Source: Crocosphaera subtropica ATCC 51142 (lineage in GTDB: Bacteria > Cyanobacteriota > Cyanobacteriia > Cyanobacteriales > Microcystaceae). From it: a stretch of 32,000 nucleotides of DNA. The notes beneath the pieces are model-generated. The model searched no databases and was not told where the DNA came from. It saw only the letters and a list, made by a program, of their open reading frames with translations. Below, one piece after another: positions 1-32,000 of the stretch (positions are counted from its first letter, which is position 1; the number at the start of each line of letters is the position of its first letter). A program made the translations under genes and the position numbers. The stretch is from NCBI RefSeq assembly GCF_000017845.1, contig NC_010546.1, positions 3,150,001-3,182,000 of the forward strand, read 5' to 3'.

Positions 1-28
1 AAAAGCAGTCTCTATTAAGCCTGAGATT

Positions 29-505
29 GTGAACATTATCCCAAAAGCCAACCCCCCAGTTGTATCTACCAGCGAAAGCGAAACCGTTTCTTCTGAGTCA
101 CAGGCTTCTTCTTCAACCGTAAAAACCATCGAGACGATTCAAGGGGGATGGCATCGTCTAGGAGAACAGCATTTTCTCTTTTGTGGCGATACAGCCTCTT
201 CGGCCTTTGCTACTCGTATTCCCTATGCTTCGTTGGCGATCGCCATTACTGCCGAAGACTGGGATCATGATTGGTTGGTAGAAAAAGCAAAATCTGTGAT
301 GATTTTCCCGGAATCTGACTACAAACCCGGTTTAATTGAACAATTAATCACTTTATTTACCCAACCAGGGGAAACCGTTATTTTTCCCTGGTTACCCAAC
401 CCCGACATGATCACCATTGCCCATCAATTAAACCGTAAAATTTTTGCAGGAGATCCCAACCGTCAACGGTGTCAGTTAGCCATAGAACAGAGTAACCACT
501 TCTAA
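29..505 (+). CDS. hypothetical protein; reading frame is open back to the window edge, so it may be 5'-truncated
   Basis: 158-aa ORF from a GTG. No in-frame stop between nt 2 and 29. Contains 'WHRLGEQHFLFCGD', which loosely recalls the HRLxCGD motif at the N-terminus of ParB-fused DNA methylases, but no DPPY-type motif follows. Convergent with the NRPS ending at 637. Confidence 0.45.
   Translation: MNIIPKANPPVVSTSESETVSSESQASSSTVKTIETIQGGWHRLGEQHFLFCGDTASSAFATRIPYASLAIAITAEDWDHDWLVEKAKSVMIFPESDYKPGLIEQLITLFTQPGETVIFPWLPNPDMITIAHQLNRKIFAGDPNRQRCQLAIEQSNHF
236..243. repeat. HIP1 octamer GCGATCGC (representative of about 30 copies in the window)
   Basis: Other copies read by eye include 1910, 2236, 3341, 3770, 4284, 4543, 11182, 16201 and several in 26.2-31.4 kb, among others. 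For an 8-mer at this base composition I estimate well under 1 copy per 32 kb by chance. Confidence 0.9.
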
Positions 506-545
506 TATGAAATCCTCTTGAATACCATACGTTAAAATAGGGTAA

Positions 546-580
546 GCAAGGGAAGCGGAGGAGGCAGAGGGAGTAGGGAG
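546..580. repeat. heptamer-type repeat array (reverse complement of the CTCCCTR/CTCCTSC family), intergenic
   Basis: 'gcaagggaagcggaggaggcagagggagtagggag', between convergent genes. Confidence 0.7.
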
Positions 581-636
581 AATAGTTTAAGCCTTTGTAT
601 TAAAAAAGCAAATACCCTGTTTAAATGCACAATAGC

Positions 637-3600
637 TTACTCCAAATCTGATAAAAAGTCCTCAAGTTCTTCTTGGGTAAAATCCATTTTGGGAAAATCA
701 AGGGGGGTATAATTTCTGTCTTCGGAAAATAAACAATAATCGATCATTTGTCGTAATATTTGACTGAAGTTTTGCATTAAATTATCAATGGTTGTTTGAC
801 GATACATTGAACGACTATATGTCCAATCAACTCGTAATTGATGATTAATAATTAGGCTGTTTATTTCAATTAAAGAACTTCTGCGATCGTGTGGACTTCT
901 TGCGGTTCCACTGGATTCTGGGGCGGGTTTAAAGGGTGATTCTGAGGGAAATAGGCGATCAAATTGTCCAAAATAATTAAAGCGAATGTCTGCCTGGGGG
1001 AGACTTTTTAGTTGTTTTTGAATTGCTTCATTACCTAAGTAACGTAAGATTCCGTAACCGATGCCGTGATCAGGAATATTGTTTAGTTGTTCTTTTATTT
1101 GGATAATAGATTCTAGAAAGGTTTCTGCTTGACTTAAATCGAATACGACAGGGAATAGGGTGGTAAACCAGCCAATAGTACGGGATAAGTTGATATCTTC
1201 AAATAAGTCTTCCCTCCCGTGTCCTTCTAATTCTATGAGTAATTTGTGTTGTCCTGTTAAGGCTTCAAAGGTTTGGACTAAAGCAGCAATTAAAACTTCA
1301 TTAATTTGGGTTTGATAACGACTAGGAATTTCTTGAAGTAATCTTTGTGTGTCTTCTTGACTAAGAGTTATAGAAAGGGTTTTAGCCTCAGCCATTGTAT
1401 TTTTTCCTGTGGGAAAATCAACGGGTAAACTAGGAATTGGATCTTGAAAAAGTTTTATCCAATTGGATAATTTTCCTTGCAGTAATTCAGAATTAGCATA
1501 GGTTTGTAATCGTTCTACCCAATATTTGAAAGAGGTGGTTTTTGGTGGCAATAATATTGTTTTATTCTGATTCAATTGCCGATAAGCCGTTTGTAAATCT
1601 TCTAAGAAAATGCGCCAAGAAATTCCATCAATTACCAGATGGTGCATAATTAATAATAAGCGACTACTGCGATGATTTCCTAAATTAAACCAAGCTACTC
1701 TTATTAAGGGATCTGAATTTAAAGAAAAGCTAGATTGGAGTTGAGTTGCTGCTCTAGAAATCGCTAATTCTAAACCTTGATCGGGTAAGGTTGAAAAATC
1801 AATTTCGATAAAGGGAATAACCTCATTAAAACTGTTATTGATTTGTTGCCAACCCAACTCTGTTGGTTCAAAACGTAAACGCAAAGCATCATGATGTTCT
1901 AATAATTTGGCGATCGCCTGTTGTAAATTCTGAGGATCAACCCTCTGCTGAATTTCTAATAAAATGGCTTGATTCCAATGATGAGGATCGCTTAAATTTT
2001 GTTCAAAAAACCAGTGTTGGATAGGGGTAAGGGGAACAACGCCTGTAATTGTTTCTTGTTCAGCGTAAATAGTGGAAGAAATTTGATCAAGAACCGAAGC
2101 AAGTTCAGCCATAGTTTGATGTTGAAACAAGTCTTTTGGGGTAAGTTTTAAGCCTATTTGATTCGCTTTTGCTACCACTTGGATAGCCAGAATAGAATCA
2201 CCACCCAAGGCAAAGAAGTTATCATGAATACTAATGCGATCGCATCCTAAAACTTGACTCCAAATAAGTGCAAGGGACTCTTGTTGAGCGGTTTGGGGAG
2301 CAATAAAGGTTTTGGTTTCGTCAGTATTGATCTGAGGTTCAGGTAAAGCTTTGCGGTTTACCTTGCCATTAGGCATTAACGGCAGTTCTTTTAGTACCAG
2401 ATAGAGAGACGGAACCATATAGTCAGGTAAACTTTGCTGGAGAAAATGGCGTAATTTGGCTTCTTCTAGTAATTGATCCATTGACTCCATAACCAGATAA
2501 GCCACTAACCGTTTATTGCCAGCATTATCTTCTTTTACTGTCGTCACGGCTTGAGAAATAGCTGGATACTTCAATAAGTTTTCTTCGACTTCCCCTAACT
2601 CAATACGAAACCCTCTGACTTTAACTTGATTATCAATACGTCCTAAATATTCAATGTGACCATCCTCTCGTAATCTTACCCTATCCCCTGTTCTATATAA
2701 ACGACTCCCTTCGATAGCCCCTTGGCCCCGCTTACTAAGGGGGGTTGAAGGGATCGGAATAAACCGTTCTGCGGTTAAGATGGGTTGATGTAAATAGCCT
2801 CTGGCTAACCCTTCTCCGCCTAAATATAATTCTCCTGGCACACCTAGGGGTACAGGTTGTAAATAGGCATCTAAAATATAAGCCTCAGTATTCGTAATAG
2901 CAACCCCAATACTAGGAGACTGTTGCGCTTCTGGATCAATTAAGGCTACCGTTGAATAGGTCGTATCTTCGGAAGGGCCATAAAGGTTAAAAACCTGCTC
3001 AATAGGGGAATTTTGATATAATTGCTGAACAAGATGCTTAGAAAGGGCTTCCCCTGCTAAATTAATCGTTTTAACGCTGTTAGGAATGGCATTTAGCCTT
3101 AATAACTCAGTGGCAGCAGTGGGGACAGTATTAACTAAAGTAACTTTCTCTGCATGAGGTAACTCAGCTAAAGCGAGGGCATTTTCTGCTAGGATAACCG
3201 TTCCTCCCCAACTCAAAGGAACAAAGATTTCAAATACAGATAGGTCAAAACACACAGAAGTAGAAGCTAACACCCCTGAAAGTTGTTCTGCGGTAAACGT
3301 TTCTTTTGCCCAGTATAAAAGAGCAACCGTGCTACGATGGGCGATCGCAACCCCTTTCGGCCTGCCTGTGGAACCCGACGTATAGATCAGGTATGCTAAA
3401 TTTTCAGGGAGAAGCTCACTTGAAGGGTTAATGAGAGCTTGTTGAATAATTTTATCCTGATCGACTTCTAGATCAATAATGGTTACGCCTGGTGGTTGTG
3501 AAATATTACCTTGAGTTATTAAAATAGGAATCTGAGCATCTTCCATCATTAAAGCCAAGCGTTCGGAAGGATAATTAGGATCTAAGGGTAAATACGCCCC

Positions 3601-6600
3601 TCCTGCTTTTAAAATCCCTAAAAGTACCACAATAAGTTGAGGAGAACGGTTTAAACACACACCGACGGGGGTTTCTGGTTTCACCCCTAACTGTTGTAAA
3701 TAATGAGCAAGTTGGTTCGCTTGGTGGTTGAGGTCCTGATAGGTTAATTCTTGAGTTTCATGGATAAGGGCGATCGCATCTGGCGTTCTTTTAACTTGTT
3801 CCTCAAACAGTTCATGTATCAACCCTTCAACTCTCTCCAGACTTTCCATACTTCCCACACTTCCCACCCCTAAGGGTAACTGCCACAGTTGCTGCTGAGG
3901 GTTAGCAATAATACCTGTAATTAAGGTTTGAAAATGTTGAGCTAGACGGCGAATTCTACTATCTTCAAAGAGATCAGTATTATACTCAAAAGTACCTATT
4001 AATCCCTCTGCTGTTTCTGTCATAAATAAGGTTAAATCAAACTTTGCCGTTGTACTTTCTGGTTTGACAGACTGTAAGGATAACCCAGGTAACTCCAGAG
4101 ACTGCATAGGAATATTTTGCAGCACAAACATCACTTGAAACAGGGAAGTATAACTTAAGTCTCGTTCAGGTTGTAATGCGTCAACTAACTGCTCAAAAGG
4201 AAGATCCTGATGACTATATGCGCCTAAAGTTGTTTCCCTTACCTGTTGTAATAATTGCACAAACGTCATTGTCCCTGACAAATGCGATCGCAAGGCCAAA
4301 GTATTCGCAAAAAAGCCAATTAACCCTTCAATTTCGCTACGATTACGGTTAGCAATGGGAGAACCGACAATAATATCCTCACTGTGAGTATAGCGATGTA
4401 ACAGCACATTAAACGCTGCTAACAACACCATGAATAAGGTGCTATTGTGTTGCTGACTTAACTGTTTTAACCCGTCAGACTGTTGTTGAGACAGTTGAAA
4501 TGTCAGCGTTTTCCCGTGAAAAGTTTGTACAGGAGGACGAGGGCGATCGCTTGGTATTTTTAGTAAGGTTGGGGCATTGTTTAACTGAGTTCTCCAGTAA
4601 GCGAGTTGCGTGTCTAAGGTTTCCCCTTGTAACCATTCTCGTTGCCATGCAGCAAAGTCTAAATACTGTATAGGCAGTTCAGGCAAAGGGGAGGGTTTTT
4701 GTTGGGAAAAGGCTTGATATAACGCTGCGACTTCCTGGATAAAAATGCCTACAGACCAAGCATCGGCTACACTATGATGGAGTACCAACAATAAAATATA
4801 GTCTTGTTCTGCTAACTGAAATAGTTTGACTCTTAATAAGGGAGTTTGAGCTAATTTAAAAGGCTGTTTTGCTTCCTTTACTGCTAATTTTTTGGCGGCT
4901 TCTTCTGAGTTTGGAGTATCTCGTAGATCAATAATAGGTAAGTTTAATGTGATAGTAGGGGAAATGATTAGTTGAGGTTTGCCGTCAACAGTTTTAATAC
5001 AACTCCGCAACACTTCATGGCGACCCACCACTTCATTAAGACTCTCTTGCAGCAGAGAAATATTCAGTTTACCTGTCAAACGAACTGCCCCAGGAATATT
5101 ATAAAAAGGACTATCAGGCTCTAATTGTGATAAAAACCATTGTCGCTGTTGAGCAAAAGATAAAGGTAACTCGCCATGACGATCTATTTTTTGAAATGAT
5201 AAAATCTCTTGCTTTCCTTCCCCATCAATAGCATTAGATAAACTTCTAATGGTTGGTTTTTCAAACAGTATTCTTAATGGTAACTCTCTTTCAAACACTT
5301 GGCGAACTTGAGACATCACCCGTGTCGCTAACAGAGAATGTCCCCCTAACTCAAAAAAGTTATCTTCCACACTCACTTGATTCAAATTGAGAATATTAGC
5401 CCAAATACCTGCTAAAATTTCCTCTGTTGCTGTTTTTGGTGCGATATAATCTTTATGATTTAATTCAATCTCTGGTAAAGCGTTACGATCAATTTTGCCA
5501 TTAGGGGTTAACGGTAAACTGTCTAACTCTATAAACCTTGACGGAATCATGTAACTGGGTAATTTTTCCGCTAAAAAGTCTTTTAGTGGGGGAGTATGGG
5601 TAGAGACAATATAAGCAATAAGACTTTCTTCTTTAACAATAACTACTGCTTCTTTTACTTGAGGATGAGTCAATAATATTGTTTCTATTTCTCCCAATTC
5701 TAGGCGAAATCCTCTTAATTTTAGCTGATAATCTGTTCTTCCTAAATATTCTATCTCTCCATCTTCCCCATACTTAACTAAGTCTCCTGTTTTATATAAA
5801 CGACTCCCTGCTTTTCCCCCCCTCTCAAGGGGGGTTGAGGGGATCGCCATAAATCTTTCTGCTGTTAATTTTGGTCTGTTTAAATAGCCTCTAGCTACTC
5901 CCATTCCTCCGATATATAATTCTCCTGGTACTCCTATAGGCACTTGATTATAGTCTTTATCTAACACATAAAATTGTGTGTTATTAATAGGTTTTCCTAA
6001 CCTAACTTTATCTGAAGTGACTTGATAAACTGATGACCAAATAGTGGTTTCAGTTGGGCCATATAAGTTCCAAACTGCTCTAGATTTTTGTTGCAGATGT
6101 TGCCCTAAACTGGGATCTAATGCTTCTCCCCCACAGAAAATCGTTAAATCTTTTTTTCCTTCCCACCCTGATGCGAGTAATAGTTTCCAAGTAGCAGGGG
6201 TTCCCTGCATGACGGTTACTTGATGGCTTTCTAACTGTTGCCCTAGGGTAACACCGTCTTGAGCAACAGTACGGGGAACTAAGACTAATTTTGCCCCAAC
6301 AATAAGGGGTAAATAGAGTTCTAAGGCAGCAATATCAAAGGATAGGGTTGTTACTGATAATAAAGTATCATCATCAGTTAATCCAGGTTTTTCACTCATC
6401 GAAACAAGAAAGTTACTTAACGCACGATGAGGTATTTGTACCCCTTTGGGAATACCTGTAGACCCTGATGTATAAATGATATACGCAAGATTGTCTAAGT
6501 TGATGTCTACATCGAGATTTGTCTTTTTTTCTTGATTAATTTCTCCTTGTACTTTATTAATATCAATCAAATATTTCACACTTTCCGAATTCCGAACTCC

Positions 6601-8418
6601 GCTGCGAAGCAGGACGAAGTCGCCCTCTGAACCCTTGATTAAATAATCAATTCCTGAATCTTTGATCATAAAATCGAGACGTTGTTCAGGATAGTTGGGG
6701 TCTAGGGGTAAATAGGCTCCTCCTGCTTTTAGAATGGCGAGTAAACTAATCACCATGTCTAAAGAAGGGTCTAAACATATCCCTACTAAGGTTTCTGGTT
6801 TGACTCCTAAACGTTGTAAATAATGAGCCAGTTGATTGGCTTTTTGATTTAATTGTTGATAGGTTAATGATTCATTGTTAAAAATAACAGCAATTTTATT
6901 CGGACTCTTCTTGACTTGTGTTTCAAATAGTTGATGTATGTAAATCTCCCTGCTCCCTGCTCCCTGCTCCCTTCTGCCTTGTATAAATAACTCTTTTTGT
7001 TCAGAGCTTGTTAATAAATTTAACTGGGAAATTTTTTCTTCAGGAGCATTTACTATTTCTTGTAATAGGGTTTTAAAATGTTTAATTAAACGCTTAATTG
7101 TTGTACCTTTAAATAAGCCAGTATTATATTCAAAAACACCTCTGAGTCCTGATGAAGTTTCATACATATCTAAGCTTAAATCAAATCGAGAGGTTTGATT
7201 TTCCCATGACAACGTATTTAAACTTAACCCTGGTAAGCGAACTTTTTCGCTAGGTGTATTATGAAGAATAAACATCACCTGAAACAGCGGGTTATGGCTT
7301 AAATTACGCTCTGGTTGTAAAACTTCAACTAAATATTCAAACGGTAAATCTTGATGTGCATAAGCCCCTAACGCCACCTCTTTTACTTGAGTTAAAAAAT
7401 CCCAAAAACTAATATTACTTGTAATCTCTGTACGAAAAACCAGATTATTAACAAATAACCCAATTAAATTTTCAATTTCAGTGCGGTTACGGTTAGCAAC
7501 GGTTGAACCCACTAAAATATCATCTTGTCCTGTATAACGATACAATAAAACTTTAAACGCTGCTAACAAAGTCATAAACAGCGTTGTCCCTGCTTGACGA
7601 GAAACTTTTTTTAATGTGTTAGACAGTTCAAGAGAGAGAAAAAACTCCTCAGTTGTGCCTTGAAAAGTTTGAATGGGGGGACGAGGAAAATCTGTGGGTA
7701 ATTGAAGAATGGGGGGATTATTCCGTAATTTTTCCCGCCAATATTCGAGTTGCTTGACTCTCGCTTCTCCTTGCAACCATTTTCGCTGCCAAACAGCAAA
7801 GTCTGCGTATTGAATGGGTAAACTAGGTAAGGGTGAGGGTTTTTGTTGAGAAAAGGCTTCATAAATAGCAGCTAATTCTTGAATCAGTACCCGCATTGAC
7901 CAATAATCAGCAATAATATGATGAACAGTAAAGATTAGGACATAATCTTCTTGATCTCGTTGAAAAATAATGCTTCTTAATAGGGGACTTTTTTCTAAAT
8001 TAAAGGATCGCAAGGCTTCAGTTTTAATATTGGTTTGTATTTCAATTTCTTGGTGTTCTTTTGATAATTCTTGTAAGTCAATCAAGGGAATATCTAAGGT
8101 TAGACTTTGTATTATTTTTTGTTTGGGTTCATCATCAAAACCGATAAAGATTGTCCGCAAAATTTCATGTCTTTGGACAATTTCATTTAAACTATTTTTT
8201 AGGGTGAGTAAGTTTAATTTTCCTTTTAATTCTAAAGCAACAGGAATATTATAAGCAGCGGTTCCAGGTTGTAAGCGATCTAAAAACCATAGACGAGCTT
8301 GAGCAAAAGATAAAGGAAATAGTTGTTTTTTTTGTTTCTTTTTTTGTTCTAGTTTTGCTAGTAGCTTTCGTTTTTGTTCTAAGGAAAGTTGATTGATTGC
8401 TGATTGCTTCTTGCCCAT
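637..8418 (-). CDS. non-ribosomal peptide synthetase, two modules: C-A(Gly-like)-T-C-A(Cys-like)-T-E
   Basis: 2593-aa ORF with ATG start. Motifs: C '[11 protein letters not shown]'/'HHIIADYWS'; A '[16 protein letters not shown]'; T '[10 protein letters not shown]'; second C '[11 protein letters not shown]'/'HHSVADAWS'; A '[16 protein letters not shown]'; T '[10 protein letters not shown]', the type that precedes E domains; E '[10 protein letters not shown]', 'EGHGRE'. Acidic C-terminal tail. No TE. Confidence 0.97.
   Translation of the reverse strand: [2593 protein letters not shown]
705..2050 (-). other. epimerization (E) domain, followed by a COM-donor-like acidic tail (about 640..704)
   Basis: '[10 protein letters not shown]', '[12 protein letters not shown]', 'ELEGHGRE', '[10 protein letters not shown]'. 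Tail '[24 protein letters not shown]'. Boundaries approximate. Confidence 0.85.
2090..2310 (-). other. T (PCP) domain, E-associated type
   Basis: '[16 protein letters not shown]'. The phosphopantetheine Ser codon is at 2194..2196. Confidence 0.85.
2345..3825 (-). other. A domain, hand-read specificity code DLFNNALTYK (Cys-like)
   Basis: '[10 protein letters not shown]', '[10 protein letters not shown]', 'INLAGEAL', '[14 protein letters not shown]', 'NGKVNR'. Positions assigned by alignment to the GrsA numbering from memory. Confidence 0.7.
2719..2757. repeat. G-run/GATC mini-element copy, in frame in an A domain (A6-A7 loop)
   Basis: 'ccccgcttactaaggggggttgaagggatcgg'. I translated it codon by codon as [13 protein letters not shown]. 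Confidence 0.75.
3851..3868. repeat. 9-bp tandem duplication in frame in a C-A linker
   Basis: 'cttcccaca cttcccacc' encodes the G-VGS-VGS segment of '[10 protein letters not shown]'. Confidence 0.7.
3880..5178 (-). other. C domain (LCL-type)
   Basis: '[13 protein letters not shown]', 'HHSVADAWS', '[12 protein letters not shown]'. Confidence 0.85.
5215..5440 (-). other. T (PCP) domain
   Basis: '[16 protein letters not shown]'. The Ser codon is at 5335..5337. Confidence 0.85.
5816..5848. repeat. G-run/GATC mini-element copy, in frame in an A domain (A6-A7 loop)
   Basis: 'ccccccctctcaaggggggttgaggggatcgcc' encodes [12 protein letters not shown]. Confidence 0.8.
6583..6634. repeat. heptamer-phase repeat (TTCCGAA x2 plus degenerate units), in frame between A2 and A3
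   Basis: 'ttccgaattccgaactccgctgcgaagcaggacgaagtcgccctctgaaccc' encodes [17 protein letters not shown]. Confidence 0.7.
6946..6978. repeat. CTCCCTG heptamer array, in frame in a C-A linker
   Basis: 'ctccctgctccctgctccctgctcccttctgcc' encodes [11 protein letters not shown]. Confidence 0.85.
7020..8322 (-). other. C domain (LCL-type), preceded by a Lys-rich N-terminal docking-like helix
   Basis: '[13 protein letters not shown]', 'HHIIADYWS'. N-terminus '[22 protein letters not shown]'. Confidence 0.85.
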
Positions 8419-8570
8419 TTTAATAAATATGATATTAACTTTTTTAAATGCTATAATTATGATGCTTTACTGAAACAGTCTCTCTTGACAGTAACGGGAT
8501 AGAAATCATAATACACTATAGACTTAAAATGCTAAGATATTGTCAAGTTGTTAATATAATGATTCCTAGG

Positions 8571-9155
8571 TTATTGAGGTTCATTAAAATCTACTCCTGC
8601 ATAAATATCTGACAACTGTAATTCAAAAGCGATCGCATTTAACTGTATTGTTAAATCTTCTCCTTCGTATTCCGATAACAACCATTTTTTATCTTCAGTT
8701 TTAGTGTATTGCATAATATGATATTGTTCCTGAGCAATCAAAATATATTCTTCTATTTCAGGAATGGAACGATAGTAAGTAAATTTATCGCCTTGGTCGT
8801 AATTTTGAGTCGATTTGGATAAGACTTCTGCAATTAAAATAGGATTGGTTACAGTCGTGGTTCCTTTATCAGCATAAATCGGTTTTCCTTTGATGACCAT
8901 AACATCGGGATAAGTATAGACGCGATGACGAGGTATCCAGAGACGCACATCTCCAATATAGACGCGATAATTTTGCTGTCTTAAACCAAATTTGAGGTTG
9001 GTATAACAATTTCCGGCAATTTCATTATGGTTGGTTGTTCCTCCTGTCATGGGGATGATTTCTCCATCGTGGTATTCGTTTTTGTATTCTGCTTGTTCTT
9101 CTAACTGTAAATATTCTTCTGGGGTATATTGACGATTTTGAGTTTGTAATTGCAT
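8571..9155 (-). CDS. Uma2-family (DUF820, PD-(D/E)XK-like putative restriction endonuclease fold) protein
   Basis: 194-aa ORF with ATG start. Typical Uma2 layout: 'YTPEEYLQLEEQAEYKNEYHDGEIIPMTGGTTNHNEI', 'YIGDVRLWIP', 'YPDVMVIKG', 'LIAEVLSKST', 'DKFTYYRSIPEIEEYILI'. Lies between two NRPS genes on the same strand. Confidence 0.8.
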   Translation of the reverse strand: MQLQTQNRQYTPEEYLQLEEQAEYKNEYHDGEIIPMTGGTTNHNEIAGNCYTNLKFGLRQQNYRVYIGDVRLWIPRHRVYTYPDVMVIKGKPIYADKGTTTVTNPILIAEVLSKSTQNYDQGDKFTYYRSIPEIEEYILIAQEQYHIMQYTKTEDKKWLLSEYEGEDLTIQLNAIAFELQLSDIYAGVDFNEPQ

Positions 9156-9354
9156 AACAAAAATAAGATTTTAGTTAATATATTTTACCTTAAAAAAAGA
9201 GTGATTACCATTTAACAAGGGTTGTCAACTGCAATTAAGCAAGGGAAAAGTCAGTAGCATTCAAATACTAGCATTAAATCCAAGCAGTTTGGCTAATTTA
9301 TCCTCTCTTGAACCAATGGAAGTATTAGGGTAAGTATTCATCTCTTGCTAGAGA

Positions 9355-12300
9355 TCAATCCAAAAGTTCGCTGTCATTTTCTTCTTCTCCTAACATTTTT
9401 ACTAACAAATCATCGATTTCTGCTTCGGATAATTCTTCCAAATTATTGATTTCTAGCATTTCCTCACGATCACACTGTTCAATGCGATCGCCGACTCCTT
9501 CAACGGCTTTATTTTCTTGAATTAATACCTCTAACTCTGCAATAGTTGGCGTTTCAAAGAGTTTTTGAATGGGTAATTCAACTTGGAAGGTTTGACGAAT
9601 TTTAGAAATGACTTGAGTTACTAATAAGGAGTTTCCCCCTAAATCAAAGAAGTTGTCATAAATTCCGACTTCTTCTATTTCTAAATATTTTTGCCAAATA
9701 GTTGCTAATTTTTCTTGTATTTTGGTTTGGGGCGGAACAAATTCGGTTAATACTGTTGTGTTTAAAATCTTAGGTTTAGGTAAGGCGTTACGGTCAATTT
9801 TTCCATTAGCAGTTAAGGGTAAAGTTTTCAAAATAGTGTAACTTTTTGGAATCATATAATCGGGTAGTTTTTGTTGTAAATATTGCTGTAATTTATCAGT
9901 AATAGATTCCATTTTCGTCTCAACTTTAGGCTGTGACCATTGTTTTGTCCAAGCTAAATCAATTTTTCCACCAACAAAACTGTGGAGTAAAATTTGACTC
10001 TCTTCCAACGCTAATAAATTTCGTAATGGTTCAAAGTCTAACGCACCAATGGGACATAACCCTAATTCTTGATCAGGTGCTGTTTCCATCAATAACTGAC
10101 TGATATATCCTGCTTCTAGTAAACACAAATCTCTTGCTTTTTCGCCGTATAAAGGTTGAATTGCATCTAACTCTCCCATTAAAAATAGGGAAAAGGCTGA
10201 TCCTTCATAAATCACCTGATTATTGCCATAAACTTCAGCATTAAATTCTATTTGAGAATTCAACAAAACTAAAGAATTTTCAAGGGGATGATAATAATAA
10301 AACCCTCCTTCTAATCCTGTTACTGTTTCCGATTTAATCAATAAATAAACCTGTACAGGATAGAGACTACCAGCCGATCCATAACGATATTTTGGTAAAG
10401 GAGAATCTTTTAATTGTATGGGACTTAAACTGCTTAAAAATTGTCCTAATTGTTGTAAAGAAATTGGTTCATTTAAAAACTGTCGATAACTTTGTCGCCG
10501 TAAATAAATCCCTTCATTAACATCAGTTTTCGGTAAAGAAATACGAGTTTGATAACTATTTAAACCCTTGACTCCAGGCTGCTTCAGCTTAAATTCCATC
10601 CTTTTGATAGGATCACGAATAACCCCTTCTTGTTCCTTAGGATCATAAGCATCAGGAACCCCAGAGGATTGATTTGGAACTATATAAGCTGCTAATTGCT
10701 GGTTTTCCCGTGAATTTCCCACTGCAGTTACCACTGCTTCTTTTATGGCAGGATGTTGCTCTAAAGCCGTTTCTATCTCCCCTAATTCTATGCGATAACC
10801 CCGAATTTTAACCTGATAGTCTTCTCGTCCTAAAAATTCGATATTACCATCGGGCAAATAACGACCTAAATCACCCGTTTTGTATAGCCTTTCTTGGGTT
10901 TGAGGATGAATAATAAAACTAGCATCAGTTTTCTCTTTATTTTGCCAATAACCTTCTGCTAATCCCTTGCCACCAATATACAACTGTCCCGTCACCCACA
11001 ACGGACAAGGGGTTAAAGACTCATGGAAAACGTAAAAATGCTGATTCGCCAACGGACGACCATAGGGAATACTCTTCCAACTGGGATCAACCCTGTCAAT
11101 AGGATAGAAAATTGACCAGATCGACGCTTCTGTTGCCCCTCCTAAACTGATCACCTGAGAAGCAGGAAAACGAGAACGGATGCGATCGCTTAAATTCAAG
11201 GGCAACCAATCCCCACTTAATAATACTACTCTTAAATCCTCGTTACTGGCCTCTGTTTCTAACAACATCTGCATCAAGGCAGGAACCGAGTTCCAAATCG
11301 TAATATTATGTTGACTCAATAACTCGTCCCAGTGGGAAGGATCTTGACGGCGATCGTGTTCTGGCATGACCAATGTTCCCCCTGCTGCCAGTATGCCAAA
11401 GATGTCATACACAGAAAGGTCAAAATTCAATGTAGAAAGGGCAATAACCTGATCTTTCGCTGAAATATCAAATTTTTGGTTAATATCGAGGATTGTATTA
11501 ACTGCCCCTTGATGGGCGATCGCCACTCCTTTAGGGACACCTGTGGAACCAGAGGTATAAATAACATAGGCCAGATCGTCAGGTTGCTGTATTGAGTCGA
11601 ATAGATCAAGTGTATTATTCGGTTCTAAGGTATCGATATCAATGCGTTCCAGGCTATCTTGAATTTCTACATCTAGCCAAGATTGGGTTAAAACCTGATT
11701 AACTTTAGTTTCTTCTAAGAGATAATAGCGACGTTCTAGCGGTAATTCGGGATCAATGGGAACATAAGCCCCACCAGCCGTTAAAATGCCCAAAGCCGCT
11801 ACAATTTGCTCCCATCCCTTTTCCATCATTACTGCCACTAACTGGTTAGATTGTACCCCTAATGTTCGTAGATGATGCGCTAAAGTTAAAATGCGATCGC
11901 TTAATTGTTGATAGGTTAAAGTTAATTGAGGGGCAATAACAGCGATTTTCTCAGGATTTTTGCTAACTTGCTCGAAAAATAGTTCATGAAGTAAACAATT
12001 TTCCTGTTTAAACGCTGTTTCAGTGTTATTAATCCCTGTAATTATCTTAATCTGTTCTGGGGGTAATAACTCAGGGGTTGGGGTTTCCCAAAGAGTTTCA
12101 TCCTTAGCCAATCTTTCCAATAAACCATGATACGCCCTAAACATATCATCCAGTAACCCCACAGGAAACAACTCCTCAATAGCATCCCAGTTAAATATTA
12201 ATTCCCCATCTATTTCTGACACCTGATGATCTAAGTAAACTTGAGACGTTTGACTGACACTGTAAACAACTTCTGCTTCCCACGTCCGAGAAGATGAAGG

Positions 12301-15300
12301 CTGCTGAGAAGTTTGTGTTAAGGTACTGGTAAACACCACAGGCATCAACGCTTCCCCTTTACCCCCTCGCAGACGAGATAACTCTCGTAAGACTTTCACC
12401 CCACTAACATGACGATGATCTAAATCTTCCCACAGTTGCCCTTGAATACGTCTTGCCCTGGTACTAAAAGCATCTTGTTCCTTATTATTCACTGTTAGAA
12501 GTAATGAAGAGGTAAAATCTCCAATCAGATGATTAATCTCAGGATGAATGGGTAAACGATTAAATAAAGTTAAATTTAAGGTAAATTCAGGGCTTTTACT
12601 CCAAGTGGTCAAAACTTCCGCAAAGGCTGCTAATAATAAACCCGACGGCGTGATACCCAACTGAGACGCTTTATCTTTTAATTTTTGCCAGTCATCAGTC
12701 TTTAGTTTGCCACTGCGACGCACAAAATGAGGTTGACTCACTGCCCCCAAACGCTTAGTTAAAGGGAGTTCAGGGGAAGGGGGTAACGTTGCTAAACGGT
12801 TTTGCCAATAAGACAGAGAACGCTGATAACCCTCCGAGTCTCGCCAAGCCTTTTCAGCTATTACATAATCTCGAAACGAAATACTTAAAGGCCATAAAGA
12901 AGTAACAGAATTCTGCAATATTTGAGCGAATTCCTGTCCTAAAATCTGAAAACTCCAAGCATCTCCAATCAATACCTCAAAACTTGCCATAAATCTCACT
13001 CTTTCCCCTGGTAAGAGAACCCCCTGAATCTCAAATAAGGGAAAGCGATCCGTGGGAAACATTTGATGAGAAAGGCGATCGCGCAATTTTTCTAACTCAG
13101 TCGCAACAGTTTCCTTACTCTCCTCTCGTAAGTCTAGGGTTTTAATCTTGTAGGGTGGCACTTCAGGCAAAACCCTTTGTTGTCCCTCTTCATCCACAAC
13201 CACTCGCAACATATCATGACGTTGGATCAACATTTGAAATGCCTCTTCAACCTGTTGAACCGTCAACCCGACTGTTTCAATCTCTCGATAACCATGAGTG
13301 GCCACATTACCCAACTCAAAGGCGGCACTGCGTCCAATGAGATAAGCTTGTTGAATGTCTGTTAAAGGAAAAGGCTCATCCCGTTCATGCGGTTTCGCCA
13401 CTAGGGTCGGTAAATTGGCTGATTCTAGCTTAATTTCCTTTTTTTCTGAAATTTTCGCCTCTAAACCTGCCACTGTTGGCTGTTCAAACAAACTGCGTAA
13501 GGGAACCTTCACCCCCAACCTTTCACTAATTTCTGCAATAACATTGATTCCTAAAAGAGAATGACCGCCCAACTCAAAAAAGTTATCATGAATACCAATT
13601 TTGTCAACTTTTAAAGCATTTTGCCAAATTTCCGCAATAGTTCTTTCAGTTTCCGTCTGAGGTTCTACATAGTCATTGTCTAAGCTACGTCCCAACGTCT
13701 CAGGCATAGGTAGAGACTTGCGATCTAACTTTCCATTCGGCAAACGAGGTAAGGCAGGTAACTCAATAAAGGTTGTGGGGATAGCATATTGCGGTAACTT
13801 TCCTACCAAAAAGTGGCGTAAGTTTTTGGGAGAGGCAGGCGATCCCCCCTTAGTAAGGGGGGGTAGGGGGGGATCAGTAACAAGATAAGCAACTAAACGT
13901 TGATTATTAGACTCCTTCTGCCAAACCATCACAGCATTTTCAACCATCCCTGGATGTTCACTCAATGCTGCTTCAATTTCTCCTAGTTCCAGGCGATAAC
14001 CCCGTACTTTAACCTGATTATCCCGTCTTCCCAAAAATTCTAAATTCCCCTGACCATCATACCGTACCAGATCCCCCGTTTTATACAATCTTACTCCCTG
14101 CTCCCTGCTCCTTTGTCCCTGCTTCTTCCCAACAAAAGGGTTCGGCATAAATCGTTGCGCCGTTAAAGGCGATCGCCCTAAATAACCCCGTGCGATTCCT
14201 GCCCCACTAAGATACAATTCTCCTGTAACCCCTTGAGGCACTAAGTTCAAGTAACGATCTAAAATGTATGTTTGAGTGTTACTAATGCCTTTCCCTATCG
14301 TTACCACACCCTCAGCATTACTTTTCACAGGGGTATAAGTCGAATAGGTCGTATCTTCCGAAGGGCCGTAAAGATTAAAAATAGATTGAATATGGCTCAA
14401 TTTCTCCAATTCCTCTACCAAACGATGGGAAAGAGCTTCCCCCGCTAAATTAATCCCTTTTACTGATATAGGAATCCCCTTGATCCGTAATAATTGAGCG
14501 ATCGCACTGGGAACCGTATTAATTAAAGTAATTTCTTCTCTGGCTGCTAAATTGGGCAAATCTAAGATATTTTCTGCTAAAATTACCTGATATCCCCAAC
14601 ATAAAGGCACAAATAACTCAAAAACCGATAAATCAAAACAAATAGACGTAGAAGCCAACACCCCTTGTAACAGTTCAGGGGAAAAAGTCTTTCTCGCCCA
14701 GTCTAATAATGCAACCGTGTTACGATGGGCAATGGCTACCCCTTTGGGACGACCTGTCGATCCAGAAGTATAGATAACATAGGCTAAATTGTCGGGATGC
14801 AAATTATTTGGGGGATTTTCTTTACTTTCTTGTGCAATTTTTGCACAATCTTTTTCTAAATCAATCCCATCACGTCCCAATAAGACTGATATCTGGGAAT
14901 CTTTGATAATAAAATCGATACGATCTTGAGGATAAGCAGGATCAAGGGGAATATAAGCCCCACCCGCCTTAAGAACCGCCAATAAGCCAATCACCATTTG
15001 GGGCGATCGCTCAACACAGATCCCTACTTTAACCTCTGGCCTGACCCCTAATTTTTGCAAATAATGGGCTAATTGATTCGCTTTTGTATTTAGCTCTTGA
15101 TAAGTTAATATTTCCTTTCCAAACCTTAACGCAACAGCGTCAGGAGTCCGTTTAACTTGTTCCTCGAATAACTGAGGAATGTTTGCAGTGTTTGGATAAT
15201 CTTGTGTTGTTGATGTACCCATCATCAGCAGTGTTTCTTGTTCTACTGTTGATAATAAAGGTAGCTCAGACAGTCTTTGTTTAGGGTTGGCCACAATGCC

Positions 15301-16752
15301 TTCTAAAAGCACTTGAAAATGTTCTGCCATCCGTGCAATAGTAGCCTCTTCAAATAAATCCGTACTGTATTCAATTTGCCCATTAATCCCCTCATTGGTA
15401 TCTTGAAGATTAAGGCGTAATTCATACTTAACCGTTTCTTGCTCCCCTGACAACCGTTCCAAACTTAGATCCGATAGTTCCAAAGGCTTCACCGTAGCCA
15501 GTTGAAAGTCAAATTTTACCTGAAATAAAGGCATTATCTGACTGAGATGGCGATCAGGGTTCAATACTTCTACTAACTTCTCAAAAGGCAAATCTTGATG
15601 AGCATAAGCTCCCAGTGTCACTTCTCTTACCCGTTGCAACACCGTCTGAAACGTAGGATTTCCTGATAAATCAGTGCGTAATACTAAAGTATTCACCAAA
15701 AGACCGATTAACCCTTCCATTTCACGGCGATCGCGGTTCGCTATTTCCGTTCCGATCACAATATCATCTTGCTCAGTATAGCGACAGAGCAGCACTTTAA
15801 AGGCACTCAGCAGCAACGTAAACAGCGTCACCCGTTCCTTCGCACTGAGAGCTTTGAGGGCATTACTCAGGGCAGGAGAAAGGGCAATGGGATAAGGTTT
15901 GCCTTTATATGAAGGAACCAGAGGACGTGATCGCTTGGTGGGAAGGTCTAAAATAGGTAAATCTTGGCCCAGTTTTTGCTGCCAATAATTAATCTGTTTT
16001 TCTAACACCTCCCCTTGTAACCATTGACGCTGCCAAATTGACCAGTCACCATATTGAATCGGTAATGAGGGTAAATAGAAAGCCTTTTCCGTGTCTTTTC
16101 CCCTCTTTCCAAGGGGGGGTAGGGGGGGATCGCCTCCTGCCTCCTTCAAAAACCCATTATAAAGCGTGGTCATTTCCCGTAAGAAAATACCAATTGACCA
16201 GCGATCGCAGACAATATGATGGGTGGCAATTAATAAAATATGCTCTGTTTCAGACCGTTTGAGTAAGATTAAGCGTAATAAAGATTCACTCAGATTAAAA
16301 GGACGCAAGGACTCTGTTCTCACAATACGCTGAATTTCTGTTTCTGCATCAGCAATGCCTTGTAAATCAACCATAGGCAACGAAAACGGCTCAAACGCCT
16401 TAACCACTTGAATCGGTTGGCGATCGCTATCGGTGGTAAAGGTTGTCCTTAGCATTTCGTGGCGTTTCACGATCTCGTTGAGAGTTCGCTCTAATATCTC
16501 AACTTCTAGCTTTCCCCTGAGACGAAAGGCACTGGGAACATTATAGGAATTATTCTCAGGTTCTAACTGTTGAATAAACCAGAGTCGCTGTTGAGCAAAA
16601 GAAAGGGGAATAACGGCTGATGACTGCCGTTTGCCAATCATTTGAGTCTGAAAAGAGGGATGCTTAATATTTTTTTCTTTCAGTCGCTTTTCCAATAGAG
16701 CGCGTTGTTCTGGAGAAAGATTTGCAATTAGTTGGGAAAGGTCTTGATTCAT
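9355..16752 (-). CDS. non-ribosomal peptide synthetase: C-A(Cys-like)-T-Cy-A(Cys-like, with embedded Ox domain)-T
   Basis: 2465-aa ORF with ATG start. Motifs: C '[11 protein letters not shown]'/'HHIVCDRWS'; A '[16 protein letters not shown]'; T '[10 protein letters not shown]'; Cy '[14 protein letters not shown]'; A '[16 protein letters not shown]'; nitroreductase-like insert '[14 protein letters not shown]' between A8 and A9; T '[10 protein letters not shown]'. Acidic C-terminal tail. Confidence 0.97.
   Translation of the reverse strand: [2465 protein letters not shown]
9520..9745 (-). other. T (PCP) domain
   Basis: '[16 protein letters not shown]'. Confidence 0.85.
9780..12010 (-). other. 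A domain, hand-read code DLYNLSLIWK (Cys), interrupted by an Ox domain
   Basis: '[10 protein letters not shown]', '[10 protein letters not shown]', 'LLSGDWL', '[13 protein letters not shown]'. A8 '[12 protein letters not shown]' lies at about 10770-10800, A9 'LPDYMIP' at about 9849-9869, and A10 'NGKIDR' at about 9783-9810. Confidence 0.8.
9960..10625 (-). other. FMN-dependent oxidase (Ox, nitroreductase-like) domain embedded between A8 and A9
   Basis: About 220 aa inserted between 'AAYIVPNQ' and 'LPDYMIP'. Contains 'RRQSYRQF', '[17 protein letters not shown]', 'GFYYYHP', '[11 protein letters not shown]', 'LGLCPIG'. Same placement as the embedded oxidase domains of thiazole-forming NRPSs such as EpoB. 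Confidence 0.8.
12070..13390 (-). other. heterocyclization (Cy) domain
   Basis: '[16 protein letters not shown]', '[13 protein letters not shown]'. The active-site region reads '[10 protein letters not shown]' in place of the usual DxxxxD. Confidence 0.85.
13450..13672 (-). other. T (PCP) domain
   Basis: '[16 protein letters not shown]'. Confidence 0.85.
13828..13875. repeat. G-run/GATC mini-element, full palindromic form, in frame between A8 and A9
   Basis: 'gggagaggcaggcgatccccccttagtaagggggggtagggggggatc' encodes [16 protein letters not shown]. The termini GATCCCCCC...GGGGGGATC are inverted repeats. Confidence 0.8.
14094..14130. repeat. CTCCCTG heptamer array, in frame in an A domain (A6-A7 loop)
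   Basis: 'ctccctgctccctgctcctttgtccctgcttcttccc' encodes [12 protein letters not shown]. Confidence 0.8.
15290..16615 (-). other. C domain (LCL-type), preceded by an N-terminal docking-like helix
   Basis: '[13 protein letters not shown]', 'HHIVCDRWS'. N-terminus '[16 protein letters not shown]'. Confidence 0.85.
16101..16144. repeat. G-run/GATC mini-element plus TCCTGCC heptamers, in frame in a C domain
   Basis: 'ccctctttccaagggggggtagggggggatcgcctcctgcctcc' encodes [16 protein letters not shown]. Confidence 0.8.
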
Positions 16753-16796
16753 ATGTGAGAAATGTATAGAAAGTAAATGATAAATAATCGTTTAAG

Positions 16797-16827
16797 TTCT
16801 CGGCTAAAATCTTCTCGGCCAAAAATC
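16797..16827. repeat. tandem 15/16-bp direct repeat in the PKS-NRPS intergenic spacer
   Basis: 'ttctcggctaaaatc' followed by 'ttctcggccaaaaatc', 45-75 nt upstream of the NRPS start at 16752. Confidence 0.6.
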
Positions 16828-16896
16828 CTGGTTAAGCCCTTGCATTATTATGAACCTACCGATGGAAGATTGCAACAATAAGTATAGAAGACTATA

Positions 16897-19800
16897 TTAT
16901 TCCTCGTTCAATTGAGCTTTAATCTCTTCAGAAGAAAGGCTTTGAATTTCAGCCAATACCTCACTTAATGCTTCTAAATCCTCAGTTTCTTCTTTATTTT
17001 GCTCAATAATAGCTGTAATACCAGCAATGGTTGGGGCTTCATACAGCAGACTCCCCATCGATAACTCCACTTGAAACGTCTCTTTAAGGCGAGAAAGGGC
17101 TTGAATGGCTAAGAGAGAATGCCCTCCTAGGTCAAAAAAGTTGTCATTGACTCCAATGGGTTGAATACCAAGAATTTCTTGCCAAATATTGGCGATCGCA
17201 TTTTCAATCTCATTGCGTGGGGCAACATATTCATTGGCTAAATTAGGTCTTTGGTGTTGAGCAGCGTTTTGATTAACCTCTGTGGACGTTTCTTCTGTTG
17301 TTTTAGGGGATAATTTAACTTGAGTGCTTCCCTTGAGTCGGGCGTGAAGATCCCCTTTAGAAACAATGATTTGAGAGGACAAACCAGAGGCTAAAATACG
17401 TTCTATGACGGCTGTAACTTCTTGGGGAGTTAGGGCAAAGGGAATTAAACTGCTTCCTAACCCCATAGCCTTCTGTTTATCTTCTTCTGATAGACAAGCA
17501 TCCCAGTTGACACTGATCCAAGGAGTTTGACTGATTTGATTTTGCTGATGGACAAAGGCATCTAGAAAACGATTAGCTGCACTATAGGCCCCTAACCCTA
17601 ATCCCCCTAACACCGCAGACAAGGATGATTGTACTAATACAAAATCGAGCTTTTTATCCTGCAAACTGACGGCCAAAGGATAAAGTCCTTGAGCTTTGGT
17701 TTGAAAATTATACTCACCGTGAGAGCGTTCTAAGAGTTGAATGGGAGCAGCAGAGAGAGGGCTACTCATAGGGGTGGCGTAGAATACTCCATGAAGCTTA
17801 TCAACTTGCCCCATAATCTCGTTTAAGTTGGTTTCGGGACTAAAAACTAAACAGGTTGCGCCTTTGGCTTCTAAGGCTTGAATTTGATGAATTTGCTGAA
17901 AAATGGTTTCTTGTGTTTCTTTATTTGTTAAAATTTTATCCCATTCTTCCCGTTTCGGTAATTTTTCCTGACTCACTAAGAGAATGGTTGTGTCTCCTGT
18001 TGCGGCTACTTGTTGAGCAAATATTCCCCCCAAACTGCTGACTAACTCTCCTAAAATCAGGTAATTTCCGCCTTTTCGCAGTTGAATTTTTTTTGTTTTC
18101 GGTTCTTTCAAGGACATCCGTTTAAAGGTTTGATGCCAACGATAAGCACCTCGATAAGCCACAATTAACTCTTTTTGAGGATCAAGAAATTCAGTTAAAA
18201 GGCGATCTCCTGCCTCCTGCCCCCTGATTGCTTCAATATCAATATTACGACAAGAAACTTGAGGATATTCTTGATTAATCACCTGACATAATCCCACAAC
18301 GGGCATTTTTTCAGGGATTAATTCTTCCTGTCCTACCACATCATACAATCCTTGAGTGACCACAAAAACTTCTTGGCACAAGGGGATAAGGGTTTGTCCT
18401 AACCACAATAAGCTATAAAATCCTTGTTCTTGATAGGCTGTCAATTCTTTGTTTTCTGTTTCAATGTTCCATAAATGAACAATAAAATTAGGTATTAACT
18501 GTCTTAACTTTAAATCTTCTGCTAAAGCTTGATAATCTTCCCGTTTATTAGGATTAATAGTAAAACAACGGTAGTCTGGTTCTGCAAACTCCTGTCCTGG
18601 AGTTACCGTCAACACCTCTTGCCCTGCTTTGGTTAAGCTATCAGTAATATTGGCTCCGATCCCTTGAGAATCGAGGAAAATCAACCAACACGCTCGGGTT
18701 TCCCTTAAAGATTCCCAATCAATGTCTAAAGAGGCTATATCTCGCTCCCAGGAAGGCACATAAAACCAATCTTCCAGGTCTTGATAAATGGCGATCGCCT
18801 CTTCTTTGGGGTCTTCAAATTGAGCCTCGATCCAGTACCGCTTACGTTCAAAGGGATAAGTGGGTAACGGCACACGGTAACGGCGTTCATCGCCATAAAA
18901 CCCAGACCAGTTAATTTCAACCCCTGCTTGCCAAAGTTTGCCTAAAGTGTTGAGAATGAAAGCAATATCAGACTGTTCCTCTTTCGGATGACGCAAAGAA
19001 GTTAAAATCACCTGCTCACTATTCAACCCAAGCTGTTGCTGTGTCAGGGTACTTAAGGTTTTGCCCGGCCCAACTTCTAAGAAAATGCGTTGCGGTTCTT
19101 TAGCTAATTCAGCAATACCCTCTGCAAAGCGAACAGTTCGCCGTAGATGGTTTACCCAATAAAGAGGATCAGTAGCTTCTGTATCCTTAATCCAGGTTCC
19201 CGAAACATTAGAGATAAAGGGGATTTGGGGATAATGTAAAGAAATGCGGCTAATTTCCCCCTCAAATTCCTTTAAAATGGGTTCCATTATCGCTGAATGG
19301 AAAGCGTGGGAAGTATGAAGAGGACGACAAGCAATATTTTGACTTTCTAGATCCTTTTGTAATTGTGCGATCGCAGTTTCTGTTCCTGAAACCACACATA
19401 ACTGAGGGGCATTTACGACAGCCAAACTGAGATCCTCCCCCAAATAGGGTTGAATCTCTGCTTCTCCCAAGGCAACGGATAACATTTTCCCAGAATCGCA
19501 CTTCTGCATTAACTTACCACGAACAGCGACGATTTTTAGGGCATTTTCTAACGAAAACACCTTAGCTAAAGTTGCTGCCACATATTCCCCAATACTATGA
19601 CCCATCATCACATCAGGTTCAATGCCCCAACTCATCCACAGTTTCGCTAAGGCATATTCAATGATAAATAAAGCAGGTTGAGCATAGATTGTTGAGCGTA
19701 GATTATAAGAATTTTCTAGTGTTGCCTGTTGACTTCCCCCCTTAGTATTAGTAAGGGGAGGCAGGGGGAGATCGCCTACTCCCTGCTCTTCAAAAATAAT

Positions 19801-21609
19801 CCCCCGTAAATCCCATCCTAAACTTGATTGAAGCAAGTCACAACAGCGATCGACTTCTTGTTTAAAAATGGGTTCAGTCTCATAAAGTTCTTTCCCCATC
19901 CCTACATATTGGCTGCCTTGGCCTGAAAATAGAAACGTCACGGGACGATGAGAGGAACTTGCTGAAGAATGAGTTAAAAAAGAAGATTCTAGCTGCTTTA
20001 TGGCATTTTTGTGATCCTGACAAACAATAAAACCACGATACTCAAAATCTCTCCGTCCCACTTGCAAAGTGTAAGCTACATCCCCTAAATTAAGCTCTGG
20101 ATGTTCTTTTAAATGGTTTACCAGATTTTCCCTTGCCTTTTCTAAAGCTGTCGCAGTTTTCGCTGACAACGGTAATAAATAACTTTTGCCTCCTGCTTGC
20201 CCCCCTTGGCTGATCCCCCTCCTGTCCCCCTTGGAAAAGGGGAAGCCGAAGGATGCTTCGCTTTTGTTTGGTCTGGGGTTGGGGGGATCGCCTTCTGCTT
20301 CTTCCAAAGGGGACTCCTCTAAAACAACATGAACATTAGTCCCTCCAATGCCAAAGGAACTAACCCCTGCCCGTCTCGGTATGCCGTTGCTTTGCCACTT
20401 TGACAAGGTCGTATTAACGTAAAAAGGGCTATTCGTAAAATCAATTTGAGGGTTGGGCTGTTTAAAATGTAAACTGGGCGGAATTTGTCTATTTTTTAGG
20501 GCTAACGTAGTTTTAATTAAACTGGCTATTCCCGCAGCCGTATCTAAATGTCCAATATTCGTTTTCACCGATCCCAAAGCACAAAACCCCGTTTTATCAG
20601 TGCCAACCCGAAACGCTTGGGTTAAGGCAGCAATTTCAATGGGATCGCCTAGTGCAGTTCCTGTGCCGTGTGCTTCAATATAGGAAATGCTCTCAGGTTC
20701 AACTTCTGCTAAATGTTGCGCTGCTTTAATCACTTGGGTTTGACTATCCAGGGAAGGGGCAGTATAACTGACTTTTTGCGCCCCATCGTTATTAATGGCT
20801 GATCCTTTAATCACAGCAAGAATATTATCTCCTTCGGTTAAAGCATCTTCTAGTCGTTTCAGTACCACTAAACCAACCCCGTTACCACTGACCGTCCCTT
20901 TGGCATCAGCATCAAAGGCACGACAATGACCATCTGGAGAATAAATACCGCCCTCTTGATAGAGATAGCCCATCTGCTGAGAAATGGCAACCCCACCGGC
21001 TAAGGCCATGTCGCATTCTCCACTGAGTAAGCTTTGACAAGCTAAGTGAACAGCCACTAAAGAGGTAGAACAAGCGGTTTGAACATTGACGCTCGGGCCA
21101 TCGAGATTTAATTTATAAGATACCCGTGTTGTCAAGAAGTCTTTATCACTGGCAATAAATAATTGATAAGGATCTAAATTATTGTTGTTTTTAGACTGAC
21201 TGTAAACATTGAAGAGATAACCATTCATACCTGCGCCCCCAAATACACCGATCGCCCCTTCATATTTTTGGGAGTCATATCCTGCATTTTCTAAAGCTTC
21301 CCAGGCACATTCTAAAAAAAGACGGTGTTGCGGGTCGATAATTTCGGCTTCTCTAGCATTGAAACCAAAGAATTCAGCATCAAACTGGTCTACGTCTTCC
21401 AATTTAGCTGCTGCTTTGACATAATTCGATTTTTTCAATAATGCTTCATTAACACCCTGTTTCAGTAAATCTTCATCGCTGTAAACAGTAATTGACTCTC
21501 TCCCTTGGGATAAGTTCTGCCAAAAGGCTTCGATGGTGTTAGCCCCAGGAAAACGCCCTGCTATGCCGATAATTGCGATTTCTAAGCCATTATTGAGTAA
21601 ATCAGTCAT
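16897..21609 (-). CDS. type I polyketide synthase module: KS-AT(malonyl-type)-KR-like-carrier (PCP-type motif)
   Basis: The ORF track starts at a TTG (21618). An ATG at 21609 gives '[22 protein letters not shown]'. Motifs: KS '[11 protein letters not shown]', '[14 protein letters not shown]', '[10 protein letters not shown]'; AT '[10 protein letters not shown]', 'GHSIGE', 'HAFH'; KR-like '[19 protein letters not shown]'; carrier '[10 protein letters not shown]'. Confidence 0.96.
   Translation of the reverse strand: [1570 protein letters not shown]
17020..17230 (-). other. carrier domain with a PCP-type (GGHSL) rather than ACP-type (GxDSL) core
   Basis: '[45 protein letters not shown]'. Confidence 0.8.
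17345..18775 (-). other. ketoreductase-like region (structural plus catalytic subdomains) with a non-canonical nucleotide-binding motif
   Basis: 'DWFYVPSWE' start. '[16 protein letters not shown]' stands where GTYLITGGLGGLG is expected. '[19 protein letters not shown]' retains Ser/Tyr/Asn. 'SVNWD' end. Confidence 0.6.
18201..18226. repeat. GATC plus TCCTGCC heptamers, in frame in the KR-like region
   Basis: 'ggcgatctcctgcctcctgccccctg' encodes RGQEAGDR. Confidence 0.7.
18950..19945 (-). other. acyltransferase domain, malonyl-CoA type
   Basis: '[14 protein letters not shown]', '[10 protein letters not shown]', 'HTSHAFHS' (HAFH motif). Confidence 0.85.
19736..19788. repeat. G-run/GATC mini-element plus CTCCCTG heptamer, in frame in an AT domain
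   Basis: 'ccccccttagtattagtaaggggaggcagggggagatcgcctactccctgctc' encodes [18 protein letters not shown]. Confidence 0.8.
20188..20297. repeat. about 110-bp composite MITE-like element, in frame in the KS-AT linker
   Basis: Bounded by 'gatccccc' (20212-20219) and 'ggggggatcgcc' (20281-20292). Internal hairpins 'cccccttggaaaagggg' and 'gaagccgaaggatgcttc'. Encodes [35 protein letters not shown]. Confidence 0.7.
20315..21580 (-). other. ketosynthase domain
   Basis: The active-site Cys codon is at 21070..21072 in 'QTACSTSL'. His motifs 'EAHGTGT' and 'NIGHLD'. Confidence 0.9.
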
Positions 21610-21622
21610 TTTCTTCAAAATT

Positions 21623-24600
21623 TCAAGATTTCTTATTTTTCTGGAGACGTTGTTTTAACCGTTGTTTTCCTGCCGTTAGGCGATTGCTTCTTTGCTCTGA
21701 TGCTTCAAAAACAGGGTTTTTAGACTTCTGGCGTTCAAAATAGGTTGATAAAGCCCTAATGGTTGGATATTGAAACATCTCAACCAGGGAAATGTCGGAT
21801 GAAAAGGCTTCTCGTACTTTACTGTGTACCCGAACCATTGACAAAGAATGGCCACCAAGGTCAAAGAAGGGATCATGAACCCCTATTGTCTCAACTTTTA
21901 GCACTTCTTGCCAAATTTTAGCAATAGTTTTTTCAATTTCGCTGCGAGGACTAACATAGGTTTCGTTTAACGGTTGTCGCTCTTTTGACTCTGGTAAAGC
22001 GTTACGATCAATTTTGCCATTAGGGGTTAACGGTAAACTGTCTAACTCTATAAACCTTGACGGAATCATGTAACTGGGTAATTTTTCCGCTAAAAAGTCT
22101 TTTAGTGGGGGAGTATGGGTAGAGACAATATAAGCAATAAGACTTTCTTCTTTGACAATAACTACTGCTTCTTTTACTTGAGGATGGGTCAATAATATTG
22201 TTTCTATTTCTCCCAATTCTAGGCGAAATCCTCTTAATTTTAGCTGATAATCTGTTCTTCCTAAATATTCTATCTCTCCATCTTCCCCATACTTAACTAA
22301 GTCTCCTGTTTTATATAAACGACTCCCTGCTTTTCCCCCCCTCTCAAGGGGGGTTGGGGGGATCGCCATAAATCTTTCTGCTGTTAATTTTGGTCTGTTT
22401 AAATAGCCTCTAGCTACTCCCATTCCTCCGATATATAATTCTCCTGGTACTCCTATAGGCACTTGATTATAGTCTTTATCTAACACATAAAATTGTGTGT
22501 TATTAATAGGTTTTCCTAACCTAACTTTATCTGAAGTGACTTGATAAACTGATGACCAAATAGTGGTTTCAGTTGGGCCATATAAGTTCCAAACTGTTCT
22601 AGATTTTTGTTGCAGATGTTGCCCTAAACTGGGATCTAATGCTTCTCCCCCACAGAAAATCGTTAAATCTTTTTTTCCTTCCCACCCTGATGCGAGTAAT
22701 AGTTTCCAAGTAGCAGGGGTTCCCTGCATGACGGTTACTTGATGGCTTTCTAACTGTTGCCCTAGGGTAACACCGTCTTGAGCAACAGTACGGGGAACTA
22801 AGACTAATTTTGCCCCAACAATAAGGGGTAAATAGAGTTCTAAGGCAGCAATATCAAAGGATAGGGTTGTTACTGATAATAAAGTATCATCATCAGTTAA
22901 TCCAGGTTTTTCACTCATCGAAACAAGAAAGTTACTTAACGCACGATGAGGTATTTGTACCCCTTTGGGAATACCTGTAGACCCTGATGTATAAATGATA
23001 TACGCAAGATTGTCTAAGTTGATGTCTACATCGAGATTTGTCTTTTTTTCTTGATTAATTTCTCCTTGTACTTTATTAATATCAATCAAATATTTCACAC
23101 TTTCCGAATTCCGAACTCCGCTGCGAAGCACGACGAAGTCGCCCTCTGAACCCTTGATTAAATAATCAATTCCTGAATCTTTGATCATAAAATCGAGACG
23201 TTGTTCAGGATAGTTGGGGTCTAGGGGTAAATAGGCTCCTCCTGCTTTTAAAATAGCGAGTAAACTAATCACCATGTCTAAAGAAGGGTCTAAACATATC
23301 CCTACTAAGGTTTCTGGTTTGACTCCTAAACGTTGTAAATAATGAGCCAGTTGATTGGCTTTTTGATTTAATTGTTGATAGGTTAATGATTCATTGTTAA
23401 AAATAACAGCAATTTTATTCGGACTCTTCTTGACTTGTGTTTCAAATAGTTGATGTATGTAAATCTCCCTGCTCCCTGCTCCCTGCTCCCTTCTGCCTTG
23501 TATAAATAACTCTTTTTGTTCAGAGCTTGTTAATAAAGAAATTTGGCACAATTGTTGTTTAATATCTTTAGAAATACTGGTTAATACAGTTTCTAAATGT
23601 CCCAACAAGCGGTTGATACTGCTAGACGAAAAGCGATCGCTATCATATAAAATTCTTAGGGATAACTGTGACGTGACAGCAGCGTAAAGCGTTAAAGGAT
23701 AATTGGTTTGTTCAGTAGTGTTAATATTATCAATTTCTAACCCTTGTAATGACTGTTTTAAGGTCGATTCAACGGGATAATTCTCAAAAATTACTAAACT
23801 TTCAAATAAGGGAAAATGACCAGGAACCTCACTGCCGCGGTGAATGTCTAATAGGGGACTATATTCATATTGCTGTTGTTCAATTTGCTGAGTTTGTAGC
23901 TGTTTTAGCCAAGAAATAAGCGATTCTTGGGGATTTACCTTAACTCGTACTGGCAAGGTATTGATAAATAAGCCAATCATCGATTCTGCGTCCCTTAAAT
24001 CTGGCGGACGACCTGATACCGTTGCTCCAAAAACAATATCTGATTCTCCACTATAGCGACTCAATAATAAGGAAAATGCCCCTTGCACCAGTGTATTTAA
24101 AGTTAGTTGCTGCTGTTTGGCTAATAATTGCAAGGCTGTGGTAAGTTCTAAAGACAGTTGTTTCTCTTGTTCATCATATCGAGAAGGAGCCTTACGAAAG
24201 CTTTCCCGTGATTGTCCAATACCTAATGGAGTCGGTGCAATAAAACCTTTGAGAGTTGTTTTCCAAAATTTTTCAGCCTTTGACCCGTCTTGTTTTTGCA
24301 GCCATGCAATATAGTCCCGATAAGGGGGAGGTGTATCTAAATTGATGATTTTTTTAAAACAAAATCCTTGATAATAAGTCAAAAATTCTTTGAAAAGACA
24401 ACTGACTGACCAACCGTCCAGCAAAAGATGATGATACGTCCAAATAACTTGATAATAATCTATTCCCAATTTAATCAGCGTTACCCGCATTAACGGAGCG
24501 TGAGAAAGCTTAAATCCTTGTTGACGTTGCTGTTGTAATAATTCTGTTAATTTTTCGGACTGTTGAGTAATAGAAAGGGTTTCCCAGTTTAGTTGTTCAA

Positions 24601-24859
24601 CGGGCAATTTTACTTGTCGTCCGACCACTTGCAAGGGCTTTTCTATATTTTCCCAAACAAACGCCGTGCGAAAAATAGGATGACGAACTGCTAACTGTTG
24701 CCAAGCTCTCTCAAAGGCGATAACCTTTAAAGCCCCCTTGATCTCATAAGTCATCTGAACAATATAGGCTCCCGACTCAGGTGCTAACAGGCTATGAAAC
24801 AACATTCCCTGTTGCATTGGCGATAACGGGTAAATTGCTTCAACAGTTTTGGCATTCAT
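21623..24859 (-). CDS. non-ribosomal peptide synthetase, one module: C(DCL-type)-A(Gly-like)-T
   Basis: The ORF track extends to a TTG at 24913. An ATG at 24859 gives '[22 protein letters not shown]', a typical N-terminus for this C-domain type. Motifs: 'HHLLLDGWS'; an A domain nearly identical to 5470..7018; T '[10 protein letters not shown]'; basic C-terminal tail. The stop is 4-13 nt upstream of the PKS start. Confidence 0.95.
   Translation of the reverse strand: [1078 protein letters not shown]
21735..21958 (-). other. T (PCP) domain
   Basis: '[16 protein letters not shown]'. Confidence 0.85.
22335..22367. repeat. G-run/GATC mini-element copy (inside A-cassette copy 2)
   Basis: 'ccccccctctcaaggggggttggggggatcgcc' encodes [12 protein letters not shown]. 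Confidence 0.8.
23102..23153. repeat. heptamer-phase repeat (copy inside A-cassette 2)
   Basis: Same as 6583..6634 with one mismatch. Confidence 0.7.
23465..23497. repeat. CTCCCTG heptamer array (copy inside A-cassette 2)
   Basis: Identical to 6946..6978. Confidence 0.85.
23540..24840 (-). other. C domain of the DCL type (PMQxGMLFH N-terminal motif)
   Basis: '[17 protein letters not shown]', 'HHLLLDGWS'. It contrasts with the 'LSFAQxRxWF' motif in the other three C domains. I saw no second N-terminal HH motif of the kind found in dual E/C domains. Confidence 0.7.
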
Positions 24860-25121
24860 AAGCAGATAGTCATCTAAAATTTTAGCTAAGGTTAGGAGAG
24901 CAAAGGATATCAATCTTTATTTGAGTATTTAAGTAAAAACCCTCTTAATGCAAAGACGGATGAAAAGTTGACCTCTAATTTTTGCGTCGTCGAATAATAC
25001 TAATAAAACTTCACTGTTTCTATACAAAGTGTTATATCATAATTCAACATTGTTGCTCAACTCATCTGTTAAAGACTGTGGAAAGAAGATTGTACTTAAT
25101 ATAAAATCCGCTTAATGACTC

Positions 25122-25137
25122 ATCATGAAAATCATGA
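25122..25137. promoter_or_regulatory. twin ATCATGA direct repeat (two palindromic TCATGA cores 9 bp apart), candidate operator
   Basis: 'atcatgaaaatcatga', preceded by 'taatgactc'. Read directly. Function not established. Confidence 0.2.
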
Positions 25138-25144
25138 CGGCAAA

Positions 25145-25180
25145 CCCCTCCTCCCCTGCTCCCTACTCCCTACTCCCTGC
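25145..25180. repeat. CTCCCTR heptamer array, intergenic (divergent promoter region)
   Basis: 'cccctcctcccctgctccctactccctactccctgc'. Confidence 0.8.
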
Positions 25181-25350
25181 TAAACAACAATAAGACCTTG
25201 GCAAGTCAGATTATCTGTGCTAACTTACGTTATAAATTTTCGCACTTGCCCCGTATTTTTGAATCTTAGCTAAAATTTAAGCAAACCTAGATCACAAAGA
25301 TCATTAAAATCTAGGATAATTACCAAAAAATAAACTGGAGAATTTCTAAA

Positions 25351-25887
25351 ATGCTTAAACCTCTTCAAAAGATAACTTTAGCAGCCAGTGGTGTTGCTTT
25401 TAGCCTAGTTACTGCCCTATATGCAAACCCAACCCAAGCAGCAACGGTGGCTTACGATTTCAGTGTATCAATTCCAGACGGAACCTATGGAGGATTTTTT
25501 GAGTATGATGATGAAGGCTTAAGCAGTTCAGGGTTTGATCAGGTTTCTGTGTCTGAGTTTTTCTTTGACTTTTTGGGGGTTGAATATACAGAAGTTGATG
25601 TTCCTGATGCTACAGTTGATTTTCAAGACGGCAGTTTCATCGCATTGAGTATTCCTGGAGACAATACTCCTTTTACTTTTGTTCCTCCTAGTTTAAGTGG
25701 TGGTGACTCCTTATTCGTTGTCCCTGAAGATCAGATCGTTGGGAATATTACCTACACTTTAGTTGAACAACCTCCCGAAGCACCTCCAGAAAATCCCGCT
25801 GTTAGTGTTCCTGAACCAAGCAGTGGAGTCGCCTTATTGATGTTAGCTCCCCTTGGCATTATTCGTGGGTTAAAGAAACAGCAATAA
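25351..25887 (+). CDS. PEP-CTERM sorting-domain secreted protein
   Basis: 178 aa with ATG start and GGAG about 12 nt upstream. N-terminal signal-like segment 'ITLAASGVAFSLVTALYANPTQAA'. C-terminus 'VPEPSSGVALLMLAPLGIIRGLKKQQ' has the PEP motif, a hydrophobic helix and a basic tail. Confidence 0.8.
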   Translation: MLKPLQKITLAASGVAFSLVTALYANPTQAATVAYDFSVSIPDGTYGGFFEYDDEGLSSSGFDQVSVSEFFFDFLGVEYTEVDVPDATVDFQDGSFIALSIPGDNTPFTFVPPSLSGGDSLFVVPEDQIVGNITYTLVEQPPEAPPENPAVSVPEPSSGVALLMLAPLGIIRGLKKQQ

Positions 25888-25990
25888 TGAATTGATTGGA
25901 GATTATAAGGTGAATAACAATATCATCAACTGATCTCCAGCATCATATTTAAACCCACAAGACGACATATTTAAGTTAACATGGGTAAAA

Positions 25991-25996
25991 TATAAT
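25991..25996 (+). promoter_or_regulatory. candidate -10 hexamer TATAAT upstream of the FAAL-ACAD-ACP gene
   Basis: Perfect TATAAT, 62 nt upstream of ATG 26058. No good -35 seen. Confidence 0.3.
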
Positions 25997-26015
25997 TTTT
26001 CCAATTCATTCACTT

Positions 26016-26030
26016 GTGCAATTTTTGCAC
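26016..26030. promoter_or_regulatory. perfect palindrome GTGCAA-TTT-TTGCAC, candidate operator
   Basis: 6+3+6 inverted repeat, 20 nt downstream of the TATAAT and 28 nt upstream of ATG 26058. Confidence 0.3.
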
Positions 26031-26057
26031 GTTCCTCCTAATCACATCATCTCGCCA

Positions 26058-27775
26058 ATGTTTCCAGCCGACTCAACTCTCGTTGACCTGTTACAACACA
26101 GGGCAACTCACCAACCGCAACAGCTAAGTTATGTCTTTCTGACCAATGGGGAAACTGAGGAAATTACCCTGAGTTATCAAACCCTGACAGAAAAAGTAAT
26201 GGCGATCGCAGCCCAGTTACAAGCTATGAACTTGCAGAACGAACGAGCTTTGCTGCTTTATGCCCCTGGGCTTGATTTTGTGACCGCTTTTTTAGGTTGC
26301 TTAGCTGCGGGAGTTGGGGCGGTTCCGGTTTATCCACCCCAAGGGAAACAGCCCTTGTCTCGACTAGAGGCGATCGCAGCAGATGCTGAGGCTAAAATTG
26401 TTCTAACGACCAACAATTTTTTAGCAAAAATTAAGCAATATTTTTCAGAAACAGCGAGGTTTACCTACTTAACTACTGATTCTTTAGACGAAAGTTTAGC
26501 TTTACAGTGGAAACAACCGAATATTAATAGCAAAACCCTGGCTTTCCTCCAATACACCTCTGGCTCAACAGGAAATCCCAAAGGGGTTATGGTGAGTCAT
26601 GGAAACTTACTTCAGAACTCCGCTAATATTTATCGAGGATTTAAGCACAATGATAACAGTCGGGTAGTAAGTTGGCTTCCCCATTACCATGATATGGGGT
26701 TGATAGGAGGTATTCTACAGCCTTTGTACGGGGGTTTCCCTGTTATTTTAATGTCGCCGAGCAGTTTTATCAGAAAACCCATTCGCTGGTTACGGGCTAT
26801 TTCTCGTTATGGTGCGACCACAAGCGGTGGACCTAACTTTGCTTATAAACGCTGTGTAGAAACCATTACCCCCAAACAGAAGGCAGGACTGGACTTGAGT
26901 TCCTGGAAAATAGCTTTTACGGGGGCTGAGTCCATTTCCTCTGAAACCTTAGACCAGTTTGCTGAAGCTTTTGCCCCTTGTGGGTTTCGGCGAGAAGCCT
27001 TTTATCCTTGCTATGGGTTAGCTGAGGCGACTTTATTTGTGACGGGGAAGGTTTTAACGAAGTCAGAACTCAGAAGTCAGAACTCAGAAGTTAGAGAACC
27101 GAACCTTATTAGGGTTGATAGTGAGGCATTACAACAAAATCGAGTGGTTGTGACAATTGATGAAACAGTGAAAACTCAAAAAATTGTTAGTTGTGGTCAA
27201 CCTACTTCAGATGAAACCGTGATTATTGTTGATCCTGAGACTTTATTACCCTGTTCTCCTGAAAAAGTAGGAGAAATCTGGGTTTCGGGGGCTAGTGTTG
27301 CTCAAGGTTATTGGCAGCAAAAAGAAATAACAGAAGCAACGTTTAAGGCTTATCTGGCTGATACAAAAGAAGGGACTTTTTTACGAACAGGAGATTTAGG
27401 CTTTCTCCATGACGGGGAATTATTCGTTACAGGAAGGCTTAAAGATGTGATTATTATTCGGGGTCATAATTATTATCCCCAAGATATAGAACTGACGGTA
27501 GAAAACTCTCACCCTGCTATTCGTCCTAATAATTGTGTAGCAACAAGTATTACCCATGAAGAAGAAGAAAAGCTACTAATAATTGCAGAAATTAAACGAA
27601 AATTCCTACAGAAATTGAATTTAGAAGAAACTATCACGAAAATAAGAGCTAATATTTCTCAAAATCATGGCATTCAAACCGATAATATTGTCTTAGTTAA
27701 ACAGGGTAGTATTCCTAAAACATCAAGCGGTAAAATTCAGCGTCAGGCGTGTAAACAGGCGTATTTAGAACAAAA
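26058..27775 (+). other. fatty acyl-AMP ligase domain
   Basis: 'LAFLQYTSGSTGNPKGVMVSHGNLL', 'SWLPHYHDMGLIGG', 'TSGGPNFAY', 'GLAEATLFVTG', 'LRTGDLGF', 'SSGKIQR'. Confidence 0.9.
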
Positions 27776-29843
27776 TCTGCCCACAATTGAAAGTTTACAA
27801 GTGTTTAAGTCTTCTCCTCATGCCCCCTCTAACTTAATCCAATGGTTACGAAATTATGCCAACGAACATATTAACTCCCGCTTAATGGATGAGCGTCGCT
27901 GCATTCCCCCTCATATTGTGTTAGATTTTGGCAATCAGGGACTCTTAGGGATGCAGGTTCCCCCCGAATATGGAGGATTAGGGTTAAATCATGGGGAAAC
28001 CATGAAGGTAATTGAGCAATTAGGAGCCATTGACACAACATTATCCTTATTTGTGGGATTAAACAATATTTTAGGTATTCGTCCCCTACTACAGTTCGGG
28101 AGTCAAGCTTTAAAAGAAGAACTACTACCTATGTTAGCCACAGGACGAGAACTGGCGGCCTTTGCTTTAACCGAACCAAGTGCCGGCTCAAACCCCCAAG
28201 CCATCACATCTTCTGCCATGCCTCTGTCTTCGGATAAATGGGTATTAAACGGGACTAAAATCTGGAGTGGTTCGGCAGCTTGGGCAGGGGTAATTAACGT
28301 TTTCGTGCAGCAAAAAGACGCACAAGGGAAATTTCAAGGAATAAGCAGTTTTGCCGTCAGAAGGGGAACCCCAGGACTGAAACAGGGGCCCGAAGCCTTA
28401 ACCCTGGGAATGCGAGGCATGGTACAAAATACCGTCTATTTGAATAACGTTCCTGTCAGTGCGTCCCAACAACTGGGAGATCCAGGGGAAGGGATGAAAG
28501 TGGCTCAAGATGCCATGATGTATGGACGGTTAGCCATTGCTGCTGCTAGTGTGGGGGGAATGAAACGTTGCGCTCAGTTGTGGCATCGCTATAGTTCTCG
28601 TCGGCAAATTTCTACGGGGCGTTTATTAGATAATCCTTTGGTTTTAGCCCGTTTAAATGGATTAACGGCTGCCATTACAACAGTGGAAACGTTAGTTACC
28701 AGTATCGCTCAATTGCTAGACCAAGGACAAGAAGTCCCCATTGAGGCTTATACAGTGTGTAAAATGGCCGCTCCTGAGTTTTATTGGCAAGCGGCGGATA
28801 ACTTAGTTCAATTTCTGGGGGGTCGGGGCTATATTGAAACCAATATTGCACCCCAAATTTTACGAGATGCCAGGGTTTTGAGGATTTTTGAAGGGCCAAC
28901 GGAAACCTTAACGGCTTTTCTGGGATCAAGGCTCATTTATCAACCCAAAGGGCTTAAAAGATTGCTTCGTGACACTTTAGGTGTACCTGAAATTTACGAA
29001 CAGTTACAGCAAACCGTTGAGCAAATTCAGTATTACAGAAAATCCCCCTTTACTGAGGCAACAAAAACCAAACATTGGACAGCCATGTTATGTGGAGAAG
29101 TGGCGATGTGGGGCGTTTTGCTGGCAGTATTACAAGCAAAAGCGATCGCAACTCCATTAGAATCATTAGATCGAGCGATCGCTTGGACAAAAGAACATTT
29201 TCAGCAAAAAATTGCCCAAGGGTTTATCAAAACCCCTGATGAACTGGTGATCAGCAGTGCCAACAAGACAACAGAATTAATTGCAGATTACGAAACAGCG
29301 ATCGGGGACATAGAGCAAACCCTGGCAGGGGAAGATCGGGAGTTAGATGAGCTTTTAAGAAAACAAAAGAATGGGGAAATCAGAGAATATTCTGCGGTTA
29401 AGAAGATAGAAAGAGCAGAAAAACCCTTATCCGAAGAAGACTGGGAGAAAAGGGGAGTCATTGAGGACTGGTTGAAGAACTGGTTAGGGAAGAAATTAAA
29501 CCTATCACCCCAAACTATTGATCCAAAGCGAGCGTTTGCTGATTATGGAATTGATTCGGTTATGGCTGTGGAATTAGCTCAAGATTTGCAAGAATGGCTC
29601 GGTCATACGCAAGAATTAGAGGCTAGTCTGGCTTGGAATTTTCCCAATATTAAATCCTTGGCGAAATATTTAACAACTGTAGCATCTGTTGCTGAGGATG
29701 AAGCAGTAGAAGAAATATTGAGCATGGCTGAACCTGAGATGATGTCAGCTATCAAAAACGCCTCAGAAGAAGAAATTCAAACTGCCATTAGCCAAGAAAT
29801 GGCAGAGTTAGAAAGTTTATTGAAGGGAGGTTACCAACGATGA
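26058..29843 (+). CDS. fused fatty acyl-AMP ligase (FAAL) / acyl-CoA dehydrogenase-family / acyl carrier protein loading enzyme
   Basis: The ORF track starts at GTG 26016, but that GTG lies inside a perfect palindrome. ATG 26058 gives 'MFPADSTLVDLLQHRA', a typical FAAL N-terminus. Motifs: FAAL 'LQYTSGSTGNPKGVMVSHGNL', 'WLPHYHDMGL', 'GGPNFAY'; ACAD 'FALTEPSAGSN', 'RIFEGPTE'; ACP 'YGIDSVMAVEL'. Confidence 0.93.
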   Translation: MFPADSTLVDLLQHRATHQPQQLSYVFLTNGETEEITLSYQTLTEKVMAIAAQLQAMNLQNERALLLYAPGLDFVTAFLGCLAAGVGAVPVYPPQGKQPLSRLEAIAADAEAKIVLTTNNFLAKIKQYFSETARFTYLTTDSLDESLALQWKQPNINSKTLAFLQYTSGSTGNPKGVMVSHGNLLQNSANIYRGFKHNDNSRVVSWLPHYHDMGLIGGILQPLYGGFPVILMSPSSFIRKPIRWLRAISRYGATTSGGPNFAYKRCVETITPKQKAGLDLSSWKIAFTGAESISSETLDQFAEAFAPCGFRREAFYPCYGLAEATLFVTGKVLTKSELRSQNSEVREPNLIRVDSEALQQNRVVVTIDETVKTQKIVSCGQPTSDETVIIVDPETLLPCSPEKVGEIWVSGASVAQGYWQQKEITEATFKAYLADTKEGTFLRTGDLGFLHDGELFVTGRLKDVIIIRGHNYYPQDIELTVENSHPAIRPNNCVATSITHEEEEKLLIIAEIKRKFLQKLNLEETITKIRANISQNHGIQTDNIVLVKQGSIPKTSSGKIQRQACKQAYLEQNLPTIESLQVFKSSPHAPSNLIQWLRNYANEHINSRLMDERRCIPPHIVLDFGNQGLLGMQVPPEYGGLGLNHGETMKVIEQLGAIDTTLSLFVGLNNILGIRPLLQFGSQALKEELLPMLATGRELAAFALTEPSAGSNPQAITSSAMPLSSDKWVLNGTKIWSGSAAWAGVINVFVQQKDAQGKFQGISSFAVRRGTPGLKQGPEALTLGMRGMVQNTVYLNNVPVSASQQLGDPGEGMKVAQDAMMYGRLAIAAASVGGMKRCAQLWHRYSSRRQISTGRLLDNPLVLARLNGLTAAITTVETLVTSIAQLLDQGQEVPIEAYTVCKMAAPEFYWQAADNLVQFLGGRGYIETNIAPQILRDARVLRIFEGPTETLTAFLGSRLIYQPKGLKRLLRDTLGVPEIYEQLQQTVEQIQYYRKSPFTEATKTKHWTAMLCGEVAMWGVLLAVLQAKAIATPLESLDRAIAWTKEHFQQKIAQGFIKTPDELVISSANKTTELIADYETAIGDIEQTLAGEDRELDELLRKQKNGEIREYSAVKKIERAEKPLSEEDWEKRGVIEDWLKNWLGKKLNLSPQTIDPKRAFADYGIDSVMAVELAQDLQEWLGHTQELEASLAWNFPNIKSLAKYLTTVASVAEDEAVEEILSMAEPEMMSAIKNASEEEIQTAISQEMAELESLLKGGYQR
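27059..27105. repeat. 14-bp (2 x 7) tandem repeat, three units, in frame in the FAAL domain
   Basis: 'gaagtcagaactca' at 27059-27072 and 27073-27086, then degenerate 'gaagttagagaacc'. 42 bp equals 14 codons, encoding KSELRSQNSEVREP. Confidence 0.85.
27830..28960 (+). other. acyl-CoA dehydrogenase-family domain
   Basis: 'VPPEYGGLGL', 'AAFALTEPSAGSNP', 'LNGTKIWSG', 'GGRGYIE', 'RIFEGPTETL'. The candidate catalytic Glu codon is at 28890..28892. Confidence 0.85.
29460..29675 (+). other. acyl carrier protein domain
   Basis: 'FADYGIDSVMAVELAQDL'. The Ser codon is at 29556..29558. Confidence 0.85.
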
Positions 29844-32000
29844 ATCATGAACTTTCCGACTCCCAGAGAGTGCTTCTTGCCCTCAAACAAGCCCGTTTGC
29901 AGCTAGAAACCCTTGAACGACAAAAAAACGAGCCTATTGCCATTATTGGCATGGACTGCCGTTTTCCAGGGGATGCCAACAGTCCCGAAGCTTACTGGGA
30001 ACTCTTGCGTAATGGTGTGGATGGGATCACCGATATTCCTGGCGATCGCTGGAACGTAGAAACCTATTACGACTCAGATCCCGACGTTCCTGGGAAAATG
30101 TACACTCGTTACGGAGGATTTATCGATGGGGTGGATCAGTTTGATCCTCAATTTTTCGGCATTTCTCCCCGTGAAGCCATGAGTCTTGATCCTCAGCAAC
30201 GATTACTCTTAGAAGTGAGTTATACTGCCTTAGAACGGGCAGGACAGCCCCTAGACTCCTTAGAAGGGAGCAAAACCGGGGTATTTATGGGGATTTGTTT
30301 TGACGACTATTCTCGGTTAAGCCTTAACTCTGGTGATCCCACGTTGATCGATGCCTATAGTAGTTTAGGGAATACCCGCAGTATTGCCGTAGGACGTATC
30401 GCCTATGTGTTGGGACTACAGGGGCCGGTGATACAGTTAGATACCACCTGTTCCTCTTCATTGTTAGCGGTTCATCTCGCCTGTCAAAGCTTACGCACGG
30501 GAGAATCTAATTTAGCCTTAGCAGGAGGGGTTAATTTAATGCTCTCTCCTGAAGTCAGCATCGGTTTTTCTAAGCTCAAAGCTCTTGCCCCTGACGGACG
30601 CTGTAAAACCTTCGATCAACGGGCTGATGGCTACGGACGGGGAGAAGGCTGTGGTATTGTGGTGTTAAAACGGTTATCCGATGCGATCGCCGATGGTGAT
30701 ACTATTTTAGCAACCGTTCTTGGTTCAGCCGTCAATCATGATGGTCAAAGCAACGGCTTAACAGCCCCCAATGGTTCGGCCCAGGAAGCGGTGATCCGTC
30801 AAGCCTTAGAAAATGCCAAAGTTGATCCCACTCAGATCCAATATGTAGAAACTCACGGCACAGGAACATCTTTGGGCGACCCCATTGAAGTGTTGGCCTT
30901 GAGTAAGGTGTTAGGAGAAGGCAGAAAAGAGGATAACCCCATTAATATTGGCTCAGTTAAAACGAATTTTGGTCATCTGGAGTCGGCTGCTGGGGTGGCG
31001 AGTTTGATCAAGGTTATTTTGTCACTGCAACATCAAGAGATTCCTCCCCACCTTCATTTTCAAACCCCAAACCCTTATATTCCCTGGCACAAGCTACCCG
31101 TAACCGTTCCTACTACCTTAACCCCTTGGGAAGTCAAAAATGGCCGTCGTTTAGCAGGTGTTAGTTCCTTTGGCATGAGTGGGACGAATGTTCATCTTAT
31201 TGTCGGAGAAAGCGCAAAAATTAAGGAAAACATTGAAACACCAAAAGTTGACCGCCCCTTACATCTATTAACCTTATCCGCCAAAACCGAAACCGCTTTA
31301 CAAGCACAGATAGAACAATATAAAACCTATTTAACCACCCATAAAAACCTATCTTTTGCCGATATTTGTTTCAGTGTTAATAAAAAGCGATCGCACTTTG
31401 ATTATCGTCTCAATATTATAGCTAGTTGTGTAAAAGAAGCATCAGAAAAACTAAATAATTCATTGCCTCCTGCCTTCTCCCGTTTGGTAAAGGGGGGCAA
31501 GGGGGTATCGCTTCCTATTGCCTTTTTATTCACCGGACAAGGTTCCCAATATATGGGTATGGGACAACAACTTTATCAAACCCAACCCACTTTTAAAGCA
31601 ACATTTGATTACTGTTGTGACATCCTTCAATCTTACCTAGGATGGGATCTCAGAGAGATTCTTTTTGCAACAGAATATCCCCACTTTATAAGGGGAGGTA
31701 GGGGGGGATCTCCTGCCTCCTCCTTACACTCAACAATTAATACGCAACCTGCTTTATTCGTCATTGAATATGCTTTAGCCAAACTATGGCTATCTTGGGG
31801 GATTAAACCTAATATAATGATCGGTCATAGTATTGGGGAATATGTCGCAGCCACCCTAGCAGGGGTATTTAGTTTAGAAGATGGCTTAAAACTGATTACA
31901 GCTAGAGCGCAACTAATGCAAGCACTGCCTGAAACTGGCTCAATGGTGGCTGTTTTTGCAACATTAGAAACCGTAAAAAAAGCAATTAATTCTTACTCAG
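29840..32000 (+). CDS. type I polyketide synthase (KS-AT...), 3'-partial, continues beyond the window
   Basis: Not in the ORF track because no stop is reached. The ATG overlaps the upstream stop (ATGA at 29840-29843). My translation: '[44 protein letters not shown]...', '[12 protein letters not shown]', '[14 protein letters not shown]', '[10 protein letters not shown]', then AT '[10 protein letters not shown]', 'GHSIGE'. Confidence 0.93.
   Translation, partial: [720 protein letters not shown]
29932..31205 (+). other. ketosynthase domain
   Basis: The Cys codon is at 30449..30451 in 'DTTCSSSL'. Also 'ETHGTGT' and 'NFGHLE'. Confidence 0.9.
31465..31511. repeat. G-run mini-element with heptamer flank, in frame in a plus-strand PKS (opposite orientation relative to translation)
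   Basis: 'gcctcctgccttctcccgtttggtaaaggggggcaagggggtatcgc' encodes [15 protein letters not shown], just before the AT GQGSQ motif. Confidence 0.75.
31517..32000 (+). other. acyltransferase domain (partial)
   Basis: '[14 protein letters not shown]'. 'GHSIGE' has its Ser codon at 31829..31831. The specificity motif lies beyond the window. Confidence 0.8.
31688..31723. repeat. G-run/GATC mini-element plus TCCTGCC heptamers, in frame in the plus-strand AT domain
   Basis: 'ataaggggaggtagggggggatctcctgcctcctcc' encodes [12 protein letters not shown]. Confidence 0.8.

Follow-up and report, generated by a model that had tools for sequence, protein, structure and literature searches.

The short G-run palindromes lying within the NRPS/PKS genes of Crocosphaera subtropica (Cyanothece) ATCC 51142 are members of a short palindromic dispersed repeat family spread across cyanobacteria, and our results suggest that they are probably tolerated passengers, copies that landed in genes and were then filtered by selection. 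They are a cyanobacterial case of the in-frame palindromic insertion already known from Rickettsia and from REP elements. The window, that is, the whole stretch of DNA analyzed here, covers 32,000 nt (NC_010546.1, 3,150,001-3,182,000). Its host genes lie on the minus strand between 637 and 24913 (NRPS A, 637-8418; a Uma2-family gene, 8571-9155; NRPS B, 9355-16752; PKS C, 16897-21618; NRPS D, 21623-24913) and, on the plus strand, from 29792 to 32000 (gene F, a KS-AT-containing PKS that continues past the window end). The host genes are functional, with intact frames, and are under purifying selection; the comparison of gene C with its orthologue gives a dN/dS of 0.16 at a dS of 0.69, and the insert shared by both is kept in frame.

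The basic unit is approximately 31 nt long and reads T-CCCCCC-TTnnnAA-GGGGGG-YTR-GGGGGGATC, in which the C-run and the G-run form a hairpin that is followed by a second G-run and GATC. Units of ATCC 51142 frequently carry a GCCTCCTGCCTCC tail. The right end of the unit is sharp at GATC, the flanks being unconserved and diverging directly afterwards, while the TTnnnAA loop and the preceding T are conserved beyond what our search pattern imposed. Most genomes have YTA or YTG as the triplet that separates the two G-runs; GTAG is present only in some ATCC 51142 copies, where it lies 3' of the hairpin. The original prediction depended on the motif being repeated outside the window, and it is: we found it at 120 genome loci or more and on 24 plasmids, nearly all cyanobacterial. 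The genome scan retrieved at least 131 copies in at least 120 loci, and among the loci listed 115 were named cyanobacteria from many orders, including Crocosphaera watsonii, Crocosphaera sp. XPORK-15E, and representatives of Chroococcales, Oscillatoriales, Pseudanabaenales, and others. The sequence is nearly identical between distant orders. Outside long ORFs we counted 119 of the 131 listed copies (~91% intergenic); the other 12 are intragenic and in frame, seven in sense and five in antisense, and the proteins that contain the unit elsewhere include a histidine kinase, a Ser/Thr kinase, MetH, TPR-CHAT proteins, and a porin.

The unit is also frequent as an inverted dimer of 76-78 nt, GATCCCCC-TAAAT-CCCCC-TTAAAAA-GGGGG-spacer-CCCCCC-TTTTTAA-GGGGGG-YTA-GGGGGGATC, and a second hairpin lies 10-25 nt upstream in 61% of the copies. 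The dimer consensus matched 24 of 72,556 plasmids, all of them cyanobacterial, and none of the 24 matches fell under an annotated feature. In DNA folding, the C6/TTnnnAA/G6 hairpin reaches -8.8 kcal/mol and the dimer -27.9 kcal/mol (z = -4.7), the single-unit hairpin being no more stable than shuffled sequences. The copies display no orientation bias relative to neighbouring genes, and a terminator-like role is therefore unlikely. In an Rfam scan of the window and nine loci, the unit matched no RNA family, the hits being limited to a tRNA and an unrelated HEARO RNA, and viral contigs contained no typical unit, only a look-alike motif in high-GC contigs. Searching the literature with the unit sequence as a string gave no relevant match.

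In the window, the nine stretches proposed originally were all recovered with their coordinates and sequences, and the motif is non-random. The core GGGGGG-NNN-GGGGGGATC, searched as GGGGGGNNNGGGGGGATC with at most two mismatches, has seven matches, exclusively on the plus strand, where shuffles predict 0.06, and the tail GATCGCCTCCTGCCTCC has six against 0.04 expected by chance. A profile built from the window copies (nhmmer) detects eight plus-strand units with E <= 5e-6. Independent re-assemblies of ATCC 51142 reproduce window positions 6989-19155 exactly, and therefore the copies at 13828 and 16101 are not assembly artefacts. The nine stretches nevertheless do not represent nine independent events. 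Genes A and D share a tract of 1549 bp with 99.5% identity (5470-7018 and 21989-23537) that contains the copies at 5816 and 22335, and these two, together with the copy at 2719, occupy a homologous A-domain loop, so that there are at most seven independent sites.

This loop, located before motif A7, contains in the module-2 A domain of gene A a degenerate, symmetric, two-tailed unit (2713-2757, GATAGCCCC-TTG-GCCCCGC-TTACTAA-GGGGGG-TTG-AAGGGATC) that codes for PIPSTPLSKRGQG and is detected by nhmmer on both strands. The module-1 A domain of the same gene carries a plus-strand unit at 5816-5848, coding for MAIPSTPLERGG, of which the plus-strand unit in the gene D A domain (22335-22367, coding for MAIPPTPLERGG) is a duplicate made via the conversion tract. 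Similar inserts were found in the same loop of other cyanobacterial A domains, in the proteins P0199 (IPPTPLNKG) and P0142 (PPLAKGRG). Gene B contains two plus-strand copies: a 48-nt unit with an inverted tail (13828-13875, GGGAGAGGCAGGCGATC-CCCCCC-TTAGTAA-GGGGGGG-TA-GGGGGGGATC) in a loop of the A-domain C-terminal subdomain, coding for DPPLPPLTKGGSPASP, and a unit with the GCCTCCTGCCTCC tail (16100-16148) in the condensation domain, which is a clean insertion of 16 residues (~48 nt), EAGGDPPLPPLGKRGK. In gene C, a plus-strand unit with tail (19736-19788) lies in an AT-domain loop and codes for EQGVGDLPLPPLTNTKGG; it is common only to the 82%-identical orthologue, and the hairpin loop of the window copy contains a duplication of 6 nt. 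The KS-AT linker of the same gene holds a composite (20188-20302) of flanking tails and a decayed inverted dimer, GATCCCCC...GGGGGGATC, at 20212-20289 (78 nt), which adds approximately 37 residues. One site comes in addition to the original nine, a plus-strand tail remnant made of GGCGATC and CTCCTGC heptamers (18195-18224), located between AT and KR of gene C and coding for RGQEAGDR. Finally, gene F contains two plus-strand units, one with a left tail in the linker directly before the AT domain (31465-31511, sense reading LPPAFSRLVKGGKGVSL) and one with a tail in the AT-domain loop (31678-31723, sense reading IRGGRGGSPASS), the loop being the same as for the gene C copy, but the residue differs and the orientation with respect to the gene is reversed. 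The proposal that the copies interrupt domains at loops is supported, the copies lying at variable loops (C, AT, A before A7, A C-terminal subdomain) or in linkers (KS-AT, pre-AT).

The common plus orientation ascribed to all nine copies was recovered for the seven core matches; the exceptions are 2713-2757, which scores on both strands, and the 20212-20289 dimer, whose left half is on the minus strand. This near-uniformity has a nominal p of ~0.016, as an estimate, and no strand bias was observed within other loci (40 pairs concordant, 45 discordant). Relative to translation, both orientations occur, in the window and in other cyanobacterial proteins. Every copy is in frame within a long intact ORF of the NRPS/PKS cluster, read as GDPPLPPLxKGG or PSTPLERGG in the minus-strand genes and as KGGKGVS or RGGRGGSP in gene F, as predicted. 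The inserts would accordingly be expected in the proteins as translated Pro/Gly-rich peptides. The predicted insert-spanning peptides of the ATCC 51142 proteins include EAGGDPPLPPLGK and GGSQQATLENSYNLR. The short plus-strand ORFs 13676-13888 and 16038-16262 are indeed present and overlap two copies, and the element is free of stop codons in one to three of the three frames per orientation, mostly two, depending on the variant.

Alignments with orthologues show that the extra residues are insertions and not ancestral loops, being absent from distant orthologues and variable between close ones; the copies are lineage-specific insertions whose presence or absence varies. The KS-AT linker of gene C is ~37 residues longer than in ~17 cyanobacterial orthologues, and its AT-loop insert is common only to P0002, a 79%-identical protein; its AT domain has 18 residues more than ZmaA. 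The C domain of gene B has 16 residues more than 16 homologues, with a 13-residue gap against Txo2. The DNA of the gene C orthologue that encodes P0002, L127 (82% identical), is shorter by 77 nt in the linker and by 6 nt in the AT loop, in frame, and has an additional 84 nt in frame, holding a full unit, at window position ~18228 (the 18195-18224 remnant site). Two of the three sites thus display a filled/empty difference, of 77 and 84 nt, and at the one clean filled/empty pair (L127 filled, window empty) no target-site duplication was evident. In the AlphaFold2 model, insert residues 612-637 are predicted as an unstructured coil (pLDDT < 50), while the rest of the AT domain has mostly block-mean pLDDT values of 84-97; the KS half was of low confidence and was excluded from use.

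At four or five sites, the alignments show a net gain of only 5-8 residues where the unit codes for 10-16, and therefore the ancestral loop was partly replaced there; these sites are not simple insertions. Such replacement could be expected if the sequences had formed in place, by slippage, hairpin-templated repair, or short-patch gene conversion, with no insertion of a mobile unit. Nearby heptamer arrays that overwrite a conserved motif without changing its length point in the same direction, as do the 6-nt duplication in the hairpin loop of the window AT copy, attributable to slippage, and the spread of HIP1, which reportedly proceeds through substitution (PMC5861425). However, clean in-frame differences of 48, 77, and 84 nt bearing a complex 31-nt sequence, the near identity of this sequence in distant orders, and the sharp boundary at GATC are difficult to reconcile with an origin in place, which we regard as very improbable.

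The density of the copies raised the question of whether they serve the assembly line itself. The window contains 0.22 copies per kb, more than the 0.03 per kb of an unselected sample of cyanobacterial DNA taken from other genomes; the unit is not special to the assembly line. A function as recombination hot spots for module swapping, as flexible linkers that are tuned, or as sites of regulation by a hairpin, a G-quadruplex, or polyproline pausing could account for seven sites in one cluster and for the repeated use of the same loops (pre-A7 in several A domains, the AT loop in two paralogues), and, judging from the letters only, G7-TAG-G7 would fit a G-quadruplex motif and DPPLPPL would supply diproline pairs. 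Nevertheless, the sole recent recombination tract ends 346 nt from the nearest unit, and the boundaries of this A/D conversion do not coincide with units, so that the hot-spot role finds no support. Elsewhere the unit is ~91% intergenic and also enters unrelated proteins, close orthologues fill different sites in spite of purifying selection, and the single-unit hairpins do not exceed shuffled sequences in stability; the predicted disorder of the inserts would also speak against a function. We therefore give a functional role very little credit, and the inserts would rather be neutral passengers than functional parts.

If the copies are insertions of a dispersed repeat, as we favor, the next question concerns what moves it. 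One candidate is that the unit is a true REP/REPIN, moved via single-stranded DNA by a RAYT (HUH, Y1) encoded by one gene per genome. Its short GC-rich hairpin, its mostly extragenic copies, and its inverted dimers folding as one hairpin agree with this, and in-frame REP insertions have been reported in cyanobacterial RAYT genes (subclass 2.4, PMC6006769). The plus-strand bias in the window would be compatible with a mechanism acting on the lagging-strand template, whereas a general orientation bias within loci is absent. Using RAYT/TIRYT queries (phmmer), we found a Y1_Tnp gene ~230 nt from a dimer in Dulcicalothrix (L025), whose family is 65-91% identical across cyanobacterial orders and as widespread as the unit. 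This was the one Y1 gene among the matches listed for the at least 120 element loci. However, in 80 metagenome loci of this Y1 family, the unit lies within 400 nt upstream in only two and downstream in none, no more than the background density; a RAYT link through the Dulcicalothrix-type Y1 was therefore rejected. Moreover, the REPs listed beside cyanobacterial RAYTs (PMC6006769 Table S1) form long hairpins whose foot is GTAG and lack G6 runs, while in the unit GT[AG]G is not conserved at the hairpin foot and the spacer is mostly YTA or YTG across genomes. These searches yielded no mobilizing enzyme for the unit. On balance, a true REP/REPIN is doubtful.

Alternatively, the unit could be a passive central passenger of DDE-type MITEs, the solitary genic units being decayed or truncated MITE remnants. 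Indeed, one dimer core is found centrally in three or more MITE-like shells that differ in their terminal inverted repeats, and the frequent second hairpin 10-25 nt upstream (61% of copies) could be read similarly. Against this, outside the unit and its tail neither the window copies nor the L127 insert show any terminal inverted repeats or shell sequence, and flanks diverge immediately 3' of GATC. A core that inserts into palindrome centres is a simpler account of three unrelated shells, and in Anabaena, core-in-palindrome insertion has been described for other REP dimers (PMC3733652). We consider the MITE passenger quite improbable. More tentatively than for the passenger nature of the copies, it is possible that the G-run unit represents an orphan mobile element spanning the phylum, the 31-nt sequence of which would be held nearly constant from order to order by trans-acting machinery other than the known RAYT/REP pairs or a classical MITE transposase, and which may target palindrome centres or structured DNA, acting as a natural in-frame insertion mutagen, of megasynthases above all.

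The reading of the copies as tolerated passengers of a dispersed repeat would imply the following scenario. Being dispersed, mostly intergenic, organized in REPIN-like inverted dimers, and nested in unrelated MITE-like shells, the unit appears to behave like a non-autonomous mobile element, and its copies would have originated by transposition. An occasional copy would fall into coding DNA, where selection would retain those that are in frame and stop-free in surface loops or inter-domain linkers, to be read as DPPxPPLxKGG one way and as PLxKGGxGG or RGGRGG the other way. This cluster may have accumulated many copies because large NRPS/PKS proteins would offer many permissive loops and linkers.

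The filled sites provide a natural map of NRPS/PKS positions that tolerate 5-37 extra residues under purifying selection, namely the KS-AT linker, the AT loop, the C-domain loop, the pre-A7 A-domain loop, and the loop of the A-domain C-terminal subdomain, and this map could guide linker engineering and tag placement. For annotation, DPPLPPLxKGG-type Pro/Gly-rich stretches in cyanobacterial proteins should be viewed as repeat-derived, and short ORFs across the unit as spurious. The maintenance of a near-identical 31-nt sequence throughout the phylum, inside several MITE-like shells, raises the question of how the unit moves. If it is an orphan mobile element, it would have seeded Pro/Gly-rich segments into loops and linkers of cyanobacterial proteins, above all megasynthases.

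Several known systems resemble the unit in part. The SDRs (Elhai et al., 2008) are, like the unit, very small cyanobacterial repeats nested in conserved contexts; they are reported to measure 21-27 nt and to be confined to Nostocaceae, and HIP1 (GCGATCGC) has been proposed as an insertion site of SDR5 (PMC5861425). GATCGCC, with which the window copies terminate, is half of a HIP1 site. By this reported distribution the unit would be distinct from SDRs, as it is found in Chroococcales, Oscillatoriales, Pseudanabaenales, and others. Cyanobacterial MITEs (Nezha, MaeMITE, and the Anabaena MITEs in mcy genes; PMC3184786, PMC10969869) are also non-autonomous and inhabit the same genomes, some being fused to ORFs or located in toxin synthetase genes. 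Nevertheless, they measure 100-400 bp, possess target-site duplications as well as terminal inverted repeats, and in most cases inactivate the gene they enter, whereas the unit is far smaller and keeps the frame; apart from its own hairpin it shows no terminal inverted repeats, although the shells around the dimers do have such repeats, and no duplication is evident at the L127 site.

REP/REPIN elements with their RAYTs (Bertels and Rainey, 2011, PMC3116915; Di Nocera, 2013, PMC3733652; Quentin, 2018, PMC6006769) share with the unit the short GC-rich hairpin palindrome, the many and mainly extragenic copies, and the inverted doublets, and REPs have already been reported within genes, at loops, and also in frame in cyanobacterial RAYT genes (PMC3116915, PMC3733652, PMC6006769). 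The unit differs in that no GT[AG]G guide is conserved 5' of its hairpin foot, in the additional G-run and the GATC on the 3' side of its hairpin, and in its distribution, as it neither flanks a single-copy RAYT gene nor is enriched beside the tested Y1 transposase (one Y1 family, 80 loci); it is also nearly identical across orders, while REPs are usually species-specific. Two REPs, one named GTAG-15 and the other GTAG-16, have been reported in Cyanothece 51142 (PMC3733652); GTAG-15, recognized here from its described context, is a different element (GTAGGGTGCGTTA...TAACGCACC).

Finally, the Rickettsia palindromic elements (RPE; Ogata et al., 2000), of ~100-150 bp and restricted to Rickettsia (PMC10969869, PMC3733652), are likewise palindromic dispersed repeats, present in coding and non-coding DNA and inserted in frame, as extra surface segments, in many unrelated and apparently functional genes. 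Their sequence is unrelated to that of the unit, and they are longer, limited to one genus, and more often intragenic, in contrast to a cyanobacteria-wide unit of 31 nt (76-78 nt as a dimer) that is ~91% intergenic. It is in behaviour only that the unit resembles RPE.

A hybrid NRPS/PKS cluster fills nearly the whole window and comprises gene A (637-8418, minus strand; NRPS, C-A-T-C-A-T-C), gene B (9355-16752, minus; NRPS with a nitroreductase-type oxidase), gene C (16897-21618, minus; PKS, KS-AT-KR-ACP), gene D (21623-24913, minus; NRPS, C-A-T), gene E (26016-29843, plus; acyl-AMP ligase/acyl-CoA dehydrogenase/ACP) and gene F (29792 onwards, plus; PKS, KS-AT). Gene C is 100% identical to the type I polyketide synthase of Crocosphaera subtropica (formerly Cyanothece) ATCC 51142, and a Uma2-family gene (8571-9155, minus; putative restriction endonuclease-like) separates two of its NRPS genes.

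All nine stretches that the original prediction assigned to the G-run unit, a hairpin repeat of about 31 nt, were recovered, each within a long ORF and with the frame and peptides proposed, as were the two short plus-strand ORFs overlapping copies. The core GGGGGGNNNGGGGGGATC, with at most two mismatches, matches seven times in the window, always on the plus strand (0.06 expected), and the tail GATCGCCTCCTGCCTCC six times (0.04 expected); a tail remnant lies at 18195-18224. Window positions 6989-19155 are matched exactly by same-strain re-assemblies from independent sequencing runs. Nevertheless, the nine copies represent at most seven independent sites, since those at 5816 and 22335 lie inside a 1549-bp tract over an adenylation domain (5470-7018 and 21989-23537), in which genes A and D are 99.5% identical, and occupy one and the same A-domain loop as the degenerate copy at 2713-2757. 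The identity of this tract, compared with about 40-55% in its flanks, points to recent gene conversion or a domain swap. Four short-read assemblies made independently for this strain (L001, L002, L005 and L006) break at 6989, inside the tract and beside a heptamer array, and therefore this is a repeat-induced assembly break.

The uniform plus orientation holds for all seven core matches, but the copy at 2713-2757 is symmetric and the composite at 20188-20302 contains an inverted dimer (20212-20289). By our own nominal estimate the near-uniformity has p of about 0.016, and no such bias was seen as a property of the family outside the window. The density, 0.22 copies per kb, is about 7 times that of an unselected 295-kb cyanobacterial sample drawn from other genomes. 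In the AT domains of the paralogues C (minus, 19736-19788) and F (plus, 31678-31723), a unit lies in the same loop, but it starts from other residue positions and runs the opposite way with respect to its gene, and these are thus two independent hits.

Comparison with orthologues shows that the extra residues are lineage-specific in gene C. About 37 KS-AT linker residues and 18 AT-loop residues are absent from around 17 cyanobacterial orthologues (roughly 55% identity), whereas the AT-loop insert recurs in protein P0002 alone (79% identical; GDPPPSPLTKGG versus GDLPLPPLTNTKGG). At the DNA level, gene C and the locus of this orthologue, L127, are 82% identical and differ by four indels of at least 6 nt, all but one multiples of three. 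The window is 77 nt longer in the KS-AT linker, where L127 has (CAGTTAC)n heptamers coding SEQLAVTSEQLPVTS in place of the G-run composite, so that the same linker was invaded by two different repeat types. In the AT loop the window is 6 nt longer, from a duplication in the hairpin, whereas at about position 18228 it is L127 that is longer, by 84 nt, with a complete unit (GATCCCCCCAACCCCCCTTAGTAAGGGGGG). No clear target-site duplication was seen in this comparison. The C domain of gene B carries a clean 16-residue insert relative to 16 homologues, and alignment with the solved structure of Txo2 leaves a gap of 13 residues. Insertion, as predicted, stands for this C domain and for the KS-AT linker and AT loop of gene C, but at the other A-domain and gene F sites, which are loops of variable length, the net gain of only 5-8 residues implies that part of the old loop was lost or overwritten.

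The cluster also contains STRR-like heptamer tandem arrays (CTCCCTG, CTCCTGC, GAACTCA and CCCTACT), in frame in genes A (6946-6972), B (14094-14123), C (18207-18226), D (23465-23491) and E (27059-27095), and intergenic for CCCTACT (25154-25178). In genes A and D they code RREQGAGSRE, which replaces the conserved WNxTxxxYP motif without changing the length, and in gene B they add about 8 residues in the loop before A7, where the three other A domains have the G-run unit.

The unit is stop-free in one to three of the three frames per orientation, most often two, as had been anticipated in part, and for this reason both orientations survive in genes. The dN/dS of gene C against its orthologue (0.16 at dS 0.69) corresponds to purifying selection, and therefore the inserts have been kept in genes that still work. 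Modelled with AlphaFold2, the AT domain has a block-mean pLDDT of mostly 84-97; residues 612-637, which span the insert, form coil at a pLDDT under 50. A suggested role as recombination hot spots found no support: the end of the only recent recombination tract is 346 nt away from any unit. Together with the differences in filled sites between related lineages (gene C and L127) and the predicted disorder, this leads us to read the inserts as tolerated passengers, presumably translated.

Using the pattern CCCCC-N5-10-GGGGGG-NNN-GGGGGGATC on one genome per prokaryotic species, we found at least 131 copies in at least 120 loci, against fewer than ten expected by chance (our own estimate, assuming uniform base composition). 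Among the matches listed, 115 of the loci belong to named cyanobacteria, from Nostocales, Oscillatoriales, Pseudanabaenales, Chroococcales (Microcystis, Crocosphaera, Prochloron) and others. Features that the pattern leaves free are conserved as well, namely a T ahead of the C-run, a TTnnnAA loop and a YTA or YTG spacer, and conservation ends abruptly past GATC. Outside long ORFs lie 119 of the 131 listed copies, and their orientation shows no bias with respect to adjacent genes; the other 12 are in frame within ORFs (7 sense, 5 antisense), in proteins including a sensor kinase, a Ser/Thr kinase (between the HRD and DFG motifs), MetH, TPR-CHAT proteins and a porin. Related inserts occur at the same A-domain loop in other cyanobacterial NRPS. 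Nostoc megasynthases have a second repeat-coded peptide of this type, PLPNPPL[AGS]KGR(E/V), which recurs in linkers of the Nostoc-type NRPS/PKS homologues P0085, P0086, P0097, P0142 and P0231, in part at the post-AT position that window site 18195-18224 occupies. Locus L021 contains a HEARO RNA (5484-5701; RF02033, linked to HNH endonuclease) and two G-run units, which do not overlap it. The IMG/VR viral contigs L212, L213, L215 and L219 (63-68% G+C) carry a look-alike C-run/G-run hairpin with a GC-rich loop, followed by TAA, TTA or TTG, GGGGGGATC and T-rich sequence; judging from base composition, it is unrelated to cyanobacteria.

Many genomes carry an inverted dimer, GATCCCCC-TAAAT-CCCCC-TTAAAAA-GGGGG-ACTTTGAnnnCCGGTT-CCCCCC-TTTTTAA-GGGGGG-YTA-GGGGGGATC, in which the unit makes up the right half and whose core is central in at least three MITE-like shells with differing terminal inverted repeats. 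Its consensus was found in 24 of 72,556 plasmids, all cyanobacterial and every match in unannotated DNA. The expected hairpin formation was borne out for the dimer, which folds as a single long hairpin (z = -4.7); lone units also fold, yet with no advantage over composition-matched shuffles.

This architecture suggested a REP/REPIN element with a RAYT (REP-associated tyrosine transposase), and in locus L025 a Y1 transposase gene is found at a distance of about 230 nt from a dimer. However, among 80 loci encoding this Y1 family (65-91% identity across cyanobacterial orders), the one Y1 subclass covered by the association test, the unit occurs within 400 nt upstream in two and downstream in none, and no conservation was found in the upstream flanks. 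The REPs that PMC6006769 lists next to cyanobacterial RAYTs form long hairpins on a GTAG foot and lack G6 runs. Therefore, for the Y1 subclass covered, the unit lacks the defining feature of a REPtron, REPs flanking the RAYT gene, and its identity as a RAYT-linked REP is unlikely. The Y1_Tnp (PF01797) family itself (L025, L128-L207) has the conserved motif GTGCCAGGTAtCGA after the gene in 41 of some 60 loci, and resembles a domesticated transposase, present once per genome in a setting that is conserved. The GTAG-15 repeat of Di Nocera is not the same as the unit; going by its description in PMC3733652, it fits the GTAG-tagged REP dimers (GTAGGGTGCGTTA...TAACGCACCCTAC) found within a long palindrome, TATAGGAnTnnnATTTGATTnnTGAAA, at L008 (6137-6400) and L089 (5895-6100).

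We found no prior description of the unit in the literature, in a comparison made without the Elhai 2008 SDR and GTAG-16 consensus sequences. In-frame palindromic inserts are classic for the Rickettsia palindromic elements (PMC10969869, PMC3733652), and in-frame REP inserts have been reported from several phyla, among them cases in RAYT genes of cyanobacteria (PMC10969869, PMC3733652, PMC6006769). Compared with both, the G-run unit family fits the same kind of element, an in-frame palindromic insert.

Follow-up and report, generated by a model that had tools for sequence, protein, structure and literature searches.

The locus analysed here raised the question of how two modules of one hybrid NRPS-PKS cluster in Crocosphaera subtropica ATCC 51142 came to share a nearly identical adenylation (A) domain, and whether this reflects a recent replacement or the repeated homogenisation of an old pair. 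The window was a 32,000-nucleotide stretch of the genome (NC_010546.1:3150001-3182000). Comparison at a constant offset of 16519 showed that 5470-7018 and 21989-23537 (1549 nt each) were 99.55% identical with no indels, a match beyond chance. There were exactly 7 differences (5635, 5668, 5838, 6078, 6612, 6732 and 6736), scattered along the repeat with mixed polarity; 4 were synonymous and 3 were non-synonymous (L603V, A781T and S861P), and both reading frames were intact. The repeat comprised the C-A linker and a complete Gly-type A domain, with 'LLTSSEQKELF' at its N-terminal edge and 'NGKIDRNALPE' at its C-terminal edge. Identity ended within one codon at each edge and dropped at once to 0.2-0.6 just outside the repeat (60-nt windows, same offset). 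Between the two host genes, the flanking condensation (C) domains shared 28% and the carrier (T) domains 41% amino acid identity. The edges also fit structural domain limits: counted in equivalent residues, crystallised A-domain constructs stop at aa 974-976 and those of C domains at 454-465. The first-pass annotation had described a 1549-bp match with 7 mismatches and no indels, edges in the C-A linker and just past A10, and flanking C and T domains that are different paralogues, and all of this was reproduced.

Both genes that host the cassette are encoded on the minus strand. Copy 't' (5470-7018, minus strand) spans aa 467-983 of the NRPS 'term' and includes the C-A linker, Acore and Asub with motifs A1-A10. 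The 'term' gene (637-8418, minus strand; 2593 aa; GenBank ACB52418) has the order C(LCL-type)-A(Gly)-T-C-A(Ala code)-T-E. Its LCL-type N-terminal C domain (7019-8418, minus strand) showed 28% amino acid identity to the C domain of 'single' and 79-81% to its own orthologues. The T domain after copy 't' (5227-5415, minus strand) was about 41% identical to the one after copy 's'. Copy 's' (21989-23537, minus strand) spans aa 459-975 of the NRPS 'single', again as C-A linker plus complete A domain, and is 7 nt (3 aa) off copy 't'. The 'single' gene (21623-24913, minus strand; 1096-aa ORF, RefSeq start 18 aa later; GenBank ACB52423) has the order C(DCL-type)-A(Gly)-T. The best PDB matches of its C domain (23538-24913, minus strand) were McyB1, the PvdL post-E C domain, SrfA-C and TycB1, and its T domain (21740-21928, minus strand) is predicted to pass to the downstream PKS.

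Two assembly-line genes lie between the copies on the minus strand, namely the PKS (KS-AT-KR-ACP; 16897-21618) and the NRPS 'mid' (9355-16752), with the order C-A(Ala code)-T-Cy-A(Cys code, oxidase inserted)-T and orthologues in Limnoraphis and Lyngbya. A gene for a Uma2-family protein (putative endonuclease; 8571-9155, minus strand) is inserted between 'mid' and 'term', and no counterpart of it was found in any related locus examined. A FAAL-acyl-CoA dehydrogenase-ACP protein (26016-29843, plus strand) is divergent from 'single', and a 73% orthologue of it adjoins the C. watsonii 'single' gene. The C-terminal domain of 'term' (640-2151, minus strand) matched the epimerization domains of GrsA (5isw, 9e-96) and TycA (2xhg, 7e-85) far better than a C domain (2jgp, 2e-13), which ruled out a condensation or release domain. 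Because 'term' ends in an epimerization domain and the C domain of 'single' is of the DCL type, 'term' probably acts upstream of 'single' in the assembly line, and its earlier label of terminal NRPS was not upheld.

The specificity code was DILQFGLIWK in both ATCC 51142 copies, as previously read, and in C. watsonii, and DILQLGLIWK in both Alani8 copies examined. The canonical Gly code in Stachelhaus-type tables is DILQLGLIWK, so that the match was 9/10 in ATCC 51142 and C. watsonii and 10/10 in Alani8. Core motifs A3-A10 were present in the cassette A domain, and judged by sequence both cassettes are predicted to be Gly-activating and both modules active. Within its C-A linker, copy 't' contains a perfect, in-frame array of heptamers, (CTCCCTG)x3.9 (6946-6972), which encodes GRREQGAGSRE and has a twin in copy 's' (23465-23491). 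A (TTCCGAA)x2.7 patch was found within a cassette segment that is 7 aa longer than in the orthologues. A further element (CCCCCCCTCTCAAGGGGGGTTGAGGGGATCGCC; 5815-5848 in copy 't', twin at 22334-22367) lies in frame between A6 and A7 and encodes PSTPLERGG; it belongs, as a degenerate member, to a family of GC-rich palindromic repeats, and the orthologues from Alani8 and C. watsonii lack it or have a shorter form. The three embedded repeat inserts claimed earlier were confirmed in part; their presence in both copies was borne out by the twinned array and palindromic element.

Orthologues of 'term' and 'single' from C. watsonii and Crocosphaera sp. Alani8 were compared with those of ATCC 51142. 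Both relatives carried the cassette at both positions, and the junction codons were the same in all three lineages (3/3). The first-pass annotation had proposed searching orthologous clusters for an ancestrally different A domain; this comparison did so, and no different A domain was found at either position in any lineage examined. The host genes are at separate loci in C. watsonii and on separate contigs in Alani8. Amino acid identity of the C domains was 76-81% between orthologues and 27-29% between paralogues, and that of the T domains was 78-90% and 34-50%, respectively. The cassette behaved the other way round. Its amino acid identity within the genome was 99.2% (ATCC 51142), 93.7% (Alani8) and 79.7% (C. 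watsonii, where the two genes were drawn from separate metagenome assemblies of one species and co-occur in the same cultured strains), against 75-81% between lineages. In the same order, nucleotide identity within the genome was 99.4, 95.5 and 85.3% (77-81% between lineages), and the proportion of identical codons at conserved residues was 99, 95 and 79% (58-67% between lineages). Cassette dS within the genome was 0.007, 0.072 and 0.414, respectively, and 0.80-1.05 between lineages, while C-domain dS between paralogues was saturated. Cassette dN/dS between lineages was 0.13-0.17, equal to that of the flanking domains. Neighbour-joining trees of the C and T domains each split by position with 100% bootstrap, and the A tree grouped the copies into genome pairs with bootstraps of 100/100/100% in the three lineages. 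No position-specific relic sites were found to survive inside the cassette, as 5 sites sorted by position, 2 in the opposite way and 182 by genome.

Shorter tracts were nested within the cassette. In Alani8, a perfectly identical tract of 757 nt was found within the 4.5%-diverged cassette (permutation p=0.0005), spanning aa 647-906, from about A3 to just past A8. The C. watsonii copies contained patchy identical runs (p=0.0085), and the same run test detected none in orthologue pairs. A further gene of Alani8 carried yet another cassette copy, the third in that genome; the block that it shared with one partner continued through the T domain, and block ends differed between copy pairs. Lyngbya aestuarii and Limnoraphis contained a syntenic cluster (single-PKS-mid, then mid-term). 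Their 'term'-position A domain was 84-89% identical in nucleotides to the 'single'-position A domain, as compared across related organisms and not within one genome, with matching junctions, and it was only about 55% identical in amino acids to the Crocosphaera cassette.

The reading we favour, with a probability of about 80%, is that the cassette pair is under concerted evolution, driven by gene conversion that recurs within the genome and has an old A-domain junction as its limit. The observed signatures were phylogenetic and synonymous: similarity was higher within than between genomes, the flanks were orthologous, synonymous sites were homogenised, junctions were shared and tracts were mosaic or nested. 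The two copies would represent one exchange unit, the C-A linker plus the whole Gly-type A domain, in two modules of one hybrid NRPS-PKS line. An old recombination may have set one A domain behind unrelated LCL and DCL C domains and ahead of unrelated T domains, leaving a 1.5-kb homology island with cliff-like edges. Since then, non-allelic homologous recombination (gene conversion) would have let one copy repeatedly overwrite the other, independently in each descendant lineage, so that the A domains evolve together and the C and T neighbours diverge like ordinary orthologues. The edges would remain sharp because there is no homology past the junctions for tracts to run into. The molecular route may be double-strand-break repair, or heteroduplex extension that stalls at heterology.

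Since the cassette is already at both positions in the relatives, the 99.5% identity in ATCC 51142 would be the latest homogenisation of an old paralogous pair, a very recent one (dS 0.007), and the 7 differences would be later point mutations in either copy. This near-identity implies no change of specificity. Because no relic sites remain in the cassette, its presence at both positions in the common ancestor, which the identical junction codons suggest, leans on those junctions and on parsimony. The first-pass annotation had named the right mechanism in a gene conversion confined to the A domain, with C at 28% and T at 41% outside it. Its proposal of a recent A-domain replacement, a natural swap, had to be given up, as the relatives hold the same cassette, junction codons and Gly-type code at both positions, and A-domain sharing in the Lyngbya/Limnoraphis version of the cluster counts against it as well. 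Homogenisation in ATCC 51142 was also seen to come to within some 9 nt of the upstream junction, where simple tract models would predict a less complete outcome. It would take several events with overlapping tracts, or heteroduplexes that extend as far as the heterology, to produce this.

Other accounts of the same pattern were weighed. In each lineage, an original, unrelated A domain of one module could have given way afresh to a copy of the A domain of the other module, with the same breakpoints arising through motif microhomology (LLT... and ...NGKIDRxALP) or through limits set by function. The junctions do coincide with widely conserved NRPS motifs and structural domain limits, mcyB1 A domains have been replaced independently by unrelated donors (Fewer et al., PMC2174460), and, with no position-specific relic sites, the tree alone fits this account as well as concerted evolution. 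It was nevertheless considered improbable, as illegitimate recombination would have had to strike identical codons of one module pair four times or more, and homologous conversion, directly visible as the 757-nt tract in Alani8, is expected to be far commoner once two copies exist. Every lineage found has the cassette A domain at both positions with the same Gly-type code, and the paralogue identity in C. watsonii and Alani8 is graded and patchy, a pattern that speaks against fresh copying.

Mis-assembly, a chimera or consensus mixing of more divergent repeats in the ATCC 51142 record is a still weaker candidate and very unlikely. The 1.5-kb repeat is longer than Sanger or 454 reads, and the independent assemblies compared represent other lineages and not ATCC 51142 itself; however, the copies are distinguishable by spread-out differences, three of them non-synonymous, with intact frames, the record is one 4.93-Mb chromosome, and two Crocosphaera entries in UniRef have the sequence of the 'single' protein. 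In three other lineages, independently assembled, both positions again hold the cassette and its identity is graded, which argues that the architecture is real and high within-genome identity usual. A negligible probability was given to whole-module duplication followed by C and T divergence, or to convergent purifying selection on two Gly-activating domains. Both modules do have a Gly-type code, and within-cluster A-domain pairs that are 82-97% identical are also seen in unrelated clusters, but the C domains belong to two functional subtypes, one DCL and one LCL (28% identity), with saturated dS against 0.007 in the cassette, and protein-level selection cannot yield 99% identical codons at synonymous sites. 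Synonymous-site data and flank phylogenies had already refuted both ideas, and the C (28%) and T (41%) identities, far below that of the A domain, speak against a whole-module duplication.

Concerted evolution of the cassette has consequences for how such clusters are read and re-engineered. Peptide synthetase re-engineering is guided mainly by natural recombination boundaries, of which clean cases are few, and here the boundary of a whole A domain plus C-A linker is fixed to the codon beside two C-domain classes and two downstream partners. The cassette is under selection of the same strength as its flanks (dN/dS about 0.15), and independent re-homogenisation appears to have taken place in at least four lineages. 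Within this cluster family, an A-domain tree tells which genome a copy comes from and not which position it holds, and therefore orthology- or specificity-based inference from A domains misleads. The 1.5-kb direct repeat, with copies of 99.5% identity 16.5 kb apart in one cluster, is also a ready substrate for gene-fusing deletions. A more tentative and rather doubtful suggestion is that the cassette persists as a long-lived shared part and not as a neutral by-product, kept identical at two positions (three in Alani8) throughout the divergence between Crocosphaera and Lyngbya/Limnoraphis (about 45% at the protein level), either by selection for identical Gly-loading domains at i and i+2 or by repeat-promoted recombination. 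If so, the junctions would delimit an evolution-validated exchange unit that works behind DCL or LCL C domains and before carriers feeding C or KS domains, which would run counter to the reported natural preference for Acore-only exchange.

Among known systems, GRINS reportedly drive gene conversion between modules of modular PKS genes, and the cassette resembles them in that conversion occurs between assembly-line synthase modules. A GRINS-type conversion element was rejected here, as no intense nucleotide skew was seen in or beside the cassette (|GC skew| <=0.36 in 200-nt windows, as elsewhere in the cluster). Bacterial multigene families such as rRNA operons and tuf genes evolve in concert by gene conversion (Santoyo and Romero 2005, cited in PMC9205934). 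They share with the cassette paralogues that are closer within a genome than orthologues are between genomes, homogenised synonymous sites and tracts confined to the homologous block, but their unit is a whole gene or operon, unlike here, where it is one domain inside two megasynthetase genes that have nothing else in common. Natural NRPS recombination works predominantly by exchange of the Acore subdomain (Baunach et al. 2021, PMC8097286). Such exchange is similar in its intermodule recombination within one cluster and its mosaic sliding-window signature, and the nested Alani8 tract (aa 647-906) resembles the Acore-centred unit. An Acore-only swap did not describe the cassette, which runs from the first C-A linker residues to 5 aa past A10 and, unlike Acore exchange, takes in Asub and almost all of the C-A linker, and thereby brings both interfaces with it.

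The direct precedent, and an apt analogy already drawn in the first-pass annotation, is mcyB1/mcyC of microcystin synthetase, where intragenomic recombination homogenises the A domains and the C domains still cluster by module (Fewer et al. 2007, PMC2174460; Tooming-Klunderud et al. 2008, PMC2564945). In both systems, a cyanobacterial NRPS-PKS cluster has two modules whose A domains are homogenised within the genome, A trees intermix positions and sort by strain while C trees sort by position, the exchanged segment runs over A1-A10 and leaves out the C domain, shorter nested tracts occur as well (A3-A8 in mcy), and the process recurs in several genera. Unlike here, mcy events alter or blur substrate choice (LR/RR variants), with some foreign donors. 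A replacement of that type, with new specificity or a foreign donor, was set aside for the cassette, as it and its Gly-type code were found at both positions in every lineage examined. The mcy tract also enters the middle of the T domain, whereas the cassette ends at one and the same codon, 5 residues past A10, in all lineages, and the cassette hosts, unlike those of mcy, lie in separate loci (C. watsonii) or contigs (Alani8). The process is thus already described for microcystin synthetase, and the cassette adds a case with unusually clean boundaries in several related species.

Direct comparison showed that positions 5470-7018, in the C-A-T-C-A-T-E NRPS gene ('term'), and 21989-23537, in the C-A-T NRPS gene ('single'), matched at a constant offset of 16519 nt with 7 mismatches and 0 indels, and the differing positions were exactly those listed in the first-pass annotation. 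A multiple alignment misplaced a few codons at about aa 930-936 in both copies, where the direct comparison showed no indel. Outside the repeat, identity at the same offset dropped at once to 0.2-0.6 (60-nt windows). Four of the differences were synonymous and three non-synonymous. The cassette covered aa 467-983 of 'term' and aa 459-975 of 'single', beginning with 'LLTSSEQKELF' and ending with 'NGKIDRNALPE'. Crystallised C-domain constructs reached residue 454-465 of 'single' in the alignment and A-domain constructs stopped at 974-976, so that the unit comprises the C-A linker and an entire A domain, with Acore and Asub. The specificity code (ruled against GrsA-PheA) was DILQFGLIWK in both copies, the canonical Gly code bar one residue. 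No match to the cassette was obtained among plasmids with megablast.

The minus strand carried 'term' (2593 aa, 637-8418), a Uma2-family gene (8571-9155), the C-A-T-Cy-A(oxidase)-T NRPS 'mid' (2465 aa, 9355-16752), the PKS (1573 aa, 16897-21618), and 'single' (1096 aa, 21623-24913), while a FAAL-acyl-CoA dehydrogenase-ACP gene was on the plus strand (26016-29843). The Uma2-family gene, a putative restriction-endonuclease-like gene, was inserted between 'mid' and 'term'; no homologue of it was found in the related loci examined, and 'mid' and 'term' abut in Lyngbya aestuarii. An exact search of the contig index with the 2593-aa 'term' protein gave no match.

Orthologues of 'term' and 'single' with 75-78% identity were found in two further lineages, Crocosphaera sp. 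Alani8 (P0003 and P0127, loci L080 and L082) and C. watsonii (P0002 and P0123, loci L081, L083, and L084). The C. watsonii cluster members name strains WH 8501, 8502, 0003, 0005, 0401, and 0402, and both genes co-occur in the same strains. The C domains showed 76-81% aa identity between orthologues and 27-29% between paralogues, and the T domains 78-90% and 34-50%, respectively. For the A cassette, aa identity was 75-81% between lineages and 99.2% (ATCC 51142), 93.7% (Alani8), and 79.7% (C. watsonii) within a genome. At the nucleotide level the corresponding within-genome values were 99.4%, 95.5%, and 85.3%, against 77-81% between lineages, and this excess was carried by synonymous sites: dS was 0.007, 0.072, and 0.414 within the three genomes, against 0.80-1.05 between lineages. 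Between-lineage dN/dS of the cassette was 0.13-0.17, the same as for the C and T domains. In neighbour-joining trees, the C and T domains were each split by position with 100% bootstrap, and the A domains formed three genome pairs with 100% bootstrap each. The switch between position-type and shared sequence fell at identical codons, before 'LLT' and after 'ALPE', in 3/3 lineages. The Alani8 pair contained a 757-nt run without any difference in a cassette otherwise 4.5% diverged (permutation p=0.0005), the C. watsonii pair contained significant but shorter identical runs, and no excess of identical runs was detected in cassette orthologue pairs by the permutation test.

These identities, dS values, trees, shared junctions, and nested tracts together bear the mark of concerted evolution, driven by recurrent gene conversion, and not of one recent replacement. 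The first-pass annotation had proposed a recent A-domain replacement or gene conversion, and this was upheld in part: gene conversion limited to the A domain was supported, and a swap that changes specificity was not. The common ancestor probably already had the cassette at both positions; this view rests on the identical junctions and parsimony, because sites that group by position have almost vanished from the cassette (5, with 2 grouping the opposite way and 182 by genome).

As a mechanism, a 1.5-kb homology island within non-homologous flanks would be a substrate for RecA-dependent non-allelic conversion. Conversion tracts could start anywhere inside the island and would end inside it or stall at heterology, which would be why identity stops less than a codon away from either junction. 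Both copies in ATCC 51142 share lineage-specific codons near the upstream junction, so homogenisation came to within ~9 nt of it; several overlapping events, or a heteroduplex extended to the cliff, may account for this. Homogenisation tracked the proximity of the copies in the three Crocosphaera (three points, no statistics), with 99.5% identity at 16.5 kb in one cluster, 95.5% on separate contigs (Alani8), and 85% at separate loci with unrelated neighbours (C. watsonii). The nucleotide skew of GRINS, the skew-rich conversion elements of modular PKS genes, was absent.

The Oscillatoriales version of the cluster showed similar sharing. Lyngbya aestuarii BL J (L001) had a 2620-aa gene with the same domain order as 'term' and collinear with it (identity of C1 64, A1 56, T1 60, C2 62, A2 63, and E 54%), preceded by the C-terminal end of a 'mid' orthologue. 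Limnoraphis robusta (L085) and a related metagenome contig (L086) carried 'single', PKS, and 'mid' orthologues with the order kept. The A domain at the Lyngbya 'term' position and those at the L085/L086 'single' position were 84-89% identical in nt (and 74-97% in aa, by windows), a comparison between related organisms and not within one genome; the C domains of the same pairs were ~30% and the T domains 42-55% identical, and the places of the junctions matched those of Crocosphaera. The A-domain tree separated a Lyngbya/Limnoraphis clade (100%) from the Crocosphaera clade (100%). From this pattern, A-domain sharing between the two positions would date back to the split between the Crocosphaera and Oscillatoriales clusters, or would have been re-created repeatedly.

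Two other explanations were considered. An assembly artefact behind the near-identity in ATCC 51142 is unlikely, given the 7 scattered differences between the copies, the intact reading frames of both, and the same architecture in independent assemblies of other lineages. Independent swaps at motif-guided breakpoints would place the cassette at both positions by separate events; we consider this quite improbable beside recurrent conversion. As for the founding donor, a first outgroup test suggested that the cassette was native to 'single', and this was not borne out by a less biased sample, the tree, or the collinear Lyngbya orthologue. The nearest outside A domains among those sampled were 53-58% identical to the cassette and occurred behind both C-domain types. 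The matches listed in a genome-collection scan with the cassette, which missed the 75%-identical Alani8 copies, were used as a sample of distant A domains.

A third cassette copy in Alani8 was located in module 1 of a C-A-T-C-A-T-E gene immediately upstream of the 'term' orthologue. It showed 97% aa identity to the 'term' copy, in a common block that runs on through the T domain, and its common block with the 'single' copy was the A domain only; different exchange units therefore coexist. An extra C-A-T-C-A-T-E gene was found in Alani8 (L082 2289-9923) and Limnoraphis (L085 and L086 2155-9948) and not in the ATCC 51142 window, and its first C domain was of the 'single' type (DCL-like). The A-T block of the Alani8 gene matches that of the 'term' orthologue at 92-100% nt identity, and the gene therefore resembles a product of recombination between the two types of host gene.

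Cluster layout varied by lineage (C. watsonii L081 versus L083/L084, Alani8 L080 versus L082). The FAAL/'single'/PKS locus (L081) and the 'term' locus (L083/L084) of C. watsonii had unrelated neighbours and no adjacent 'mid', and 'mid' (Cy-A-Ox, thiazole-forming) was found in ATCC 51142 and Limnoraphis/Lyngbya. Only the C. watsonii 'single' copies (P0002, P0241, P0244, and P0246) had a hypervariable Pro-rich insert of variable length between A9 and A10, at which several draft gene models were truncated. Strain-level variation in C. watsonii was discarded as a sign of ongoing conversion, as it sits mostly in this insert and in truncated gene models.

A GC-rich palindromic repeat with the core AAGGGGGGGTAGGGGGGGATC occurred at 13855-13875, 16111-16131, 19753-19773, and 31690-31710 (4 sites at no more than 3 mismatches, against 0 expected), with degenerate copies at 5815-5848 and 22334-22367. 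These repeats were in frame within NRPS and PKS coding sequence; one encodes GGDPPLPPLGKRG in the N-terminal-most C domain of 'mid'. The repeat has the look of a small, dispersed element that surface loops can accommodate. In-frame (CTCCCTG)n arrays were found in both cassette copies (6946-6972 and 23465-23491) and in 'mid' (14094-14123). In the C. watsonii 'term' orthologue (L083), the corresponding site of the C-A linker had (ACTGGGAG)x3, and the linker appears to be a repeat-expansion hotspot with length kept at multiples of three.

The last domain of 'term' (640-2151, minus) was an epimerization domain, with matches to GrsA/TycA E domains at 1e-85 to 1e-96 and to C domains at 1e-13, and a C-terminal 'condensation' label was rejected because the E-domain matches were far stronger. 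Neither a thioesterase nor a reductase was found in 'term' or visible in the window. The 'single' C domain (23538-24913, minus) was DCL-type (McyB1 444 bits, then PvdL post-E, SrfA-C, and TycB1; LCL TycC 118 bits), and the first C domain of 'term' (7019-8418, minus) was LCL-type. Of the remaining modules, 'mid' module 2, with Cy and oxidase, had a Cys code, and the codes of 'mid' module 1 and 'term' module 2 were Ala. The likely order of action, unlike the gene order, is 'term', 'single', PKS, 'mid', with 'term' before 'single' because an E domain ends 'term', a DCL C domain opens 'single', and an LCL domain opens 'term'. On that order, Gly would be loaded by the cassettes at i and i+2, and the predicted backbone would be Gly-D-Ala-Gly-ketide-Ala-thiazole. 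The earlier label 'terminal NRPS' is positional only.

The A domains of 'term' module 2 and 'mid' module 1 share the code DLFNNALTYK (Ala) at only ~69% nt identity (2951-3250 versus 14339-14638), an ordinary diverged paralogue pair that serves as a contrast to the cassette within the cluster. Within-locus A-domain pairs with 82-97% aa identity (A domains compared only) were seen in other clusters, at L002 5365 and 13169, L069 3674 and 6839, L010 10001 and 13175, and L007 562 and 8254, from Tolypothrix carrinoi, Archangium minus, Rivularia sp., and an unclassified cyanobacterial MAG.

Neither the cluster nor the repeat of its A domain was described in any paper found in the literature search. 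The cassette is a new, well-delimited case of a known process in an orphan cluster, with no new mechanism; it offers a useful natural exchange unit, delimited to the codon, and a caution for A-domain phylogenetics. In mcyB1/mcyC, the A domains intermix and are near-identical within strains while the C domains group by position, with tracts spanning A1-A10 and nested A3-A8 that recur across genera (Fewer et al. 2007, PMC2174460), and the Crocosphaera cassette shows the same pattern. Natural NRPS exchange mostly affects Acore, with the native C-A linker and Asub kept (Baunach et al. 2021, PMC8097286), whereas the Crocosphaera unit takes in the C-A linker and Asub as well.

Follow-up and report, generated by a model that had tools for sequence, protein, structure and literature searches.

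We conclude that the open reading frame at 26058..29843 (+ strand) of the window, the 32,000-nucleotide stretch of DNA analysed here, encodes a genuine three-part enzyme, in which fatty acyl-AMP ligase (FAAL), acyl-CoA dehydrogenase (ACAD)-fold and ACP domains follow one another on one polypeptide. With a probability of about three in four, this gene would represent a loading module: the FAAL is predicted to load the protein's own ACP, and the ACAD domain to desaturate the starter before it enters the condensing KS of the next protein. The features are given below; residue numbers and Pfam domain coordinates follow the 1261-aa (ATG-start) numbering.

26058..29843, + strand: tri-domain gene, FAAL + VLCAD-type ACAD + ACP (ORF list, translation, Pfam)
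26016, + strand: alternative GTG start of this gene (ORF list)
26091..27791, + strand: FAAL part including the DIP2-like C-terminal subdomain (PF00501, PF23024)
residues 12-419: AMP-binding (PF00501), Pfam E 7e-69
residues 463-578: AMP-dom_DIP2-like (PF23024), FAAL-type C subdomain, Pfam E 4e-18
27840..28934, + strand: ACAD-fold core, N, middle and C domains, residues 595-959 (PF02771, PF02770, PF00441; phmmer; AlphaFold2)
residues 595-696: Acyl-CoA_dh_N (PF02771), Pfam E 2e-20
residues 701-798: Acyl-CoA_dh_M (PF02770), Pfam E 5.6e-21
residues 810-959: Acyl-CoA_dh_1 (PF00441), Pfam E 3.4e-30
28260..28286, + strand: family-specific flavin-site motif K-I-W-S-G-S-A-A-W (conservation counts)
28890..28892, + strand: codon of Glu945, predicted catalytic base in 'RIFEGPTE' (alignment with VLCAD/ACAD9; codon checked)
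28947..29303, + strand: all-helical VLCAD/ACAD9-type C-terminal domain, residues ~964-1082 (model helices; Foldseek; stand-alone relatives)
29376..29423, + strand: flexible dehydrogenase-ACP linker, residues ~1107-1122 (pLDDT; conservation)
29466..29672, + strand: ACP domain, PP-binding (PF00550), residues 1137-1205, Pfam E 8.7e-11
29556-29558, + strand: codon of the phosphopantetheine Ser1167 in 'GIDSV' (codon checked)
29673..29840, + strand: acidic helical C-terminal tail, ~56 residues (sequence; helix modelled after the ACP)
29840..32000, + strand: first extension module, KS-AT and onward, continuing past the window (Pfam on the window part and the whole ORF)

All six Pfam matches on the tri-domain protein exceed the Pfam curated cut-offs, which bears out the first-pass annotation in its claim that a FAAL, a complete ACAD and an ACP reside in one polypeptide. 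The protein is 1275 aa long from the GTG at 26016 and 1261 aa from the ATG at 26058, and an identical 1275-aa entry is present in the database. Homologues carry 0–58 residues upstream of the first conserved block, most commonly 16–17; the ATG start leaves 6 such residues here and the GTG start 20. At the other end, the stop TGA (29841-29843) overlaps the ATG (29840-29842) of the next ORF (ACGATGAATC), just as had been annotated, and this ATGA overlap indicates that the KS-AT module is translationally coupled to the tri-domain gene.

Judged by its fold, core motifs, nearest relatives and C subdomain, the ligase part is a FAAL. The solved structures nearest to it are FAALs (7r7g, E 1.5e-174; 3kxw, 8e-150; FadD32, 1e-99), with FadD23, FadD28 and 3pbk also present among the PDB matches, whereas the top acyl-CoA ligase among them, 3g7s (2e-21), is far weaker. 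The top NCBIfam matches are fatty-acid--AMP ligase subfamily models, all falling under their own cut-offs. The core motifs TSGSTG, GRLKD and SGKIQR are kept across 120 homologues. About 45 residues separate 'YGLAEAT' from 'SCGQP', a segment that would be the site of the FAAL-specific insertion; it aligns with the corresponding region of 7r7g and is 10 residues longer here. FAALs as a class load carrier proteins and reject CoA (PMC8460268). Other cyanobacteria encode FAAL, ACAD and ACP in that order as neighbouring individual genes. In one such genome a PKS gene comes next, and the row argues that the three parts act together. Both this split gene row and the fused ACP fit a predicted transfer of the acyl-AMP to a holo-ACP, in which the FAAL domain would adenylate a free fatty acid and pass it on to the phosphopantetheine arm of its own C-terminal ACP. 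The length of the acyl chain is not readable from the sequence.

We then consider the domain lying between ligase and carrier, which would oxidise the tethered acyl chain. A phmmer comparison of the ACAD core with the PDB gave ACAD9 (6e-50) and VLCAD (2e-49). The AlphaFold2 model is confident (mean pLDDT 84.7, pTM 0.80), and with it Foldseek returned more than 370 PDB matches with E < 0.001, the best fold matches being VLCAD and ACAD9 over ~540 columns. The aligned columns numbered 520–559 for VLCAD, ACAD9, 2z1q and 3owa, as against ~380 for ACADs without the extra domain, and 538 of the 554 residues of VLCAD 3b96 were aligned (TM 0.77 by target). The additional helices lie at model residues 383-501, in a block with pLDDT 73–97, and the stand-alone family members of ~535–557 aa, including NocC, reach through this extra helical region. 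The model thus assigns the dehydrogenase domain to the VLCAD/ACAD9 type, with an added C-terminal helical domain, and this is a new point. An earlier reading of a linker of ~175 residues is explained by the VLCAD/ACAD9-type helical domain (residues ~964-1082), which had been counted as part of it. The flexible linker before the ACP has pLDDT below 50 at model residues 526-541 and poorly conserved alignment columns.

VLCAD, ACAD9 and their bacterial relatives (3b96, 8phf, 2z1q, 3owa) have in common with this domain the extra helical domain and the IFEG Glu. However, their identity to it is only 22–24% in structural alignments, their substrate is acyl-CoA, and they carry the motifs W-I-[ST]-N-G and GSD. 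They hand their electrons to the electron-transfer flavoprotein (ETF).

In the alignment with VLCAD and ACAD9, Glu945 of 'RIFEGPTE' coincides with the 'IFEG' Glu, presumably the catalytic base of these enzymes, which is the position the first-pass annotation had given to this residue. It is invariant (120 of 120 homologues) and is also found in NocC. GGRGY and the whole of RIFEGPTE are invariant in the 120 homologues as well, and TEPxAGSN is conserved. In place of the canonical FAD-site motifs (TEPxxGSD; W-I-[ST]-N-G), this protein has TEPSAGSN and W-S-G-S-A. Gly738, a Gly in all 120 homologues, occupies the Thr position of 'WITNG', which we take to be the flavin-N5 contact in ordinary ACADs. 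These motifs show a non-canonical flavin site: the ACADs of ETF-bearing genomes show W-I-T-N-G and GSD, whereas the family to which this domain belongs has a signature of its own, W-S-G-S and GSN, also a new point. A loss of FAD-binding or catalytic residues, which had been allowed for earlier, is not seen for the Glu or for the conserved FAD-site motifs, although Gly738 and GSN are non-canonical. The latter two changes do not argue for inactivity, because the active NocC shares both, and the W-S-G-S/GSN variant marks a subfamily rather than a dead enzyme.

Sequence comparison places the dehydrogenase part in the cyanobacterial acyl-ACP dehydrogenase family of the NocC type. Together with its extension, the ACAD part matches Nodularia NocC at 51% identity over 507 residues (E 5e-180) and the NocC of Nostoc CCAP 1453/38 at 53% identity with 99% coverage. 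These comparisons used NocC from strains other than Nodularia sp. LEGE 06071, the source of the assayed protein; the 90%-identity cluster of the compared sequences takes in unclassified Nodularia entries. The motifs KIWSGSA, GSN, GGRGY and RIFEGPTETL and the C-terminal extension are common to both. NocC, however, is a stand-alone protein of 535–550 aa that acts in trans, its FAAL and ACP being proteins of their own. In vitro, both NocC and NocI desaturated acyl-ACPs with chains of C6–C12 (hexanoyl to dodecanoyl), the chains for NocC being loaded by the FAAL ClyA onto the ACP ClyB (PMC9486936). Because the domain is homologous to NocC and fused to an ACP, we infer that it desaturates ACP-bound chains. 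Glu945 would take the alpha proton while the beta hydride is transferred to FAD, yielding 2-enoyl-ACP. This product is not certain, since the related chlorosphaerolactylates may, according to the NocC paper, carry their double bond at the beta,gamma position (PMC9486936); the chain could also be isomerised later to a 3-enoyl form, which cannot be predicted from the sequence. The NocC homology, the conserved residues and the split gene row all lend support to the first-pass prediction of an in-cis oxidation of the ACP-tethered starter ahead of the first KS.

Enzymes of the VLCAD type are dimeric, and the dehydrogenase domain is probably dimeric as well because it is of the VLCAD/ACAD9 type. Dimerisation would match a dimeric PKS, and ACAD9, whose role in complex I assembly is structural, is among the nearest solved relatives. 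It is conceivable that the domain is catalytically silent and that its only function is that of a dimerising scaffold set between the ligase and the carrier, and the Gly at the flavin-N5 Thr position would agree with this. We consider such a role very improbable, as the homologues preserve the FAD-site motifs and, without exception, the catalytic Glu, the family also exists in stand-alone form, and NocC is active on acyl-ACP with the same Gly. Equally remote from our expectation is an action on free acyl-CoA, in the manner of beta-oxidation, instead of on tethered acyl-ACP. The Pfam and PDB relatives are indeed mostly acyl-CoA dehydrogenases, but the domain is flanked on the same polypeptide by a FAAL and an ACP and FAALs reject CoA (PMC8460268), beta-oxidation is reported to be absent from cyanobacteria (PMC11730487), ETF was not found in this genome, and the assayed homologue NocC acts on acyl-ACP. 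Desaturation of the tethered chain remains our preferred reading.

ETF (PF01012) was found neither in this 99.99%-complete genome nor in any sampled genome of the five families that contain the carriers of the same order; a control search with PF01012 was positive in 10 of 14 named genomes. The absence of ETF from the genome and from the sampled related carriers is a further new point. Since the genome is without ETF, reoxidation of the reduced flavin has to come from another source, and the predicted acceptor is most likely O2. AnaB, a cyanobacterial enzyme of the ACAD fold that uses O2, is present (PDB 4irn) among the phmmer PDB matches of the ACAD core.

These observations bear also on the possibility that the dehydrogenase domain is active but performs other chemistry, either as an O2-using oxidase giving a 3-enoyl chain or by producing a hydroxylated or epoxidised starter. 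Starters of the latter kinds have been proposed for some lipopeptide ACAD-like enzymes, and the flavin-site motifs here may resemble those of acyl-CoA oxidases. The missing ETF and the W-S-G-S/GSN signature, set against W-I-T-N-G/GSD in the ACADs of ETF-bearing genomes, would suit such chemistry, as would the suggestion that NocC is the source of the beta,gamma unsaturation in chlorosphaerolactylates, and AnaB, which oxidises a carrier-bound substrate (PMC6053186). Nevertheless, we regard it as unlikely: the active-site motifs as a whole, the catalytic Glu included, are those found in a dehydrogenase, NocC and NocI are reported simply as desaturating acyl-ACP (PMC9486936), and none of the sequence features examined predicts an isomerase, hydroxylase or epoxidase.

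The first-pass annotation had supposed that the fusion might be uncharacterised. The database search by domain architecture revealed over 120 sequence clusters (90% identity) with the same Pfam set, almost all of them from cyanobacteria, and of the 401 genomes sampled from the phylum ~14 had the fused form. Cyanobacteria commonly have this design, which was described before; our literature search did not find an assay of any fused member. Friulimicin LipA/LipB/LipD, CDA HxcO/HcmO and tambjamine TamA/TamT likewise activate the chain, tether it and oxidise it with an ACAD-fold flavoenzyme, and some of them give epoxides or cis-3 double bonds; these differ from the present case in being separate, trans-acting proteins. 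NvlI of the nostovalerolactone pathway in Nostoc punctiforme has the FAAL-ACAD-ACP architecture (Krumbholz et al. 2022; PMC9324945). Its proposed role is that of activating a fatty acid, followed by oxidation by the adjacent ACAD domain (PMC9324945), a role that a 2025 review grades as 'Hypothesis' (PMC11837247). In architecture and proposed role, NvlI matches the present protein, as a cyanobacterial loading protein from which type I PKS modules are fed; the NvlI pathway, however, leads to a tetronate-like lactone, whereas the assembly line here is of the hybrid PKS/NRPS kind and includes a module that forms a thiazole. Orf45 of the enduracidin pathway (Streptomyces fungicidicus) is described as a FAAL-ACAD fusion (PMC9113097), so that the earlier statement that these parts are separate proteins in known lipopeptide pathways does not hold for enduracidin. 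Like the present protein, Orf45 is described as having a ligase and an ACAD-like domain on one polypeptide; unlike it, Orf45 is actinobacterial and two-domain, with no ACP mentioned in the cited text (PMC9113097).

Finally, we examined the carrier and the proteins that follow. The serine of the ACP GxDS motif is kept by 119 of the 120 homologues, and AlphaFold2 models the ACP region as a helical bundle. The full protein of the next ORF (2539 aa) has the order KS-AT-DH-cMT-ER-KR-ACP, and its KS carries the condensing Cys-His-His triad (DTTCSSS, HGTGT, NFGH); the unsaturated starter would be handed to this KS. After the first KS come two fully reducing modules and then a KR module. A product of the gene cluster was not found in our literature search, and therefore no double bond of a product can be traced to the dehydrogenase domain. 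Most homologues have 80–100 residues beyond the ACP serine, and the acidic tail of the present protein may serve to dock it to the PKS protein that follows.

We observed that the loading gene is a single open reading frame (ORF) on the plus strand, which runs from 26016 (GTG) or 26058 (ATG) to 29843 and encodes 1275 or 1261 aa, respectively, as described in the first-pass annotation. The homologues have 0 to 58 residues ahead of the first conserved block, and neither start codon is favoured. The proposed combination of one fatty acyl-AMP ligase (FAAL) with a complete acyl-CoA dehydrogenase (ACAD) and an acyl carrier protein (ACP) in one polypeptide was borne out by six Pfam domains, all above the curated cut-offs (numbering of the 1261-aa form, used hereafter unless stated):

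Residues 12-419, AMP-binding domain
Residues 463-578, DIP2-like C-terminal subdomain characteristic of FAALs
Residues 595-696, 701-798 and 810-959, the three acyl-CoA dehydrogenase domains
Residues 1137-1205, phosphopantetheine-binding domain

The motifs 'RIFEGPTE' and 'GIDSV' are both present and hold Glu945 and Ser1167, respectively. The stop codon overlaps the start of the downstream KS-AT ORF, as had been noticed, and the junction reads ACGATGAATC; the KS of this next ORF has a Cys-His-His condensing triad.

The best solved relatives of the ligase part are FAALs, namely a 572-residue chain named 'Polyketide synthase' (7r7e/f/g; E 1.5e-174), 3kxw (E 8e-150), FadD32, FadD23, FadD28 and 3pbk (deposited as fatty acyl-adenylate ligase), and true acyl-CoA ligases scored far lower. 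Among the NCBIfam models, those for fatty-acid--AMP ligases scored best, all of them under their own cut-offs. The ligase core motifs are kept in the alignment of 120 homologues, and 'YGLAEAT' and 'SCGQP' are separated by a long segment, where the FAAL-specific insertion would lie.

The solved structures closest in sequence to the dehydrogenase part are ACAD9 (6e-50) and VLCAD (2e-49), and the 'IFEG' Glu is aligned with theirs. An AlphaFold2 model of residues 596-1240 of the 1275-aa form, built with an input alignment of 60 homologues (pLDDT 84.7, pTM 0.80), displayed an ACAD core followed by an extra, confident helical domain, a disordered linker of ∼16 residues and the ACP. In Foldseek the top ranks were taken by VLCAD, ACAD9 and two long bacterial forms, 2z1q and 3owa, with 520-559 aligned columns compared with ∼380 for ordinary ACADs. 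The helical domain of the model and these Foldseek spans thus show that the apparent 175-residue linker is mostly a VLCAD-type C-terminal domain. The stand-alone relatives (∼535-557 aa) also reach through the C-terminal helical domain. VLCAD-type enzymes are dimers, and a dimeric dehydrogenase of this type would suit a dimeric PKS.

The Glu that had been assigned as the catalytic base was retained upon alignment: it is invariant in 120/120 homologues, together with GGRGY and RIFEGPTE, and 119 of the 120 keep the ACP serine. Just one further ACAD-like ORF occurs in the genome (G000:C1:4169122-4169562, a 619-aa ORF, locus L020); in the alignment, its residue at the catalytic Glu position is Asp ('MFDGST'), and the usual FAD-site motifs are absent from it ('SEREHGSD', 'KWPINRA').

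When only the dehydrogenase part served as query (E ≤ 1e-60, size range 283-902 aa), 513 proteins were found, many of them stand-alone (520-560 aa) and some ACAD-ACP didomains. The dehydrogenase part is 53% identical, over 99% coverage, to NocC of Nostoc sp. CCAP 1453/38 and 51% identical, over 507 residues, to NocC of Nodularia sp. HBU26 (E 5e-180), and NocC has every signature motif in common with it. In the nocuolin study, the purified enzymes NocC and NocI from Nodularia sp. LEGE 06071 desaturated hexanoyl- to dodecanoyl-ACP (PMC9486936). The prediction that the ACP-tethered starter would be oxidised or desaturated in cis is well supported by homology, the link to NocC being its strongest support. 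A role of the dehydrogenase domain as a silent scaffold was rejected, as the catalytic Glu and the FAD motifs are invariant and one homologue is active. Action on free acyl-CoA was also rejected, on account of the FAAL context and because neither beta-oxidation nor electron-transfer flavoprotein (ETF) is present.

The best 120 matches of a whole-protein search all had the FAAL-ACAD-ACP Pfam set, except a few partial records; the named ones among them were nearly all cyanobacterial, with identities of 46 to 90%. We also surveyed 401 genomes sampled evenly across the phylum, counting as close homologues of the dehydrogenase part those with E 2.3e-119 or better and at least 45% identity. Such homologues were found in ∼19 of the 401 genomes, and ∼14 of these had them in open frames of 1198-1567 aa. 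Genome G318 has the FAAL (642 aa), ACAD (539 aa) and ACP (94 aa) as separate adjoining genes in the same order, with a PKS after the ACP gene and one 434-aa ORF between the two. Genome G008 has a FAAL-ACP-aminotransferase protein near a stand-alone ACAD of the same family, and some full-length matches carry an additional C-terminal aminotransferase, thioester reductase, thioesterase or luciferase-like domain. From these fused, split and extended forms, we concluded that the FAAL/ACAD/ACP unit is modular and that its parts travel together.

The G008 locus (L004:355-10046) also holds a sulfotransferase, a short-chain dehydrogenase and an SBF transporter. The forms with a C-terminal aminotransferase include some Nostoc-type proteins of ∼1700 aa (P0063, P0079, P0084, P0111, P0115 and P0120), and one protein of that type is labelled an alpha-hydroxyketone-type quorum-sensing autoinducer synthase by one source. 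In genome G122, a stand-alone ACAD and a long form lie on one contig (locus L006, G122:C91:1-16000), on the same strand and a few kb apart; a single in-frame TAG falls within the match to the stand-alone copy, and the long form is in a frame of 1200-1230 aa.

The novelty at first attributed to the fusion did not hold, since the architecture is shared by nearly all of the best 120 matches and has been published for NvlI. In the nostovalerolactone cluster, NvlI combines a FAAL with a neighbouring ACAD domain and an ACP, and was proposed to activate octanoate and to oxidise it (PMC9324945); a 2025 review gives this role as a hypothesis (PMC11837247). Enduracidin Orf45 is a fused FAAL-ACAD (PMC9113097), and a FAAL survey described FAALs as sometimes interspersed with dehydrogenases (PMC8460268). 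The literature searched yielded no assay of any fused FAAL-ACAD-ACP member. Hence the architecture is a common one that has been reported before, and our loading protein is an ordinary example of a type of cyanobacterial loading module that is widespread but has seen little study. What we add is the VLCAD-type anatomy, the flavin-site signature of the family, the absence of ETF and a direct connection to NocC by sequence.

The expectation of a conserved FAD site stood only in part. RIFEGPTE and GGRGY are invariant, but the canonical flavin-site motifs are altered, with Thr replaced by Gly and GSD by GSN. The FAAL-linked dehydrogenases have W-[SI]-G-S-A, GSN, GGRGY and EGPTE at the positions where same-phylum ACADs from ETF-bearing genomes have W-I-T-N-G, GSD, GG[MY]GY and EGT[NS]E, and the Gly at the Thr position of W-I-T-N-G is invariant in the 120 homologues.

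ETF (PF01012) was not found in the 99.99%-complete source genome by a search that was positive in 10 of 14 control genomes. Across the 401-genome sample, it is nearly limited to families outside the class of the source genome: there was no match in families f1, f3, f4, f6 and f13, which hold the same-order carriers, and the two carriers at a greater distance, G052 and G121, do have it. Cyanobacteria have also been reported to be without beta-oxidation (PMC11730487). The reduced flavin must therefore be reoxidised in another way. By analogy with AnaB, which uses O2, we infer that O2 is the probable reoxidant. AnaB is a cyanobacterial enzyme of the ACAD fold that oxidises prolyl-ACP (PMC6053186). 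The main text of the nocuolin paper names no flavin or electron acceptor for the NocC assay (PMC9486936). The acyl-CoA oxidase family (ACOX, PF01756) had zero matches in the 401 phylum genomes, but likewise zero in the control genomes, and a full-text literature search on acyl-CoA oxidase motif strings returned no relevant paper. Acyl-CoA oxidases carry GSN and W-W-P-G-G, which may resemble the motifs of the FAAL-linked family.

Our joint reading, to which we give a probability of only about 0.3, is that the FAAL-linked dehydrogenases, fused or stand-alone (e.g. NocC), may form a distinct, ETF-independent VLCAD-type clade, in which the Thr-to-Gly (W-S-G-S) and Asp-to-Asn (GSN) changes would retune the flavin for O2 or for some other acceptor that oxygenic phototrophs naturally have. 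The domain would then be an acyl-ACP oxidase in a PKS loading module, possibly delivering a 3-enoyl starter.

In genome mining, the FAAL-ACAD-ACP starter can be used to predict that the product of the present orphan PKS/NRPS cluster bears an unsaturated lipid tail. As it has its own ligase and carrier on board, the fused form would be a convenient single-protein system for assays on flavin reoxidation and double-bond position, and it could supply unsaturated starters to engineered assembly lines.

The window corresponds to G000:C1:3150001-3182000, on a contig of 4,934,271 bp. The genes around the loading gene are as follows:

Plus strand, window 25351-25887, directly upstream of the loading gene: 178-aa ORF
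Plus strand, downstream of the loading gene: two KS-AT-DH-cMT-ER-KR-ACP modules, 2539 and 2563 aa
Plus strand, downstream of the 2539- and 2563-aa modules: KS-AT-KR-ACP module
Plus strand, L003:843-4403 (= G000:C1:3199843-3203403), ∼21 kb past the window end: 1186-aa ORF
Plus strand, after the 1186-aa ORF in the same operon: luciferase-like monooxygenase
Minus strand, divergent from the loading gene: C-A-T protein and KS-AT-KR-ACP protein
Minus strand, divergent: two-module NRPS with a nitroreductase-type oxidase insert in the second A domain
Minus strand, window 8571-9155, with an NRPS gene of the minus-strand operon on either side: putative endonuclease gene of the Uma2 family (E 1.1e-32)
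Minus strand, divergent: large NRPS

PKS modules lie downstream on the plus strand and the NRPS/PKS genes of the minus strand are divergent; therefore, in the plus-strand operon of this hybrid PKS/NRPS cluster, the loading gene comes first among the biosynthetic genes. The 178-aa ORF has neither a Pfam nor an NCBIfam match, and the 1186-aa ORF, which lies between the last PKS module and the monooxygenase, matched nothing in Pfam and had an NCBIfam match at chance level only. Regarding the cluster product, a literature search on the PKS/NRPS clusters of the strain yielded genome surveys only. The KS-AT DNA of the first and second extension modules is 86% identical (window 31000-32000 compared with G000:C1:3188648-3189607), and the two modules of ∼2.5 kaa are either recent paralogues or exchanging sequence.
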